Shown one piece after another: positions 1 through 64,000 of a stretch of DNA of 64,000 nt. A program made the translations under genes and the position numbers. The stretch is from an uncultured Thermoleophilia bacterium (GTDB lineage Bacteria > Actinomycetota > Thermoleophilia > UBA2241). The notes beneath the pieces were generated by a model. It saw nothing but the letters and a program-made list of their open reading frames with translations, did not search any database and was not told the DNA's origin. The stretch covers positions 640,001 through 704,000 of the forward strand of contig CAVPCT010000003.1 in the NCBI GenBank assembly GCA_963702475.1. Reading direction: 5' to 3'. The first letter of the stretch is position 1. The number at the start of each line of letters is the position of its first letter.

Positions 1-1
1 C

Positions 2-193
2 GTCGACGAGGCACTCACCGACTACGAGCCCGGCGCCCGTGAGTGGTGTGCTACGCTCATCGTCTCCGCGGCGAGCGCCGCCGAGGCGCGTGCAGCCGCC
101 GACACCGCGGCGCGCGAGCTCGCGCGTAGCCAGGGTCTCGAGCTCCTGCCCGAGAACGACCAGACCGTCCTTCCCCAGGAGGCGCGGACATGA
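2..193 (+). CDS. pylC: Pyrrolysine biosynthesis ligase PylC, 3' end (partial, runs off window)
   Basis: Frame 2 reads VDEALTDYEPGAREWCATLIV..., resembling the bacterial PylC C-terminus; its TGA overlaps the pylD ATG (ATGA 190-193). Confidence 0.75.
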   Translation, partial: VDEALTDYEPGAREWCATLIVSAASAAEARAAADTAARELARSQGLELLPENDQTVLPQEART

Positions 194-996
194 CCAGGCT
201 CACCGAGGACGACGTCCGCACCCTCACCGAAGACCTCACCGCGTTCGAGTCCGGTCTGCTCGAGGTCGCAGGCTTGGACCTGCGCACCCTCGCGCTGGCC
301 ACCGTGGCCGACCCCCCGGTCTGCGTACCGTTGCACGGCGCCCGCATCGCCGCGGTGCCAGTGACGTCGGGTGAGGGGGTCATCTCCGGCTTCACGGAGT
401 GCGTGGCGGTCATCCTGCGCCATCTCGGCTGCGAGGCGTGGGTGACCGGCCAGCCGGACGTGCGCGGCATCCAGCAGGCCGTTACCAGCCGCGCCGAGGT
501 CGTGTTCCTCGCCGACGACCACCGCTTCATCGCCCTCGACCTGCGCAACGGCCGCTGTGTCGACGACGACCCTGCCACGGCGGACGGCTACGTCACAGCC
601 CTCGAGGCCGCCGCCGGAGGGCTGTTCGGCAAACCCGTGCTCCTGCTCGGACTGGGCCCAGTGGGCCGCGCCGCCGCGCGTCGCCTCGTGCGCAGAGGGG
701 CGAAGGTCGAGGTCGTCGAGCCCAACAGCGAGCGCCTGCAGGCCGCCCTCGACATCGGCCTGCACGTCAGGCCCACCACCCTCGACGAGGGCCTGGCGCG
801 CTGTGACCTGGTCTTCGACGCCACACCGGCTCTCGACATCATCGACATCGCCGACGTGACCGAACGCACCATCGCCGCCGTGCCGGGTATCCCATCCGGG
901 TTCACGGCCGCAGCGCGCGCGGCCATGGGCCGTCGGCACATCCACGAGCCGCTGGCCGTAGGCGTCGCCGTCATGGCGGCTCGGGCGCTCGCCTAG
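190..996 (+). CDS. pylD: Pyrrolysine synthase PylD (3-methylornithyl-N6-lysine dehydrogenase)
   Basis: MTRLT start, VPVTSGEGVISGF, FLADDHRFIA, Rossmann GLGPVG, HEPLAVGVAVM; adjacent to tRNA-Pyl; ends in TAG. Confidence 0.93.
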   Translation: MTRLTEDDVRTLTEDLTAFESGLLEVAGLDLRTLALATVADPPVCVPLHGARIAAVPVTSGEGVISGFTECVAVILRHLGCEAWVTGQPDVRGIQQAVTSRAEVVFLADDHRFIALDLRNGRCVDDDPATADGYVTALEAAAGGLFGKPVLLLGLGPVGRAAARRLVRRGAKVEVVEPNSERLQAALDIGLHVRPTTLDEGLARCDLVFDATPALDIIDIADVTERTIAAVPGIPSGFTAAARAAMGRRHIHEPLAVGVAVMAARALA

Positions 997-1045
997 ACGT
1001 CACATCGACGGGCGCCGGCGATGTCGTAGTACAATCCGGGTGCGC

Positions 1046-1118
1046 GGGGGGTCGATCGCAAGGATCAGCGTGGACTCTAAATCCACGTAGGCGGGTGTGA
1101 CTCCCGCACTCCCCGCCA
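1046..1118 (+). tRNA. pylT: tRNA-Pyl, anticodon CUA
   Basis: Cloverleaf: acceptor GGGGGGT/ACTCCCC, G discriminator, CCA; 1-nt linker; D-stem GATC/GATC with 5-nt loop; 6-bp anticodon stem CGTGGA/TCCACG; loop CTCTAAA with CTA at 1077-1079; 3-nt variable loop; T-stem GCGGG/CCCGC lacking TTC. Confidence 0.97.
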
Positions 1119-1169
1119 GTCTTTCTCTTCTCCGGCTTCTCCCCCCGCGTTGCGGCGGCGCTCCCCGCG

Positions 1170-2105
1170 TCAGGGCGCGAACGTGACCGGGATGCGCACC
1201 TCGTCCTGGCGGGAGCCGTCCTCCATCGACTGGGCGTAGACGATCAGGGTGCCGCGGGTAGCCGAGGTTGTGAACTGCACGGTCTTGCTGAAGTCGCCGC
1301 GCTCCGGCCCCCCGGCCGACGCCTGCACGGGCGTCCTCACGAGCTGCGAACCGCCGGCGTCCTCGAGCTCCGCCATGAACGAGCCCTCGAACACCATGGC
1401 CGTCCCCTCGAGGGCGAACGGGCTGCCGAGCACGGCGCCGACGCCCGGTCGTTCGACGAAGATCGCGGGCTCGAAGTCCCGCCAGTCGGCGCGCTTCTGG
1501 CTGGAGTCCAGCATGAGGCCCTCGCCTCCGAGCTCCGTGAGAGGCTCGCCGTCGATGCGGAAGTCCACCGCCTTCACAGTGGGGTACTGTGTCAGTGTGT
1601 AGACCACCTGCGCCACGCGGGCCTGCATCGCCAGCGAGCCTCCTCCTGAGGCGAACTCGCCTGACAGGTCGACGATGGCGACGCCCCCCTTGATGGTGAG
1701 GCCGAGGAGCCGAGTGCCGGCCGGCACGGCGGAGCTGAGGCCGGCCCCCTGGTCCTCCGCGTTCGGACCCAGGCACAGCGCCGACATCGCGGCGGTGGCG
1801 ACTGCCTCACTGCGCGGCGCCGGCCGCTCGGCCACGCCGAGCTTCTCGCCGCGCAGGAAGTAGACGCGCACGACCATCTCGTCCGCCGCCGCTGTCGCCG
1901 ACTCGCCGGGGGAGGGGGCCGTGGTGGCCGTGACCTGCGTCGGCGCTCCGGGCGAGGCGCTCTCACCGGCGCCCCCGTCCGACACGCCGCAGCCGGCCGC
2001 GAGGGCGGCGCCGAGCGCCACGGCCGCGAGCAGCGCGAGCGCGGCGGCCACGGACCGGCGGCGCTCGCGCCGGCCCTGGGTGCGGAAGCTGCAGAAGGCG
2101 GTCAT
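1170..2105 (-). CDS. Lipoprotein with GerMN and Gmad2 Ig-like domains
   Basis: Lipobox LAAGC; VDLSGEFASGGGS...AQVVYTLTQ GerMN motif; GTAMVFEG Ig-like C-terminal domain. Confidence 0.8.
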   Translation of the reverse strand: MTAFCSFRTQGRRERRRSVAAALALLAAVALGAALAAGCGVSDGGAGESASPGAPTQVTATTAPSPGESATAAADEMVVRVYFLRGEKLGVAERPAPRSEAVATAAMSALCLGPNAEDQGAGLSSAVPAGTRLLGLTIKGGVAIVDLSGEFASGGGSLAMQARVAQVVYTLTQYPTVKAVDFRIDGEPLTELGGEGLMLDSSQKRADWRDFEPAIFVERPGVGAVLGSPFALEGTAMVFEGSFMAELEDAGGSQLVRTPVQASAGGPERGDFSKTVQFTTSATRGTLIVYAQSMEDGSRQDEVRIPVTFAP

Positions 2106-2169
2106 GGGCACCTCACCCGATAGACGGAGTCCTTCCCTTCGGGACGCGCCAGCCTCCTCCTGCGCTCGG

Positions 2170-2178
2170 TGGTACACT
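2170..2178 (+). promoter_or_regulatory. Extended -10 element (TGGTACACT) for pylSn, near-leaderless transcript
   Basis: TG-n-TACACT 10 nt upstream of the ATG; no Shine-Dalgarno sequence. Confidence 0.45.
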
Positions 2179-2188
2179 TCACGTCCCC

Positions 2189-2515
2189 ATGCCGACCGAT
2201 CCCAACAAAGCGCGCTACTACCGCAAGCAGATCCCGCTTTTCAGGCTGCTTGAGAAGATGAAGCTGTGGCCCTCGCGGCGCGGCATCCTGCACGGCATCC
2301 GCGAGATCACCCTGCGCGGCGAGTACGCCATCATCGTGACCCACTGCGGCAAACACATGGTGGTGCGCGATTCCAAGACGAGCCGCGCCGCGCGATGGCT
2401 GCGCAACAAGTGGTACGCCGAGGCGTGTCCCAAGTGCCGCATCCCGGAGTGGAAGCTCCAGAAGTACGCCTCCACGCACTTCAATCGGGGCTACGGCTCT
2501 CACCTGAGGGACTGA
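2189..2515 (+). CDS. pylSn: Pyrrolysyl-tRNA synthetase N-terminal subunit PylSn
   Basis: KLWPSRRGILHGI, THCG, SRAARWLRNKW, CPKCRIPEWKL motifs. Confidence 0.96.
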   Translation: MPTDPNKARYYRKQIPLFRLLEKMKLWPSRRGILHGIREITLRGEYAIIVTHCGKHMVVRDSKTSRAARWLRNKWYAEACPKCRIPEWKLQKYASTHFNRGYGSHLRD

Positions 2516-2573
2516 ACGACGAAGGGGGCTCAGCGAGCGGTGCGTCGCAGGCGCGCCCGTCGATAGGCTCCGG

Positions 2574-3453
2574 CTACAGCAGCCGCCAGCTCTCCGGCCG
2601 CAGCCGCATCGATTCCGGAGCAGTGAGCACCCTGTCCAGCGTGGCCAGCATGGCCGCCTTTTCCTGCGGCAGGCGCCCTCCCACGGGCAGATAGTTGGAC
2701 GCGTGGTTGCTTCGGAAGAGGCAGTCGGTGACCTCAGTGGCCGCGACGATCTCGCGCAGTTCGCGGAGCATGCCGAGCGAGTCCGGCAGCACCACCTCGC
2801 CGCGCGCCACCTTGCGCTCCATGGCGGTGCCCGGCGTGAGCATGAGCGTGAGGATGCCGATGTACCGCGGGTCGATGGCCGAGAGAGCCACGCCCGTGGC
2901 TCGCGCGTGCACGAGCGAGCGCTCTGCGCCGGCGAGGCCGAGGATGGCCGTGACGGACAGGGCGATGCCGGCCGTCGAGGCCCGCACGCAGCCCTCGATC
3001 TGTTCGCTCACCGTCATGCCCTTGTGGATGTGGGCCAGGGTCTGGTCGTCGCCCGACTCGAGGCCCAGGTAGATGAGCTCGAGGCCGTTCGCGCGGAGTG
3101 TCACCAGGTCCTCGGACGCTCTTCGCCAGCAGGTTGCGGGCGTTGGCGTAGGTGCTCACGCGCTCCAGGTTCGGCAGAGCCCGGTGCAGCAGATCCAGGA
3201 TGTCGTGCAGTTTGTGCGGGCTCAGTGCCATGGCGTCGCCGTCGGCCAGAAAGACCCGGTCCACACGGTTGCGCACCGTGGAGGGGAGACCCAGGACGTC
3301 GTCGACCACCTCGTCGAACGGTCGCACGGCGAACGGCTTCTCCAGATAGGTGCCGCAGAAGTCGCAGGTGTTGTTGGAGCAGCCGTACGTGACCTGCACG
3401 ATAAGACTGCTGGCCTCGCTGGGGGGGCGGATGACGGCGCCGTGGTACCTCAC
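2574..3453 (-). CDS. Radical SAM protein with a +1 frameshift near 3114 (probably a sequencing error)
   Basis: VIRPPSEA..GCSNNTCDFC (CxxxCxxC); joins the YLGLESG...FRSNHASNY frame if one C is removed from AGCGTCCGAG. Confidence 0.8.
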
Positions 3454-3651
3454 GTTCCCGATGCTACCAGAGCGGTCGCTCTTGTGCGGTGCCGCACATT
3501 TACGCTCACACGCGCGACTGGTAGACTGCAGCCGTCGCGGAAGGGGGTGGCGACGGCGCGCGTCTCGACACGGCCTGGGCGTGCACCGGGCGTGCGAAGC
3601 GCCCCTCGCCTCTCCGGTCCCACAACGGCCGTCACAGAAGGAGCCCCACGC

Positions 3652-4284
3652 ATGGCCACCATCTACGAAGAAGCAGCCCAGACCATCGTCGACGCCGACC
3701 GCGCCGCCGCCGAGGAGGTCGCGAAGCGCGCCCTCGGGCAGGGCCTCGCGCCCGCCGACATCATGCAGAACGGCTTCGTCAAGGGTATCCAGGAGGTCGG
3801 CGAGCTCTTCGAGAGCGGCGAGGTCTTCCTCCCCGAGCTGATGATGAGCGCCGACGCCATGGCCGGGGCCACCGAGGTCACCAACGCCGCCCTGGAGGGC
3901 GAGGCCGCCGCGGCCAAGGGCGTGATCGTGATCGGCACCGTGCAGGGCGACGTGCACGACATCGGCAAGGCCATCGTCATCGCCTACCTGAAGGCCAACG
4001 GCTACGAGGTCCACGACCTCGGCCGCGACGTGCCCGCCGACGCCTTCCTCACCAAGGCCGCCGAGGTCGGCGCGAACGTGATCGGCATGAGCGCCCTGCT
4101 CACCACCACGATGGAGGAGCAGAAGAAGGTCATCAAGCGCGTGCGCGAGGAGGGCCTCGCCTACAAGTGCGTCGTCGGCGGCGCCCCCGCGACGCAGCGC
4201 TGGGCCGACCAGATCGGCGCCGACGCCTACGCCGAGGACGCCTCCGACGGCGTCAAGAAGATCGACGAGCTGCTCGGCGTCTGA
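3652..4284 (+). CDS. Methyltransferase cognate corrinoid protein (MtbC/MttC family)
   Basis: FLPEL helical cap, GDVHDIGK B12-binding motif, SALLTTT, GGAP; SD AAGGAG. Confidence 0.93.
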   Translation: MATIYEEAAQTIVDADRAAAEEVAKRALGQGLAPADIMQNGFVKGIQEVGELFESGEVFLPELMMSADAMAGATEVTNAALEGEAAAAKGVIVIGTVQGDVHDIGKAIVIAYLKANGYEVHDLGRDVPADAFLTKAAEVGANVIGMSALLTTTMEEQKKVIKRVREEGLAYKCVVGGAPATQRWADQIGADAYAEDASDGVKKIDELLGV

Positions 4285-4311
4285 GCGTCCCGGGAAGCCC
4301 CTGAGGGGCCG
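4256..4311 (+). repeat. Left copy of degenerate 56-bp direct repeat (corrinoid gene 3' end plus downstream DNA)
   Basis: Matches 17482-17537 at 50 of 56 positions by manual alignment. Confidence 0.85.
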
Positions 4312-4320
4312 CAGAAGCGC

Positions 4321-4358
4321 GCGACGAAGGGCGGGCCGGGAGGGCCGCCCTTCGTCGC
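4321..4358 (+). terminator. GC-rich hairpin after the corrinoid gene
   Basis: GCGACGAAGGGCGG / CCGCCCTTCGTCGC, a 14-bp perfect inverted repeat. Confidence 0.65.
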
Positions 4359-4389
4359 GTACGCCATTCGTGCTGTGTACCATCGGCGC

Positions 4390-4569
4390 GTGAACGAGTG
4401 GGACGACCGGTTCGACTACTACCGTGACAGCCCGACCCATGCGCTCGGCGCCGACCTCGACCAAGTCGTGGCCTGGTGCGAGTCGGGACCCGGTGTGGCA
4501 GCGCTGGACGTGGCCTGCGGCGGCGCCCTCCTTGGACATGCGGCCGATGCGCGCCGGCGTGCTCCCTGA
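4390..4569 (+). pseudogene. Truncated class I SAM-dependent methyltransferase
   Basis: SPTHALGADL...ALDVACGG motif I, then homology is lost next to the IS110 remnant. Confidence 0.6.
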
Positions 4570-4632
4570 CGGGCACTCCTGAGGATTGAGGCGAAAGTAG
4601 CCGACCGGCCGGCGCGCCGCGGCAAAGCGGCG

Positions 4633-5120
4633 CTAATCACGTTGACGCCGGAGACTGTCACCAGGCGGTGGGATCTCAGGTGAGTCCAGGGCTGCGCGGG
4701 CGCTGTCCCTCTCGAGAATACCGAGCTGGCCAGCGAGGAAGTCGAGCACGCGCAGACAGGCGTCTACCGTCTCGCGCTTGTCGCCGGGCAGCTCGAGGCC
4801 CGTGAGCCAGCAGCGCCCGTCCGCGCCGAACGGATCGCTCACTGGCGGGGCGCCCTTCAGGTTGTGGCAAAGGGTGGCGGAGATCTCGTTCTTGAGGCAC
4901 GTGCGCTGGCGGCGTAGGTTACGGGTCTTCTCGCCCGGCAGCAGGGCGCCTTGCAGCATGCCGGCCGCCAGCAGCTTCGCCAAGGCGCGCATCGAGGCGG
5001 TCGGTCTTCGCGTTGGCGACGGCGAAAGCGTGCGGCTCGCGCGCACCGGCCACTGCCACTCGTCTGACGTGAGGCGCGAGAATGCGCGCGATGGCGAGGG
5101 CGTTGCCGTTGGTCTCCTGG
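4633..5120 (-). mobile_element. IS110-family transposase remnant (frameshifted)
   Basis: ETNGNALAIARIL...AKTDRLDAR/ALAKLLAAG, RQRTCLKNEI, GRCWL..LELP. Confidence 0.75.
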
Positions 5121-5128
5121 AAATCGTT

Positions 5129-5445
5129 TCACAATGACGCTCGCAGTCGCCGGAAGCAGATCAGGCAGCAAGCCAGTTCGAGGAAGGCCTCGTGTACGTC
5201 GGCGCGCCGCTCCTAGCGCACGAGCAGGCGGCGGAAGCCGTGCAGCCAGGCGATGGTGCGCTCGACGACCCAGCGCTGGGCACCGAGACCGGAGCCGCGA
5301 GAGGTGCCGCGCCGCGCGATTTGCGGGGTGATGCCGCGCGCTCGCAGCCTGCGGCGGTAGGCTTCGTGGTCGTAGCCGCGGTCGGCGAGCAGACGCCGGG
5401 GGCGCAGCGCAGCCGGGGCCGCACCCCTACCGCCGCCGGTGATGG
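5129..5445 (-). mobile_element. IS5-family transposase 3' remnant
   Basis: LADRGYDHEAYRRRLRARGITPQIARRG..GSGLGAQRWVVERTIAWLHGFRRLLVR*ERRADVHEAFLELACCLIC; TAG at 5213-5215 where these transposases usually have an aromatic residue. Confidence 0.85.
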
Positions 5446-6026
5446 CGGGCCGGCCCAGACACTGAGTCGAGCCCGGTGCTTTCTCTTATGGGTGAGGTTG
5501 GGGGCGATGCGCTGGCAATCGGCCTTCAGAGGTCCGGGCATTGGCGGGCGCGACCCTGTACGCAGTGCGCGACGCGAGGGTAGCCCAGGTGAGAAGCTGT
5601 CGAGCTTGCAACTTGGTGCACGCGCTCTGTAAGCATCCTCGTCTCACCCTCGGCCAAGATCCCGATCTCCGCCTGCTCGGCCGCCTCGCGGCTCTTCGGG
5701 ATGTGGAGACTGCCTCCCGGGGTGAATGTCCATCTCTCGGCCACAGATCCCACGCCCTTGACGCTCACAACTCCATGCGATTGGTGCACAGCAGCCGTCA
5801 ACTCGTGGAAGCATCGGTAGTCTGGGGCCAAGGGCGCGCAGGCACCTGGTGAACGTGGCCAGGACGATGATGAGAGACGGGGCCGACAATGGCTGCGCCG
5901 GCAGCGGAGCGACCCCTTGCGTCTCGCCGAGAGCTCTGTATGATGCCGGCATAACCGAACGGTTGGTTACGCGCCGGCGTGGTCGGCAGGCCCCAGACCG
6001 CCCGCGCAGACAGCACAGGAGGATGT

Positions 6027-7253
6027 ATGCGAGTAGCTATTCTCGGAGCCGGCGCGCAGGGGTTCGTACTCACGTGGTACTTCGCTGCCTGCGCCGATGT
6101 GGACAGCATCGTCGTCGGCGACAACGAGCCGGAGCGGGCGCGGCAGGTCGTCGATCGCTGGGGTGCAGGCAAGTCAGAGGCCGTCATCGTCGACGCCACC
6201 GACATCGACGCCGTGGCACGCTTCGCTGCCGGCGCCGACATCCTTATCAACGCCGTGCTGCCGGAATGGGACGTTTCCTGCATGCAGGCGGCGCTGCAGG
6301 CCGGCGCACACTACATCGACATGGCCACGCGCAGGCCGGGCGGCACCGTCGACGACGGCTACATGGACCAGATGGACCTCGACGAGGCCTTCCGCTCGGC
6401 TGGTCTCACGGCTCTCATCACCACCGGCATGACACCCGGCGTCACCAACACTCTGGCGGCTATCGGCTACGAGGAAATGGACCGTTGCGAGGCTGTGCAC
6501 GTGCGCGCCACCTCCAACTTCCAGTCGGAGAAGCCCATACAGGTCTGGTCGCAGGAGACATGGTACATCGACTGCCAGACACCATGTCTCTACTTCTCAG
6601 AGGGCACCTTCCACCGCGCCGCGCCCTTCGGCGGACGCGAGTACTTCGACTTCCCGAGGCCGTACGGTCGCCGGCCCGTCACCTTCCACGAACACGAGGA
6701 AGCCACCACGCTGCCACGCTGGTTGCCCAGATTGGGCGAGAAGGGGCTGCAGTGCGTCGACTTCAAGATGGGTGCGAGCGACGCCGGCCTGGATGCGCTG
6801 AAGGCCGTCGTCGATAGCGGCATGGCCAGCCCGGAGCCGCGACAGGTGAAGGGTGTCACCGTGAGGCCCCTCGACGTGCTGGTCAGTAACCTGCCGCCCA
6901 GCCCGTCTCCCGACGAAGTGGCGGAGATGGCTCGGGCCGGCAAGATCGTGGACGAGGGTGTGTACGTCATCGACCTGCACGCAGAGCTCGACGACCCGCC
7001 CACCGAGTCGTTCTACGTCTACCCGCCGAGTATCCAGGAGCTCACCGAGATGTGCCCGGGCGCCAATCGCGTCAGCTATGGCACCTCGGTGCCCTGCGCC
7101 GCCTACGCCCGGTTCATCCTGGACGGCGTCATCGATACCCGTGGCGTCGTGCCGCCCGAAGGCCTGCCGCGCGAGGTGCGTCTGGCCTACGTGAAGGAGC
7201 TCGAGCACCGGGGTCTGCGCTTTGAGCGGCGCTCGCTCCGGTCGGTCTACTGA
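6027..7253 (+). CDS. Saccharopine dehydrogenase-like NAD(P)-dependent amine oxidoreductase
   Basis: GAGAQG Rossmann motif, HYIDMA, GMTPGVTN, HEE, GVVPPE; SD AGGAGG. Confidence 0.85.
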   Translation: MRVAILGAGAQGFVLTWYFAACADVDSIVVGDNEPERARQVVDRWGAGKSEAVIVDATDIDAVARFAAGADILINAVLPEWDVSCMQAALQAGAHYIDMATRRPGGTVDDGYMDQMDLDEAFRSAGLTALITTGMTPGVTNTLAAIGYEEMDRCEAVHVRATSNFQSEKPIQVWSQETWYIDCQTPCLYFSEGTFHRAAPFGGREYFDFPRPYGRRPVTFHEHEEATTLPRWLPRLGEKGLQCVDFKMGASDAGLDALKAVVDSGMASPEPRQVKGVTVRPLDVLVSNLPPSPSPDEVAEMARAGKIVDEGVYVIDLHAELDDPPTESFYVYPPSIQELTEMCPGANRVSYGTSVPCAAYARFILDGVIDTRGVVPPEGLPREVRLAYVKELEHRGLRFERRSLRSVY

Positions 7254-7327
7254 GACCGCTCCGAGGAGCGGTCGGCCCTCTGACCGACGCAACGATTCCG
7301 ACTGTGTAGCCGAAAGAAAGGAAGAAC

Positions 7328-8821
7328 ATGGCCGTTGATGCCAAAGCGCTTGCGAGCATCGGGGACAACGCCAATCTCATCGGCGGGAAGTGGGTGTCTG
7401 CCATCTCAGGCGAGACGTTCGATGTGCTCAGCCCGGCCACGGGCGAGGTGCTCGCTTCCGTTCCGAAGTGCGGCAAGGCCGATGTGGACGCTGCTGTCGA
7501 CGCTGCCGCCAAGGCGTGGACCGTCTTCAAGGACGTGCCTCTCTACGTGAGAGCAGACGCGCTGCGTCGGATGGCGGAGCTGATCCGCGAGCGGACAGAG
7601 GAGATCGCGCTCGTACTGAGCATGGAGCAGGGCAAGCCGTACGAGACCGAAGCCTTCCCTGAGGTCGAGGAGACGGCCTTCAACTTCCAGATCTTCGCCG
7701 AAGGGGCGGCCTCTTGGGAGGGACCGACCATCCCCTTCCGCGACCCGAACATCCGGGCTCACGCGATCTACTCACCCTACGGCGTCGTGGCGATCATCTC
7801 GCCATGGAACTTCCCGGTCATGATCCCTGCCGAGTACATCGCTCCGGCATTGCTGACCGGCAACACGGTCATCAGCAAGCCGGCATCCACAACGCCCCTG
7901 TCCATGATCCTCACGGCCCAGTGCATTCAGCAGGCGCTTGACGAGTTCGGGTTTCCGGGTGGGGTGTTCAGCCTGCTGACCGGTCCAGGCGGTGTTGTGG
8001 GCGAGCAGCTGGTGACCCATCCTCAGGTGGACCTCATCGGTCTCACCGGGGAGACCATCACCGGTGAAGAGATCTGCTCCAAGGCGGGGATCAAGAAGAC
8101 CTTGATGGAGCTTGGCGGCAACGGGCCCCAGATCGTCTGCGATGACGCCGACCTCAGGGAGGCGGCGAAGGCCGCTGCGCTCGGCTGCTTCTACAACGCC
8201 GGTCAGGTCTGCTGCGCAACGGAGCGGATCCTTGTGCAGGAGAGTGTCCATGACGAGTTCGTCAAGCTGATGCTTGAAGAATTGGCGAACTGGAAGCTCG
8301 GCGATCCTCTCGACGCGGCAACGACCGTGGGGCCGATGAACAACGCGGCGACGGTCGCGAAGGTCGAGGAGCACCTCGCGGATGCGGTGAGCAAGGGAGC
8401 GACCGTTCTGGCGGGCGGCGGACTGGAAGATGGCCGTCCGACCAGGCTGTATTTCCAGCCGACAGTCGTGGACGGCGTCGGCCGCAATACCCTGCTCAAC
8501 ATGGAGGAGACGTTCGGCCCGGTCGCACCCATCTTCACGTTCAAGACAGACGCTGAAGCAGTCGAGATCGCGCACGAGAGCGGCTACGGTCTGGTCATGG
8601 CCGTGTTCACCTCCTCGCTCAAGAGGTCCCATTACTACGTTGACCAGCTGCGCACGGGCAACATCGTCGTGAACCAATCGACCGACTATTGGGAAGCACA
8701 CCTGCCGTTCGGCGGCGGAGGCGGCACCAAGAGCGGGCACGGCCGGTTGGGTATGCGCTTCGCTCTGGAAGACCTGACGTATCTCAAGATGGTGACCGTC
8801 GACATCGCCAAGTGCCACTGA
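7328..8821 (+). CDS. NAD(P)-dependent aldehyde dehydrogenase
   Basis: ISPWNFP, MELGGN, NAGQVCCA, EETFGP, PFGG. Confidence 0.95.
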   Translation: MAVDAKALASIGDNANLIGGKWVSAISGETFDVLSPATGEVLASVPKCGKADVDAAVDAAAKAWTVFKDVPLYVRADALRRMAELIRERTEEIALVLSMEQGKPYETEAFPEVEETAFNFQIFAEGAASWEGPTIPFRDPNIRAHAIYSPYGVVAIISPWNFPVMIPAEYIAPALLTGNTVISKPASTTPLSMILTAQCIQQALDEFGFPGGVFSLLTGPGGVVGEQLVTHPQVDLIGLTGETITGEEICSKAGIKKTLMELGGNGPQIVCDDADLREAAKAAALGCFYNAGQVCCATERILVQESVHDEFVKLMLEELANWKLGDPLDAATTVGPMNNAATVAKVEEHLADAVSKGATVLAGGGLEDGRPTRLYFQPTVVDGVGRNTLLNMEETFGPVAPIFTFKTDAEAVEIAHESGYGLVMAVFTSSLKRSHYYVDQLRTGNIVVNQSTDYWEAHLPFGGGGGTKSGHGRLGMRFALEDLTYLKMVTVDIAKCH

Positions 8822-8861
8822 GGCCGGACCACCGAGTATGGAGCAAGGAGACGGGGGACTC

Positions 8862-10145
8862 ATGAAACGCATGAAGACGACTCGCCGGATGCTGCCGATA
8901 CTGGCCGTACTACTCCTGATAGCGGTTGGAGGTAGCGGCGCTGTACTTGCTGCATGCGGGGGGGACGAAACGACGAGCGACGACGCAACAGGCGGCGCTC
9001 CAATCAAGATCGGCGCACCCCTGCCGATCACGGGCTCGTACGCACTCGACGGCCAGCACATGCAGACCGGGATGCAGATGGCGATCGACGATCTCAATGC
9101 TCAGGGCGGTGTCCTGGGCCGCCAGCTCGAACTCGTCACGTTCGACATCGGGGAGTTGCTCGCCGAAGACATCAACGCCTCCGCGGAGTACCTTCTCGGG
9201 AAGGAGAAGGTCGACCTGGTCGTGGAGGGTTACGCGGACTACGGCACGGACTTCCTGGCCTACGGCGCCAGGAGCGACGTACCGTTCATCAACGGCACGG
9301 CCTCTTCCAAGGCGGCCGAGCTGGCTGCAGAGGATCCGGAGGCCTACTGGAACATGTTCGACGTGTTCCCGGTCGAGGCGGACTGGGGAAGACGAGCATG
9401 GGACGGCGTGGCCAAGTTCGAGAGTGACTACCAGATCCCGGCCAAGCGCATCGCGATCATCCATGGAGATCTCGAGTGGGATCTCAAGTACACCGCGTCG
9501 ATCGCCGAGGCGGCTGAGGCTGCAGGCTGGACCGTTGTCCTCAACGAGACCGTTCCCTATGGCACGACAGACTGGGGACCGGTCCTGACGAAGCTCCGGG
9601 CAGCCGAACCGACCGCGGTCTCGTGTTCGATCCTGTCGGTCAAGGACATCTCGGCCTTCGTCAACCAATTCATGGAGGATCCGCCCCCCGCGACGTTGGA
9701 CATCTCGTCGATGATTGTTCTGAAGGACGTACAGGACGCGTGCGGCGACAACCTCATTGGGGTCATGGGCTACGTGACCAGCTACTTGCCTCCGAGCGAA
9801 ACGAACGACGACTTCAAGACCAGGTACAAGGAGAAGTTCGGCTACGATCTGCCTCTCACCACTCCGCCGTCGACCTACGATTCGGTCATGATCTGGGCGC
9901 AGGCGGTTGAGGCGGTCGGTGACGTGAGCGACCACAAGGCGATTGCCGACAAGATCAGGGCCACTCCTTACCAGGGGCTCGGGGGTCTTTACGACTTCAA
10001 CAACCCCGGACAGACCGTGCTCTACGGTCCCGACTTCCCAATCGGGTACGCGCAATACGCTGGGAACAACGAACTGCTCTTCTTCGGCGTTGATGAGTTC
10101 TTCCTGCCGCCCTGGATCCAGCCTCCATGGCCCAAGGCCGAGTGA
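8862..10145 (+). CDS. Liv-type ABC transporter substrate-binding lipoprotein
   Basis: Lipobox LAAC; IKIGAPLPITG..GGVLGR. Confidence 0.88.
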   Translation: MKRMKTTRRMLPILAVLLLIAVGGSGAVLAACGGDETTSDDATGGAPIKIGAPLPITGSYALDGQHMQTGMQMAIDDLNAQGGVLGRQLELVTFDIGELLAEDINASAEYLLGKEKVDLVVEGYADYGTDFLAYGARSDVPFINGTASSKAAELAAEDPEAYWNMFDVFPVEADWGRRAWDGVAKFESDYQIPAKRIAIIHGDLEWDLKYTASIAEAAEAAGWTVVLNETVPYGTTDWGPVLTKLRAAEPTAVSCSILSVKDISAFVNQFMEDPPPATLDISSMIVLKDVQDACGDNLIGVMGYVTSYLPPSETNDDFKTRYKEKFGYDLPLTTPPSTYDSVMIWAQAVEAVGDVSDHKAIADKIRATPYQGLGGLYDFNNPGQTVLYGPDFPIGYAQYAGNNELLFFGVDEFFLPPWIQPPWPKAE

Positions 10146-10230
10146 TCGCCAGGTTCTCGAGGCCACGGTCGAGCGGGTCCGATCCCCGCTCGACCAGCCC
10201 ATCGAAAGGGCCCATGGGGGCGGTGACGCT

Positions 10231-10941
10231 GTGTCCCTGAGTCTGCAGAACGTCACTCAGCGGTTCGGCGCACTGGCCGCGGTGGACGACGTCAGCTTCG
10301 ACGTGGAGAAGGGTGAAGCGCTGGGCATCGCCGGCCCCAACGGGGCCGGCAAGACGACGCTCTTCAACACGATCTGCGGCTTTCATCGCCCCGAGGGCAA
10401 GATACTTCTGGACGGGATCCGACTCGACAGTCTCCAACCGCACCGCGTCTGCCGGCTGGGCGTGGCCAGGACGTTCCAGATCCCTGCACCGTTCGATTCG
10501 ATGACTGTGCGGCAGAACGTTGAGGTCGGCGCCGTCTTCGGTGGTGGCAGCCATCGGAGAGAGGCCATGCACGCGCGAGTCGACGAGGCGCTGGACCGAG
10601 TGCACATGCTGGAGAAGGCTGAGTCGCCTGTCCGCACGCTCAAGCTCTACGACAAGAAGCTGGCGTTGCTGGCGGCAGCTCTCGCTACGGGTCCCAGCGT
10701 CCTTCTGCTTGACGAAGTGGCTGCTGGATTGAGCGCTGTGGAAATGAAGGAGTTGTTCGAGCTCATACAGCATCTCAACCGCGAGGCTGGCCTGACCCTG
10801 CTGGTCATCGAGCACATCATGAGCATCCTTACCGGGCTGTGCGATCGGATCCTCGTGATGAACGATGGAAAGGTGCTCGCCATCGGTGAGGCGGACGCGG
10901 TCATGGCCGATCCGGACGTGAAGGAGGCTCTGCTGGGATGA
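10231..10941 (+). CDS. Liv-type ABC transporter ATPase (LivG-like)
   Basis: GPNGAGKTT, ARTFQ, LLLDE, IEH. Confidence 0.92.
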   Translation: MSLSLQNVTQRFGALAAVDDVSFDVEKGEALGIAGPNGAGKTTLFNTICGFHRPEGKILLDGIRLDSLQPHRVCRLGVARTFQIPAPFDSMTVRQNVEVGAVFGGGSHRREAMHARVDEALDRVHMLEKAESPVRTLKLYDKKLALLAAALATGPSVLLLDEVAAGLSAVEMKELFELIQHLNREAGLTLLVIEHIMSILTGLCDRILVMNDGKVLAIGEADAVMADPDVKEALLG

Positions 10942-11666
10942 GCATGCTCGAAGTCGAGAGCCTCAACGTCAGCTACGGTGATATCCAGGTCATTCGCGAC
11001 ATCAACCTCACGGCAGAAGAGGGCCAACTGACGGCCATCTTCGGACCGAACGGGCACGGCAAGACCACGCTGCTGAAGACCATCTGCGGTCTGGTGACCC
11101 CGACGTCAGGCACCGTGCGCGTCGACGGCGAGGAGTTCCAGGGTCGCCCGTCGGACCAGCATGTTGATCGAGGCATTGTCCTTGTTGCCGAGGAACGCCA
11201 CCTCTTTTCGGAGATGACCGTGATGGAGAATCTCCAGCTTGGTGCGTTCTCGCGTGCCGCTCGCGCCGCCGAGGATGCCAATCTCACCCGCGTGTTCGAC
11301 ATGTTCCCAAAACTGGCCGATCTGCGTCGGCGGGAGGCCGCGACACTCAGCGGCGGAGAAGCGCGGATGCTCGCCATCGGAAGAGGGCTCATGTCGTGCC
11401 CGCGACTGTTCGCGGTCGACGAGCCGTCATTCGGGCTCGTTCCGAAGTTGCGCCACGTGGTCTTCGACTCCCTGCGCCAGTTGGCAGATGGCGGCTTGAC
11501 CGTGCTCGTCGTCGAGCAGTCGACGGCGCGGATCTCGGAACTCGCGGACCAGGTGTATCTGATCGAAGACGGGGCAGTCGTGTTTGGTGGCGATACAGCA
11601 GCGGCGCTGCAGAACGAAGAATTCAAGCGCGTCTACCTCGGCCAGGGGCCGGGAGGTGAGGAGTGA
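10938..11666 (+). CDS. Liv-type ABC transporter ATPase (LivF-like)
   Basis: GPNGHGKTT, LSGGE, VDEPSFGL, VEQ. Confidence 0.92.
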   Translation: MSMLEVESLNVSYGDIQVIRDINLTAEEGQLTAIFGPNGHGKTTLLKTICGLVTPTSGTVRVDGEEFQGRPSDQHVDRGIVLVAEERHLFSEMTVMENLQLGAFSRAARAAEDANLTRVFDMFPKLADLRRREAATLSGGEARMLAIGRGLMSCPRLFAVDEPSFGLVPKLRHVVFDSLRQLADGGLTVLVVEQSTARISELADQVYLIEDGAVVFGGDTAAALQNEEFKRVYLGQGPGGEE

Positions 11667-12547
11667 GCTGGCGATCCCTTGGTGACGTGTTGATCAGCGG
11701 TCTGACCATCGGCAGCGTGTACTACCTGATGGCTCTCGGATTCACGCTCGTATACGGCGTTGGCCGCGTGCTCAATCTGGCCTACGGGTCCTTCTTCGTG
11801 TGGGGAGCCTACGTGTGCTGGGTGTTCACGGTCGGCGTCGCCACCTTGCCCATAGTCGTGGGCGGCCTTATTGCAGTCCCCCTGCTCTTCTTGCTTGGCG
11901 TGGCCGTTGACCGGGGTGTGGTGAATCCGCTGCGGAAACGGCCGGAGTTCGACTTCAGCGTCCTCCTGGCGACCCTGGGCCTTGCCATGGTTCTGGACAA
12001 TCTGGCGCTCGTCATCTTCGGACCGCGGCCAAAGGCGCTGCCTGATTTCGGCAGCTGGAGCCTGGAGGTCGGAGGCTTCGTGCTCAGCGCGCAAGCACTC
12101 ATCATCATTGCGTTCGCCGGCGCCTTTGCCTTCGCACTGACGCTGTTTCTGCAGCGCACCAAGACGGGCATGAGCATCCGCGCGGTCGCCCAGGATCCGA
12201 CAGGGGCGCGCATGGTCGGCATTCGGCTCAACCACGTGTACGCCCTGACGTTCGGTCTGTCGGTCGCCTTGGCCGCTGCCGGAGGGATTCTCCTGGCGCA
12301 GCGGTTCTTCATCACGCCACTGGGCGGCTGGACCATTCTCATCAAGGCTCTCATCATTGCTGTAGCTGGAGGCATGGGGAGCCTGAAGGGGACCCTGGTG
12401 GCCGCCTTCGCTCTGGGCATGCTCGAAGCGTTCGTGGGCTGGCAGGCGGGGCTTCTGTGGGTGATGCCCTTCTGGTTCGGAGTCCTTCTCGCGATCCTGC
12501 TCACAAGGCCTCACGGACTGTTCGGGGCAGCGGGGAGGCGGGTGTGA
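11663..12547 (+). CDS. Liv-type ABC permease (LivH-like)
   Basis: ALGFTLVYGV..LNLAYG, IRAVAQD, GGMGS, RPHGLFG. Confidence 0.92.
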   Translation: MSWRSLGDVLISGLTIGSVYYLMALGFTLVYGVGRVLNLAYGSFFVWGAYVCWVFTVGVATLPIVVGGLIAVPLLFLLGVAVDRGVVNPLRKRPEFDFSVLLATLGLAMVLDNLALVIFGPRPKALPDFGSWSLEVGGFVLSAQALIIIAFAGAFAFALTLFLQRTKTGMSIRAVAQDPTGARMVGIRLNHVYALTFGLSVALAAAGGILLAQRFFITPLGGWTILIKALIIAVAGGMGSLKGTLVAAFALGMLEAFVGWQAGLLWVMPFWFGVLLAILLTRPHGLFGAAGRRV

Positions 12548-13551
12548 TACGCAGGCGCGCATACGTGCTCGCTGGTTGCATCGTTGCCATTCTGGCCGTG
12601 CTGCCGCTGATAGTGGGCAACGACTCGTACATGATGAGACTCCTTCTGATCAGCATGTTGTGGGGCGGACTGGCCCTGTCGTGGGATCTGCAGCTCGGGT
12701 ATGCAGGGATCTTCAACTTGGGCCAGATCGGCTTCTTCGTGTGTGGTGCGTACGCGTCTGCGATGCTGACCATGTACGTCGATATCTCCCCGTGGCTCGG
12801 CTTGGTTGTAGGGGCGGCGGTCGGCGGTCTCATCGCAGCTGCCATCGGCGTGGCGTGCCTTCGCCTGACGGGTATCTACATCGCTCTGCTCACGCTGGCT
12901 TTCTTTGAGGTGCTTGGCCCCCTGCTCACCCTGGGGAAGCCGTGGGGGACCGGGGGGAAGGCTGGGCTCCTGCCCATACCGCCTTTGAGTTGGGGCGGTC
13001 AGCCATTCTCGGTCTATGACCCGCTGCCGTGGTACTACTGTGCCCTTGGACTCCTCGTGGTCTGCATGGTCGTGGTGGTATGGGTCGTCAGGTCGCGACT
13101 GGGCCGTGGATTCATCGCCCTGCGCGACTCCGAGTCGCTGGCACAAGCCCTGGGAGTCGACCGCTTTCGCTCCTCGCTGGCGGTAGTAGGCATATCCGGC
13201 GCGCTGGCGGGGATGATGGGAGCTTTCTACGCCAGCTACCAGGGAGTCCTCTCGCCACGCCTGCTCGGACTCGACCTGTTCCTCTTCCTGATCATTGCGA
13301 TCCTCGCAGGCGGCGTGGGCAAGTTCCCAGGGGCAGTTCTGGGAGCGATAGCGGTGACGTTCGTCACGGACAGTCTGCGCCCCACCGGGACCTACCGTCT
13401 CTTGATCCTCGGGGGGCTCGTCGTCGTTCTGGTGCTGTTCCTTCCTGCCGGTGCGATGGGCGGTCTGGATTCGGTGATCCTGCGCATCAAGCGCTGGCGA
13501 AGAGGAGGCGTACAACCCCCGGTCGTGGATGTCGATCCGAAGGAGCCATGA
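12544..13551 (+). CDS. Liv-type ABC permease (LivM-like)
   Basis: LGYAGIFNLGQ, LRLTGIYIALLTL, ALRDSE..AQALG. Confidence 0.92.
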   Translation: MIRRRAYVLAGCIVAILAVLPLIVGNDSYMMRLLLISMLWGGLALSWDLQLGYAGIFNLGQIGFFVCGAYASAMLTMYVDISPWLGLVVGAAVGGLIAAAIGVACLRLTGIYIALLTLAFFEVLGPLLTLGKPWGTGGKAGLLPIPPLSWGGQPFSVYDPLPWYYCALGLLVVCMVVVVWVVRSRLGRGFIALRDSESLAQALGVDRFRSSLAVVGISGALAGMMGAFYASYQGVLSPRLLGLDLFLFLIIAILAGGVGKFPGAVLGAIAVTFVTDSLRPTGTYRLLILGGLVVVLVLFLPAGAMGGLDSVILRIKRWRRGGVQPPVVDVDPKEP

Positions 13552-13734
13552 TGGCGCGGAGCGTACTGAGGCACGTGCGGCCCGCGCATCTGGGTGTCAT
13601 CTCATCCGCTCACGGCGACCGGTCGATACCGCGATGAGTCCGGAGCGTTTCACTCCCCGGCGTGAGCCTTGAACTGCCAGGGTCGGCGGGGAGTCTCGCC
13701 ATGGAGCAAATGTAGCCTTGGGGTGTGACGAGCG

Positions 13735-14688
13735 ATGCTCACCGTCACCCTTGGTCTGACGGCGGCGTTCTGCTACGCCCTCGTCGACCTTCTGATGGTG
13801 CGAGTCGTGCGCACGGTGCCCGTGGCATTGGCGTTGGTGTGGCTGGTCGGTGTCGGCGCGCTCATCAGTGTGCCGCTGGCGCTCTTCGTGGACGGGGTCC
13901 CGAGTGGCAGCGCGGAGTGGCGCGGGGTCGGCATCGCGGCCATCGGCGGAGTCACGTACATGGCCGCGTTGGGGGCGATGTTCCGCGGGCTGGCGGTAGG
14001 CCAGCTGTCCATCATGTCGCCGATCACCGCGCTTGAAGGCGCGTTCGCGGCGCTGGTGGCCATCGTGCTCGGCGAGCAGCTCGGCGGCCTGGCGGCCGTG
14101 GGTCTGCCGCTCGCCGTGATCGGCGCCGTTCTGGCGTCGATTGTGCGAGTGTCGGCCGAGCCGGCCGTCGCGATGACGTCTGCGGTCGAGGTCGCCCAAG
14201 CCGAAGGCGGCTCCTGCGGCGCGAACGCCGGCACCCGGGACGAGAAGGGCGGCCGTGCACCCGGTGCCTGGGAGGCCGCCCGCGGCGCCGGCTGGGCGTT
14301 ACTGGCGGCCACGGCGGGCGGAACCACCATTCTCATCTACGGGTGGGCCGCCGACCTGCCGCCGTTCTCGGCTGTGGCCATGTCCCGCCTGGTGAGCTTC
14401 CTCATTGTGCTTGCCTACGCGGCCACGCATCAGGGCCTGGCTCTGCCGCGGGTGTGGCGCCCGCGGGTCGTTTTCGCAGGCTGTGTCGAACTGGCAGCGT
14501 TCGTGGCGCTGGCGGCCTCCACCGCACGTGGCCCCGTGTCGGTGGCCGCGGTGACGACCGCTCAGTTCGCCACGTTTGGCGTCATTCTGGGAGTTCTGAT
14601 ACTGCACGAACGCCCGCTCCTACAGCAGCGTGTGGGCATCCTCGCCACCCTGGTGGCCGTGACGCTGCTCGCCCTCTCGGAGGTATAG
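13735..14688 (+). CDS. EamA/DMT family transporter
   Basis: Two hydrophobic repeats with LGEQL and LHERP signatures; ends in TAG. Confidence 0.8.
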   Translation: MLTVTLGLTAAFCYALVDLLMVRVVRTVPVALALVWLVGVGALISVPLALFVDGVPSGSAEWRGVGIAAIGGVTYMAALGAMFRGLAVGQLSIMSPITALEGAFAALVAIVLGEQLGGLAAVGLPLAVIGAVLASIVRVSAEPAVAMTSAVEVAQAEGGSCGANAGTRDEKGGRAPGAWEAARGAGWALLAATAGGTTILIYGWAADLPPFSAVAMSRLVSFLIVLAYAATHQGLALPRVWRPRVVFAGCVELAAFVALAASTARGPVSVAAVTTAQFATFGVILGVLILHERPLLQQRVGILATLVAVTLLALSEV

Positions 14689-14743
14689 GCCGCCCGGGAG
14701 AGGCCCCGGGGCGGCAGACAAGTCAACCACTGGAGAACTCTCT

Positions 14744-15439
14744 ATGTGCGCCGCAATCGACAAGAACCGGACAGCAGTGCTGGATTCCGAAGCGGGAGCG
14801 GTCCGGCACGCGCCGTTCGAGGATCCATCCCTCACCCTGCCTGAGCCTGCCAACGAGATCGTGCAGGCGGCGCGCCGCCTGCTGCTGCTCGGCGGTTGGG
14901 AGGCCCTGCGCGTCGACGCCATCGTTCGCGAGGCTGGCAGGAACAAGGCCTCGGTGAAGTACTACTTTGGCAATAAGCAGGGCCTCATCACCGCCCTCAT
15001 CGACTCGCTTGACCACGAGCAGTGCCTCGCCTTGGCCGAGCGCACCGCCGCAGCCGACGGGGAAGAGCGCCTCAGCCGCTACATCATCGGACAGACCGAG
15101 CTTGCCAGCGACGCCGAAGCGTTTCTCCTGTTCTTCGATGTCCTGCCGCACGTGATTCGCGACGAAGAGCTGCGCAGGCGAGTAGCGCCACTCTATGAGT
15201 GGTACCGGCATATGAACATGGTGTGGCTGGGCCTCACCGACAGGGTCACCGACGAGAACCGGGACCGCCTCAGGGCGTTCGTCGCACTGATGGTCGCGGT
15301 GGTGGACGGGCTGGCCATCCAGGCGTCGCTGCAGCCGGAGGATTTCGACGTGGCCGCCTCTTTTGACATCCTTGAGATCTTCCTCAAACGCTGCCTTGAC
15401 GAGGTGGTCACGGGAACTGCTGATGGCGCCGCAAGTTGA
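14744..15439 (+). CDS. TetR family transcriptional regulator
   Basis: IVQAARRLL..GWEALRVDAIVREAG..KASVKYYFGNKQGL helix-turn-helix. Confidence 0.9.
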   Translation: MCAAIDKNRTAVLDSEAGAVRHAPFEDPSLTLPEPANEIVQAARRLLLLGGWEALRVDAIVREAGRNKASVKYYFGNKQGLITALIDSLDHEQCLALAERTAAADGEERLSRYIIGQTELASDAEAFLLFFDVLPHVIRDEELRRRVAPLYEWYRHMNMVWLGLTDRVTDENRDRLRAFVALMVAVVDGLAIQASLQPEDFDVAASFDILEIFLKRCLDEVVTGTADGAAS

Positions 15440-15474
15440 CGTGACGCCTGAAGACGGTCTACTCGCGGGCCATG

Positions 15475-15560
15475 GTCCTGGATTGAGAAGGAGGAGGTCA
15501 GTCATGCCCAGAAGCGCTACCGCACCGAGGAGCTCTTCGCCAAGCTGGGCGAGGCCGAGC
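15475..15560 (+). mobile_element. IS3-family (IS407-like) orfA 5' remnant
   Basis: SD AAGGAGGAGG, ATG at 15504, then frameshifted KRYRTEELFAKLGEAE resembling an IS407-group OrfA N-terminus. Confidence 0.55.
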
Positions 15561-15686
15561 GGTCGGGATTGTCGCCTCATGCGGTCGCGCCCGCCGACAC
15601 GGACGGGGCGACGAAGAGGATGGCCACCGTGCATCTCAATGAATCCCCTCTGTGGGTCTAGCGCCCCGCGCATGAGCAGACGCGGC

Positions 15687-15941
15687 CAGTCCCAGCCCAA
15701 GCTGATCGACCGCCGCGTGCTGGAGGAGTGGGCTGCCGCCGGCAGCACGGACCTCCACCAGCGCGCGCAGGAGGAGGCGCGTCGCATCCTCGCGACGCAC
15801 GCCCCGGAACCGCTGCCGGACGCCGTGGCGCGCGAGATTCGCGGCATCGTCGACGCGGCCGACCACGAGGCGGCGTCGACGATGAACAGGCGGCGCCAGA
15901 GGGCACCGAGGAGCCTCGCCACGCCCTGCCGTGCGCGCTGA
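15687..15941 (+). pseudogene. mttB: 3' remnant of a trimethylamine methyltransferase MttB-family gene
   Basis: QSQPKLIDRR..EEWAAAGSTDL..RAQEEARRILATHAPEPLP resembles the MttB C-terminus; the 5' part is missing. Confidence 0.75.
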
Positions 15942-15976
15942 CCCAGCAAGGTAAGCCACCCAGGGAGAATCCGAAG

Positions 15977-17365
15977 ATGGAGAACAGCTACCCGACGCGT
16001 GACGGCGACGGATCGCTCGTGCGCATGACTCGCGGCCAGCTTCACTCAGAGCTGGAGGAGGGGACGCAGGCGGCGGCAGCGCGCGCCAAGGTCCCGCCCC
16101 TGACGACGGACGAGCTGGACCACCTGCTCGACATCTGGGCGTCTCCGGCTCGCTTCTCGTCCGTCGACATCGGTGACGAGGTCGTGCTCACGTACGACGG
16201 GTCGGGCTCGAAGACGGTCGGCACGCGCACGCAGGACCTGCTCATCTACGAGCAGATGATGGGCGCCGACTCCGTGGAGCTCGCGCACGTCGACTACTCG
16301 TTCAAGGCCGTCAAGACCATCCTTCCGCACGAAGCGCAGAACATGAAGGACGCCCAGCTCGTCCTGACGGCGCCGATGATGTACGGGGCGATGCCCAACC
16401 TGGGGCTGTACTCCCAGCCGGATGGGCCCGTGCCCAACTGGTCGGAGCTCCTGCCGATGACGAAGATCGCCGAGGCGCGTGCCGCCCAGGAAGAGGCGAT
16501 CGAGCACGCCGTCAAAGACATGGTCGCGGTCGCCGACGCTATGTGGGAGGCGGGCGCCGACGGGATCGACTTCGACACCGCCGGCGCCGCCGGCGACGGC
16601 GACCTCCTGGCGACGCTTCGCGCGGTCGAGAAGATTCGCGCAAAGCATCCCGACATGGGCATCGAGGTCGGCATGGCCGGCGAGTTCGTCCTCGGCGTGC
16701 ACGGTCAGCTCGAGTACGACGGCGTGCGCCTGGCCGGGCTCTGGCCTCGCGCCCAGATGGAGCTCGTGCGCCGGGCGGGCGCGACGATCTTCGGCCCCGC
16801 GGTCAACGTGAACACGCGCAAGTCGGGCGCCTGGAACATCGCCCGGGCGCTCACCCTGGTCAAGCCGTGCATGGATGTCGCCGAGATCCCCGTGCACATG
16901 AACGTCGGCATGGGCGTCGGCGGCGTCCCGATGAGTAGCTACCTGCCGCTGGACGCCGTGTCCCGAGCATCCCGTGCCTGCGTCGACATCCTGCGGCTGG
17001 ACGGTCTGTAGGTCGGCACGGGTGATCCTCTGGGCATGCCTTGTGCCCACGCGATCGCCTCGGGGATGTGCGGCATGCGCGCTGCTGGAGATCTGGTGGC
17101 GCGCATGCAGATCACTCGGGGGATGCGGATACATGAGGCCAAGGCCTACGTGGCCGAGCGGCTGGGGGTCGGTCCGTCCGACCTCTCCGACCCGCTCGCG
17201 ATGGCGGACGTGCGTAGGCACCATCAGCTGGGACGCATCACGACGTTCGAGATGAGCTACGCGAGCGAAAGTAGCGCGATGGAGTCGAAGTTCCGGATTG
17301 CCGAGCTGCTCGACCTCCCGATCAACTGCGTGCAGCGCTTCAGGCGGCACGCCGGGCTCGCGTGA
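15977..17365 (+). CDS. mtbB: Pyrrolysine-containing dimethylamine:corrinoid methyltransferase MtbB-like (462 aa, Pyl345 from TAG 17009-17011)
   Basis: RDGDG, HVDYSFK, YGAMPNLGLYSQPDGP, FDTAGAAGDGD, GMGVGG, then DGL-TAG-VGTGDPLGM..RAAGDLVARMQ, colinear with methanogen MtbB across the stop. Confidence 0.95.
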
Positions 17366-17481
17366 GCCCGGACGACCGGGGACCGGGAACGATCTGCTGA
17401 AAGGGATCGGCGTGCATACAGGCGCCGCGCGACCGCGGCTACTGAGAGCGGGATGTGGTATAGGCAGGAGGTGGAGACTCG

Positions 17482-17537
17482 AGAAGATCAACGAGCTGCT
17501 CGGCGTCTGAGCGGCCCGGCAGGCCCGTAAGGGGCCG
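17482..17537 (+). repeat. Right copy of the 56-bp direct repeat; orphan corrinoid gene tail (KINELLGV*)
   Basis: 50 of 56 identical to 4256-4311. Confidence 0.85.
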
Positions 17538-17643
17538 GCCGCCCGCCCGGCCTGTCAGATGCAGAGCGGCGCTCCTGCGGCGCTCCGCTCAAGACCCCCA
17601 CTCGCGCCGCTCGGCCGGGCTGCGCCGCCCTTGACGCGCTGCG

Positions 17644-18501
17644 TCAGATATTGAGGCGGACGCCGTCGAAGTACGACAGGCTACGGCCGGCGCGCTCGAT
17701 GTTGGGAAAGCCCTCGCGGACCATGATGAGCCTCTCCAGGCCGAAGCCCAGGCCCACCCACGGGTCCATGACGCCCCAGTTGCCGTCCAGTGGGTGCGGG
17801 CCCATGCCGGCCGAGCACACCTCGATGCCGCCGACCTCGACGTCGATCATCTGGCCGTACACCTCGGACTCGGTCCTGACCAGGTCGTACGTCTTCACGC
17901 CGGCGGCGTCCATGACCACGGCCGCGAGCTCCGTCATCCGCTCGCGGCATCTCTCCTCCGGCGTGCCGAGTTCGACCAGGTTCAGCATGGTGAACTCGTT
18001 GAGGTGGCTGGACCCCTTGCTGTCACGGCGAAAGCACGGCCCGATCTCGTAGATGCCGAACGGACGGCCCCACATACGACCCAGGCGCCTCAGCATGGTG
18101 TACAGGTTGGGCGCCAGCATGGGTCGCAGGCAGCGGCCGTCCTCGAGCCAGAAGACCTGCTCGCGCAGGGGGTGACCGTGCTCGATGCCCATTCTCGTCA
18201 GCGATTCGGCGGCGATGATGAGCGGCGTGACCATGGGCACGAACCCGGCGGCGCCGAGTGCTTCGCGCAGCGCCGCCTCCAGCTCGAGCAAGCGAGGCGC
18301 CACTGCGCCCCCCTTCAGGTCTTTCAGGTGGCGCCGCCCGGCGCGCACGAGCTTGTCCTCGGCGGCGCGGAACGCGGTGTCGCGCTCCCCGGCGTCCGCG
18401 AAGGTGGCGTCGGCCAGCTGACTTGCACCGCCGAGCTCGCGCAGGCGCTGCACCTGGGTCGCCGAGAGGCGCACGCCTCCCGAGTCTGTCTGTTCACTCA
18501 C
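17644..18501 (-). CDS. pylSc: Pyrrolysyl-tRNA synthetase catalytic subunit PylSc
   Basis: QRLRELG, CLRPMLAPNLY, HLNEFTMLNLVE, VYG, PWVGLGFGLERL, RSLSYFDGVRLNI. Confidence 0.97.
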   Translation of the reverse strand: MSEQTDSGGVRLSATQVQRLRELGGASQLADATFADAGERDTAFRAAEDKLVRAGRRHLKDLKGGAVAPRLLELEAALREALGAAGFVPMVTPLIIAAESLTRMGIEHGHPLREQVFWLEDGRCLRPMLAPNLYTMLRRLGRMWGRPFGIYEIGPCFRRDSKGSSHLNEFTMLNLVELGTPEERCRERMTELAAVVMDAAGVKTYDLVRTESEVYGQMIDVEVGGIEVCSAGMGPHPLDGNWGVMDPWVGLGFGLERLIMVREGFPNIERAGRSLSYFDGVRLNI

Positions 18502-19583
18502 TCCTCACCTCCAGGGAGTGGGGCTCTCGTCAGATAGTCGCTCAGCCCGGCCACGAGCGCCCGCGCGAGCGACTCGACGCGGGCGGGGTCCGTCGCCGTC
18601 CGCGCCTCTTCCGGGTTGCTCAGGAAGAGCGGCTCGACGAGCACGGCGATGCCGCGCGTTTCACGCAGGAGCCCGTAGTTGCGCCCGAACACGCCCAGGC
18701 CGGGGAAGCCTACCGTCTCGAGGCGGGCGCCCAGGTACGTGGCGAGGCGCCGGCCGTGTTCGGAGTAGTAGTGGCTGCGCTGGAAGTAGTAGCAGGCCGC
18801 GCCGCGGGCTGCGGGGGAGCGGTCGGCATTGGCGTGCAACGAGAAGAACCAGTGCACACGCGCGGCATTGGCCAGCTCGGGGCGCGCGTACAGCGGCACG
18901 GTCTCGTCGCCTTCGCGCGTCAGCCACACGCGGCACCCTTCGGCGCGGAGCAGCTCGGCGAACCGCACGGCGAGAGCCAGCGTGAACTCCTTCTCGGTAC
19001 GACCCGTCGGAGAGACGGCTCCGGGGTCGGCGCCTCCGTGCCCCGGGTCGATGGCGATCACCTGGCCGGTGAGGCTCCGGGCGCCGACGTAGCCGCGGTC
19101 CCGCTCGGGGATCTTCTTGCCCTCGCGGCCCGACTCGGCTTTGCGCAGCGCCTCGAGCTTGCGGATCGTGCTCTCGCCGACGATGCCGTCGGGGATGAGC
19201 CCGGCGTTGTGCTGGAAGTCGAGTACGGCGCGCTCCACCTGGTCGTCGTGCACGCCGCGCTCGGCGCCGGCGTTGAAGCCCAGGAGGTTGAGCTTGACCT
19301 GCAGGGCCAGCACATCGTCGCCGCGAAAGGGCGGCTCCTTGAGGTAGAGCAGGCGGTCGCCGAGCGCGTAGCCGGCCTCCACGAGCTCGCGCCAGGTGGT
19401 GGCACCCACGACGCCGTCGGCCAGCAGCCCTCGCTGCTGCTGGAAGGTGCGAACGGCCAGCTCGGTGCCGGGGCCGAAGAAGCCGTCCACGCCCTCGCGG
19501 CCGAGCTCGTGGCCCTGGCCGCGCAGACGCGTCTGCACGTCGAGCACTTCTTTGCCGCGGTCGCCGCGGGAGAGGTTCCGCAC
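18498..19583 (-). CDS. N-acetylmuramoyl-L-alanine amidase with two peptidoglycan-binding domains (CwlM-like)
   Basis: FQQQRGLLADGVVG, YALGDRLLY, IDPGHGG, SLHAN, VLVEP; SD AGGAG. Confidence 0.88.
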   Translation of the reverse strand: MRNLSRGDRGKEVLDVQTRLRGQGHELGREGVDGFFGPGTELAVRTFQQQRGLLADGVVGATTWRELVEAGYALGDRLLYLKEPPFRGDDVLALQVKLNLLGFNAGAERGVHDDQVERAVLDFQHNAGLIPDGIVGESTIRKLEALRKAESGREGKKIPERDRGYVGARSLTGQVIAIDPGHGGADPGAVSPTGRTEKEFTLALAVRFAELLRAEGCRVWLTREGDETVPLYARPELANAARVHWFFSLHANADRSPAARGAACYYFQRSHYYSEHGRRLATYLGARLETVGFPGLGVFGRNYGLLRETRGIAVLVEPLFLSNPEEARTATDPARVESLARALVAGLSDYLTRAPLPGGEE

Positions 19584-19778
19584 TGCCGACTCCTGGAGAC
19601 ACGCCCTCGCACCATGCCGGGCCCGCCGGACTGGAGGATGGGCACGAGTCACTGCTCACTCACGTGGATCGAAGGCCGCCTTTCGCACACGCGGCGCTCG
19701 AGAGTGTAGGGTGACGGTATACCTGCGACCGCCCCGGCGTCGACCGCGGTCGGGCGGCGAAGAGGAACGGGGGAGTCG

Positions 19779-20195
19779 ATGGCGCGGAGCGAACCGGTCG
19801 TGGTCGGCTGGAAGAGGCGGGGGCTGCTGCTCGAGGGCGTCACACCTCACGGCCGAGTGGACCTCTCGTCTGCCCTCGACGAGGTCGGTGCGGGCGCGAC
19901 CCCCATGGAGCTGCTCGCCGTGGCTCTGGGCGGCTGCACCGCCATGGACGTCGTCTCCATCCTGCAGAAGATGCGGCAGCCCCTCGAGGACCTCCAGGTC
20001 GAGGTGAGCGGCGAGAAGGCCGACGAGCACCCCAAGCGGTATCTCACGCTGGAGATCGTCTACCGTCTGAAGGGCGACCTCGACGAGCACAGGGTCAAAC
20101 GCGCCATCGAGCTGTCCGAGAGCAGGTACTGTTCCGTGCAGGCCACGCTCAGGCCTGGCGTGCGCATCTCCTCGCGGTTCGTCATCGAGCGCTGA
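19779..20195 (+). CDS. OsmC family protein
   Basis: PMELL..LGGCTAMDVVSILQK, SRYCSV. Confidence 0.92.
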   Translation: MARSEPVVVGWKRRGLLLEGVTPHGRVDLSSALDEVGAGATPMELLAVALGGCTAMDVVSILQKMRQPLEDLQVEVSGEKADEHPKRYLTLEIVYRLKGDLDEHRVKRAIELSESRYCSVQATLRPGVRISSRFVIER

Positions 20196-20252
20196 GGCCG
20201 CGGTCGCGGGGCACACTGCCGCCGTGTCCGCTTTCACACTACTGACACGGTG

Positions 20253-20281
20253 TTTACAGGGAAAGGTGCTCCCTGTACTAT
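20253..20281 (+). promoter_or_regulatory. Sigma70-type promoter with an overlapping palindrome
   Basis: TTTACA-N17-TACTAT; ACAGGGA-N7-TCCCTGT at 20256-20276. Confidence 0.6.
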
Positions 20282-20310
20282 CGCGCGACAGGCTGCCTTG
20301 AGGGAGGTGC

Positions 20311-21039
20311 GTGGACCGCGATCACGAGCTGTCGGCCGTCCTTGCCGACGACACCCGCTACCACATCTACAGGAGCATCGCCGAGTGTCCCGGTGAGGAT
20401 GTGACCGTGGCGGACATCGCCGCGCGCTTCGGACTGCATCCCAACGTGGCCCGCATGCACCTCGCCAAGCTCGAGCAGGCAGGCTTCCTGGCCACTGACT
20501 TCCGCCGCAGCGCCGGCGGGGGCCGGCCGGCGAAGCTGTACCGGCTGAGCGATGTGGTGGTGACGTTCGGGTTCCCGCCGCGCCGGTACGAGCTTCTCTC
20601 GCGTCTCGCGCTGGAGGCTCTCTCCGCCGGCGGCTCGCGCGACGAGACGCTGCGTGCCTGCCGTGAGGCCGGCAGCGAGGAGGGACGGCGGTTGCTGGCG
20701 CAGGAGGGGCGCCCGCCGGCAGATGCCGCGCGTGCCGCGGAGCTCGTGCGTCGCGTCGCTGAAGAGCAGGGTCTGCTCCCGGCGGTGCAGTGGCGCGCCG
20801 ACGGCCTCGAGGTCGTCGTCAACAATTGCACGTTCAAGGAGCTGTCCGGAGCCGACCCCGACCTCGTGTGCGCCATGCACCGCGCCTTTCTCGAGGGCGT
20901 GCTCGAGATCGTCACGGCGGGGCTCGGGACGCTGCGCATAGAGTCCGGCGACTGCCGTATCAGCTGCGGCGACGCACGCTGCGAGCTTCTCTGCACGTTC
21001 TCGCCGAACGGCGAGGGCGGGGGCTCCGCAGCCGGGTGA
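20311..21039 (+). CDS. ArsR-like HTH regulator with a Cys-rich C-terminal domain
   Basis: GLHPNVARMHLAKLEQAG, GGRPAKLY, NNCTF..VCAMH..SCGDARC. Confidence 0.85.
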   Translation: MDRDHELSAVLADDTRYHIYRSIAECPGEDVTVADIAARFGLHPNVARMHLAKLEQAGFLATDFRRSAGGGRPAKLYRLSDVVVTFGFPPRRYELLSRLALEALSAGGSRDETLRACREAGSEEGRRLLAQEGRPPADAARAAELVRRVAEEQGLLPAVQWRADGLEVVVNNCTFKELSGADPDLVCAMHRAFLEGVLEIVTAGLGTLRIESGDCRISCGDARCELLCTFSPNGEGGGSAAG

Positions 21040-21072
21040 TACAGTAGCGGGACCGCACATGAGGAGGGCCCT

Positions 21073-21423
21073 GTGAGCGTCGACGAGGCGATCCACGATC
21101 TCCTGAACTTCTCCAGCGACATCCGCGGTGTCGCCGTACTCGGCGAGGCCGGCGACGTCGTGGCGGCGGCGCCGGCGGCTGACGCCGCCGCCCTGCAGGC
21201 CGCCTCCGCGGCGCTCTGGCAGGCGGCCCAGGCCTGCGCCTCAGGCACGTCCACAACGCCGCTCGAACACGTCGTCGTCCTGGACAAGGACGGCGTGGTC
21301 GCCATGCTCGCCGCCGACGGGCACAGCATCGTCGCGGTCACGGGGCCCAAGCCTGCGCTCGGCCTCCTGCTGTTCGACCTGCGCACCTGCCTCAGCGACG
21401 CGTACCCCGAGGAGGCCTCGTGA
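21073..21423 (+). CDS. Roadblock/LC7-like protein
   Basis: Length and sequence pattern, LGLLLFDLR C-terminus; SD GAGGAGG. Confidence 0.6.
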   Translation: MSVDEAIHDLLNFSSDIRGVAVLGEAGDVVAAAPAADAAALQAASAALWQAAQACASGTSTTPLEHVVVLDKDGVVAMLAADGHSIVAVTGPKPALGLLLFDLRTCLSDAYPEEAS

Positions 21424-21653
21424 AGAGACTTCGCCGGCGCATCCGGCTCTTCGTCATCGCCGTCGTCGCGCTGGCGCTGGTGCTCGCCGGCGCGGCCGTC
21501 TACGTCCGGCGCAAGCACGCCGCCCACGACTCGGCACCGGTGCAGCTCGGCGCGCGCGAGGGCGCCTCGCGCGACCTCTCCTCTTCCGACCCCGGGGTGG
21601 CGGCCGTGCGGGCGGCAGCCGCCCAGGTCCGCGCAGCCTTCCGGGACCTCTGA
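21420..21653 (+). CDS. Small single-pass membrane protein
   Basis: One TM helix; overlaps both neighbouring genes (GTGA, TGATG). Confidence 0.6.
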   Translation: MKRLRRRIRLFVIAVVALALVLAGAAVYVRRKHAAHDSAPVQLGAREGASRDLSSSDPGVAAVRAAAAQVRAAFRDL

Positions 21654-23053
21654 TGGACATCGCCGTCTTCGACAGGGGCCTCCTGGAGGCCACGCTGGAG
21701 CGTGCCCTGCGCCACGGCGGCGACTTCGCCGAGGTGTACGTGGAGGACCGCGACAGCATGGGCCTCCGCCTCGAGGACGGCCGCATCGAGCAGACGAGCG
21801 GCGGCCGCGAGGCGGGCGCCGCAGTGCGCCTGCTCTCCGGCGAGCACACGTACTACGCGTACAGCGACGCGCTCGACGAGGCGGGGCTGTCCGCGGCGGC
21901 CGACGCAGTGGCTGCCGCCGTTCGCGCCGGCGACGGTGGCGCTGAGGTCGTGCATCTGGGCGCGGTGCGGAGCCTTCCTGAGGCGCATCCGGTCGCGGTG
22001 CCGCCGGACGAGGTGGCCATCGCGCGCAAGGCGGAGCTCGTGCGTGCGGCCGATGAGGCGGCGCGTTCGGGCGGCGCCGAGATCGTGCAGGCCATCGTCG
22101 GGTACGGCGACACGCGGCAGAAGGTCCTCATCGCCAACTCGCTCGGCGACCTGGTCTTCGACGACCGCACACGTACGCGGTTCTCCGCGCAGGTCGTGGC
22201 GCGTCGCGGCGACGTCATCCAGACAGGCCACGAGACGGTGGGCGGCAGCGCCGGCTTCGAGCTGTTGGACGAGACGATCGCACGCGAGACGGCGGCGACC
22301 GCGGCGCAGAAGGCCGTCACCATGCTGGGTTCCCGGCCGGCCCCGGTGGGCGCCATGCCCGTGGTGCTGGCCAACGGCTTCGGCGGAACACTCTTCCACG
22401 AGGCCTGCGGTCACGGGCTCGAGGCAGACGCCATCGCCAAGGGGGCCAGCATCTACGCCGGCAAGATGGGCGAGGTGGTCGCGGCGTCGCACGTGAGCGC
22501 CTATGACGACGGCTCCATCCGCAACGGCTGGGGCTCCCAGGCGTTCGACGACGAGGGTGTGCCCACGCAGAAGACCTTGGTCATCGACGACGGTCGGCTC
22601 ACCGGGTACCTGTACGACCGCCTCCGTGCCCGTGAGGCCGGTGCCGCCCCTACGGGGAACGGCCGGCGCCAGTCCTTCCGTCACGTACCCATCCCGCGTA
22701 TGACCACCACGTACATCGCGCCGGGCGACCTCACTCCGGAGGACATCATCGCGGCGACGCCACGCGGCTTCTACGCCAAGAGCCTGGCCGGCGGTCAGGT
22801 GGAGCCGGCCAGCGGCGCGTTCGTGTTCGGCGTCGCCGAGGGCTACCTCATCGAGGACGGCCGCATCACGACGCCGCTGCGAGGTGCCACGCTCATCGGC
22901 AACGGCATCGACATCCTCATGAGGATCGACATGATCGCCGGCGACTTCGAGGTCAAGACCGGCATCTGCGGCAAGGACGGCCAGGGCGTCCCCGTGGGCA
23001 CAGGCCAGTCCACGCTGCGCATCTCCGAGATGACGGTGGGAGGGACGGGCTGA
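21653..23053 (+). CDS. tldD: TldD metalloprotease
   Basis: FHEACGHGLEAD, FDDEG, GNGRRQS, PRMT, CGKDGQ. Confidence 0.93.
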   Translation: MDIAVFDRGLLEATLERALRHGGDFAEVYVEDRDSMGLRLEDGRIEQTSGGREAGAAVRLLSGEHTYYAYSDALDEAGLSAAADAVAAAVRAGDGGAEVVHLGAVRSLPEAHPVAVPPDEVAIARKAELVRAADEAARSGGAEIVQAIVGYGDTRQKVLIANSLGDLVFDDRTRTRFSAQVVARRGDVIQTGHETVGGSAGFELLDETIARETAATAAQKAVTMLGSRPAPVGAMPVVLANGFGGTLFHEACGHGLEADAIAKGASIYAGKMGEVVAASHVSAYDDGSIRNGWGSQAFDDEGVPTQKTLVIDDGRLTGYLYDRLRAREAGAAPTGNGRRQSFRHVPIPRMTTTYIAPGDLTPEDIIAATPRGFYAKSLAGGQVEPASGAFVFGVAEGYLIEDGRITTPLRGATLIGNGIDILMRIDMIAGDFEVKTGICGKDGQGVPVGTGQSTLRISEMTVGGTG

Positions 23054-24396
23054 TGTTCGACGTCGTCGACGCCGCGCTCGAGCGGGCGCGGGCGCAGGGT
23101 CTGCGAGATGTGGAGGTCTATGCGGAGCGCAGCACCTCGCGCCGCATCAAGGTCTACAAGCAGGAGGTCGAGCAGCTCACCGCGGCAGAGCGCCGTGGTG
23201 TGGGGGTGCGCGTCTTTCGGGACGGTGCCGTCGGTCACGCGTACACGTCCGATGTGGGCGCCGAGTCGCTCGATCAGGTCGTGCGGCGCGCCGCCGACAA
23301 CGCGGCCGTGAGCGACGCCGACGAGTTCGTGGCGCTGCCGCAGCCCACCGGCGCGCCGGCCGACGTCGCTCCGTACGACGAGCGGCTCACGGCGGCCACC
23401 GACGAGCAGCGTATAGAGCTTGCGCTCGCCGTCGAAGCCGCGGCGCTGGCCGCCGATCCTCGCATCAAGACGGTCGAAGACGCCATGTACGCCGACGGCG
23501 AGGGCGAAGTCTTCCTCGCCAGCAGTGCCGGCGTGCGCGGCAGCTTCCGCGCCAACCAGTGCTACTGCTTCGCCTACGCGCTCGCGGAGCAGGACGGCCA
23601 GGTCGAGACGGGCTACTCCTTTTCGGTCGGTCGCGCGCTCGAAGACCTGGACCCGGCCGGCTGCGGCCGCGAGGCCGCCGAGCGCGCCGTGCGGCTGCTC
23701 GGCGCCAGGCCCTGCGCCTCGTTCAAGGGCCAGGTGCTGCTCGACCCGTTCGTGGCGGCGGCCTTCTTCGGTGTGCTGAGTTCGGCGCTCACGGCCGACG
23801 CCGTGCAGAAGGGCCGTTCGCTGTTCGCCGGTCGTGAGGGCCAGAAGGTCGCCGGCGAGCTGCTGGAGCTCGTGGACGACGGTACGCTGCCCGACGGCCT
23901 CGACAGCGCGCCGTTCGACGGCGAGGGGATCCCCACGCGACGCACGCCGCTCATCGGCAAAGGCGGCGTGCTGCAGGGCTTCCTGTACGACACGTACACG
24001 GCGCGCAAGGCCGCGCGCGAGTCCACCGGCAACGGCTTGCGCGGGTCCTACGCCGGGCTTCCGGGCGTGCGCCCCACCAACCTGGTGGTGAGCGGTCCCG
24101 CCACCCCGCTGGCCGACATCGTCGCAGGCGTCGAACGCGGCGTGCTGGTCACCGACGCCGTCGGCGTACACTCGGGAGCCAACCCCATCTCGGGTGAGTT
24201 CTCGGTGGGCATCTCCGGCATGCTCATAGCAGATGGCGAGCTTTCGACTCCCGTGCGCGAGGTCACGCTGGCGAGCGACATCATCAGCATGCTCACCAAC
24301 GTGAAGGCCCTGGGCGACGACGCCCGCTGGGTGCCGGGCGGAAGCATCCACACGCCCTCGGTGCTCATGGACGGCGTGGCCATCAGCGGTACCTGA
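23053..24396 (+). CDS. pmbA: PmbA/TldE
   Basis: PFDGEG, STGN, HSGANPISGEFS; translationally coupled to tldD. Confidence 0.9.
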   Translation: MFDVVDAALERARAQGLRDVEVYAERSTSRRIKVYKQEVEQLTAAERRGVGVRVFRDGAVGHAYTSDVGAESLDQVVRRAADNAAVSDADEFVALPQPTGAPADVAPYDERLTAATDEQRIELALAVEAAALAADPRIKTVEDAMYADGEGEVFLASSAGVRGSFRANQCYCFAYALAEQDGQVETGYSFSVGRALEDLDPAGCGREAAERAVRLLGARPCASFKGQVLLDPFVAAAFFGVLSSALTADAVQKGRSLFAGREGQKVAGELLELVDDGTLPDGLDSAPFDGEGIPTRRTPLIGKGGVLQGFLYDTYTARKAARESTGNGLRGSYAGLPGVRPTNLVVSGPATPLADIVAGVERGVLVTDAVGVHSGANPISGEFSVGISGMLIADGELSTPVREVTLASDIISMLTNVKALGDDARWVPGGSIHTPSVLMDGVAISGT

Positions 24397-24509
24397 GTGA
24401 GCGCGGCGCCGGCTTCGCCCGGCCGCGCCTGGACCCCGGTTCCAGACCGGCTACAGTCGGCCGGCGGGCCCCCCGGCCCGCGCCGACGCACGACCGTGGA
24501 GGGAGTCTC

Positions 24510-25088
24510 GTGAACAGCGACCGCAGGCTGCCTGACGAGTGGGGCACAGAAGGGGCGCCGCTCAGTGATCTCGGCGCCCGCCTGCTCGCCGCCAGTTACC
24601 TGGAGGGCGACTTCGTCCTCCGCTCGGGGCGGCGCAGCAGGTTCTACCTGGACAAGTACCTGTTCTCCACCCAGCCCGACCTGCTGCGCGACATCGCCGC
24701 CGGTCTGGCCGAGAAGCTGCCGGCTCACGGCGACTTCGACCTCCTCGCGGGGCCGGAGCTCGGCGCCGTGGCCATCGTGGCAGCCACCTCACTGGCCTGC
24801 GGCAAGCCGTTCGTCATCGTGCGCAAGGGCGCCAAGGGTTACGGCACCGACAAGGCTCTGGAGGGCAAGGCCGGGCCCGGCCAGCGAGTCATCATGATCG
24901 AGGACGTCGTCACCTCGGGCGGCGCTGCGCTCATGGCGGTGGACAAGCTGCGCGAGGCCGGTCTCACGATCGACACGCTGCTCTGCGTGGTCGACCGCGA
25001 GGAGGGCGGTCGCGAGCAGATCGAGGCCAAAGGGCTCACCTTCGACCCGCTCTTCACCGCGACCTCTCTGGGCATCAAGAAGAGCTGA
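24510..25088 (+). CDS. pyrE: Orotate phosphoribosyltransferase
   Basis: GDFVLRSG, YLDKY, IEDVVTSGG, VDREEGG. Confidence 0.93.
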   Translation: MNSDRRLPDEWGTEGAPLSDLGARLLAASYLEGDFVLRSGRRSRFYLDKYLFSTQPDLLRDIAAGLAEKLPAHGDFDLLAGPELGAVAIVAATSLACGKPFVIVRKGAKGYGTDKALEGKAGPGQRVIMIEDVVTSGGAALMAVDKLREAGLTIDTLLCVVDREEGGREQIEAKGLTFDPLFTATSLGIKKS

Positions 25089-25090
25089 GC

Positions 25091-25756
25091 TCAGTCGACC
25101 GTGAACGAGGCCATCGCCGCCTCGAGCGTCGGCCGGAGCTCCTCCCAGTGCGCGGCGCGCGCCTGTCCCGTCACCTCGTACTGGTACTGCCCCGAGAACA
25201 GGAAGGTAGAGACGGCGGTGACGGGCACGCCGTCCGTCGCGAACGTGTACGAGACCGTGAACCCGGGCGTGCCGTTGACCGCGGTCCGGGCGAGTGGCTC
25301 GGTGACCTCGCCCGACGGCAGCTTCGCGAGCCTGTCGGCCACCAAGGCCTCGAGCTGGGGCTTGAGCCCGCGCACCTCTGACGTCTTCACCGCGCGGGCG
25401 AGCTCGAAGACCGACACCCGCACGCCGTCGACGTAGGCCTCACCGGCCTTGGGGCCGGTCTCATCGACGAACGAGATGCCGAAATCGGCTCCGGTGTCGC
25501 CTTCCTCGTCGGCCTCACCCTGCGTCAACAGCGCGTCGTAGGCGATGCTGAACCTGTAGGAGTCGTTTCTGTAGGTGTCCGTGGACCGGCCTTCGGCCGA
25601 CTCTTCGCCGGCGGGGGTGCCGCCGCCGCACGCCGTCGCGAGCGGCACCACGACGACGAGCGCCGCGAGCACGGTCGCGAGGATGCGTGACCCCCGAGGG
25701 GCGCCGGGTACTGCACGGCCGGGGCGTCTCTTGCCGCTGTGCGTCCTCGTTCTCAT
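25091..25756 (-). CDS. Lipoprotein of unknown function (PsbP-like fold possible)
   Basis: Lipobox ATAC; YRFSIAY pattern. Confidence 0.6.
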   Translation of the reverse strand: MRTRTHSGKRRPGRAVPGAPRGSRILATVLAALVVVVPLATACGGGTPAGEESAEGRSTDTYRNDSYRFSIAYDALLTQGEADEEGDTGADFGISFVDETGPKAGEAYVDGVRVSVFELARAVKTSEVRGLKPQLEALVADRLAKLPSGEVTEPLARTAVNGTPGFTVSYTFATDGVPVTAVSTFLFSGQYQYEVTGQARAAHWEELRPTLEAAMASFTVD

Positions 25757-25772
25757 CCGGCCGCGTCCTCCG

Positions 25773-27245
25773 TCAGCACACCACACGCAGCGTGGCGAGG
25801 GTGCGGTCCTCGGGCCCATGCACCTTGAGCTGGGTCGCCGCACCCTCCTGCAGGTAGGCGACGATCTCTTCGGAGATCTCCTCTCCCGGGCCGAGGACGG
25901 GGATACCGGGCGGGTAGGGTGTGACCATCTCGGCGCTCACGTGACTCGCGCATTCCGCGAGCGGCAGCGGACGTGACGGGGCGAAGAACGCCTCGCGTGG
26001 CGAGATCACCTGGCGCGTGAAGGCGGGGGTGACGGGCGGCGTGCCCCGGCGCGCGCGCTCGCCGCTCGCCGCATCCCTGTACCGGCCGGCGTAGTCGGCG
26101 AGCGCCGCCACAAGGCGCTCGAGGTCGGCGCGCGAATCGCCGTAGGTGACGTTGAGGACCACGTTGAGCGGGTCGGCCGCCTCAACGGCGATGCGGTAGT
26201 CGTCGCGCAGGATGGTCTCGAGCTCGTAACCGCTGTGCCCCAGGTCCGCGGTGGAGACCGTGAGCCGGGTGGGGTCGAACGACGCGACCCGCCAGCGCTC
26301 TACGACGTCGTGCGCGAGGCAACGGACGCCGGGCAGCTCGTTGAGACGGGCGCGGGCCCACTCCGCGAGCTCCACCGCGCCCGCCCAGAGCTCTTCACCG
26401 CGCGTGGCCATCTGCTGGCGCGCCGCGTCTATGCTCGCGTACATGAGCGCCTGCGGGCTGGTGCTCTGCGTCATGTGCACCATGCCGTCCAGGCGCGCCA
26501 GGTTGATGCGCGGGGACCGGGCCAGCAGCACCGAGGTCTGCGTGAGGCCGCTGATGAGCTTGTGCGTGCTCACCACCGCCGCGTCGGCGCCGGCGCTCAT
26601 GGCGTCGATCGGCAGGCGTGAGCAGAAGCGCAGGTGCGGGCCCCAGGCCTGGTCGGTGACGAACGGGATGCCGGCGGCGTGGGCGGCGGCGGCCACGGCG
26701 GCGAGGTCGGTGCCCAGGCCGTTGTAGGTCGGCGAGGTGACGAAGACGGCGGTAGCATCGGGGTGGGCGGCGAGCCTCGCCGCGACCTGCGCCGCGTCGA
26801 CGCTCAGCGGGATGCCCCACTCCGGGTCGACGGCCGGCTCGACGTAGACGGGCTCGGCCCCGGAGAAGATGAGGCCGGCCAACATGGACTTGTGCGCGTT
26901 GCGCGGGATGATGACCGTCCGCCCGGGGCCGCACAGGGCCAGGGTGAGCGCGTGGATGCCGCTGGTGGACCCGTTCACCAGGAACCACGCGCGCTCGGAA
27001 CCCCACGCTTCCGCCGCGTAGTCCTCGGCCAGGCGGATGAGATGGGTCGACTCGCGCGTGTCTTCCACGCCGCCGGCCATGGCGGTGTCGACGCCGAGAC
27101 ACGTCTCGCCGAGGAGCTCGCGCAGTCCGGGCGGCGCACCCTTGCCGTCCTTGTGCCCCGGCGTGTGGAACGGCGTGGCGTGACGGGCGCGGTACCGCAG
27201 CACGGCGTCGAGATAGGGGGTGTCACGCTGGTCGTGGGCGGTCAT
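25773..27245 (-). CDS. Fold-type I Arg/Lys/Orn decarboxylase
   Basis: FHTPGHK, LVNGSTSG, RNAHKS, STHK (PLP lysine), PYPPGIP. Confidence 0.92.
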   Translation of the reverse strand: MTAHDQRDTPYLDAVLRYRARHATPFHTPGHKDGKGAPPGLRELLGETCLGVDTAMAGGVEDTRESTHLIRLAEDYAAEAWGSERAWFLVNGSTSGIHALTLALCGPGRTVIIPRNAHKSMLAGLIFSGAEPVYVEPAVDPEWGIPLSVDAAQVAARLAAHPDATAVFVTSPTYNGLGTDLAAVAAAAHAAGIPFVTDQAWGPHLRFCSRLPIDAMSAGADAAVVSTHKLISGLTQTSVLLARSPRINLARLDGMVHMTQSTSPQALMYASIDAARQQMATRGEELWAGAVELAEWARARLNELPGVRCLAHDVVERWRVASFDPTRLTVSTADLGHSGYELETILRDDYRIAVEAADPLNVVLNVTYGDSRADLERLVAALADYAGRYRDAASGERARRGTPPVTPAFTRQVISPREAFFAPSRPLPLAECASHVSAEMVTPYPPGIPVLGPGEEISEEIVAYLQEGAATQLKVHGPEDRTLATLRVVC

Positions 27246-27364
27246 CGGCCCGACTCTATCCGAGCCCCTTTGGGCGGACAAGCCTGCGGCCGTCTGGTGA
27301 TAGACTGAGGGGGATTTGCAGGGAAAAGTTCGTTCGGGGAGATGCCATAACGCTCAACCAGACA

Positions 27365-28840
27365 GTGAGGGTACGCTTCGCGCCGAGCCCTACCGGCACG
27401 CTCCACATCGGCTCGGCGCGCACCGCTCTCTTCAACTACCTGTTCGCCCGTCACTGCGGCGGCAGCTTCGTGCTGCGCATCGACGACACCGACATCGCCC
27501 GTTCGGAGGAGCGGCATGAGGAGGCCATCCTCGCCGACCTGCGCTGGCTCGGCCTGGACTGGGACGAGGGACCCGGGGCCGAAGGCGCGTACGGGCCGTA
27601 CCGCCAGAGCGAGCGCTGGGACGGGTATCACGCCGCCGCGGAGCAGCTCGTCTTCGCCGGCGCCGCGTACCCGTGCTTCTGCTCGCAGGAGCGCCTCGAG
27701 GCGCTGAAGGCCGAGCAGCTGGCGGAGGGCCGCGCGCCGCGCTACGACCGCCGTTGCCTCGGACTGGAGCTGAGCGAGGTGGCGAGGCGCCTCTCGGCCG
27801 GCGAACCCTCCACGCTGCGGTTACGCGTCCCCGACGGCGACATCACCGTCGACGACCTCCTCCGCGGGCCCATCGTCGTCAAGGAGGGCGCCGTCGGCGA
27901 CTTCATCATCATCCGCTCCGACGGCGCCGCCGGCTACAACTTCGCCACGGTGGTGGACGATCGCGACATGCGCATCACCCACGTGATCCGCGGCGACGAC
28001 CACCTCACCAACACGGCGCGCCAGCTGCTGCTGTTCCGGGCACTGGGCGCGTCGGTCCCCGTGTTCGCCCACCACTCCATGGTGCTGGGCGCCGAGGGCG
28101 GCAAGCTCAGCAAGCGGCACGGCGCCACCTCGGTCGGTGACTTCCGCGAGCTCGGCTACCTGCCGCAGGCGCTGGTGAACTACCTCGCCCTGCTCAGCTG
28201 GTCGCACGGCGAGGACGAGGTGCTCGCCATGGACCGCCTCGTGGCCGACTTCCAGCTGGAGAAGTTGTCGCCTAGCGCCGTGGTCTTCGATCAGGCCAAG
28301 CTCGACTGGCTCGACCACGAGCACGTCATGGGCCTCGCGCCGGAGGTGCACGAGGCCCTGTTCGCGGAGCGCCTGCCGGCCGGCACGCCGGTCCCGGCCG
28401 CGGCGTCGCTGGCAGCCGCCTTCCAGCCGTCGCTGGTCGCCTACGGCCAGGCGCCGGATCTGGCGGCCTCCGTGCTCGACCGTCCCGTCCTCACCCCCGA
28501 GCTGGCGGCGGCGCTGCCGCCGGCCGCCGCCCAGCTGGCCGAGGTCCGCAGCCTGCGTGCCGAGGCGGCGGAGTGGCTGCCGCCCGCCGCCGCCCGCGAG
28601 CTTCTCGGCGCCTACCGCGCCTGGGGCAAGCAGGCCGGCATCGGCGCGCGCGACCTGCTCATGCCGCTGCGCATCGCGCTCACCGGGGCCGAGCACGGGC
28701 CCGAACTGCCGTTCGTGCTCGCCGCCCTCGATCGCGCCGAGACGCTGCGGCGTCTCGACCCCCACCTTTCGGGACTGACCGGTCCCGGCGCCGGGAATCC
28801 TGCCGGCGAAGCCACGACGACCCCGGGAGACACACCGTGA
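27365..28840 (+). CDS. gltX: Glutamate--tRNA ligase
   Basis: RFAPSPTG..HIG, IRGDDH, KLSKR. Confidence 0.95.
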   Translation: MRVRFAPSPTGTLHIGSARTALFNYLFARHCGGSFVLRIDDTDIARSEERHEEAILADLRWLGLDWDEGPGAEGAYGPYRQSERWDGYHAAAEQLVFAGAAYPCFCSQERLEALKAEQLAEGRAPRYDRRCLGLELSEVARRLSAGEPSTLRLRVPDGDITVDDLLRGPIVVKEGAVGDFIIIRSDGAAGYNFATVVDDRDMRITHVIRGDDHLTNTARQLLLFRALGASVPVFAHHSMVLGAEGGKLSKRHGATSVGDFRELGYLPQALVNYLALLSWSHGEDEVLAMDRLVADFQLEKLSPSAVVFDQAKLDWLDHEHVMGLAPEVHEALFAERLPAGTPVPAAASLAAAFQPSLVAYGQAPDLAASVLDRPVLTPELAAALPPAAAQLAEVRSLRAEAAEWLPPAAARELLGAYRAWGKQAGIGARDLLMPLRIALTGAEHGPELPFVLAALDRAETLRRLDPHLSGLTGPGAGNPAGEATTTPGDTP

Positions 28841-30387
28841 TCCGCCTCTTCAATTCACTCACCCAGCAGAAGGAGCAGTTCGAGCCCCGCGACCCCGGCA
28901 AGGCCGGCGTCTACTGCTGCGGCCCCACGGTCTACAACCTGGTGCACGTGGGCAACGCCCGCCCCTACGTGACCTTCGCCGTCCTGCGCTCCTGGCTGCG
29001 GCACCGGGGCCTTGACGTCACGCTGGTGACCAACATCACCGACGTGGACGACAAGATCATCATCAAGGCGAACGCCGAGGGACGCGACGCCGCCGCGGTA
29101 GCAGAGGAGTTCACGGCGGCGTACGTGGAGGACACCGGCCGCCTCGGCATCCCCCGGCCGGACGTCGAGCCCAAGGCCACCGAGACCATCCCCGAGATCA
29201 TCGACCTCGTCTGCCAGCTCGTCAGCGGGGGTCACGCCTACGAGGCCGACGGAAGCGTGTATTTCCGCGTGCGCGGCTTCGGCGAGTACGGCAAGCTCAG
29301 CGGCCAGCGCGTGGACGAGCTCGAGGAGGGCGTGCGCATCGACACCGAGCCTGGCAAGGAAGACCCGCTCGATTTCGCCGTGTGGAAGGCCGCCAAAGCG
29401 GGCGAACCGGCCTGGGAGAGCCCGTGGGGCATGGGCCGGCCGGGCTGGCATATCGAGTGCTCCGCCATGGGCCTGCGGTACCTGGGAGCCGGGTTCGACG
29501 TGCACGGCGGGGGGCGCGACCTCATCTTTCCGCACCACGAGAACGAGATCGCCCAGAGCGAGGCGGCGGGCCTGCCGTTCGCGCGGATCTGGATGCACAA
29601 CGGCATGATCCGCAGCGAGGGCGAGAAGATGGCCAAGAGCGTGGGCAACATCTTCCTGCTGCGCGAGGTGCTCGACCGCTACGAGCCGTCCACCGTGCTC
29701 ACGTACTTGCTCACCACGCACTACCGCAGCCCGCTCGAGTTCTCAGTCGAGAAGCTGGACGAGGCCAAGGCGGCGTACGGCCGCATCAGCGACGCGCTGG
29801 CCGACTTCGAGTTCCGCATCGAGAACGCCGCCCGCGCCACCCAGCAGGGCGAGTGGCCCGATCTCACCCTGCGCGCCGAGGCCGCGCGGCTGCGCTTCTC
29901 CGAGCACATGGACGACGACCTCAACACCGCCGGGGCCTTCGGCGAGCTGTTCGCGCTCATCGGCGAGGCGCGGCGCTATCTGGCCGCGGTGGACCGCGGC
30001 GAGGTGCCGCTGGACGCCGAGGCCCTTGTGACGGTGTGCGAGGTCGTCCGCGAGTCGCTCGGCGTGCTCCTGGTGCCGCTGCCGGCGCCTGCCGTGGCGG
30101 CGACCACGGCGGGCAACGTGTCCGGCGGCGATGCTGCGGCGTGCGCCACGGGCATGCTGGCGCTGGCACCGGCCGTGCGCCTGGCGGAGGAGGGGCGTTG
30201 GGCGGACGTCGAGCTGGTGTACGAGGACCGGCTCTCGTGCGGTGACGCCTCGTACGCCTGCGCCCTCAGGGACCACCTGCGGACTGAGAAGGACTGGGCC
30301 GGCGCCGACAGGATCCGGGACGCGCTGCAGGCCGCCGGCTTCGACGTGCGCGACACGCCGCAGGGCACCCAGGTGGTGCGCCGCTGA
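28837..30387 (+). CDS. cysS: Cysteine--tRNA ligase
   Basis: CGPTVY..HVGN, GRPGWHIECSAM, FPHHENE, KMAKS. Confidence 0.96.
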   Translation: MIRLFNSLTQQKEQFEPRDPGKAGVYCCGPTVYNLVHVGNARPYVTFAVLRSWLRHRGLDVTLVTNITDVDDKIIIKANAEGRDAAAVAEEFTAAYVEDTGRLGIPRPDVEPKATETIPEIIDLVCQLVSGGHAYEADGSVYFRVRGFGEYGKLSGQRVDELEEGVRIDTEPGKEDPLDFAVWKAAKAGEPAWESPWGMGRPGWHIECSAMGLRYLGAGFDVHGGGRDLIFPHHENEIAQSEAAGLPFARIWMHNGMIRSEGEKMAKSVGNIFLLREVLDRYEPSTVLTYLLTTHYRSPLEFSVEKLDEAKAAYGRISDALADFEFRIENAARATQQGEWPDLTLRAEAARLRFSEHMDDDLNTAGAFGELFALIGEARRYLAAVDRGEVPLDAEALVTVCEVVRESLGVLLVPLPAPAVAATTAGNVSGGDAAACATGMLALAPAVRLAEEGRWADVELVYEDRLSCGDASYACALRDHLRTEKDWAGADRIRDALQAAGFDVRDTPQGTQVVRR

Positions 30388-30399
30388 GCGCCGCAGCGC

Positions 30400-30840
30400 T
30401 CAGGAGAAGAGGGTGAGGAAGGCGAGCGACCCGACCATGCCTCCGGCAACTGCGCAGAACGCGGCGGCCCAGCCGAGCTTGGCGTGTCGCGCCGTCGGCA
30501 ACTCGGCGACCGCGTCTTCCCGGGCGGCTGCCGGGAGGGCGGGCCGCCGGTACGAGACCAGAGCGGCCAGCGACAGGATCACGGCGGCGATCTCGAGCGC
30601 CGCGGCGGCGCCGGCAGCGGCCGCTCCCGCGCCGCCGCGCATGACCGTCAGCGGCAGCAGCACCAGCAGGGGCGGCACGCACACGGCGAGCAGCAGCGCG
30701 TACCCTGTGCGTGGTCGCCGGGCGGTGAGCACGGCGACGCCGAGGACGGCGAGCGGCGAGGCGATGGTCCACCACACGAGCACGGTGATGCTCGTGGCCG
30801 CCAGCCAGGTGGGCCAGCCGGTTGTCTCCGCGAGCGACAT
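30400..30840 (-). CDS. Small multi-pass membrane protein
   Basis: About four hydrophobic segments filling the cysS-rlmB gap. Confidence 0.55.
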   Translation of the reverse strand: MSLAETTGWPTWLAATSITVLVWWTIASPLAVLGVAVLTARRPRTGYALLLAVCVPPLLVLLPLTVMRGGAGAAAAGAAAALEIAAVILSLAALVSYRRPALPAAAREDAVAELPTARHAKLGWAAAFCAVAGGMVGSLAFLTLFS

Positions 30841-30896
30841 GCGGGGAGCATACCCGAGCGGTCTCGCCGGCACGCGCCCGGGCGGAGGCTGACCCG

Positions 30897-31640
30897 GTGG
30901 AGTGGATCTACGGACGCAATGTCGTGGAGCTTGCGCTGAGCCGCGGCGCGCGGCGTCGCGCGCACCGCGCGGCAGCCACCGCGCCGGCGCTTGCGAAGCT
31001 CCGCGGCGTGCTGCCGCACTCGCTGGCGGTCGAGACCGTCGACGGCAGGGCTCTCGAAGCGCTCACCGGCAGCAGGGAACATCAAGGCGTCGCCCTGCAG
31101 GTCGACGCGTACCCCTACGTGCCCGCGGACGACCTGTTGGGCGCCGAGGTGCTCGTCGTCCTCGACGAGGTGAGCGACCCGCGGAACCTGGGGGCCGTCG
31201 CGCGCAGCGCGCTGGCGGCAGGCGCCGGCGGTCTGGTGGCGCCGCGTCATCGCGCGGCCGCCGTCACGCCGGCCGCCGTGAAAGCCTCGGCCGGCGCCCT
31301 CGAGCACCTGCGCGTGGCGCAGGTCACCAACGTCGTCGCCTTCCTCAAGGACGCGAAGAAGGCCGGCAGCTGGATCTACGGGGCCGCCGGAGAGGCCGGC
31401 CTCTCGTATCTCGAGCTCGACCTCACCGGCCCCGTCGTCCTGGTGTTCGGCGCCGAAGGCCGCGGCCTGCGCCCGCTTGTCGCCCGCACCTGCGACCGCC
31501 TGGCCGCCATCCCTGTGGAGGCTCCCGTGGAGAGCCTCAACGTCAGCGTGGCGGCCGCCCTGTTCCTGTACGAGGCCCGCAGGCAGCGGGTGGCGGACCG
31601 GCCGCAGGGGCCCGGCGCGCCGGGGAGCCGCGGCCGATGA
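30897..31640 (+). CDS. rlmB: 23S rRNA G2251 2'-O-methyltransferase
   Basis: HQGV, DPRNLGA, KASAGA, GAEGRG, SLNVSVA. Confidence 0.92.
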   Translation: MEWIYGRNVVELALSRGARRRAHRAAATAPALAKLRGVLPHSLAVETVDGRALEALTGSREHQGVALQVDAYPYVPADDLLGAEVLVVLDEVSDPRNLGAVARSALAAGAGGLVAPRHRAAAVTPAAVKASAGALEHLRVAQVTNVVAFLKDAKKAGSWIYGAAGEAGLSYLELDLTGPVVLVFGAEGRGLRPLVARTCDRLAAIPVEAPVESLNVSVAAALFLYEARRQRVADRPQGPGAPGSRGR

Positions 31641-32143
31641 CGGCGACGCTGTACATCGTCGACGGCTACAACGTGCTGCACCACATCTTCCACGGCGCGC
31701 CCAAAGAGGAGATCTTCGCGCGCCGCGACTGGCTTGCCGACAGGCTCGCGGGGTTCGCCGCCCTGCGCGGCGCGCGGGCCGTGCTGGTCTTCGACGGGCA
31801 CGGCGCCGAGAGCACCAGCAACGAGCCGTTCAGAGGCGGGCCGCTCGAGGTCGTGTTCGCCGGCGGCAGATTCACGGCCGACACGCTCATCGCCCGCCGC
31901 ATCGCAGGACGGCAGGCAGACCAGCGGGTGGTCGTGGTCTCGGCCGACCAGGAAGTGCAGCGCACGGCCGCGCGAGCCGGTGTGAGCCGCATGACTCCAC
32001 GCGAGTTCCAGGCGGAGCTTCGACTCTCGCGAGAACCCCTTGCTTCTTCTCCTGAAGTAAGTAGAATGCCCTCACGGCTTGAGGATAAAGTAGACCCTGA
32101 GACTTTGCGAAGGCTCGAGGAGCTGCGGAACAAGCCCACGTAG
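31637..32143 (+). CDS. YacP/Rae1-like NYN domain nuclease
   Basis: IVDGYN, VFDG, TADTLI, VSAD; conserved position between rlmB and sigH. Confidence 0.88.
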   Translation: MTATLYIVDGYNVLHHIFHGAPKEEIFARRDWLADRLAGFAALRGARAVLVFDGHGAESTSNEPFRGGPLEVVFAGGRFTADTLIARRIAGRQADQRVVVVSADQEVQRTAARAGVSRMTPREFQAELRLSREPLASSPEVSRMPSRLEDKVDPETLRRLEELRNKPT

Positions 32144-32225
32144 CCCGGGGAGGTCGGATCTCCTCGGGTTTTACAGGAGAAACGCACCCGTAGAGGGCAC
32201 ACGCCGACGCCGGGGGGGCAACAAC

Positions 32226-32903
32226 ATGGCGCGTCAGGCAGATCACAGTCGTTCCGTAGGGGCATCACACAACCTTCAACCCTTCAGTGAGAGTGCCGAC
32301 TTCGCCCTCGTTCAGGCATACCGGCGGGGCAACCGCGCCGCCCTCGAGGCCCTCATGCTCCGCTATCACCAGTTCGTGCGCCTGAAGGCGAGCTCGTACT
32401 TCCTCGCCGGAGGCGATGCCGAGGACCTCATCCAGGAGGGCATGGTCGGGCTCTACAAGGCGGTCCGCGACTACCGCGACGACCGTCAGGCTTCATTCCG
32501 TAGCTTCGCGGAGCTCTGCATCACGCGGCAGATCATCACCGCCATCAAGACGGCCACGCGGCAGAAGCACGTCCCGCTCAACGGCTACCTGTCGTTCAGC
32601 CAGTCGCCGGGAGACGCCTCAGACGACGGCGACTGCTCGCTCGGCGACGTACTCCCGGGTCCGAGCACTCACGACCCCGTCAACCAGGTCATCAGCTCGG
32701 AGGAGGTCGGCAGCCTCACCGACTGCCTCACGCGGATGCTGTCAGACCTGGAGGGGCGTGTGCTGCGCCTGTATCTGCAGGGGCTCAGCTACGAGCGAAT
32801 CGCCAACGAACTGGGCTGCGACTGCAAGACGGTCGACAATGCCCTGCAGCGCATCAAGCGCAAGGTCGACCTGCACCTGGAGAGCCGGAGGGTGCTGGGC
32901 TGA
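32226..32903 (+). CDS. sigH: RNA polymerase sigma factor SigH (Bacillus-type)
   Basis: YFLAGGDAEDLIQEG, FAELCITRQIITAIKTATRQKH, VDNALQR. Confidence 0.93.
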   Translation: MARQADHSRSVGASHNLQPFSESADFALVQAYRRGNRAALEALMLRYHQFVRLKASSYFLAGGDAEDLIQEGMVGLYKAVRDYRDDRQASFRSFAELCITRQIITAIKTATRQKHVPLNGYLSFSQSPGDASDDGDCSLGDVLPGPSTHDPVNQVISSEEVGSLTDCLTRMLSDLEGRVLRLYLQGLSYERIANELGCDCKTVDNALQRIKRKVDLHLESRRVLG

Positions 32904-32937
32904 GCGCCCGCTGTCGGGTCGAACAAGCCTCCTGAAA

Positions 32938-32987
32938 GGGCCGGCGGCCGGCGCGCCCGCTTTCGCGGGGGTCCCGGCCGCCGGCCC
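32938..32987. terminator. Hairpin between convergent sigH and pilT
   Basis: GGGCCGGCGGCCGG ... CCGGCCGCCGGCCC inverted repeat. Confidence 0.55.
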
Positions 32988-33002
32988 GCGTCTGCGGCGG
33001 CG

Positions 33003-34094
33003 TCAGAAGGTCATCAGGCTGACGTCGTGCCCCTGTGCTTGCACAAGCAGCTTGAAGTCGTGCGCGTTGCTCGCGACCTCGGCCGCGTCGTGCAGCGTGA
33101 TCAGGCCGTCCTCGTACAGCTTGAGCAGCGCCTGGTCGAACGTCTGCATGCCGTAGAAGTCGCCTTCCTTGATGGCGTCGCCGATCAGCATGGCCTGGTC
33201 CTGGTCGAGGATGAAGTCGCGGATGCGGTTCGTGGTGACCATGACCTCTACTGCCGGTACGCGGCCCTGGCCGTCGGCACGCGTGAGCAGACGCTGCGAG
33301 ATGATGCCCTTGAGGGTGCCTGCCAGCATGATGCGTACCTGCTTCTGCTGATGCAGGGGGAAGAAGTCGATGATGCGGTTGATGGTCTCGGTGGCGTCGA
33401 TGGTGTGGAGGGTGCTCATCACGAAATGGCCGGTCTGGGCCGCCGTGAGCGCCGCCTGCACCGTCTCGGTGTCGCGCATCTCGCCGATGAGGATGTCGTC
33501 CGGGTCCTGGCGCAGCACGTACTTGAGGGCCGTGACGTAGGTGTCGGTGTCCAGGCCGATCTCCCGCTGGTTGATGATCGACTTCTTGTCCTTGTGGAGC
33601 ACCTCGATGGGGTCCTCGATGGTCACGACGTGGCGGCGCAGCGTGTTGTTGATGTGGTCGATCATGGCCGCCAGGGTGGTCGTCTTGCCTGAGCCCGTGG
33701 TCCCTGTGACGAGGACGAGACCGCGAGACTCCAGGGCGAGGCGCTTGAGGATCTCCGGCAGGTGCAACTCCTCGAAACCGGGGATCTTGGTGGTCACCTG
33801 TCGCATCGCGATGCTGATGCTGCCCCGCTGGCGAAACACGTTGACGCGGAAGCGGCCCAGGTTGGGGGCGGAGTACGCGAAGTCGATCTCGTTGTGTTCA
33901 CTGAAGCGACGGATCTGCTTGTCGGTCATGATGGACGCCGCGATGTCCTTGGTGTCCTCGGGCGTGAGCGGCGGGTCGTCCATGAGCGCGAGCTCGCCGT
34001 CGATGCGCATGACGGGAGGGCTGCCCGCCTTGATGTGCAGGTCCGACGCGTTGTGCGCCATCATCTCGCTCAGCAGCTCGTCGATGGATCTCAC
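33003..34094 (-). CDS. pilT: Type IV pilus retraction ATPase PilT/PilU
   Basis: ASDLH, GTTGSGKTT, TIEDPIE, LRQDPD, GEMRD, GMQTFDQ. Confidence 0.92.
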   Translation of the reverse strand: MRSIDELLSEMMAHNASDLHIKAGSPPVMRIDGELALMDDPPLTPEDTKDIAASIMTDKQIRRFSEHNEIDFAYSAPNLGRFRVNVFRQRGSISIAMRQVTTKIPGFEELHLPEILKRLALESRGLVLVTGTTGSGKTTTLAAMIDHINNTLRRHVVTIEDPIEVLHKDKKSIINQREIGLDTDTYVTALKYVLRQDPDDILIGEMRDTETVQAALTAAQTGHFVMSTLHTIDATETINRIIDFFPLHQQKQVRIMLAGTLKGIISQRLLTRADGQGRVPAVEVMVTTNRIRDFILDQDQAMLIGDAIKEGDFYGMQTFDQALLKLYEDGLITLHDAAEVASNAHDFKLLVQAQGHDVSLMTF

Positions 34095-34219
34095 GTGATC
34101 ACCCCGGGGCTCGGTTCCACAGCTCACCTCCCTGTTTCGGCAGGTACCGGGAAAACCATACCCCGCGCGATGCAGGAATTCCGTTGGACGCGGCGCCGCT
34201 GGCGCCGCGCCGCCACGGT

Positions 34220-35254
34220 CTAGAAGCGCCCGCCGATCCAGGCGTCCCGGCCGGTCCAGGTGCCGTAGCGCACCACGTCGCCTGTGTGGGGAGCCTCGAT
34301 GCAGGTGGAGCCGCCGACGAAGATGGCCACGTGGTGGCTGAAGCTGGCGTTGCCGAAGAAGATGAGATCGCCGGGGCGCAGGTCGCTCAGGGGCACGGGG
34401 ACACTGGCGCGCTGCTGGTCGGTGGCGCCGTGCCACATCTTGATGCCGATCTGCGCGTAGCAGTACATGGTGAGGCCGGAGCAGTCGAAGCCGCTGGTGC
34501 CGGCGCCACCCCACACGTAGGGCACGCCGAAGTACCGCTGGGCGATCGCGACGATCTCGGGGTGGCCGGGGCTGTTTGGGTCGACGTCCGGGATGGGTCC
34601 GTCGTAGCCCATGAGCGCTAGTTTGGCGCGCAGCGCCTCCTTGGCCTGAAGCTTCTTGATCTCCTTCTTGAGGCCGCGGGTCATGCTCTCCAGGTCGGCC
34701 TGCAGGCTGACGAGCCGTGCCTTCCCGGCGGAGCGGCGCTCGACCAGCGCATCGGCCTGCCGGCGATCGGCCTTCAGCTTGATGCGCCGGTCCTTGATGT
34801 TGCGCTTGTACTTCTCGATGGAGTGGACGGTGTCGACGTCGCTGTTGCCGAGGCGGGTCATCAGGTCCATCTGGGTGACGAGGTCGTCGAAGCTCGTCGC
34901 GCGGAGGATCCAGTCCAGGACACCGGCGTCACGCGACTTGTAGATGTTCACGGCGCGCTGCTCGAGCTGGCGGTTCGCGCGCCGGTAGTTGCGCCGGGCG
35001 ACCTCGAGCAGGTGCGTGTTCTGCCGGATCTTCTCCTGCACGGTGGCCAGCTGTGAGGAGGCCTGGTTGAGGCGCTCGTTGGCAGCCTCGGTCTGCATGT
35101 ACACGGTCTCCAGTCGCGCCTGGACGGCCTGGAGGCGGGCCTTCTTTCGGGAGACGGGCGAAGCCGAGGCCGTCGTCGTGAAGAGTAGTGCGACGACGAA
35201 GGCGACGGTCAGGAGCGCGACGATGAGGCGCCGGCGCGGTGGGGTGCGAGTCAC
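34220..35254 (-). CDS. Secreted coiled-coil NlpC/P60 peptidoglycan hydrolase
   Basis: Signal peptide, coiled coil, GVPYVWGG..FDCSG, HVAIF; ends in TAG. Confidence 0.92.
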   Translation of the reverse strand: MTRTPPRRRLIVALLTVAFVVALLFTTTASASPVSRKKARLQAVQARLETVYMQTEAANERLNQASSQLATVQEKIRQNTHLLEVARRNYRRANRQLEQRAVNIYKSRDAGVLDWILRATSFDDLVTQMDLMTRLGNSDVDTVHSIEKYKRNIKDRRIKLKADRRQADALVERRSAGKARLVSLQADLESMTRGLKKEIKKLQAKEALRAKLALMGYDGPIPDVDPNSPGHPEIVAIAQRYFGVPYVWGGAGTSGFDCSGLTMYCYAQIGIKMWHGATDQQRASVPVPLSDLRPGDLIFFGNASFSHHVAIFVGGSTCIEAPHTGDVVRYGTWTGRDAWIGGRF

Positions 35255-35380
35255 TCTGTCGGGTCCTTTCGCGCGCGGCCCTTCAGGGGTCGCGCGGCGC
35301 ACGGTCGGGTACAAGGGTAGGGACGATATTCGATACCCGCCGCTGTTCCCCTACGGGAGCGGCGGGGGTCGAAGAGGATT

Positions 35381-36451
35381 CTAGAACCGGCCCCCGATCC
35401 AGGCGCCGCTGACGGAGCCGTAGCTCACCACGGCGCCGGTGTGCGGGGCGTGGATCATGCTGCCGCCGCCGGCGTAGATGCCCACGTGGTAGCTGTAGCT
35501 GGCGCTGCCGAAGAAGACGAGGTCGCCGGGCTGCAGCGCGCTGATGGGGACGGGCGTGCTGGCGCGCTGCTGGTCGGTGGCACCGTGCGAGAGGCCGATG
35601 CCGAGCTGCGCGTACACGTACATGGTGAGCCCGGAACAGTCGAAGCCGCTCGGGCTTGCGCCGGCCCAGACGTAGGGCACCCCGAGGTACCGCTGGGCGA
35701 TGGCGACGGCCGCGGAGCGGCCCGAGCCACCGGGATCGGGCACCGAGCCACCGGCGCCGGTACCGCCGGTGGACGAGGAGCCGCCGGACGATGCCTGCGC
35801 CTGCGCCGCGGCCTGCGCGGCTGCCCTTGCGGCCGCCGCGGCCTGTTCCTGCAGCCGCTGGATGTCGTTCTTGAGGCCGGCGGTCATCTGCTCGAGCTGT
35901 CCCTGGAGCGAGAGGACCTCGTTCTTCTGCGCGGCGCGCTCTTTCACCAGCTTGGTGGCGGCTTTCTTGTCGGCTTCGAGCTTGACCTTGCGGTCCTTGA
36001 TGTCGCGCTTGTACGCGGCGATGGACTTGACGGTGTCGACGTCGCTGTTGCCCAGGCGCTCCATGAGGTCGAGCTGGGTGACCAGCTCGTCGAAGCTGGT
36101 GGAGGCGAAGAGGACGTCGACGATGCCCACGTCGCGCGTCTTGTAGATGCTCTCCGCGCGTGACTGCAGCTGCCTGTTGGCGATGTCCAGGTTGTACTGG
36201 GCGACCTTGAGCAGGTGCTGGTTCTGCTTGATCTGGTTCTGCACGGTGTGCAGCTGGCCGGAGGCCTGGTTGTAGCGCTCTACCGCGACGTCGGCCTTGT
36301 GATACACGTGCTGCAGCTTGGCCTGCAGGGCACGGAGCTTGGCCTTCTTCTCGGTGATGGGGGAGGCGGAAGCGAGGGGTGCGAGAGCGGCGGTGAGGAG
36401 GAACGCGGTGATGATGACGAGGATCAGTGCCTGTCGTCTTCTACCGTTCAC
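35381..36451 (-). CDS. Secreted coiled-coil NlpC/P60 hydrolase (tandem paralog)
   Basis: Signal peptide, GVPYVWAG..FDCSG, HVGIY; SD AGGAGG; ends in TAG. Confidence 0.93.
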   Translation of the reverse strand: MNGRRRQALILVIITAFLLTAALAPLASASPITEKKAKLRALQAKLQHVYHKADVAVERYNQASGQLHTVQNQIKQNQHLLKVAQYNLDIANRQLQSRAESIYKTRDVGIVDVLFASTSFDELVTQLDLMERLGNSDVDTVKSIAAYKRDIKDRKVKLEADKKAATKLVKERAAQKNEVLSLQGQLEQMTAGLKNDIQRLQEQAAAAARAAAQAAAQAQASSGGSSSTGGTGAGGSVPDPGGSGRSAAVAIAQRYLGVPYVWAGASPSGFDCSGLTMYVYAQLGIGLSHGATDQQRASTPVPISALQPGDLVFFGSASYSYHVGIYAGGGSMIHAPHTGAVVSYGSVSGAWIGGRF

Positions 36452-36524
36452 TCACCGCCTCCTTCAGCCGTGTCGCGGGGGCTGACACGCGTGCTTGAGG
36501 TGAAGCCACCAGACTCAACGCGAG

Positions 36525-36553
36525 ACCCTACCACCCCACCCGCCGACTGACAA
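36525..36553 (-). promoter_or_regulatory. Sigma70-type promoter for the NlpC/P60 gene
   Basis: TTGTCA-N17-TAGGGT on the minus strand. Confidence 0.6.
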
Positions 36554-36585
36554 CCAGCCAGCTTCACTTTTTCGCGTTCGGGAGG

Positions 36586-38007
36586 CTATCTGCCTGCATC
36601 GCCGCCGGCGCTGTGCGCCTGACCCTGCGGCGTGGGTCGCGGCCACATGCGCTTGAGGGCCGCGATGAACGCCTTGTTGCGCTCGTCCCTGCGCCAGTTG
36701 CGGATGATGACCATGCCCCACCCATGGAAGAGCAGCTGCTTGGTGAAGCGGAAGGTGAAGATGTACTTCAGCCAGGTGCGCAGGGAGTAGAACTTCATGT
36801 AGCCGCGCAGAGTCTCGATCTGCAGCTCGTACGGCGTCATGCGGCGCGGCTCGAAGACCACGTGGTGCGCGTCGTAAAGCTCCCAGCGTTTGTCGAAGAT
36901 GCGGCCCTCGGCGTCCATGTCCGCGAATTGCCGCGTGCCGGGCAGCGGCGTGAGGATGTTGAGCATCACGGTGTCGATCTTGTTGTCGATGGCGAACGAG
37001 ACCGTGTCGCGCACGGTCTGGACGTCATCGTTGTCGGCGCCGAGCACGAACATGCCGTGGCTCTTGATGCCGTACTCGTGCAGCACCTTGATGGCCTTGC
37101 GGATGTCGTCCACCGTCTGCGACTTCTCGAACTCGTCGAGCGTCTTCTGGTTCACCGACTCGAGCCCCAGGTAGACCAGGTGGCAGCCCGAGCGGCGCAT
37201 GAGGTCGAGGAGCTCGGGGTCGCGCACGACGTCGGTGCGCACCTGCGCCGACCACGGGACCGCGACACCCTCGTCTATCATCATCCGCAGCAGCGTCTTG
37301 AGCCGCTTTCTGTTGGCGGCGAAGTTGTCGTCGTAGAAGAAGATGATCTGCGGCCGCTTGTCCTTGAGCTCCGCGACGACGCTCTCGGCGCTGCGGAAGC
37401 GGTACTTCTTGCCGAACATCGCGGTCACGGAGCAGAACGTGCAGTCGAAGGGGCAGCCCCAGCTCGTCATGATGGGCATGGTCTTGAGCCGCTCGTTGCC
37501 GACGAGCAGGCGCAGGTCCGGGAACGGAAGCTCGTCGAGGTCGTCCAGCGGCGGCCGCAGCGGGTTGTGCACCGCCTTGCCGTTTCGCGTGAACGAGAGG
37601 CCGGCGACGGAATCGAGCCCGCGCTCGCCGTCCAGGGCCTCGATGAGCTCGAGCATGAGCTGCTCGCCGCCCTCGCCGCGCGCGACGTAGTCCACGTGCC
37701 CGAGTGCCTCGTCGGCCATGAAGGTGACGTGCGATCCGCCGATGACGACAGGGATGCCGCGGGCGCGGAGCCCATCGGCGAACTCGTAGGCCGTCGAGGC
37801 AGTCGACGTGGTGCTGGAGAGACCCACGAGGTCCGAGGAGTTCACGTCGTCCCAGTCGATCGGAGCCATGGTCGGGTTGTACACGAGCACGTCGTGACCG
37901 CGGCTCTTGAGGGCGGCGGCGATGATCGGCAGGCCCAGGCGCGGCAGCAGTACCTTGGCCCAGACGTGCATGCCCGGGGGCTCGGGTTCGATGAGACGGA
38001 TCTTCAT
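36586..38007 (-). CDS. B12-binding domain radical SAM protein
   Basis: PRLGL, IGGSH, GEGGE, GCPFDCTFC, YDDNF, LGLES, TPLPGT. Confidence 0.92.
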   Translation of the reverse strand: MKIRLIEPEPPGMHVWAKVLLPRLGLPIIAAALKSRGHDVLVYNPTMAPIDWDDVNSSDLVGLSSTTSTASTAYEFADGLRARGIPVVIGGSHVTFMADEALGHVDYVARGEGGEQLMLELIEALDGERGLDSVAGLSFTRNGKAVHNPLRPPLDDLDELPFPDLRLLVGNERLKTMPIMTSWGCPFDCTFCSVTAMFGKKYRFRSAESVVAELKDKRPQIIFFYDDNFAANRKRLKTLLRMMIDEGVAVPWSAQVRTDVVRDPELLDLMRRSGCHLVYLGLESVNQKTLDEFEKSQTVDDIRKAIKVLHEYGIKSHGMFVLGADNDDVQTVRDTVSFAIDNKIDTVMLNILTPLPGTRQFADMDAEGRIFDKRWELYDAHHVVFEPRRMTPYELQIETLRGYMKFYSLRTWLKYIFTFRFTKQLLFHGWGMVIIRNWRRDERNKAFIAALKRMWPRPTPQGQAHSAGGDAGR

Positions 38008-38126
38008 GCTCCTCCTTGGGGCCGCGGCCGTCGGCGCCCGCACGGGGGCAGCTTCAGGCGTGCCGGAGAGTCCGGCCACCTCAGATGGTAGACGCTCCCG
38101 AGCGGGAAGTGAAGCCGCGCGGTGGG

Positions 38127-39110
38127 TCAGAGGATGGCCGTGAGCGCAAGGTAGATGCCGGCAGCCACGAGGCCGGCCGCCGGCAGGGTGAGGACCCAGG
38201 CGAACATGATGTTGCCGGCCACGCCCCAGCGCACCGCCGAGAGCCGCTTGGTGGCCCCCACACCCATGATCGCGGCCGTGATGGTGTGGGTGGTCGACAC
38301 GGGGAAGCCGAAGTGCGTGGCGACCTGGATGACGCTGGCGGCCGCCGTCTCCGCGGCGAAGCCGTGGATGGGATCCAGCTTGATGACCTTGGATCCCAGG
38401 GTGTGGATGATGCGCCAGCCGCCGGAGTACGTGCCCAGCGCCATGGCCACGGCGCAGACGATCTTGACCCACAGCGGGATCGTGAATTCCGCGGTGACGC
38501 CGCTGGCGAAGAGCGCGAGGGCGATGATGCCCATGGTCTTCTGGGCGTCGTTGGCGCCGTGCGAGAACGCCATGAAGCCGGCGGAGATGGGCTGCAGCCG
38601 CCGGAACCACTTGTTGACCGGGCCCTGCTGGCGCTTGCGCACCAGCCAGATCAGCCCGGTCATCAGGAGCAGCGCGCAGAAGAAGCCGATCACGGGCGAG
38701 CCGATCATGGGCAGGAGGATCTTCGTCACCACGCCGCCCCACAACACACCGTCCAGGCCCTGGGCGGCGATCATGGCGCCGATGATGCCGCCGAAGAGCG
38801 CTTGGGAGGAGCTGGACGGCAGGCCGAAATACCACGTGACGAAGTTCCAGGTGATCGCGCCCACGAGCGCCGCCAGGACGAGCTCGAGGGTGACGAGGTC
38901 GGTGTCGACCAGGCCCTCGCCGACCGTCTTGGCCACGCTGGTGGAGACCAGGGCGCCGACGAGGTTGAGGCCGGCGGCCATGAGCACCGCGATCCGCGGC
39001 GAGAGCGCCCGCGTCGACACCGACGTGGCGATGGCATTGGCGGTGTCGTGGAAGCCGTTTGTGTAATCGAAGACCAGGCCGAGGATGACGATCGCGATGA
39101 GGAGGGCCAC
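38127..39110 (-). CDS. Inorganic phosphate transporter (PiT)
   Basis: NGFHDTANAIAT, HGANDAQK, PVSTTH. Confidence 0.95.
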   Translation of the reverse strand: MALLIAIVILGLVFDYTNGFHDTANAIATSVSTRALSPRIAVLMAAGLNLVGALVSTSVAKTVGEGLVDTDLVTLELVLAALVGAITWNFVTWYFGLPSSSSQALFGGIIGAMIAAQGLDGVLWGGVVTKILLPMIGSPVIGFFCALLLMTGLIWLVRKRQQGPVNKWFRRLQPISAGFMAFSHGANDAQKTMGIIALALFASGVTAEFTIPLWVKIVCAVAMALGTYSGGWRIIHTLGSKVIKLDPIHGFAAETAAASVIQVATHFGFPVSTTHTITAAIMGVGATKRLSAVRWGVAGNIMFAWVLTLPAAGLVAAGIYLALTAIL

Positions 39111-39123
39111 GGCCTGGCTCAGG

Positions 39124-39738
39124 TCAGTTGTGTTTGAGCACGATGCTCTCGATGACGTTGGCCACGTGCTCGCACTCGTCGATGGCGGCCTCGAGGGTCT
39201 CGTAGATGTCTTTCCACTTGATGATGTCGGTGCACTTGGTGTCGCCCTCGAAGAGGCTGGCGATGGCCTGGCGCTCGATGCGGTCGCCGTCGTTCTCGAG
39301 GCTGTTGACTGCGATGACCTTCTCGTCGAGGCCCTTGGGCTTGGCCAGCGCGTCCATGCACTCCCGCAGGATCGGCGTGGCTTTGGCGATGACGTCCGCC
39401 TGCTGCTTGGCGTAGACGGTGATCTCTTCGACGCGGTAGATGAGGACCAGCCCCACGGCCTCCTCGATGTTGTCGAGCACCTCGTCGGCGGTCGCGACGA
39501 GGTCGTAGATGTCCTCGCGGTCGATGGGCGTGATGAACGACTTGTTGAGGCGGCGCACGATGTCGTGCACGATCTTGTCGCCCACGTGCTCGTGCTCGAG
39601 GATGGCGGCGGCCAGGTGCTCGCGGTCCCCGTCGTTCATGAACCTGACGAGCAGCTGGGCGGCTGCGTCGAGGTTCGCGGCCAGCTCCGAGAACAGACGG
39701 AAGTAGTCCTGCTCCTTGGGGACCAGGCTGAGTTTCAC
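39124..39738 (-). CDS. DUF47 phosphate transport regulator
   Basis: EHVGD, FITPIDREDI, WKDIYETLE; upstream of pit. Confidence 0.92.
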   Translation of the reverse strand: MKLSLVPKEQDYFRLFSELAANLDAAAQLLVRFMNDGDREHLAAAILEHEHVGDKIVHDIVRRLNKSFITPIDREDIYDLVATADEVLDNIEEAVGLVLIYRVEEITVYAKQQADVIAKATPILRECMDALAKPKGLDEKVIAVNSLENDGDRIERQAIASLFEGDTKCTDIIKWKDIYETLEAAIDECEHVANVIESIVLKHN

Positions 39739-39814
39739 GAAGGGCTCCTTTCCGTGCCCAGGGCGTCCCGTGCGCCCGCGCCCTGCGCCGCGGGTAATGC
39801 TACCGGTTTTGGGG

Positions 39815-39858
39815 GACGGCGCAACCGTGTCCTAACGGTGCGGAAACGGTGCGCTAAC
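39815..39858 (-). promoter_or_regulatory. PHO-box-like array of four 11-bp GTT-starting direct repeats
   Basis: GTTAGCGCACC GTTTCCGCACC GTTAGGACACG GTTGCGCCGTC upstream of -10 TAGCAT (39797-39802) and DUF47-pit. Confidence 0.6.
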
Positions 39859-40058
39859 ATGGCCCGGCAGTGCGCTCCGGAGCCGCCGCCTGAGCGTGCG
39901 CTTGCGCGAGTCTGAGCGATTCCAGTAGCCTGCGTTCGAACACGTGCGCGCCGGCGGAGGGTCGCGCGCACGTTCGCCACGGGCTGCCGTCAGCGCTCCT
40001 GCCGGCGGCACCCGGGACACTTGGAGCCATGTGAGTTGACGTTCGAAGGAGGACCCCC

Positions 40059-40707
40059 GTGTCTGACCTGTACGACCAGATGAAGCAGTCCGTCATCGAC
40101 GGCGAGGTGGAGGACGCCGAGCGCCTCGCCCAGGAGGGCCTCGACGCCGGCCTCGCCCCCGGCGACATCCTCGACCTCGGGCTTCGTGAAGGGCATCGAG
40201 GAGGTCGGCGAGCTCTTCGGGCGCGGCGAGTTCTTCCTCCCCGAGCTCGTCCAGGGGGCCGAGGCCATGAAGGCCGCCGTGGCCGTCCTGCAGCCGGCCC
40301 TGGACGCCGCCGGCGGCGAGCGCAAGAGCCTCGGCGTGGCCGTGGCCGGGACCGTGGCCGGCGACATCCACGAGATCGGCAAGACGATCGTCTGCTCGAT
40401 GCTCAGCGCCGCCGGCTTCAGCGTCACCGACGTGGGCTGCGACGTGCCGGTCGAGACCTTCATCGCCAAGTGCCGCGAGGTCGACGCCGACCTGCTCCTG
40501 CTCTCCGCCCTCCTCACCACGACCATGCCCAACCAGCAGAAGACCATCGAGGCGCTCAAGGAGGCCGGCCTGCGTGACCGCGTCAAGGTCATGATCGGCG
40601 GCGCCCCCACGACCCGCGCCTGGGCCGACGAGATCGGCGCCGACGGCTACGCCGAGGACGCCATCGAGGCGGTCAGCGCGGCCAAGGCGCTGCTCGGGGC
40701 GGAGTAA
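40059..40707 (+). CDS. Second methyltransferase corrinoid protein, +1 frameshift near 40180 (probably an error)
   Basis: The N-terminal frame joins VKGIEEVG..FFLPEL..GDIHEIGK..SALLTTT if one G is removed from CTCGGGCTTC. Confidence 0.88.
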
Positions 40708-40871
40708 GAGCCGCACGGACGCGCGGCCGTCCGGCTCGTGGGAGTCGCCGCAGGGGCGGCGGCGCGGGAGCGCCGCCGCCCCTGCGGCGTTCAGGAGAGT
40801 GCGCGACCGCCTCACTCCCGGCGCCGCCGCGAGGTGTGCGCGCGTCCGTCTTTGGATACAGTGACGCGGAG

Positions 40872-42059
40872 ATGGGGTCCGACCACGATGCATACTTCGA
40901 GGAGGTCGAGGCGCGCTTCGAACGCGCCCTCGACTTCGACCTCGGTCTGGAGGAGGAGTTCCAGGTCCTTGACCGGGAGACTCTCGCGCTGACCCCCGGA
41001 TTCGAGGCGCTTCGCGACTCCGCTCCGGAGCGCCTGCGCGGCCGCATCGCCGGCGAGCTGCTCACCTCTGAGATCGAGGTGTCCACGCCGCGCACGCTCC
41101 ACTTCGGCCAGGCCGCCAAGCAGCTGCTCCTCAACCGCACCGAGCTGTTCGCCCACGCGGAGAGCAGGGGCTTCGCCCTGGGCTCCACGGGAACGCACCC
41201 ATTCTCGGGCTGGAGGGACCAGGAGATCATCGACACCCCGCACTACCGTCTGGTCGAGGACCGCTTGAAGTACGTGGCCTGGCGTAACAACACGTGGGCC
41301 GCGCACGTGCACATCGGTGTGCGCGGCTGCGACCGCGCCATGGCCGTCTGCGACGCGCTGCGCACGTACCTGCCGCACATCCTCGCGCTGTCTGCCAACT
41401 CACCGTTCATAGAGGGCGTGTGGACGCAGCTCCAGTCGGTGCGCACGCAGACCTTCGTGCGCATGTTCCCGCGCTGCGGCATCCCAGACGTGTTCGGCTC
41501 GTGGGCGAGCTTCCGCTCCTTCTACGAGGAGCTCATCGACACCAACTGCATCCAGGAGTTCACGCAGGTGTGGTGGTCGGTGCGGCCGCACCACCGCTTC
41601 GGGACGGTGGAGATACGCATCTGTGACGCGCAGACCGAGGCGTGGCAGAGCCTCGCCATCTCGTCGCTCACGGTGGGCCTCGTGGCGCACCTCGCGCGCG
41701 TGTACGACGAGGGCATGCCTCTGCCGATCCTGCCGACGCGGTACGTGGAGGAGAATCTGTGGCGGGCCATCCGTTACGGCCTGGACGGTAGTCTGGTGGA
41801 CTGGGCCACCCACACAGAGATGCCGGCGGCCGACGCCATCCGGCATCTGGTCGAGCTCTGCGGGCCCTACGCCGCCGGCCTGGGGCTGACGCCGCACCTC
41901 GACGACGTTGAGCGCATGCTGCGCGAGGGCAACGGCGCCCAGCAGCAGGTGAAGGCTCACCTTGAAGGTCAGACTTTGGAGCAGGTGTTCGCCGGCACCG
42001 TGGAGAGAGCCCACCGGGTCTCCGAGTACGCGCCGGCTCCGACACGGGAGGAGAGATGA
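40872..42059 (+). CDS. YbdK/GCS2 family carboxylate-amine ligase
   Basis: GLEEEFQ, GTHPF, HVHIG, ALSANSPF, WWSVRPH, TVEIRICD. Confidence 0.92.
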   Translation: MGSDHDAYFEEVEARFERALDFDLGLEEEFQVLDRETLALTPGFEALRDSAPERLRGRIAGELLTSEIEVSTPRTLHFGQAAKQLLLNRTELFAHAESRGFALGSTGTHPFSGWRDQEIIDTPHYRLVEDRLKYVAWRNNTWAAHVHIGVRGCDRAMAVCDALRTYLPHILALSANSPFIEGVWTQLQSVRTQTFVRMFPRCGIPDVFGSWASFRSFYEELIDTNCIQEFTQVWWSVRPHHRFGTVEIRICDAQTEAWQSLAISSLTVGLVAHLARVYDEGMPLPILPTRYVEENLWRAIRYGLDGSLVDWATHTEMPAADAIRHLVELCGPYAAGLGLTPHLDDVERMLREGNGAQQQVKAHLEGQTLEQVFAGTVERAHRVSEYAPAPTREER

Positions 42060-42665
42060 GCGAGGGCGACGAACGTGGCCGCGTGCTGACCGACGAGGAG
42101 CGCGCCCGCGCCGTGCGCGAGCAGCTCAAGAGCCTGCACGCATTCGACCTTGCCTACGAGATGATGGTCAGCCTGGTGAGCTTCGGGTACCAGAAGCTCG
42201 GCCTGACGGGGGAGACGGCCGAGCTCCGCGACCTCGACGACGCGCACTACGCGATCGAGTTGCTCGGGGCCGTCCTCAAGGTGTCCGAGCGCGAGCACCC
42301 CGTGTCGGACCTGCGCGACCTGCACTCGACGCTCGCGCAGATGCAGCTCGGGTACGTGCAGGCCCTCGAGCTCGAGGGCCGCCGGCCGGAGGCGCCGGCG
42401 GAGGCCGGGCCGGCGCCCGAGCCGCCCGCGGCCGAGGAGGCGCCGGCGGCTGCGCCGCGCCCGCCCGCCGCCCCGGAGACGCCGTCCGAGGCGGAGGCCG
42501 CCGCCGCGCACCAGGACACGCCGGACGAGGTCGAGGGGCACTTGGCGGCCGACGAGGCCGTGGAGCATGCCGTCGCCGAGAAGCCGGCTCGCGCGGCCCG
42601 AAAGCCGGCCGCGAAGAAGCGCGGCGCGCAAGAAGCCCGCGTCAAAGGCGGGCGACGAGGGCTGA
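42056..42665 (+). CDS. DUF1844-like protein with Ala/Pro/Glu tail; probable +1 error near 42623
   Basis: Helical N-terminus ending TLAQMQLGYV; removing one G gives KKRARKKPASKAGDEG* and removes the overlap with the nitrilase gene. Confidence 0.6.
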
Positions 42666-42744
42666 ACCGGCCCGCGGGTCTGCCGGGTGAACGGACCGGT
42701 CACCCGCCGGGCGCGCCGGGGGCCGTCGCCCGGGCGCCCGTCGC

Positions 42745-43584
42745 TCAGCTGCCTGAGGTCTCCGCTCGCTGCGGCGGCGGCGCCTTGATCCGGCAGAGGT
42801 CCTCGTAGAGCGCGGGATGGCGGTCGCGGAAGTACCTGTGACCGCCGCCGCCGGTGTCGCCGGCTCGGACCTCGTCGACGAGGGTTGGGTCGAGGTCGGC
42901 CACCAGCAGGTGGTCGCCGTCGCCCGCCTCCGCGATCACGGTGCCGCGCGGGTCCACGATGCGGCTGAGACCCAGGTAGGCGCCGCGCTGCCCCGGACCC
43001 GCCGTGTCGGCCGCGGCCAGATAGCACCCGTTCTCGAGTGCGCGCGCGACCGTGACGGTGCGCCAGATGTGCTCGCGCGCCGCGCCGAAGGCGGCCGGCG
43101 CGAGCAGCAGGCGCGCACCGCGCAGGGCCAGCACGCGGGAGATCTCGGGGAAGCCGAGCTCGTAGCAGACGAGCACGCCGGACGGCCACTCGGCCAGCGA
43201 GCCCGTCCAGAAGTCATGGCCGGCGGCGAACCACTGCTCCTCGACCTGGAAGAGGTGGGTCTTGCCGACGACCGCCGGCTCCTGTCCTGGGCGCAGCACG
43301 GCGACGGCGTTCAGGATGGACTCGCCGCGCAGGTACGGCAGCCCGAGCACGGCGCTCACGCCAAGCTCGTCGACCGCGGCCTGCAGGCGCGGCAGGGCGT
43401 GCGGTACCTGCCGCGCCTTGAGGGCGAGCTGCGGGTCGAGCACGTAGCCGCCGAGGTACAGCTCGGGGAAGACCGCGAGGTCCGCGCCGCGGCCGGCGCA
43501 GTCCTGCAGGGTGCGCAGGCAGTGCGCGGTGCGGGCCGGCACCTCGGCCGGGACGTCGCGGACCTGGACGACGGCGAGGCGCAC
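42745..43584 (-). CDS. Carbon-nitrogen hydrolase (nitrilase family)
   Basis: FPEL, KTHLF, VCYELGFPE, ARALEN. Confidence 0.92.
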   Translation of the reverse strand: MRLAVVQVRDVPAEVPARTAHCLRTLQDCAGRGADLAVFPELYLGGYVLDPQLALKARQVPHALPRLQAAVDELGVSAVLGLPYLRGESILNAVAVLRPGQEPAVVGKTHLFQVEEQWFAAGHDFWTGSLAEWPSGVLVCYELGFPEISRVLALRGARLLLAPAAFGAAREHIWRTVTVARALENGCYLAAADTAGPGQRGAYLGLSRIVDPRGTVIAEAGDGDHLLVADLDPTLVDEVRAGDTGGGGHRYFRDRHPALYEDLCRIKAPPPQRAETSGS

Positions 43585-43588
43585 GGCC

Positions 43589-44257
43589 TCAGAGCCCGGG
43601 CAGGTCCCAGAAGGCCCGCTCGTCCAGCGTGCCGCCGGGCTCGACGACGACGAACTCGTCGTCGTGGGGCCCGGCCACGAACTTCTCGAAGTACCGCATG
43701 GAGCCTGTGAGCTTCTGCAGCGGGAGCTCGTAGAAGCCGGCGACCTCGTCGAGGTAGGCCTGCTTGTCCTCGACGCCCGGCACGCCCGGTGTCTCGATGA
43801 CGGCCACGCGCGTGTAGTGCTGCATGATCATGTGAGCGACCATGGCGGCCTTCTCCTCACCGAACTTGGGGACGGTCTTCAGGTACTGCTTGTACGGGTC
43901 GTCGATGAAGTCGATCCACCCGCGCGTGTAGTAGTAGGTCCCCGGCTCGCGGCGGTGTTCGTCGAGATACGTTTGACGTGAACCGAGCACCAGGGAGATG
44001 CAGTCGTCCACGAGAGGGAGGACGAGGCGGTGTGGACCGGCGTGCAGACCGGTGCCGCCGTTGCTGCAACGGCCGCAGCAGAGCAGGATCTCGCGCTCGC
44101 CGTCGGTGGCGTCGATGCGGCCCTGGATGGCGGCGCGCATCTTGTCGGGGTAGTCGTGCAGCGCGCCCTCGAAGAAGTCGACCTCGTAGCCGGGGTTGAC
44201 CTTCTCGACTTCGTTGCGCAGCACCTCGCAGCTGATGATCTTGCGCGGTCTGTCCAT
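43589..44257 (-). CDS. DUF1638 family protein
   Basis: ISCEVL, LHDYP, CGRCSNG, DCISLVLGS, YYYTRGW. Confidence 0.8.
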   Translation of the reverse strand: MDRPRKIISCEVLRNEVEKVNPGYEVDFFEGALHDYPDKMRAAIQGRIDATDGEREILLCCGRCSNGGTGLHAGPHRLVLPLVDDCISLVLGSRQTYLDEHRREPGTYYYTRGWIDFIDDPYKQYLKTVPKFGEEKAAMVAHMIMQHYTRVAVIETPGVPGVEDKQAYLDEVAGFYELPLQKLTGSMRYFEKFVAGPHDDEFVVVEPGGTLDERAFWDLPGL

Positions 44258-44391
44258 GAGGTCATGGTAGCAGCCGCCGCTGTGCCCCGCCGCCCGGGCT
44301 GCGGTAGCATGGGCAGGCTTCATTGCACGACACGATGTCGCGCGCGAGGGGCGCAGCCGCTCGCGCGCGTGACTGACTCAGGAGGGATCCC

Positions 44392-45246
44392 GTGAGCGTG
44401 ACGAAGGTACTCGTGGCGGGCGCCGGACAGATGGGCGCCGGCATCGCCCAGGTCTCGGCGCTGGCCGGCCTCGACGTCGTGATGACCGACATCAGCGACG
44501 AGTTCGTGCAGCGCGGCTTCGCCGGCATCGAGAAGGGACTCGGCCGCATGGTCGAGAAGGGCAGGCTCGAGGCGGCCGACCGCGAAGCCGCTCTCGGCCG
44601 CATCACCTGCGCCACCGACATGGCCGCCGGCGCTGAAGCCGACCTCTTCGTGGAGGCGGCGCCGGAGGTCATGGACATCAAGGAGGGCCTGTTCAGGCGC
44701 GCCTCGGAGCTCCTGCGCGCGGACGCCGTCCTCGCCAGCAACACCTCCAGCCTGCCTGTCAGCAAGCTGGCGGCGTTCGTCACGGGGCCCGAGCGCTTCG
44801 TCGGCATCCACTTCTTCAACCCCGTGCCGATGATGGCACTCGTCGAGGTCGTCAAGGGCCAGCTGACGAGCGACGCCACGGTGGCCGCGGCCCGCGCCTA
44901 CGCCGAGGCCGTCGGCAAGACGCCGATCACGACCATCGACTCGCCCGGCTTCGTGGTGAACCGTGTTCTCTTCCCGATGATCAACGAGGCGGCGCACGCC
45001 TTCGAGGAGGGCGTGGCCAGCGCCGCCGACATCGACACCGGCATGAAGCTCGGCGCCAACTGGCCCATGGGGCCGCTGGCGCTGGCCGACCTGGTCGGCA
45101 TGGACACCACCAGCGCGATCCTCGAGACTCTCGAGCGCGAGCTGGGCGACCCCAAGTACCACCCCGCGAAGGTCATGTACGACCTCATGGAGCAGGGCAA
45201 GATGGGGCGCAAGTCGGGCGCCGGCTTCTACGACTACGGGAAGTGA
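44392..45246 (+). CDS. hbd: 3-hydroxybutyryl-CoA / 3-hydroxyacyl-CoA dehydrogenase
   Basis: GAGQMGAGIA, SNTSS, HFFNP, GFVVNR, PMGPL. Confidence 0.9.
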   Translation: MSVTKVLVAGAGQMGAGIAQVSALAGLDVVMTDISDEFVQRGFAGIEKGLGRMVEKGRLEAADREAALGRITCATDMAAGAEADLFVEAAPEVMDIKEGLFRRASELLRADAVLASNTSSLPVSKLAAFVTGPERFVGIHFFNPVPMMALVEVVKGQLTSDATVAAARAYAEAVGKTPITTIDSPGFVVNRVLFPMINEAAHAFEEGVASAADIDTGMKLGANWPMGPLALADLVGMDTTSAILETLERELGDPKYHPAKVMYDLMEQGKMGRKSGAGFYDYGK

Positions 45247-45253
45247 CGGGGCC

Positions 45254-45781
45254 GTGAGCGAGGGTCGCGCAGGCTACGTGCAGGTCTACACCGGGGACGG
45301 CAAGGGAAAGACGACCGCCTCCCTGGGGCTCATCGTGCGGGCCCTCGGCCAGGGCCTGCGGCCGGCCGTGCTGCAGTTCATGAAGGGCGACCCCAGCTGG
45401 GGCGAGATCGTCACGCTCAGACGCCTCGACGTGCCGGTCGTGCAGTGCGGCCTGGACCACTGGGTGCTCCAGGGCAAGGTCACGGACGCGGACAGGGCCG
45501 CGGCGGCCGAAGGGTTGGCCCGCGGCCGGGCGCTGGTGGAGAGCGGCGACTACGACCTGGTCGTGCTCGACGAGCTCTGCACCGCCCTGTTCTTCGAGCT
45601 CGTCCGCATCGACGACGTGCTGGCGATGATCGCGGCGAAGCCGCCGGCCGTCGAACTGGTGATCACCGGCCGCCGCGCGCCGGAGGCGCTGATCGCGGCG
45701 GCCGACCTGGTGACGGAGATGCGGCCGCTGAAGCACTACTATGAGGCGGGCGTGCACGCGCGCCCCGGTATCGAGTACTAA
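45254..45781 (+). CDS. cobO: Cob(I)yrinic acid a,c-diamide adenosyltransferase
   Basis: YTGDGKGKTTA, QFMKG, VLDE, ITGR, ADLVTEM. Confidence 0.92.
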   Translation: MSEGRAGYVQVYTGDGKGKTTASLGLIVRALGQGLRPAVLQFMKGDPSWGEIVTLRRLDVPVVQCGLDHWVLQGKVTDADRAAAAEGLARGRALVESGDYDLVVLDELCTALFFELVRIDDVLAMIAAKPPAVELVITGRRAPEALIAAADLVTEMRPLKHYYEAGVHARPGIEY

Positions 45782-45871
45782 TGCCCGTAGGCGACGCAGG
45801 AGCCGTAGCGCTCGTGAGCGACTCGCGGCCCGCAGGGCCCAGCGCGAGGCGGACCAGCGAGGAGTGACGGC

Positions 45872-47191
45872 GTGACCCACACCCTCATCTACCCGCACAC
45901 CACGGTCCACAACGCCGCCGGGCACCTGGAGATCGGCGGCTGCGACGTGGTCGATCTGGCGCGCGAGTACGGCACGCCGCTGTTCATCTACGACGAGCAG
46001 TCGCTGCGCGACCAGTGCCGCGCCTACCACAAGGCGTTCGGCGCGCTCACCGACCTCTACGAGATCGTGTACGCCAGCAAAGCGTTCAGCTGCCGGTCGA
46101 TGTGCGAGCTCGTCGCCCAGGAGGGCCTCTCGTTGGACGTGGCCACCGGCGGCGAGCTGGCCGCGGCCCGCGCCGCCGGCTTCCCGCTCGAGCGCGTCTA
46201 CTTCCACGGCAACAACAAGTCGCCGGCGGAGATCGCTTTCGGGCTCGACCTGGGCATCGGCCACTTCGTCGTCGACTCCTTCGAGGAGATCGACCGGCTG
46301 GAGACGGCCGCGGCCGAGCGCGGCATGACGCAGCAGGTGCTGGTGCGCGTGACTCCGGGCGTGCGGCCCAACACGCACGACTTCATCCAGACCGGCCAGC
46401 AGGACAGCAAGTTCGGCTTCGGGCTGGCCGACGGCCGCGCCCACGAGGCGGTGCGGCGCCTGCACGACGCGCCGCACCTGGAGCTCGTCGGGGTGCACGC
46501 CCACATCGGCTCGCAGATCTTCGAGCTGGACTCGTACCGGCGCGAGGTCGAGGTGCTCTTCGTGGCCATCGACGACTGGCGCCGCGACTTCGGCTTCGCC
46601 TGTTGCGTGTTCAACATCGGCGGCGGCCTGGGCATCCGTTACACGGCCAGCGACCAGCCCAGCTCCATCGCGGAGTTCGCGGAGATCGCCGTGGGGGCCG
46701 TGCGCGACGGCGCCGCCCGCCACAGCATCGACATGCCCAAGCTCTTCGTGGAGCCGGGGCGCAGCATCGCCGGCAAGGCCTGTGTGACCGCCTATACGGT
46801 CGGCACCGTCAAGGAGATCCCCGGCGTGCGCACTTACGTGGCCGTGGACGGCGGCATGAGCGACAACCTGCGGCCGATGCTGTACGACTCGCGGTACGAG
46901 GCCATGCTGGCCAACAAGGCCACCGAGCAGGAGACCGCGGTGGTCACCGTCGCCGGCAAGCACTGCGAGTCCGGCGACGTGCTCATCCGCGACATCCACA
47001 TCGCGCCGCCCGAGCCTGGCGACATCCTCGTCACGCCGAGTACCGGCGCCTACGGGTACGCGATGGCCAACAACTACAACGCGCAGCCGCGCCCGGCCGT
47101 GATCATGGTGAACGGCGGCGAGGCGCGGGTGATCATCGAGCGCGAGACCTGGGACGACGTGCTGCGGCTGCAGCGGCCCCTCGGGCACTGA
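45872..47191 (+). CDS. lysA: Diaminopimelate decarboxylase
   Basis: YASKAF, HGNNKS, HIGSQIF, EPGRS, KHCESGD. Confidence 0.96.
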   Translation: MTHTLIYPHTTVHNAAGHLEIGGCDVVDLAREYGTPLFIYDEQSLRDQCRAYHKAFGALTDLYEIVYASKAFSCRSMCELVAQEGLSLDVATGGELAAARAAGFPLERVYFHGNNKSPAEIAFGLDLGIGHFVVDSFEEIDRLETAAAERGMTQQVLVRVTPGVRPNTHDFIQTGQQDSKFGFGLADGRAHEAVRRLHDAPHLELVGVHAHIGSQIFELDSYRREVEVLFVAIDDWRRDFGFACCVFNIGGGLGIRYTASDQPSSIAEFAEIAVGAVRDGAARHSIDMPKLFVEPGRSIAGKACVTAYTVGTVKEIPGVRTYVAVDGGMSDNLRPMLYDSRYEAMLANKATEQETAVVTVAGKHCESGDVLIRDIHIAPPEPGDILVTPSTGAYGYAMANNYNAQPRPAVIMVNGGEARVIIERETWDDVLRLQRPLGH

Positions 47192-47217
47192 GCGTCCCCG
47201 TAGACCGGAGGGTGACA

Positions 47218-48495
47218 GTGGACAAGGTAGGGATCGGGCTCCTGGGCTACGGCACCGTGGGCTCGGGTGTGGGCAAGCTGCTCAAGCGCAACGCCGGCGA
47301 CGTCACGCTGGCCACGGGCAAGGAGGTCGAGCTGAAGAGGGTCCTGGAGAAGGACCCCGGCTTCAGTCACCCGGACCTCGACCCGGCCCTGCTCACCACG
47401 AGGGTCGAGGACATCCTCGACGACCCGGAGATCAGCGTCGTGGTGGAGCTCATCGGGGGGACGGGCGCGGCGCTCGACTTCCAGCTCCGCGCCCTCAAGG
47501 CCGGCAAGAACGTGGTGACGGCCAACAAGCAGCTGCTGGCGCAGCACGGCGCCGAGCTGTTCGCCGCCGCGGAGCAGACCGGCGTGCATCTGCGCTTCGA
47601 GGCCAGCGCCGTCGGCGCGGTGCCCGTCGTCAAGGTCCTGCGCGAGTCGCTGGTGGCGGCAGAGGTCAGGACGATCTTCGGCATCGTCAACGGCACCACC
47701 AACTACATGCTCAGCGCGATGGCCGAGACCGGGGCCGACTACGCCGACGTGCTCAAGGAGGCCCAGCGCCTGGGCTACGCCGAGACCGACCCCACCGAGG
47801 ACGTGGGCGGCAAGGACGCGGCTGCCAAGATGGCGATCCTCTCCTCCATCGGTTTCCACAGCCGCACGCGGCTGGACGACGTGCAGTACGAGGGCATCAC
47901 CGGCGTCACGGCCGCGGACATCGCCCACGGGCAGCGCCTCGGCCTGGTCGCCAAGCTGCTCGGTGTCGCCAAGCTCATCGACGGCGCCATGAACGTGCGC
48001 GTGTACCCGGCCTTCATCCCCAGGACGCACCCCCTCGCCGGTGTGGTCGGCGCCTACAACGCCGTGTTCCTGGAGAGCGATTCCTTCGACAAGATCATGC
48101 TGTTCGGCCCCGGCGCCGGCAGCGTGCCCACGGCCTCGGCCGTGATCGGCGACATCATCTCCGTGGTCAACACCGTGAAGGGCAGCTACGTGCAGAACTG
48201 CCTGTGCTACAAGGAGCGCAAGTTCTTCCCCGACGCCGACATGGAGTCCACGTTCTACTTGCGTCTGGCGGTGGCCGACAGGCCCGGCGTGCTGGCCAAG
48301 ATCGCCGCGCTGTTCGGCGACCACGGCGTGAGCATCGCCTCGCTCGTGCAGGAGGGTCGCGGCGACTCGGCCGAGCTCGTGCTGCTGTTGCACCCGGTGC
48401 GTGAAGCGCAGTTCTTCAGCGCCCTGGAGAAGATGAAGGCGCTGGCCGAGGTGCAGGGCGCCCCGGCCTACATCCGCGTGGAGGGGGAGGCATGA
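47218..48495 (+). CDS. hom: Homoserine dehydrogenase (with ACT domain)
   Basis: GYGTVG, VTANK, NGTTNY, GPGAG, DRPGVLA. Confidence 0.95.
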   Translation: MDKVGIGLLGYGTVGSGVGKLLKRNAGDVTLATGKEVELKRVLEKDPGFSHPDLDPALLTTRVEDILDDPEISVVVELIGGTGAALDFQLRALKAGKNVVTANKQLLAQHGAELFAAAEQTGVHLRFEASAVGAVPVVKVLRESLVAAEVRTIFGIVNGTTNYMLSAMAETGADYADVLKEAQRLGYAETDPTEDVGGKDAAAKMAILSSIGFHSRTRLDDVQYEGITGVTAADIAHGQRLGLVAKLLGVAKLIDGAMNVRVYPAFIPRTHPLAGVVGAYNAVFLESDSFDKIMLFGPGAGSVPTASAVIGDIISVVNTVKGSYVQNCLCYKERKFFPDADMESTFYLRLAVADRPGVLAKIAALFGDHGVSIASLVQEGRGDSAELVLLLHPVREAQFFSALEKMKALAEVQGAPAYIRVEGEA

Positions 48496-49754
48496 CCATG
48501 GACAAGGGACCCAAAGGCCGCATCGGCATCCTGACCGGCGGCGGCGACATCCCCGGTCTGAACCCGGCCATCCGCGGCGTCACGATGCGCGCCCTGCGTG
48601 AGGGCTTCGACGTGGTCGGCATCCGCCGCGGCTGGGCCGGCCTCGTCGACATCGACCGCGACGCGGGCGGCGAAGGAGCCGGGGGCGGAGAAGGAGCCGG
48701 GGGCGGAGAAGGAGCCGGGGGCGAAGGAGACCTCAGCCACTACTGCATCCCCCTCACCGAGGACGTGGTCGAGGCCAACGGCTACAAGGGCGGCACCTTC
48801 TTGCACTCCTCGCGCACCAAGCCGAGCGCGGTGCCGCTCAAGGACTTGCCCGCTCACCTCAAGGGCAAGTACACGGCCGAGAAGAACGACCTCACCGACG
48901 AGGTCGTCGCGAACCTGGAGTACCTTGGCATCGACTACCTGGTGCCCATGGGTGGCGACGACACACTGAGTTACGGCGTCGAGCTGGGACGGCGAGGCTT
49001 CCCCGTGGTCGCCGTCCCCAAGACGATGGACAACGACGTGCCCGGCACCGACTACTGCATGGGCTTCAGCACCTGCGTGTCGCGCACCATCGAGATGGCC
49101 CATCAGGTGACCAGCTCGGCCGCTTCGCACGAGCGTATCGTCGTGCTCGAGGTGTTCGGCCGCTACGCCGGCTTCACGGCGCTCCTGCCCACACTGGCCG
49201 GCGCCGCCGACCGCTGCCTGATCCCCGAGTACAAGTTCGACATGGAGCACCTCGCCGAACTGCTCGTGCACGACCGCAACAGCCACCCCGACCTCTACGC
49301 CGTGTGCATCGTGAGTGAGGGCGCCATGCCCGCGGGCGGCGACATGGTGTTCCAGGCGGGCGAGAAGGACCAGTTCGGTCACGCCAAGCTCGGCGGCATC
49401 GGCCAGAACGTGAGCAACAAGATCAAGGAGCTGGCGCCGAAGTACAACGGCGGCAAGAAGATCGACATGATCAGCATGAACCTCGGCTACCTGGTGCGGA
49501 GCGGCGCGCCGGACGCCGTGGACGCCATAGTGCCGACGGTGTACGGCAACCTCGCCGTGGACTGCATCCTCAAGGGCGAGACCGGCCGGATGGTCGGACT
49601 GCGCGGCGGCAAGTACGGGTCGGTGCCGATCGAGGAAGTGGTCGCGACCAAGAAGGTCGTGGACGTGGAGCGCTGCTACGACACCGACCGCTACCGGCCG
49701 CGCTACGACGGCCTCGACGGGCTGCCGATGCTGGTGCTCGGCGGGTCTGTGTGA
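48492..49754 (+). CDS. pfkA: 6-phosphofructokinase family protein
   Basis: TGGGDIPGLN, GGDDT, PKTMDND, EVFGR, LGYLVRSG. Confidence 0.9.
   Translation: MTMDKGPKGRIGILTGGGDIPGLNPAIRGVTMRALREGFDVVGIRRGWAGLVDIDRDAGGEGAGGGEGAGGGEGAGGEGDLSHYCIPLTEDVVEANGYKGGTFLHSSRTKPSAVPLKDLPAHLKGKYTAEKNDLTDEVVANLEYLGIDYLVPMGGDDTLSYGVELGRRGFPVVAVPKTMDNDVPGTDYCMGFSTCVSRTIEMAHQVTSSAASHERIVVLEVFGRYAGFTALLPTLAGAADRCLIPEYKFDMEHLAELLVHDRNSHPDLYAVCIVSEGAMPAGGDMVFQAGEKDQFGHAKLGGIGQNVSNKIKELAPKYNGGKKIDMISMNLGYLVRSGAPDAVDAIVPTVYGNLAVDCILKGETGRMVGLRGGKYGSVPIEEVVATKKVVDVERCYDTDRYRPRYDGLDGLPMLVLGGSV
48672..48728 (+). repeat. In-frame 18-bp tandem repeat (about 3 copies) inside pfk
   Basis: GAAGGAGCCGGGGGCGGA repeated; encodes EGAGGG. 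Confidence 0.9.
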
Positions 49755-49782
49755 CCGGGGCGGGCGCGTGGAGGACCACAGC

Positions 49783-50967
49783 ATGAGGCGCCGCCTGCTG
49801 CTCGTCCCCGACGGGATGGCGGACGAGCCTCAGGCGGCGCTCGGCATGCGCACGCCTCTCGAGGCCGCGCGCACGCCGTACATGGACGCGCTGGTGCGCA
49901 ACGGCATCGCCGGGCGCGTGCGCACCGTGCCCGAGGGCATGCCGCCCGGCAGCGACGTGGCCAACCTCGCCGTGCTGGGGTACGACCCGGCGGCCTGCTA
50001 CAGCGGGCGCAGCCCGCTGGAGGCCGCCAGCATCGGCGTCGAGCTCGGCCCGGCCGACGTCGCCTACCGTCTCAACTTCGTGACGGTCGTGGACGGCCTC
50101 ATGAGGGACAACACGGCCGGCCACATCAGCGACGAGGACGGCCGCCGCCTCATCGACGCGCTGAGCGCGGCGCTGGGCGACGGCGCCTTCGAGTTCCACC
50201 AGGGCGTGAGCTACCGGAACCTCATGGTGTGGCGCGGCGGCGCGGTGGTGCCCTGCACGCCGCCGCACGACATCCTGGACCGGCCGGTGGCCGGCTACCT
50301 GCCCGGCGAGGCGGCCGGCGCGCCGGAGACCGACGCTGTGCGGACGCTCACCGCCCTGCAGCAGCGCTGCGACGAGGTCATCGCCGGCCTGCGCCCGCAG
50401 ACGAGCGCCTGGTTCTGGGGCGAGGGCACGGCGCCGAAGATGCCCTCCTTCCGCGACCTGTACGGCCTGAGCGGCGCGGTGGTCGGCGCCGTGGACCTGG
50501 TGCGCGGCTTGGGACGGCTGGCCGGGATGGACGTCATCGATGTGCCCGGCGCCACCGGCGACCTGCACACCGACTACGGCGCCAAAGCGCGCGCAGCCGT
50601 CAAGGCGTTCGAGGACCACGATCTCGTCTGGGTCCACGTCGAGGCTCCCGACGAGGCCGGGCACATGGGCGACCTGCGCGAGAAGGTGCGCGCCATCGAG
50701 CGCGTCGACGGGGAGGTGCTGGGGCCCATCCTGGACTCGCACGCCCGCCCGACGGCCATGGTGCTGCCAGACCACTACACCCCGCTGTCCACGCGCACGC
50801 ACGACCCACGCCCCGTCCCGTTCGTCATCAGCGAGCCGCTGCCCGGCTCGGGCGGGGGCGGGGCCATGGGTTACAGCGAGCCGGACGCGGCCACCACGGG
50901 GCTGTTCGTGGAGGACGGACCGCAGCTGATGCGGCTCTTCCTGCAGGCCACGGGGCAGACTGACTGA
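49783..50967 (+). CDS. apgM: ApgM-type cofactor-independent phosphoglycerate mutase family protein
   Basis: DGMAD, PGSDVAN, GRSPLEA, APDEAGH, PDHYTP, THDPRPVP. Confidence 0.88.
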   Translation: MRRRLLLVPDGMADEPQAALGMRTPLEAARTPYMDALVRNGIAGRVRTVPEGMPPGSDVANLAVLGYDPAACYSGRSPLEAASIGVELGPADVAYRLNFVTVVDGLMRDNTAGHISDEDGRRLIDALSAALGDGAFEFHQGVSYRNLMVWRGGAVVPCTPPHDILDRPVAGYLPGEAAGAPETDAVRTLTALQQRCDEVIAGLRPQTSAWFWGEGTAPKMPSFRDLYGLSGAVVGAVDLVRGLGRLAGMDVIDVPGATGDLHTDYGAKARAAVKAFEDHDLVWVHVEAPDEAGHMGDLREKVRAIERVDGEVLGPILDSHARPTAMVLPDHYTPLSTRTHDPRPVPFVISEPLPGSGGGGAMGYSEPDAATTGLFVEDGPQLMRLFLQATGQTD

Positions 50968-51002
50968 GGGCGGGGCCGGCCCGGGTGGGCCGGCCCCGCC
51001 CC
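50968..51002 (+). terminator. GC hairpin after apgM
   Basis: GGGGCGGGGCCGGCCC / GGGCCGGCCCCGCCCC inverted repeat. Confidence 0.5.
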
Positions 51003-51026
51003 CCATCTTCGACGGGAGCAACGACC

Positions 51027-53324
51027 ATGACCGCGGCGCCAGAACAGCCCGATCGCAGCGACCTGACGGACGAGTCCCCGCGCCGCCCCGCGCAGCGCGT
51101 CGAGGCCGGTCGCCGTCCCGAGCCGGGCGCGACGGCCGGGGAGCCCGTGGTCACCACCACCGCCGAACGCTACGTGATGAGCGGAGGCCAGGCGGCGCAC
51201 CTGGTGGTCAAGGAGGACGACCTGTTCCTCTACAGCGACGCGCTGGGCCAGGCGTCCGGCGGAGAGAATTCGGAGCTCGGTCTGTACTTCCAGGACACGC
51301 GGCACCTCAGCCGCCTGGAGCTCACGGTGGCCGGACGCAAGCCCGTGCTGCTCTCGTCCACGGCCGAGCGCGGCTACGCCGCGACGATCGAGCTCACCAA
51401 TCTGGAATCGCGCGCGCCGGACGGCCGCGTGCTGCCGCAGGCGAGCCTCCACCTGCGACGCACGCGCTTCATCGCCGCCGGGCTGCGCGAGCAGGTACGC
51501 GTGCGCAACTTCCACAGGGCCGACGTCGAGCTGGTGCTCGACGTGCACTTCGACGCCGACTTCGCCGACCTCTTCGAGGTGCGCGGCCTGCGGCGCCGGC
51601 GGCGCGGCACCAGGCTCCCGGCCCGCGACGGCGAGCGCTCGCTGGCGCTCTCGTACCTGGGTCTCGACGACGTGGTGCGCGAGACGCTCGTGACCTTCGA
51701 CGAGCCGCCGGAGTCGCTCAAGGAGGGACGCGCCCGGTTCCGCCTGCGCCTGGCGCCCGGCGCGGTGGCCTCCATCGGCTACGATGTCACCGTGCGCGCC
51801 ACGCGGGCCTCGGGGCCGGATGCGCCGGCGGGCGGCCACCTGCCAGAGGACCCGCAGCCCGAGCCCCAGGCACGCCTCGCGACGCTGCGGCACGAGCACG
51901 AGCGCTGGGACTCCGGCGCCACCGACATCTTCACCGACAACGAAGAGGTGAACCGCGTGCTGCGCCGCGGCCAAGAGGACCTGCGCGTGCTCTCGGCCCT
52001 GGTCGGGGGCACGCGTATACCGTTCTCCGGTCTGCCGTGGTTCGCGGCGCCCTTCGGGCGCGAGCTGATCTTCGTCGGCCTTGAGACGCTGCTGCTCGAC
52101 CTGCGCTGGTCGCGCGGCGCCGTGGACTTTCTGCAGGCGCGGCAGGGCCGCACCGAGAGCGTGTTCCGCGACGAGCAGCCGGGCAAGATCCTGCACGAGC
52201 TGCGGCGCGGCGAGCTGGCCAATCTCAAGGCCGTGCCGCACACCCCGTACTTCGGCTCCATCGACGCCACGCCGCTGTGGCTGCTGCTGGTCGCCGAGCT
52301 CACCATGTGGACCGGCGACCTGGACGGCTTCGAGGCGCGGCGCGACGCCGTGGATGCCGCGCTCGCCTGGATAGACACCTACGGCGACCTGGACGGCGAC
52401 GGCTTCGTCGAGTACGAGCGCCGTTCCCGCGCCGGCCTGCTCAACCAGGGCTGGCGCGACGCCGGCGACGCCGTGCTGCACGCCGACGGCACGCCGGCGC
52501 AGGGTCCCGTCGCCCTGGCCGAGACGCAGGGCTACGTGTACTACGCCAAGCGCCGCCTCGCCGCCATCTTCGGCGAGCTCGGCGACGTCGACCGCGCCGA
52601 GGAGCTCAGCCGCCAGTCCGGCGCCCTCAAACGCGCCTTCAACGAGCGCTTCTGGATGGAGGACGAGGGCTTCTTCGCCATGGCGCTCGACGGTCGCAAG
52701 CAGCAGGTCCGGGGCATCTGCTCCACCATCGGCCACGCCCTGTGGACGCGCATCGTCGGCGACGACCACGTGGACGCGGTGGTCAGGCGCCTCATGGCGC
52801 CGGACATGTTCACCGGCTGGGGCGTGCGCACGTTCAGCAAGGACATGAAGGGCTACAACCCCGTGAGCTTCTACAACGGCAGCGTGTGGCCGTTCGACAC
52901 CGCCGTGATCGCCAACGGCATGAAGAAGCACGGCTACGCGCAGGAGTCCAACCGCCTCGCCTGGGGACTGGTGGAGGCGGCCGGCGCGCACGAGTACGAC
53001 CGCCTGCCGGAGATGTTCTGCGGCTTCACGCGCCGCTCCATCAACAAGCCGGTGGCGTTCCCCATGGCGTGCTCGCCCGACGCCTCGTCGGCCGGCGCCC
53101 TCTTCCTCATCCTGCAGTCCATGCTGGGCATCTACGCGCAGGCCGACGAGAACATCGTGTACGTGCACGATCCCGACCTCCCCAAGTGGCTGGGGGAGGT
53201 GACGCTGGCCAATCTCAGGGTCGGGCGCACCACCATGCGCCTGCGCTTTCGCCGCGAGGGCAGCCAGACCAGCTTCGCGGTGCTCGACAAGCAGGGACCC
53301 GGGCGTATCGTGGTCGTGGAGTGA
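51027..53324 (+). CDS. Amylo-alpha-1,6-glucosidase (glycogen debranching-like)
   Basis: DFADLFEVRG, GLPWF..FGR, PGKILHELR, DATPL, NQGW, YNGSVWP. Confidence 0.9.
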   Translation: MTAAPEQPDRSDLTDESPRRPAQRVEAGRRPEPGATAGEPVVTTTAERYVMSGGQAAHLVVKEDDLFLYSDALGQASGGENSELGLYFQDTRHLSRLELTVAGRKPVLLSSTAERGYAATIELTNLESRAPDGRVLPQASLHLRRTRFIAAGLREQVRVRNFHRADVELVLDVHFDADFADLFEVRGLRRRRRGTRLPARDGERSLALSYLGLDDVVRETLVTFDEPPESLKEGRARFRLRLAPGAVASIGYDVTVRATRASGPDAPAGGHLPEDPQPEPQARLATLRHEHERWDSGATDIFTDNEEVNRVLRRGQEDLRVLSALVGGTRIPFSGLPWFAAPFGRELIFVGLETLLLDLRWSRGAVDFLQARQGRTESVFRDEQPGKILHELRRGELANLKAVPHTPYFGSIDATPLWLLLVAELTMWTGDLDGFEARRDAVDAALAWIDTYGDLDGDGFVEYERRSRAGLLNQGWRDAGDAVLHADGTPAQGPVALAETQGYVYYAKRRLAAIFGELGDVDRAEELSRQSGALKRAFNERFWMEDEGFFAMALDGRKQQVRGICSTIGHALWTRIVGDDHVDAVVRRLMAPDMFTGWGVRTFSKDMKGYNPVSFYNGSVWPFDTAVIANGMKKHGYAQESNRLAWGLVEAAGAHEYDRLPEMFCGFTRRSINKPVAFPMACSPDASSAGALFLILQSMLGIYAQADENIVYVHDPDLPKWLGEVTLANLRVGRTTMRLRFRREGSQTSFAVLDKQGPGRIVVVE

Positions 53325-54109
53325 TGTTCACCATCGCGCACATCTCGGACCTGCACGCGGGCTCGCCGTACTTCGTGCCGAGCATGATGGATCGCGTCGT
53401 GGTCGAGCTGAACGAGCTCGAGCCGGACATCGTGCTGTGCACCGGCGACCTCACGGAGATGGGGTTCCGCCAGGACTACGTGACGGCGCGCGAGTACCTC
53501 GAGCGCATCGAGTGCCCGCAGCTGGTGGTGATCCCCGGCAACCACGACGCCCGCAACGTCGGCTACGTGCACTTCGAGGAGCTCATCGGGCCGCGCTGGC
53601 AGACGCTGCACCTGGAACAGATCACCATCGTGGCCGAGGACTCCACCGAGCCCGACCTCGACCACGGGCAGATCGGGCGCGCGCGCTACACGTTCCTGCG
53701 TGAGCAGTTCGCGGGCCCGGCCCACTTCCGGCTCTTCATGTTGCACCACCACCTGCTCCCGGTGCCCGGGACGGGGCGGGAGCGCAACATCGTCTACGAC
53801 GCCGGCGACCTGCTCGAGGTGCTGCAGGAGTGTTGTGTGAACCTCGTGCTCTGCGGCCACAAGCACGTGCCCTACGCCTGGCGGCTCGAGAACCTGTTCG
53901 TGGTCAACGCCGGCACCTGCGCATCCTTGCGCCTGCGCGGGAACACCAAGGCCTGCTACAACATCGTGCGTCTGGACGGTGACAACGTGTCGGTGGTGCG
54001 CAAGTTCCCGTTCCACGGCACGGAGACGCTGATCGACTTCGTGCCGTCCACGGCGTCGTACTCCAAGTACGTGTGTCCGGTCCCCGGCGAGGGAGCGAGC
54101 GGGCGGTGA
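53324..54109 (+). CDS. Calcineurin-like metallophosphoesterase (CpdA-like)
   Basis: SDLH, TGDLT, PGNHD, HHH, GHKH; TGATG coupling to the upstream gene. Confidence 0.92.
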   Translation: MFTIAHISDLHAGSPYFVPSMMDRVVVELNELEPDIVLCTGDLTEMGFRQDYVTAREYLERIECPQLVVIPGNHDARNVGYVHFEELIGPRWQTLHLEQITIVAEDSTEPDLDHGQIGRARYTFLREQFAGPAHFRLFMLHHHLLPVPGTGRERNIVYDAGDLLEVLQECCVNLVLCGHKHVPYAWRLENLFVVNAGTCASLRLRGNTKACYNIVRLDGDNVSVVRKFPFHGTETLIDFVPSTASYSKYVCPVPGEGASGR

Positions 54110-54175
54110 CGCTGCCGCTCCCGCGGGGGGAGGGAGCGAGGTGCTGATGGGATGCTTCGCGGGAAGGCGCCGGCG

Positions 54176-55597
54176 ATGAGCCTGCCCCGCGCCCTCGTGC
54201 TGGTGGACGGCGAGCACTACCCGCCGGTGGTGGCCGCCGCCCTCGAAGGGCTGCGGCGGCGGTTCGAGGTGGTGGGCGGCCTGTTCGCCGGGGGGAGCGA
54301 GAAGCTGCGCGGCGGGGAGGAGCAGGCCCTGGACACGCTCGCCGCCGCGCTCGGGCTGCCGCGACTCGATCGCGTCGACCCGGCCGGCGCGGCTCCGCAC
54401 GAGGTGCTGGACGGCACGCGCGCGGCTCTGCGGGTCGCGCGCGCCGAGGCGCTCGTGGACCTCTCCGACGAGCCGGTGGTCGGCTACCGCGAGCGCTTCC
54501 TGCTGATGAGCGCAGCGCTCGCGGAGGGAGCGCGGTACGTGGCGGCCGACACGGAGGTCCGGCCGCAGGACTTCGCGCTGCTCGAGTGCCTGCCGGCGCT
54601 CGGCGTGCTCGGCACCGGCAAGCGTGTCGGCAAGACGGCCGTGAGCGGCTGGCTGGCGCGGCGGCTGGACGCCGCCCTGCAGGAGCGTGGCGGCGTGATC
54701 GTGCTGGCGATGGGCCGCGGTGGCCCGCCTGAGCCGGAGCTCGTGCCGGGCCGCGAGGGCCTCGGCGCAGCCGACCTGCTCGCGGCCTCCCGTCGCGGCC
54801 GGCACGCCGCCAGCGACTGCTACGAAGACGCCGTGCTCGCCGGCGTGACGACGGTCGGCTGCCGGCGCTGCGGCGGCGGCCTCGCGGGGGCGCCGTTCGA
54901 CGACACGGTGCGCGCGGCGCTGCCGCTGCTCGAGGCGTCCGGCGCTGCTCTCGCCGTCATCGAGGGCAGCGGCGCCGTGGTGCCGCCGGTGGCCTGCGAC
55001 GCGGCGCTCTGCGTGTCGGCGGCGTCGCAGCCGGCCAACTACGTGGCCGGCCTGCTCGGCACCTACAGGCTGCTGCTCAGCGACGTGCTCGTGCTCACGC
55101 AGTGCGAGGCGCCGTTCGCCGACGCGGCCCGCGTCCGCGAGCTGACGGACGCCGCGCGCGCCGTGCGCCCCGGCCTGCGCGTGGTGCCGACGGTCTTCAG
55201 GCCGCGGCCGGCGCAGCCCGTCCGCGGCCGCCGGGTCGCCTACTTCACGACCGCGCCGGAGACCGCCGTGCCGCGGCTCGCGCAGGCGCTCGCCGACGAC
55301 CACGGCGCCGAGGTCGTGCTCGTCTCGACCGCGCTCGCCGACCGCGCGCGCCTCGCGGCCGACGTCGGGCGCGCCGCTCGCGAAGCCGACGTGTTCCTCT
55401 GCGAGATCAAGGCGGCCGCCGTGGACGTGGTGGCCGAGGCTGCGGACGTCGCCGGTCGCGACCTGGTGTTCTGCGACAACGAGCCCGTGGCGCTCGAAGG
55501 CGACCTCGGCGCGGCGGTCGACGGGGCGGCCGGTCTGGCGGCGGAGCGCTTCGCCGCCCGCCGCGCGGCCGCCGTGCCGGACGGAGGCGTGCCGTGA
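54176..55597 (+). CDS. cpgS: Cyclic 2,3-diphosphoglycerate synthetase
   Basis: LVDGEHYPPV, GGSEK, DLSDEPV, GTGKRVGKTAV, MGRGGP, HAASD.YEDA, CRRCGGGLAG, EIKAAAVD. Confidence 0.9.
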   Translation: MSLPRALVLVDGEHYPPVVAAALEGLRRRFEVVGGLFAGGSEKLRGGEEQALDTLAAALGLPRLDRVDPAGAAPHEVLDGTRAALRVARAEALVDLSDEPVVGYRERFLLMSAALAEGARYVAADTEVRPQDFALLECLPALGVLGTGKRVGKTAVSGWLARRLDAALQERGGVIVLAMGRGGPPEPELVPGREGLGAADLLAASRRGRHAASDCYEDAVLAGVTTVGCRRCGGGLAGAPFDDTVRAALPLLEASGAALAVIEGSGAVVPPVACDAALCVSAASQPANYVAGLLGTYRLLLSDVLVLTQCEAPFADAARVRELTDAARAVRPGLRVVPTVFRPRPAQPVRGRRVAYFTTAPETAVPRLAQALADDHGAEVVLVSTALADRARLAADVGRAAREADVFLCEIKAAAVDVVAEAADVAGRDLVFCDNEPVALEGDLGAAVDGAAGLAAERFAARRAAAVPDGGVP

Positions 55598-56505
55598 ACG
55601 ACCGCGACCTGGAGCTGACCGGTCCTGCCGGCGGTCCTCCGTTCAGCAAGGGGCTGATGGCGCAGACGCTCACCGCGACCGGGCTGTCGCCGGAACGCGC
55701 CTATCTCGTCGTCACGGCGCTGGAGCGGCGCCTGCGGCGCCGCGGCAGCGCCGCCGCCCTCACGTTCACCGATCTGCACGATGTCGCCTGCCGGGAGCTG
55801 GGACCTCTGGACGGCGAGGTGCTCATCCAGCGCTTCCGCCAGTGGCAGACGCTGCGCCGTCTGGAGACGCCGCTGATCGTGCTCATCGGCGGCGCCACCG
55901 GGGTCGGCAAGAGCACACTGGCCACTGAGCTCGCCCACCGTCTCGCCATCACGCGCGTCATCAGCACCGACATGGTGCGCCAGACCATGCGTGCGTTCTT
56001 CGCCTCCGAGCTCATGCCCGCCCTCCACACCTCGTCGTTCGACGCCGCCTCGTCGGTGCGCGTACCGGTGCCCCGCGAGACCGATCTCGCGAAGGTGGGG
56101 TTCATGGAGCAGACCAAGGCCGTGTGTGTCGGCATCGAGGCCATCGTGGAACGCGGGATCACGGAGGCGCAGCAGATGGTGGTGGAGGGTGTGCACCTGG
56201 TCCCAGGCTTCCTCGACCGGTCCCGCTGGCACGACGCCATCGTGCTGGAGTTCGTGCTCGCGGTGACGGACAGGGACCGGCACCGCAGCAACTTCACCGT
56301 GCGGGACTGGGAGACCGGAGGCGTGCGCCCTGTGCGCAAGTACGTGGAGCACTTCGCGCAGATCCGCCGCATCCAGAAGTACATCGTCGGCCGCGCCGAG
56401 GCTCTCGGGGTGCCGGTGATCGACGGCGCCAGCCTTGACGAGAACCTGAGCGAGGTGCTGGGCACCATCCTGCACCGCGTGGAGGAGCACAGCGCCCAGC
56501 GCTGA
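55594..56505 (+). CDS. 2-phosphoglycerate kinase
   Basis: ATP-cone-like PFSKGLMA, GGATGVGKST, STD..R, VEGVHLVPG; GTGA overlap with cpgS. Confidence 0.88.
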   Translation: MNDRDLELTGPAGGPPFSKGLMAQTLTATGLSPERAYLVVTALERRLRRRGSAAALTFTDLHDVACRELGPLDGEVLIQRFRQWQTLRRLETPLIVLIGGATGVGKSTLATELAHRLAITRVISTDMVRQTMRAFFASELMPALHTSSFDAASSVRVPVPRETDLAKVGFMEQTKAVCVGIEAIVERGITEAQQMVVEGVHLVPGFLDRSRWHDAIVLEFVLAVTDRDRHRSNFTVRDWETGGVRPVRKYVEHFAQIRRIQKYIVGRAEALGVPVIDGASLDENLSEVLGTILHRVEEHSAQR

Positions 56506-56757
56506 AGGGCGCGGCCTTGCCGCCGACTTCGGGTATACTGAGGCCACTCCCCTTCAGCCGCGCGCCGTTCCGTGCTCCCTGCCCGGAGCGCGCTCCACCA
56601 CTTGGGAGTAGGAATCTCTTGACCTGTATGGCATACTCTGGGCCGGCGCCAGTGTCGGCGCCGTCCTTCATCACAGCATCTGCCTCTACTCGTCCGACAT
56701 CCTGCACGCGTCGCGGCTGCGTACCGTGCCAGGCGATGTCAGAGGTACCGGGAGCCC

Positions 56758-58531
<1,774 letters not shown>

Positions 58532-58595
58532 GACCGCGGCACGGGCGGGCGGCGACGCGCGGGGCGCGAGTGTCCGTGCCCGCGAGGAGGGGCTC

Positions 58596-59402
58596 ATGAC
58601 CGACGCACCCGGCGGCGCCTGGCGCGTGCCGTTCGTCAAGGCGGCCGCCTGCGGCAACGACTTCCTGCTGGTCGAGGAGCGCTTCTCGCCCGTCGACCTG
58701 GCCGAGTTCGCGCGTCGCGCCTGCGACCGCCGCGAGGGCGTGGGAGCCGACGGCGTCGAGTGGCTGGCGGCGGACGACGAAGCCGACATCGCCGCGCGGC
58801 TCATCAACGCCGACGGCTCGCCGGCCGAGATCTCCGGCAACGGCACGCGCTGTGTGGCCGCGCTCCTCGCTTCGGCGCATGAAGAGCACGCGTCGTTCAC
58901 GGTGCGCACCGGCGCCGGCATCCGCATCTGCGAGCTCATCTCGCGGCACGATCCGGAGTTCGAGTTCGCCGTCGACATGAGGGCGCCGCGGCTCGGCGAG
59001 CCCGAGAAGCTCCAGCTGTCAGTGGGCTCGGTGACCGGCCGGTCCGTCTCGGTCGGCAACCCGCACTTCGTGGTCCTCGTCGATCGCTTCGAGCGCGGCT
59101 GGCAGGCGTTGGCCGCGGAGATCGAGACGCACCCGCGGTTCCCCGAGCGTACCAACGTCGACCTCGTGCGCGTGGTGTCGGACGCCGAGGTCGAGGCGCG
59201 CTTCTACGAGAGGGGCGCCGGCGAGACGCGTTCGTCGGGCACCGGCTCCGTGGCCGCGGCCGTGGCGGCCGTCGCCGCCGGCCGCGCCCGCTCGCCGGTG
59301 CGCGTGCTCACGCCCGGCGGCGTGCAGACGGTGCTGTGGGACGGCGCGGTGACGCTGCGCGGCACCGCGCGGCTGGTCTGCGCCGGGTCGTTCTACTACT
59401 GA
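58596..59402 (+). CDS. dapF: DapF-like epimerase with Ser at both catalytic Cys positions
   Basis: [40 protein letters not shown]. Confidence 0.8.
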
Positions 59403-59564
59403 CGCGCGACGCGGCTCGCGCCGGAGCGGCTTCGCCGCCGGCGCCCGGTTCCTTCTGGACAGTTCCATGAGAATCCAGCGGTAGATGACGGATTTTCACG
59501 GTAGCGGTGCGGCTGGAGGAGTTCAGAGTGCCCGGCCGCTTGCGGAGAGCGCGGCCGGCGGAGC

Positions 59565-60896
59565 TTAGAGCTCTCGGCCGCCGATGCCGTTCACGCCGAG
59601 ATCGACGAGGCGCTCGACCAGGGCCGGCCGGTCGATGTGCTGCACGTCGCAGCCGGCCCGCAGCGCCATCGCGGCGCCGACGCCCGCGGCCTGGCCCATG
59701 AGCATGCACTGCGGCATGCCGCGGCCGGTGGCGTAGGCCTGCAGGTCGACCGAGCGGGCGCGACCGGCGAAGAGCAGGTTGCGCACGGTGCGCGGCACCA
59801 GGCTCCGGAACGGGATCGTGTAGTAGTCGCCCGGCGGCAGCGCGGCCTCGTGCGAGTAGACCGCCTCCGCGTCGTCGCGGAACACCTCGTCCAGCGGGCT
59901 GTCGCAGGCGACGATGCCGTCGTCGAACTTCGTCGCGCGCGCCACGTCGTCGTGCGTCAGCGTGTACAGGCCCGCGAGCCGGCGGCCCTCGCGCACTCCG
60001 ACGACAGGGCCGATGCGCGAGACGTAGGCGTGCTCGAACCCGGGCATCGAGTCTCGGCAGAACGAGGCCAGCGCCAGCACCTGCCGGCGTGCCTTCATTG
60101 TCGCCTCGTTCACGCTTCGCGCGTTCGACCCGTCCACGCCGGTGACCGTGACGGTGTTGAAGTACACGCTGCCCTGCCGGAGTCCCTTCAACATGTAGAT
60201 CTGCCGCAGGGTCTCGGGGAGCCTGCCCTGTGCGATGCCCCGCCGCGCGTACCGTGCGAAGTACGGATCCGAATGGTCGGCGAAGGCCTGCGCCCAGTCC
60301 ACGTTCTCCATGAAGAAGGTGAGGGTGGCGCCCATGGTGCGGCCGCCGGCGTCGCCGGTGACGCTGGGCACGCCGGCGCGGGCGGCCACGTCGCCGCTGC
60401 CGGTGCAGTCGAGGTACACGCCGGCGGTGAAGCGCTCGCTGCCGAGCAGGCTGACGACGTCGATATGGCGGACCTGGCCGTCTGCGACGGCGACGTCCGC
60501 CGGCAGGTGGTTGAGCAGGAGTTCGACGCCGGCGCCGGCCAGCAGTTCGTTGAGCTCGGCGATCATGATGTCGTAGTCGTACACGACCTCGTCGCCGAAG
60601 TTGGCGAGGTCGCAGGGCCGGCGTTCGGCCGCCGGCGGGTCGTGGGCGAACAGACGGTGCACGAGCTCCTCGAAGAACCCGCCGACGCTCACGCCGCACG
60701 GGTACCCGGAGCCGAGCATCATGCCCGGGCAGCTGGAGATGACGCCGCCGACGACGTTCTGCAGCTCGACGAGGCGCACCGAGCAGCCCTCGCGCGCCGC
60801 CGCCACGGCGGCGGCGATGCCCGCCGGGCCGGCGCCGAAGACGAGGACGTCGGTGTGGCCGTCGTGGTTGGGTGGCTGGGCGGCCGGGGCGCTCAT
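59565..60896 (-). CDS. FAD-dependent oxidoreductase (PF12831-like)
   Basis: GAGPAG, DCTGSGD, GVREGRR, IPFRSLVP, MGQAAG. Confidence 0.88.
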   Translation of the reverse strand: MSAPAAQPPNHDGHTDVLVFGAGPAGIAAAVAAAREGCSVRLVELQNVVGGVISSCPGMMLGSGYPCGVSVGGFFEELVHRLFAHDPPAAERRPCDLANFGDEVVYDYDIMIAELNELLAGAGVELLLNHLPADVAVADGQVRHIDVVSLLGSERFTAGVYLDCTGSGDVAARAGVPSVTGDAGGRTMGATLTFFMENVDWAQAFADHSDPYFARYARRGIAQGRLPETLRQIYMLKGLRQGSVYFNTVTVTGVDGSNARSVNEATMKARRQVLALASFCRDSMPGFEHAYVSRIGPVVGVREGRRLAGLYTLTHDDVARATKFDDGIVACDSPLDEVFRDDAEAVYSHEAALPPGDYYTIPFRSLVPRTVRNLLFAGRARSVDLQAYATGRGMPQCMLMGQAAGVGAAMALRAGCDVQHIDRPALVERLVDLGVNGIGGREL

Positions 60897-61101
60897 GACG
60901 GCATCATCGCACGGGAGCGAGGCGGGCGTCGCCGGGCCCGGCGCAGTGCGCTTCGCCCTCGGCTCTGCGCCGCGGACCGGCGTGGTCGTGCCATGTGATG
61001 GTGCACAAAGCGCCCACTTGATGAGCGATTTGTGTTACGACGGTGATGATTGGGGCCAGAGATCTCGTGGGCACCGCGGCTGCCCAAGAGCCCGCATGCG
61101 G

Positions 61102-61464
61102 CTATGACGCATCGGCCTGACGCGACCGGCGTTGACGACCGCTGTGCTTACCGACATTGAGCTCGACGGTGCGCTCGGGGAACACAGCCCGGATGTCCAG
61201 GTGTCCGCCGAGAGCCTCGACGTAGCGCTGCAACGTGGACAGCCTGAGGTCCGCCTCGCCGCGCTCGATCTGGGAGACGTTCTCCTGGGTCACGTCGAGC
61301 AACTCGGCGAGGGCTGCCTGCGTGAGGTCGACCTCCCTGCGCAGATCGGCGAGCATCGAGGCCTTGTGTGCTTCGACGCGCGCCCGGCGATCGGGCGCGG
61401 CGTCAATCTGCGCGCGGAGCCTGTCGAAGCTCTTCGGTTGCCTGTGTCCCTCAGATTCACTCAT
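61102..61464 (-). CDS. XRE-family HTH antitoxin (HigA-like)
   Basis: LTQAALAELL..SQIERG..LSTLQRYVEALGG. Confidence 0.88.
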   Translation of the reverse strand: MSESEGHRQPKSFDRLRAQIDAAPDRRARVEAHKASMLADLRREVDLTQAALAELLDVTQENVSQIERGEADLRLSTLQRYVEALGGHLDIRAVFPERTVELNVGKHSGRQRRSRQADAS

Positions 61465-61816
61465 CGATCAGTCCCTTGTCGGTGATGGCGTCAAGGTGCT
61501 CGTGATAGAGCCGCTCGGCTACGGGAACAGCCATCTCGTACCAGGAGTGCCACCGCCCGCTCTTGTCACCACCGAGGAGTAGGATCGCGGTGCGCCGAGG
61601 GTCGAAGGCGAACAGTACACGGATGTGACCTCCCCGTGGGCGGAGCTCCTTCAGGTTCGCCAGCCGGGACGCCTGGATGGTGCCGACAAGCGGGCGTCCA
61701 AGCGCGGGACCGTGTACTTCGAGGAGCTCTACTGCTGCTGCGACACGCTCCTGACAGTCGTGAGTCAGACTGTCCCACCATTCCGCGAACTGGTCTGTGT
61801 ACTCGACGCGCCACAC
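61457..61816 (-). CDS. RelE/HigB (Gp49-like) toxin
   Basis: GPALGRP, LKELRP, RVLFAFDPRR.AILLLGGDK; toxin upstream of antitoxin. Confidence 0.9.
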   Translation of the reverse strand: MWRVEYTDQFAEWWDSLTHDCQERVAAAVELLEVHGPALGRPLVGTIQASRLANLKELRPRGGHIRVLFAFDPRRTAILLLGGDKSGRWHSWYEMAVPVAERLYHEHLDAITDKGLIDE

Positions 61817-61846
61817 CAGCCCACTATAAGTAGTATCTTCTGAGTC

Positions 61847-62917
61847 TCAAGCAATGTCCACCGTGTCCGCACCCCCTCGAGTGGAGACGATGGAGGGACT
61901 CAGGAGTCCGGGCCCGGTGTTCCAGAGCCGCTCGATGCCGGAGGCGAAGGCCACCGGCGGGCGCGGGTCGTCGCAGGGTACGCCGGTGAGCATGTTGCGG
62001 TCGCCGATGGCGGCGACGGCCGTGGGGATGTCGCCGCCGCCGAAGAGCGTCGTCTGGACGGCCTGGAGGCAGGCGAGGGTCTGCGCAGTGGCGGCCTCGG
62101 TGATCTCGGCGAAGGTCTCGGTGCGGGGCTCGTCGGGCACCGACGGATAGAACCAGGGCCGCCGCTCGGCGAGCAGACGGGCGGCCGTGGCGTTGGGTTC
62201 GCGGGGGTAGATTTGCGTGCGGATGACGCCGTCGGCGTCGGCCCACGGCGTCGCGGCCACGCGCTTCAGCAGGCGCGAGAAGGCCGAGTGAGGGTCGCTC
62301 ATGCGGCTGTAGGCGAAGGCCATGTTTCCGAAGGCGCGCCGTCCCTCCGCGGCGGTGAACGTCTCGCCGTGTACGTCGCGCATGACCTGCTCCCAGAGCC
62401 GCGTCACGACGCCGGTCTGCGCGCGCGTCATGGTCAGCAGCTTCTGCGCGCGGATCCAGCCGGTGTCGCGCGAGTGGCGCCGCGCGAGCGTGACGTCCAG
62501 GGAGCCTTCGAGCACGCCGTGGCGGCGCCGGGCGGCCGGCTGGACCGGCGCCGCCATGCCCGTGATGTCCCCGGTCCAGTACTGGACCCAGGGGTGGGCG
62601 CTCGCGTCCATGCAGAGGTGCGAGGCGTAGCCGCAGGTGAACGCCGTGATGACGCCCGCCTCGGCGGCCGGGGCGGAGGCCGCCGCCGTCAACAACGCGT
62701 GGAAGACGTCGCTCATCCGGTTCTTGTGCACCAGGCCGGCGAGGTCCGAGCGGTCGCGCTGGCCCGGCCAGACTCCGGCGTAGAAGAGGAAGTCCGGACC
62801 TTGGGCGCCGACCTTGTAGGCGTCGTGTTCGGCGGCGAGCAGGCGCGCCAGCGGGCCTTCGGCCAGGCGCGCCCGGGCCGCCTCGGCGACCTCGTAGTGT
62901 GCGAGCATGTCGGGCAT
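61847..62917 (-). CDS. Zinc-dependent phospholipase C family protein
   Basis: [33 protein letters not shown]. Confidence 0.8.
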
Positions 62918-63262
62918 GGCCGTGGCATCCTACCGTGCGCCGAGGGCCGAGGCGCCTGGGGGGCGGTGCCGTGCAGGCGCGGCGGCGGTCTGCGGCGCTC
63001 GTTCGCGGGCTGGCTGCCGGGCCAGAGCGGCCCCCGTCCTCGGCGCCTCGCCAGCGCGCTATTACGGCCACGCCGACCGCGATCACCGGGGGTCACGGCC
63101 CAGAGGCTTCGCTCTGGAGGAGATACGGATGAGGACCAGAGGCACGCTCTCCCACGCACCGATAGGAGCAGCGGGCGATGGGGCCCCGGCAGGACGTGCC
63201 CGGAGGTCGGGGCCAACTGCAAGCCGTGGCCGCTCGCCCCGGCGTTTGCCGCCGGGAACGAT

Positions 63263-63291
63263 ATGACCGGCTCCGCGCGCCGTGGTATCAT
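63263..63291 (+). promoter_or_regulatory. Putative promoter of rpmE
   Basis: ATGACC-N17-TATCAT with extended TG. Confidence 0.4.
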
Positions 63292-63367
63292 GCCCATTCG
63301 GCCTGTTCGCGGGTCGTCTGCGTTCGCGTCAAACACCGGGTCTCATCCCCAGAAGGGAACCGTCAGC

Positions 63368-63661
63368 ATGAAGAAAGACATCCACCCGAAGTACGTAGAG
63401 GCGACCGTGCACTGCTCGTGCGGCAACACGTTCACCACGCGCAGCACGAAGCCGGAGCTCCACGTCGAGCTCTGCTCGCAGTGCCACCCGTTCTACACCG
63501 GCAAGCAGAAGCTGGTGGACTCCGGCGGCCGCGTGGACCGCTTCAAGAAGCGCCTCGAGAAGAGGGCCGAGCCGGCCGCCAAGGCCGCGCCGGCCAAGGC
63601 CGAGGCTCCCGTGGCGGAGCCCAAGGCCGAAGAGCCCCAGGCGGAAGCCGCTCAGGTCTGA
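63368..63661 (+). CDS. rpmE: 50S ribosomal protein L31 (Zn-binding type)
   Basis: [26 protein letters not shown]. Confidence 0.97.
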
Positions 63662-63674
63662 CCCGGAGCCTGTC

Positions 63675-64000
63675 GTGAGCGCCGAGCTCCGCGTCTCGCT
63701 CCTGCAGCACACCCCCGACCCCGACCGCGCCGTCGCGGTCGCGGGCCGGCTCTGCTATGCGCCGGTGTCGGCCGCCGACCTGGCCAGCGACATGTCCGAT
63801 GAGGACGTCGCCAAGCTGGTCCGCATCCTCGTGCGCAGCGGGCACCACTCGGCGCTCGAGCACGCCTCGTTCAGCTTCGCCGTCGACGGCGTCTCCCGGG
63901 CGCTCACGCACCAGCTCGTGCGGCACCGCGTGGCCAGCTACAACCAGCAGTCGCAGCGGTACGTGAACTTCGGGGCGGGCGACAGCTTCATCATCCCGCC
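63675..64000 (+). CDS. thyX: FAD-dependent thymidylate synthase (partial)
   Basis: [32 protein letters not shown]. Confidence 0.93.

What the first reader, a model, noticed from the sequence alone, without database searches (positions are those of the whole stretch)
2..18501. Pyrrolysine (22nd amino acid) system in a high-GC, apparently actinobacterial genome
Seen: pylC (3' end), pylD, tRNA-Pyl(CUA), pylSn, pylSc, an amber-containing MtbB and a corrinoid protein within 18.5 kb. Known: Pyl systems are best characterised in methanogenic archaea and some Firmicutes and Deltaproteobacteria. Inferred: the host looks like Actinomycetota, which would be an uncommon Pyl host running anaerobic methylamine demethylation. 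The pyl genes look ameliorated to the host's high GC. pylB is expected just left of the window.
Basis: partly seen in the sequence, partly recalled or inferred. Interest (0 to 1): 0.9.

Follow-up and report, generated by a model that had tools for sequence, protein, structure and literature searches.

The report
Family-wide pyrrolysine system in Thermoleophilia
This uncultured actinobacterium has the complete machinery to read UAG as the rare 22nd amino acid pyrrolysine, as does nearly its whole family; the trait was already noted briefly for this group, but its fixed chromosomal position and the large set of enzymes that use it seem undescribed.

Summary
Confirmed. All five protein models pass their curated cut-offs. 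The host belongs to Thermoleophilia family UBA2241 (Actinomycetota). The system is ancestral, not a recent import: PylSc in 58 of 62 other family genomes (9 genera), one clade, fixed synteny next to core genes, with pylSc coupled to a cell-wall amidase gene. Correction: the mtbB sits in a 13-kb lineage-specific insert, not in the conserved locus. This genome has 26 amber methyltransferase loci (15 MttB, 10 MtbB, 1 MtmB; 5 frameshifted), 47 non-amber MttB-family loci, Sec machinery and CODH/ACS. TAG still ends about 14% of genes (relatives 19-39%), so the genome is not recoded. Prior art: two Actinobacteria with PylRS (PMC9630628), and expressed Pyl-type mttB/mtbB in Actinobacteriota, naming a UBA2241 genus as an active methylotroph (PMC10805028). 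This scan found the trait before on other genomes. Verdict: new member of a known kind; the family-wide fixation and paralogue expansion are the new part.

The parts
2..193 (+). 3' end of pylC (415 aa; starts at G000:C3:638946). pylB (359 aa, G000:C3:637870-638949) lies directly upstream, outside the window
   Evidence: TIGR03909 323.8 > 248.3; TIGR03910 438.3 > 348.2
190..996 (+). pylD, 268 aa; overlaps the pylC stop; itself ends in TAG (not conserved: 4 TAG, 12 TGA in 16 relatives' loci)
   Evidence: TIGR03911 209.6 > 150.05; PF21455; stops
1046..1118 (+). pylT, tRNA-Pyl(CUA), 73 nt: one base between acceptor and D stem, 5-nt D loop, long anticodon stem, 3-nt variable loop, G73, encoded CCA
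   Evidence: ARAGORN; fold; near-identical genes with compensatory changes in relatives
1170..2111 (-). GerMN/Gmad2 lipoprotein-like gene; conserved passenger between pylT and pylSn
   Evidence: PF10646, PF10648; synteny
2189..2515 (+). pylSn, stand-alone N-terminal tRNA-binding part of PylRS, 108 aa
   Evidence: TIGR03912 126.5 > 51.15
2574..3453 (-). Radical SAM gene, conserved in the locus, function not assigned; 1-nt frameshift near 3114 is most likely an assembly error
   Evidence: contigs of three runs lack one base at 3114
3652..4284 (+). Methyltransferase-cognate corrinoid protein, 210 aa, conserved beside pylSc in relatives; very high codon score; 99.85% identical copy on contig C2 beside an amber mtbB
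   Evidence: TIGR02370 220.2 > 215.3
4312..17478 (.). Lineage-specific insert between two 59-nt direct repeats (4253-4311 and 17479-17537, 88% alike; corrinoid 3' end plus hairpin): truncated ORF (4390-4569), IS remnant, saccharopine-dehydrogenase-like gene, aldehyde dehydrogenase, branched-chain-type ABC transporter, EamA, TetR, mttB 3' remnant, mtbB. Exact left border uncertain (4312 or about 4570)
   Evidence: repeat; Pfam; no such block in 25 relatives' loci; genes at 6.1-15.4 kb in the lowest 0-7% of GC3
15977..17365 (+). mtbB-family methyltransferase, 462 aa, in-frame TAG at 17009-17011 (codon 345) at the family's Pyl site
   Evidence: TIGR02368 470.2 > 369.1; PF09505 on both sides of the TAG; Rfam PYLIS_2 75.5 > 36 at 17009-17108
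17644..18501 (-). pylSc, catalytic PylRS, 285 aa; its GTG start overlaps the amidase stop (GTGA)
   Evidence: TIGR02367 314.3 > 178.15; best solved relative PDB 3DSQ/2ZNI, E 3e-92; junction
18498..19583 (-). N-acetylmuramoyl-L-alanine amidase with peptidoglycan-binding domains; directly upstream of pylSc in every family locus examined
   Evidence: PF01520, PF01471

Best explanation
A complete, working bacterial-type (PylSn + PylSc, 'class S') pyrrolysine system that entered the ancestor of Thermoleophilia family UBA2241, was rearranged into a fixed chromosomal locus and has been inherited vertically since. Steps: (1) PylB, PylC and PylD make Pyl from two lysines (genes shown; chemistry from established knowledge). 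(2) PylSc with PylSn charges tRNA-Pyl(CUA) (genes, tRNA shape and pocket residues shown; activity inferred). (3) Pyl-tRNA competes with an intact RF1 at UAG, so UAG is ambiguous: Pyl in about 26 methyltransferases, stop in about 500 other genes (counts shown; competition inferred). (4) MtbB-, MttB- and MtmB-type enzymes use Pyl to move an N-methyl group from amines to corrinoid proteins, which RACo-type activases keep reduced (genes shown; chemistry by homology). (5) A pterin-binding methyltransferase passes the methyl group to tetrahydrofolate, and the Wood-Ljungdahl enzymes oxidise it or turn it into acetyl-CoA (genes largely shown; flux inferred). MtbB-type enzymes are the likely reason the family keeps Pyl. 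Coupling of pylSc to a cell-wall amidase gene suggests housekeeping-type expression of the synthetase (inferred).
For: All models pass cut-offs. Family counts without G000, genomes at least 80% complete: PylSc 58 of 62, PylD 57 of 62, MtbB 60 of 62, MttB family 61 of 62. pylB 47 of 53 in the genus. The two near-complete reduced genomes without MtbB (G032, G071) also lack pylB, pylD, pylSc and pylT; G097 keeps pylSc, pylD, pylT and one MtbB but no MttB match. All 150 MtbB rows listed in each carry exactly one TAG (259 and 261 rows unlisted). The TAG aligns with the Pyl position of the solved MtmB (1TV2) and MttB (7XCL/7XCM) structures; the catalytic Tyr364 equivalent is kept in 15 of 15 amber MttBs. 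Family PylSc forms one clade, 100/98. Synteny from AOR to gltX. tRNA stems show compensatory changes. CODH, ACS, AcsC, AcsD and Fhs pass cut-offs; RACo at three loci. PMC10805028 reports expression of Pyl-type mttB/mtbB by Actinobacteriota MAGs.
Against: No proteomic or biochemical proof of Pyl in any member. ACS was found in only 37 of 63 family genomes and not in some near-complete Pyl-positive ones (G002, G083, G195), so step 5 is not universal. AcsE-like (239 < 259), FolD and FchA-like proteins fall below their cut-offs; MetF was not tested. 5 of the 26 amber loci are frameshifted; real pseudogenes and assembly errors were not told apart. G004 (93% complete) has three amber MtbBs but no pyl gene was found. 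The genome is 6.5% contaminated by marker estimate. Operon coupling is read from sequence only.
Confidence: 0.88

Rival explanations
1. Same machinery, but most amber paralogues no longer act on mono-, di- or trimethylamine: they demethylate other N-methylated secondary or tertiary amines. This changes step 4 only.
For: 15 amber MttBs have median 48% pairwise identity and 10 amber MtbBs 45%. The Gly110 equivalent, fully conserved among Pyl-MttBs in PMC9842639, is Gly in only 8 of 14 (Ala 3, Asp 2, Leu 1); Thr111 is Glu in 13 of 14. Neighbours include amino-acid permeases, a choline/ethanolamine kinase, cyclodeaminases and, in the window, a saccharopine-dehydrogenase-like/aldehyde dehydrogenase/ABC set.
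Against: Tyr364 is kept in 15 of 15 and Met249 in 14 of 15. The one paralogue tested passes the trimethylamine equivalog cut-off (619 > 525). Methanogens also keep paralogues for one substrate under different regulation (recalled). The Gly110 column rests on one pairwise anchor to 7XCL.
Confidence: 0.35
2. This genome is moving towards a full TAG = Pyl code (archaeal 'code 34' type), which would be a first in bacteria.
For: TAG ends 545 of 3,871 called genes (14%) against 19-39% in samples of 14 relatives. In paired orthologues the relative more often has TAG in 14 of 14 comparisons, 5 of them at p < 0.05. 5-15% is the range given for 'in transition' archaea.
Against: Pyl-positive relatives with 8-11 MtbB matches are not depleted (21-36%) relative to the two Pyl-less ones (23%, 26%). 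RF1 keeps PVT and GGQ. Two screens found no convincing read-through gene outside the methyltransferases. No excess of nearby back-up stops after TAG. pylSc itself ends in TAG in 23 of 44 loci.
Confidence: 0.07
3. The machinery is a decaying relic and the amber genes are pseudogenes.
For: Frameshifts in 5 of 26 amber loci and in the radical SAM gene; IS remnants inside the locus.
Against: All five pyl protein genes are intact. The TAG is at one column in every copy, and the frame stays open for 106-172 codons after it. The radical SAM frameshift is absent from contigs of three runs.
Confidence: 0.03
4. The contig is chimeric or misbinned, or the pyl genes are a recent island from a Firmicute or Deltaproteobacterium.
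For: Marker contamination 6.49%. Two of 25 close PylSc loci carry non-actinobacterial titles (L026, L035).
Against: The window lies on a 1.14-Mb contig with gltX, cysS and rho. The same order recurs in independent genomes. L026 and L035 share the Thermoleophilia gene order and nest inside the family clade, so they are more likely mislabelled or misbinned contigs. Named outside PylSc clusters are about 50% identical. Codon use is host-like.
Confidence: 0.02

Closest known systems
Bacterial class S pyrrolysine system (PylSn + PylSc; PDB 3DSQ/2ZNI, recalled as Desulfitobacterium hafniense PylSc; Acetohalobium arabaticum, Eubacterium limosum)
   Same: Split PylRS, pylBCD, short tRNA-Pyl, amber MtbB/MttB, UAG still a stop elsewhere. 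PylSc E 3e-92 to 3DSQ; 49-50% identical to clusters holding A. arabaticum, E. limosum and Desulfovibrio proteins.
   Different: Not one operon: pylBCD-pylT, a lone pylSn and a convergent pylSc coupled to an amidase gene. Fixed across a whole family rather than patchy. Far more amber enzymes.
Actinobacterial PylRS entries in PMC9630628 (Actinobacteria bacterium ADurb.BinA094, OPZ42170.1; Thermoleophilia bacterium, MBE0528218.1)
   Same: Same class for at least one entry; by eye the two supplement sequences resemble this PylSc, and the listed pocket residues match. Not aligned by tool.
   Different: Table entries only; in the passages read, no locus, distribution or target proteins are given.
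Methylotrophic Actinobacteriota of Stordalen Mire (PMC10805028)
   Same: Reports Actinobacteriota MAGs expressing Pyl-encoding mttB and mtbB, and names Bog-752 among the most active methylotroph genera; its supplement files Bog-752 under f__UBA2241.
   Different: Pyl inferred from gene truncation; 'pylB' has no hit in the supplements as held; the text does not say which MAGs expressed the Pyl genes.
Dual Sec + Pyl Deltaproteobacteria (Olavius delta-1 symbiont, PMC1976440; benthic Deltaproteobacteria, PMC8318568)
   Same: Both code expansions, several amber methyltransferases, Wood-Ljungdahl genes.
   Different: Eight Pyl methyltransferases in delta-1 and up to five TMA methyltransferase copies per genome, against 26 loci here; other phylum.
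Archaeal genetic code 34 (bioRxiv 10.1101/2024.09.30.615893)
   Same: Pyl machinery; TAG share in the 'transition' range in this one genome.
   Different: TAG remains a stop here; no Pyl protein outside the methyltransferases was found.

Membership tests
Bacterial class S pyrrolysine system | pylB, pylC and pylD present and intact | tested here: met
   438.3 > 348.2, 323.8 > 248.3, 209.6 > 150.05
Bacterial class S pyrrolysine system | PylSc and PylSn on separate genes | tested here: met
   TIGR02367 314.3 and TIGR03912 126.5; 15 kb apart on opposite strands
Bacterial class S pyrrolysine system | PylSc amino-acid pocket of the Pyl type | tested here: met
   Motifs PMLAPNLY, FTMLNLVE, SEVYG, SAGMGP, DPWVG align without gaps to 3DSQ and fit the residue table of PMC9630628
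Bacterial class S pyrrolysine system | tRNA with CUA anticodon and tRNA-Pyl shape | tested here: met
Bacterial class S pyrrolysine system | Target genes with TAG at the known Pyl column | tested here: met
   MtmB and MttB against solved structures; MtbB against PF09505/TIGR02368; census
Bacterial class S pyrrolysine system | Pyl is made and inserted in vivo | not testable with these tools
   needs proteomics or reporter assays
Bacterial class S pyrrolysine system | Compact single-strand pyl operon (usual layout, not strictly defining) | tested here: not met
   Split layout in the family; the compact pylT-pylSn-pylSc-pylB-pylC order is seen in family f4 instead
Genetic code 34 (all TAG = Pyl) | TAG never serves as stop | tested here: not met
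   545 of 3,871 called genes end in TAG; RF1 motifs intact
Genetic code 34 (all TAG = Pyl) | Many non-methyltransferase genes with homology across a TAG | tested here: inconclusive
   None convincing, but the reference set was small (own proteome, 14 genome samples of 120-200 kb, PylSc homologues) and missed the known MtbB/MtmB cases
Dual Sec + Pyl expansion | selA, tRNA-Sec and in-frame UGA selenoproteins beside the Pyl system | tested here: met
   selA 521.8 > 267.9, tRNA-Sec, SelD-like and peroxiredoxin-like in-frame TGA (names recalled from motifs); selA in 55 of 63 family genomes; selB not tested
Methylotrophic acetogen (methyltransferases + Wood-Ljungdahl) | CODH/ACS, AcsC/D/E, Fhs, FolD, MetF | tested here: inconclusive
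   CODH, ACS, AcsC, AcsD and Fhs met; AcsE-like, FolD and FchA-like below cut-off; MetF not tested; ACS in 37 of 63 family genomes
Methylamine-specific Pyl methyltransferases | Substrate is MMA, DMA or TMA | not testable with these tools
   Tyr364 kept 15/15, Gly110 kept 8/14

The most novel reading that the evidence does not exclude
Family UBA2241 is an actinobacterial lineage built around pyrrolysine. It fixed the 22-amino-acid code ancestrally, wired the synthetase into a housekeeping operon, and radiated its Pyl enzymes (26 loci in this genome) into a panel that demethylates N-methylated amines beyond mono-, di- and trimethylamine. Pyl chemistry would then be far broader than known, and these bacteria would be generalist anaerobic competitors of methylotrophic methanogens in wet soils and sediments.
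Probability: 0.3. Interest if true: 0.78.

Novelty: new member of a known kind. Interest (0 to 1): 0.48.

Why it matters
A family of at least 63 species-level genomes in which almost all members carry both Pyl and Sec is a large natural comparison set, with losses (G032, G071), minimal users (G097) and heavy users (G000). It bears on two open questions. First, how does a bacterium tolerate an ambiguous UAG when 14-39% of its genes end in TAG? Second, do Pyl enzymes act on more than the three simple methylamines? The 15 + 10 divergent amber paralogues can be expressed and assayed directly. The PylSc clade is only about 50% identical to the next clusters, so it may also supply another synthetase/tRNA pair for code expansion. 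Ecologically, these bacteria could divert methylamines from methanogens.

Tried and rejected
(1) Sec at the Pyl site of MttB: the two full-length '1 TGA' hits are end effects. (2) TAG depletion tracking the number of amber genes across the genus: suggested, rejected (Pyl-rich relatives 21-36%). (3) Amber autoregulation through pyl gene stops: not conserved (pylD 4 TAG/12 TGA, pylSc 23 TAG/19 TGA/2 TAA); no pylB match had an internal stop. (4) Non-methyltransferase Pyl proteins: a corrinoid gene at C9:221698 is also truncated by a frameshift; a repeat surface protein at C5:891682 has Trp in the three sister repeats; the rest are tandem genes or antisense frames. (5) Transfer to Zixibacteria or Deltaproteobacteria: synteny favours misbinning; not proven. 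(6) Two independent gains in Thermoleophilia (f1, f4): different layout and tRNA sequence and separate clades, but the AU test does not reject one clade (p = 0.104); left open, and no donor can be named. (7) Expression: no RNA holder listed; contigs cannot show expression. (8) The Rfam PYLIS_2 hit was not taken as evidence of a recoding signal; it lies in conserved coding sequence and the papers read doubt the element. (9) Promoter scan of 900-4700 found nothing above shuffles. (10) The careful tree of 61 rows did not finish; one search is a quick tree, a careful tree of 28 rows without the mixture model. (11) No structure or complex prediction was run.
Full report
OBSERVATION. The window is G000:C3:640001-704000 of a 4.31-Mb, 9-contig, 70% GC genome, 93.8% complete and 6.5% contaminated. 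pylC ends at 193 and pylB lies directly upstream; both pass. The tRNA folds with one base between acceptor and D stem, a 5-nt D loop, a long anticodon stem, G73 and an encoded CCA (these hallmarks are recalled). Relatives' copies differ by compensatory changes in the acceptor and anticodon stems. PylSc aligns without gaps to PDB 3DSQ (E 3e-92).

HOST. 23 of 25 PylSc loci from GTDB genomes are titled Thermoleophilia, Actinomycetota or Actinomycetes. Window GltX is 71%, 68% and 67% identical to GltX in three of them, 49% in the Zixibacteria-titled genome, and had no match in the fifth genome searched. G083, ranked 'same family', has a PylSc identical to that of the record titled 'Thermoleophilia bacterium UBA2241'. 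The family is therefore UBA2241, filed as its own order in the supplement of PMC10805028. The genus name was not determined.

DISTRIBUTION. In a draw of 400 class genomes at least 80% complete, PylSc was found in 58 of 62 of the family (9 genera), 7 of 47 of family f4, and 0 of 291 others. In a phylum-wide draw it was in 2 of 401, G000 and one f4 genome. In the family: PylD 57 of 62, MtbB 60 of 62, MttB family 61 of 62, amber-type MtmB 10 of 62, selA 54 of 62, ACS 36 of 62. pylB is in 47 of 53 other genus members of any completeness. The two genomes without MtbB are reduced and lack pylB, pylD, pylSc and pylT. G004 has amber MtbBs but no pyl match, most simply a gap in the bin. Kin are not independent, so these are descriptions, not tests.

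LOCUS. Relatives share the order AOR - nitroreductase - pylB - pylC - pylD - pylT - GerMN(-) - pylSn - radical SAM(-) - corrinoid - pylSc(-) - amidase(-) - OsmC - HTH - TldD - PmbA - pyrE - decarboxylase - gltX (pyrE named by eye). The amidase is directly upstream of pylSc in 25 of 25 loci. Its stop overlaps the estimated pylSc start as in the window in 25 of 38 loci scored (some genomes may be counted twice). The corrinoid gene lies within 1.1 kb of pylSc in 19 of 25 loci; 3 were too short and 3 differ; none has an mtbB between the two. In the window the gap is 13.4 kb, bounded by a 59-nt direct repeat at 88% identity. It holds an IS remnant, genes in the lowest 0-7% of GC3, an mttB remnant and the mtbB. 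So the mtbB is a local arrival. Contigs of 2.1-6.8 depth with 0-15 differences cover pieces of both the conserved locus and the insert, and three runs lack the extra base that breaks the radical SAM gene. The pyl genes have host-like GC3 and codon scores.

ORIGIN. Family PylSc sequences from seven genera form one clade (100/98), as do those of f4 (98/98, 28 rows, LG+G4). The contigs titled Zixibacteria and Deltaproteobacteria nest inside the family clade (quick tree). The next 50%-identity clusters are 48-51% identical and include E. limosum, Desulfovibrio and A. arabaticum proteins. f4 has a compact pylT-pylSn-pylSc-pylB-pylC layout and another tRNA type, which suggests a separate gain, but the AU test does not reject a joint clade (p = 0.104). 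No donor can be named.

TARGETS. The genome holds 62 MttB-family loci (15 amber), 10 amber MtbB loci plus one fragment, and 5 MtmB loci (1 amber): 26 amber loci. Five are frameshifted (2 MttB, 3 MtbB). The TAG falls on the Pyl position of solved MtmB and MttB. The paralogues are old (median identity 48% and 45%), so they are not strain contamination. Tyr364 is kept in 15 of 15 and Met249 in 14 of 15; Gly110 in 8 of 14, although PMC9842639 reports it fully conserved. A tblastn with the window's corrinoid protein gave 26 rows, about 24 loci. RACo is at three loci, and a pterin-binding methyltransferase candidate lies 6 kb from an mttB. CODH, ACS, AcsC, AcsD and Fhs pass cut-offs; AcsE-like, FolD-like and FchA-like proteins do not. 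selA and tRNA-Sec are present.

MEANING OF TAG. With my own gene caller (no Prodigal on the machine), TAG ends 545 of 3,871 genes. Samples of 120-200 kb from 14 relatives gave 19-39%. In paired orthologues the relative more often carried TAG in 14 of 14 comparisons, 5 at p < 0.05. The depletion is a trait of this genome's lineage: Pyl-rich relatives (21-36%) do not differ from the two Pyl-less ones (23%, 26%). RF1 keeps PVT and GGQ. A homology screen of 445 TAG-ended genes of G000 gave 20 hits, 15 of them MttB; the other five are tandem genes, weak matches, a broken corrinoid gene and one Trp-to-stop repeat. That screen missed MtbB and MtmB, so its sensitivity is limited. A coding-potential screen added nothing convincing. 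UAG is therefore best read as ambiguous.

MECHANISM. Shown: the genes, their integrity, the amber positions, the distribution and the gene order. From established knowledge: Pyl synthesis from lysine, tRNA charging, and Pyl-dependent methyl transfer to corrinoids. Inferred: competition with RF1, housekeeping expression of pylSc, methyl flow to tetrahydrofolate and the Wood-Ljungdahl pathway, and the substrates. Confidence in the whole is 0.88; the substrate range is the weakest step.

LITERATURE (what I saw). PMC9630628: one passage and two supplement rows; lists two Actinobacteria with PylRS, one a Thermoleophilia. PMC11764691: one passage repeating this. PMC10805028: passages, section 9 and supplement rows; two of its supplement files were cut when stored, so per-MAG Pyl calls may exist that I did not see. 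PMC7438021: passages on UBA2241 as possible methylotrophs. bioRxiv 10.1101/2024.09.30.615893 (supplements closed) and PMC12626013: passages on TAG use in archaea. PMC1976440: abstract and section 13. PMC8318568, PMC9842639, PMC7615293: passages; the 351-sequence table of the last was not read and may hold this clade. bioRxiv 10.64898/2026.09.14.751414: one passage, not relevant. Nine searches listed no paper describing the locus, the family-wide fixation or the expansion; the library lacks most subscription journals. This scan's notes hold at least eight similar findings on other genomes; they are unchecked and not counted as support.

VERDICT. New here are the near-universal ancestral fixation, the split layout with amidase-coupled pylSc, the dual Sec + Pyl code across the family, and an amber methyltransferase set about three times the largest bacterial count in the papers read. 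New member of a known kind; interest 0.48.

Noticed in passing
G000 genome-wide, densest on C4:1-235000: 62 MttB-family loci (15 amber, 47 not), about half of them on the first 235 kb of contig C4; 16-98 first-look candidates per genome in 59 of 62 relatives, 1-4 in the other three.
   Followed up: partly
G000:C2:42568, C4:65310, C5:571064, C9:248466: Four MtmB-family genes without an amber codon (65-92 orders of E-value, against 198 for the amber copy); a non-Pyl MtmB subfamily of unknown substrate.
   Followed up: no
window 3637-4311 and G000:C2:35971-36645: The corrinoid gene has a 675-nt copy at 99.85% identity on another contig, ending exactly where the direct repeat ends: recent duplication, gene conversion or assembly artefact.
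   Followed up: partly
L101, L192-L196 (family f4): A second Pyl system in another Thermoleophilia family (7 of 47 genomes): compact pylT-pylSn-pylSc-pylB-pylC order, different tRNA-Pyl sequence, PylSc about 50% identical.
   Followed up: partly
G032 and G071: Two reduced (1.7-1.8 Mb, 98% complete) genus members without pyl genes, MtbB or ACS but with selA; G071 ends 65 of 168 sampled genes in TAA.
   Followed up: partly
L001:8586-13276 (left of the window): Homocitrate synthase (TIGR02660 534 > 462.9) followed by aconitase-like and isocitrate/isopropylmalate dehydrogenase-like genes (named by eye), then AOR and a nitroreductase directly upstream of pylB; lysA is at window 45872-47191. Possible link to lysine supply, untested.
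   Followed up: no
L002:8389-11757: fhs, cyclohydrolase-like and folD-like genes about 27 kb upstream of pylB.
   Followed up: partly
G000:C4:37631 and C4:51645: Two amber mttB copies 14 kb apart in inverted orientation, 91% identical in DNA, with the same protein sequence over the stretch shown around the amber codon.
   Followed up: no
window 40186-40707: A second corrinoid protein gene (50% identical to the first), standing alone.
   Followed up: no
L184:15188-17606: Cytochrome bd oxidase genes beside a methyltransferase cluster, suggesting oxygen tolerance.
   Followed up: no
L187:4589-7447: Repeat surface protein with TAG in one repeat where three others have Trp.
   Followed up: partly
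L026 and L035: Contigs titled Deltaproteobacteria and Zixibacteria that carry the Thermoleophilia pyl neighbourhood; probably mislabelled or misbinned.
   Followed up: partly

Follow-up and report, generated by a model that had tools for sequence, protein, structure and literature searches.

In the 64 000-nucleotide stretch of DNA from an uncultured Thermoleophilia bacterium analysed here (the window), one gene of the MtbB methyltransferase family carries a TAG codon within its reading frame. The locus raises two questions: whether this codon is read through, as pyrrolysine (Pyl), and, if so, which amine the product demethylates. Table 1 lists the relevant features.

Table 1. Features of the window, in window coordinates
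Feature	Position	Strand	Remarks
End of pylC	1..193	+	pylB and pylC lie just upstream, G000:C3:637870-640193
pylD	190..996	+	Own terminator TAG; TIGR03911 210 bits, cut-off 150
tRNA-Pyl	1046..1118	+	CUA anticodon
pylSn	2189..2515	+	TIGR03912 127 bits, cut-off 51
Corrinoid protein (MtxC type), candidate methyl acceptor	3652..4284	+	TIGR02370 220 bits, cut-off 215
Left copy of 59-bp direct repeat	4253..4311	+	Corrinoid gene 3' end and hairpin; bounds 13.2-kb insertion
Other cargo of insertion	5979..15439	+	Saccharopine-dehydrogenase-like protein, aldehyde dehydrogenase, LivK-type binding protein, EamA, TetR
3' remnant of Pyl-mttB, about 65 codons	15681..15874	+	In relatives this gene precedes the orthologue
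MtbB-family (short-loop clade) amine:corrinoid methyltransferase gene	15977..17365	+	462 codons with read-through
Loop after barrel strand 1, residues 75-83	16199..16225	+	Lacks 11 residues relative to long-loop MtbB
In-frame TAG, codon 345, predicted pyrrolysine	17009..17011	+	Strand 343-347 of predicted barrel
Four-residue insertion, about residues 423-426	17243..17254	+	Typical of short-loop clade
Right copy of direct repeat	17479..17537	+	88% identical; just past methyltransferase gene
pylSc	17644..18501	-	TIGR02367 314 bits, cut-off 178

The gene and its in-frame TAG

The methyltransferase gene starts at ATG 15977 and terminates with a TGA whose last base is 17365. Its translation contains a single internal stop, the TAG at codon 345, in the context DGL-O-VGTGDPLGM. 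The open reading frames listed under genetic code 11 divide it into two (15728-17011 and 17036-17365), but both lie in one frame with only the TAG region between them, and the original prediction that they form one gene is borne out, as is its recognition of a Pyl context common to methanogen MtbB. The read-through protein matches profile PF09505 over residues 4-457 with 585 bits (cut-off 25) and TIGR02368, the dimethylamine (DMA) equivalog, with 470 bits (cut-off 369), in agreement with the MtbB-family assignment first proposed.

An open frame behind the TAG was considered as evidence for read-through and rejected, since in this 70% GC genome 181 of the 549 called genes that end in TAG have an open frame of at least 117 codons past the stop. 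We therefore used homology, column and selection tests instead. In a 140-row alignment, all of the rows derived from DNA (129/129, some genes possibly being counted twice owing to overlapping fetch routes) have their TAG in a single shared column. The annotated products of two named methanogen MtbBs stop one column before the TAG of the window; the methanogen Pyl column is taken from where these products end, as expected for amber-cut products. The codon thus aligns with the MtbB Pyl column, as had been supposed. One TAG and no further stop is found in 85 of 86 near-full-length matches at named loci, a set which excludes partial matches and in which some genes may be present twice. Codon 345 is TAG in all six orthologues, and dN/dS against these is 0.12-0.15 downstream of the TAG and 0.19-0.24 upstream; these values are pairwise and do not isolate the branch of the 15977-17365 copy. 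Judged from these ratios, the segment past the TAG is under purifying selection. Gene callers truncate nearly all such genes at the TAG, and there are no full-length entries among the 120 nearest proteins.

In our view, read-through is almost certainly the functional reading of 15977-17365, and we infer that UAG is decoded as pyrrolysine in its product. Pyl-mtbB has already been published for the same phylum, so recoding at this locus is ordinary: amber-containing mtbB and Pyl-mttB are reported as expressed in Actinobacteriota metagenome-assembled genomes from a permafrost peatland (PMC10805028). In the accessible part of that report DMA is assigned as substrate by homology, and subfamilies, indels and paralogue counts are not described.

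A short-loop clade of MtbB

The window protein shares 45% identity with methanogen MtbB (PF09505, TIGR02368) from Ca. Methanohalarchaeum thermophilum (OKY77547.1) and 44% with that from a member of the Methanomethylophilaceae (MBR6203772.1). It resembles these proteins in its full-length family match and shared barrel motifs but is shorter after strand 1, and compared with full-length long-loop rows it is four residues longer near the C-terminus. The shortening, put at about ten residues in the original prediction, is exactly 11: the spacing from V63 to D98 is 36 residues in the window protein and 47 in long-loop MtbB, represented here by the long copies of this genome and the two named methanogen proteins, none of which is from Methanosarcina. 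Adding 11 to 345 gives 356, which fits the Pyl position of M. barkeri MtbB1. The spacing is 36 in all 120 of the proteins nearest the window protein; among the 120 nearest a long copy it is 47 in 118 and 42 in two. Trp155 is invariant in short-loop copies, with proline in long copies, and most short copies have the four additional residues near 423-426 in the alignment.

With the loop columns removed, an IQ-TREE analysis of 45 chosen rows placed the short rows (19/19) in one clade with support of 100/100, which confirms the divergent clade that the original prediction had suspected; FastTree with all 140 rows grouped 126 short rows with support of 0.80. In the IQ-TREE analysis five rows whose loops are of intermediate length (41-42) nest with the short clade at 99.9/100; they comprise Dehalococcoidales, a deltaproteobacterium, a cluster with gut clostridia and one further row. 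Because these rows nest with the short clade, the loop appears to have been shortened stepwise from a methanogen-type state, in a tree whose root depends on one divergent row. By its spacing of 36 residues and its separate clade (100/100), the window protein falls outside the long-loop methanogen-type branch; it probably works like MtbB and is a member of the family without being a member of that branch. No description of a short-loop MtbB subfamily was found in the literature searched, in which subscription journals are thinly covered. This subfamily is the apparently undescribed part of the present observations, the recoding itself being already known.

Several individual rows deserve mention. 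L097, L113, L116, P0421 and P0433 are the rows with loops of 41-42, from Dehalococcoidales, a deltaproteobacterium and the cluster that includes Emergencia and Anaerotruncus, and are sister to the short clade. The short-loop copies L093 and L129 come from records with the titles Alphaproteobacteria and Deltaproteobacteria but fall within the Thermoleophilia rows, which may reflect transfer or mis-binning. P0128, P0421, P0387 and P0433 are full-length MtbB-family proteins with Trp, Leu or Gln at the Pyl column. Of these, P0128, which has Trp, divergent motifs and an identity of 36-37%, could be a genuine MtbB without Pyl; Gln and Leu may reflect gene callers using another code.

Predicted structure

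The AlphaFold model of the window protein is a confident TIM barrel (pLDDT 93.8), in which residue 345 lies within strand 343-347, the eighth strand of the predicted barrel. The model superposes on the homocysteine-binding domain of MetH (PDB entry 1q7m) with Z 17.4 and an r.m.s. difference of 3.3 for 246 aligned residues, and on PDB entry 4ay7 with Z 17.0. Foldseek returned generic TIM barrels only, with MtmB and MttB absent among the matches listed. The model of a long copy has a helix (76-80) after the first strand, the counterpart of which is missing from the short model. A search for a solved MtbB structure gave no matches at E <= 1, so that the catalytic role given to the Pyl site in the original prediction is drawn by likeness to MtmB and MttB (PMC9842639). 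The structures of M. barkeri MttB-MttC and MtmB (PDB entries 7xcl, 7xcm and 7xcn) provide the model for the chemistry and the TIM barrel, with no sequence homology to the window protein. The placement of Pyl on a barrel strand in our model is as in MtmB, whereas in MttB Pyl lies above the barrel.

Paralogues in the genome

There are seven intact MtbB copies in the genome, five short and two long, together with three frameshifted copies and two fragments. The short paralogues are 54-62% identical to one another, and short copies in general form about seven sub-lines, each of which recurs across genomes. At 23 positions, including 78-80, 103-105, 322 and 348, residues are constant within sub-lines but differ between them. 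The loops following the barrel strands form the catalytic face of TIM barrels and line their active sites. Sub-line-specific positions make up 9 of 103 in the catalytic-face loops, 0 of 27 in the opposite loops and 7 of 122 in helices, a distribution which is mildly biased to the catalytic face.

The long copy on contig C9, at G000:C9:308731-310131, shares an island with Pyl-MtmB and Pyl-MttB and is the natural DMA enzyme of the genome; with long copies retained, DMA is already covered. The MttB family has 75 matches (pieces counted), 13 of them near-full-length with one TAG, and there are five MtmB-family genes, one with a TAG and four non-Pyl. In addition, 43 B12-binding matches were noted in the 4.3-Mb genome, and MttB genes are dense on contig C4. 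At G000:C2:39977-46109 a long-loop Pyl-MtbB gene faces a choline/ethanolamine kinase-like gene (named by eye), with a non-Pyl MtmB, a corrinoid protein and a non-Pyl MttB at the same locus, which is a candidate choline-type demethylation module.

Gene company of the orthologues

In five genomes of the same genus the orthologue is the last gene of an operon that also contains Pyl-mttB and non-Pyl mttB and faces a TetR gene; Pyl-mttB is apparently frameshifted in one of the five. In two more genomes the contig starts inside the non-Pyl mttB of this locus. Near these operons are deiminase-, carbamoyltransferase-, class III aminotransferase- and amine-oxidase-like genes, most of which score below their equivalog cut-offs, and a lysine 2,3-aminomutase gene. 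The operon and its neighbours suggest stepwise demethylation, in which a quaternary amine is converted to a tertiary and then to a secondary one. Non-Pyl MttB enzymes acting on quaternary amines (MtgB; PDB entries 2qne and 9yce) offer a precedent for a family radiating onto larger amines; that radiation lost Pyl, whereas the short-loop MtbB clade, whose orthologues are flanked by non-Pyl MttB genes, retains it.

In counts limited to loci with at least 3.5 kb of flank, in which kin are not independent, 17/39 short and 5/18 long copies have MttB genes of both types at a distance of 3.5 kb or less, Pyl-MttB lies near 22/39 short copies and no MttB lies near 11/39. The company of non-Pyl MttB was rejected as a mark of the short clade, its excess being modest (22/39 versus 5/18). 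Each short sub-line has its own clusters of non-Pyl MttB partners, which partly overlap, and one has a Pyl-MttB cluster in common with long copies. Neighbour families were also discarded as a guide to substrate, as the clusters mostly mirrored fixed genome position.

Substrate and proposed mechanism

To our knowledge, all characterized Pyl methyltransferases act on mono-, di- or trimethylamine, and these are the three classes named in one structural study (PMC9842639). An altered substrate for the short-loop enzyme, which the original prediction had raised, is plausible. We consider the chances evenly balanced that its main substrate is a secondary N-methylamine bulkier than DMA (R-NH-CH3), which might be derived from a diamine or an amino acid by methylation. 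Counted in favour of this reading were the distinct clade, the site of the deletion in a loop of the catalytic face, the long copies that cover DMA, the divergent sub-lines with their own non-Pyl MttB clusters and the genes near the orthologue operons. Against it, the protein passes the DMA equivalog cut-off (TIGR02368), the MttB trio is not specific to short copies, the bias of sub-line-specific positions to the catalytic face is mild and the partner Pyl-mttB is only a remnant here. The broader proposal, that the short-loop clade is a radiation demethylating secondary amines larger than DMA with each sub-line tuned to its own R-NH-CH3, is put forward tentatively, at somewhat less than even chances.

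A serious competitor, which we hold to be possible at somewhat less than even chances, is that the protein is simply one more isozyme of dimethylamine:corrinoid methyltransferase. In that case the indels would alter the choice of corrinoid partner, oligomer contacts or nothing, and the copies would serve dosage or regulation. The equivalog score, the barrel core and the Pyl context conserved with methanogen MtbB are all consistent with this, and Pyl-MttB, which yields DMA in methanogens, is the neighbour of many short copies. M. barkeri has three DMA isozymes (PMC2933860), and actinobacterial Pyl-mtbB is treated as DMA-specific in PMC10805028. The long-loop copies that the genome already has argue the other way, as does the divergence of the short paralogues into separate lines with fixed loop differences.

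In the mechanism that we propose for the bulkier-amine enzyme, UAG would be read as pyrrolysine by the host tRNA-Pyl and PylSn + PylSc in competition with termination, and the resulting methyltransferase would be a TIM barrel whose eighth strand bears Pyl. By analogy with the proposals for MtmB and MttB (PMC9842639), the substrate nitrogen would add to the imine carbon of Pyl and the N-methyl group would pass to the Co(I) of a corrinoid protein. Genome content suggests that RACo proteins would reactivate the corrinoid and that a second methyltransferase, a pterin-binding protein, would transfer the methyl group to tetrahydrofolate (THF), from which it would enter the Wood-Ljungdahl pathway. 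Besides AcsB (above cut-off; the genes around it were identified by eye), the genome encodes RACo activators and pterin-binding proteins. MtrH was not found in this 94% complete genome. CoM or THF is given as the likely methyl acceptor in bacteria (PMC5424206). In contrast to methanogen MtbB, the window protein belongs to a bacterium which has acetyl-CoA synthase and in which MtrH was not found, and it has many divergent paralogues. A distance of 11.7 kb separates the methyltransferase gene from the nearest corrinoid gene, whose score of 220 is below the 350 set as cut-off for MtbC, and many corrinoid proteins are encoded in the genome. In a three-step chain, non-Pyl MttB would act on the quaternary amine, Pyl-MttB on the tertiary amine and short-loop MtbB last, on the secondary amine.

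If this is correct, abundant anaerobic Thermoleophilia could, with the MttB partners, strip three methyl groups from quaternary amines, pyrrolysine catalysis would reach past mono-, di- and trimethylamine, and thousands of proteins labelled as DMA methyltransferases would be misassigned. The subfamily also has a bearing on the contest between bacterial methylotrophs and methanogens over the methylated nitrogen of wet soils and sediments. The roughly seven divergent Pyl-MtbB lines and the MttB matches of the genome offer a direct test ground for Pyl chemistry on larger amines.

The insertion that carries the window copy

The methyltransferase gene is the last gene of the 13.2-kb insertion, and its place among the pyl genes is therefore secondary. 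Only 110-1058 bp separate the corrinoid gene from pylSc in relatives (both anchors present in 6/11 loci), compared with 13.2 kb here, and the orthologue is located elsewhere than at this locus; adjacency to the pyl genes was accordingly rejected as a functional link. The GC content of the insertion is lower, at 62-66% across 6-14 kb, and ABC-transporter-like ATPase and permease genes (named by eye) lie beside the LivK-type binding protein. The stretch 17479-17537 was considered as the trace of a corrinoid gene lost by deletion, but is better read as an insertion boundary. The Pyl-mttB remnant has 82-88% nucleotide identity to the partner gene of relatives. A deletion of non-Pyl mttB between this remnant and the methyltransferase gene need not be invoked, as Pyl-mttB likewise lies directly upstream of the orthologue in loci L025 and L063.

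These features bear on the possibility that the clade is functional but that the window copy, orphaned on an insertion in decay, has little or no expression, which we judge improbable. It would fit the reduction of the upstream Pyl-mttB, the loss of the 5' regulatory region and the presence in the insertion of a truncated SAM-methyltransferase-like gene and IS-like debris (by eye). No close intact copy of the Pyl-mttB partner was found in this genome, and a promoter scan of the window copy, a weak test, revealed no sigma-70 consensus promoter. Set against this are the intact frame and pairwise dN/dS values against six orthologues that are well below 1. One study provides two RNA libraries in which contigs of close relatives, 93-97% identical, extend across the TAG, although such contigs cannot prove transcription (shares in the RNA runs are <= 0.15, from contigs only); among the 40 RNA-library matches listed, none has a change at the TAG codon.

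Some further observations concern this region and its counterparts. Within 4390-5430 of the window lies the truncated small gene, which is intact and SAM-methyltransferase-like in three relatives, and past it are two stretches resembling debris of IS110 and IS5 transposases by eye; a search of 4636-5426 with family profiles gave no matches. The saccharopine-dehydrogenase-like protein of the lower-GC operon at 5979-13551 is a weak match to carboxynorspermidine synthase; the operon, which also includes the aldehyde dehydrogenase and LivK-type transporter genes, possibly serves to break down polyamines or diamines. Another dehydrogenase-like gene of this kind is found at G000:C4:181433-182662, ahead of mttB genes and a fragment of mtbB. 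At G000:C4:174166-176447 there are a non-Pyl mttB and a TetR gene that match those missing here; they are 94% identical to their counterparts in the operons of two relatives, but both flanking Pyl-dependent genes are absent.

Pyrrolysine machinery and host

The host encodes pylT, PylRS, PylB, PylC and PylD, a complete set; the pylB/pylC region matches TIGR03910 with 438 bits and TIGR03909 with 324 bits, both above cut-off. TAG also ends 549 of the 3863 genes called with a crude in-house caller and is thus an ordinary stop in this host, so that decoding must be ambiguous. That the TAG of the methyltransferase gene is a true stop, leaving a truncated 344-residue protein, a pseudogene or a sequencing error, would suit this ordinary use and the presence of frameshifted paralogues in the assembly, but it is very hard to reconcile with the complete Pyl system, the shared TAG column, the stronger conservation downstream than upstream and the loss of the predicted eighth strand on truncation, and we regard it as extremely unlikely. 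A hairpin 3' of the UAG in the window copy has a z score of -2.9 against dinucleotide shuffles. A conserved PYLIS-like stem-loop was rejected, the mean z for 23 genes being 0.08 with synonymous shuffles; this agrees with an earlier account, in which no hairpin was seen in mtbB (PMC2933860).

Records of the nearest named loci (83-84%) bear the title Thermoleophilia. Relatives of MtbB occur in 24/24 same-genus genomes and in 1/16 other genomes of the class, and PylSc scores above cut-off in 23/24 of the former and in the sole other-family genome with MtbB. When 400 genomes were drawn from the phylum, the MtbB family was present in one, and the lone same-genus genome drawn had none. G381, of the same genus (1.8 Mb, 98% complete), has no MtbB-family matches.

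Other features were noted in passing. Between pylSn and the corrinoid gene there is a split radical-SAM-like gene (2574 to about 3460, minus strand) with an apparent frameshift near 3110 which may be an assembly error. The corrinoid gene itself has a 99.85% identical second copy at G000:C2:35966-36645, either a recent duplication or an assembly artefact. An additional B12-binding corrinoid protein is encoded at about 40093-40707 of the window, with no methyltransferase gene seen adjoining it. A tRNA-Sec gene is present at G000:C3:167171-167268, and the host therefore probably uses both rare amino acids.
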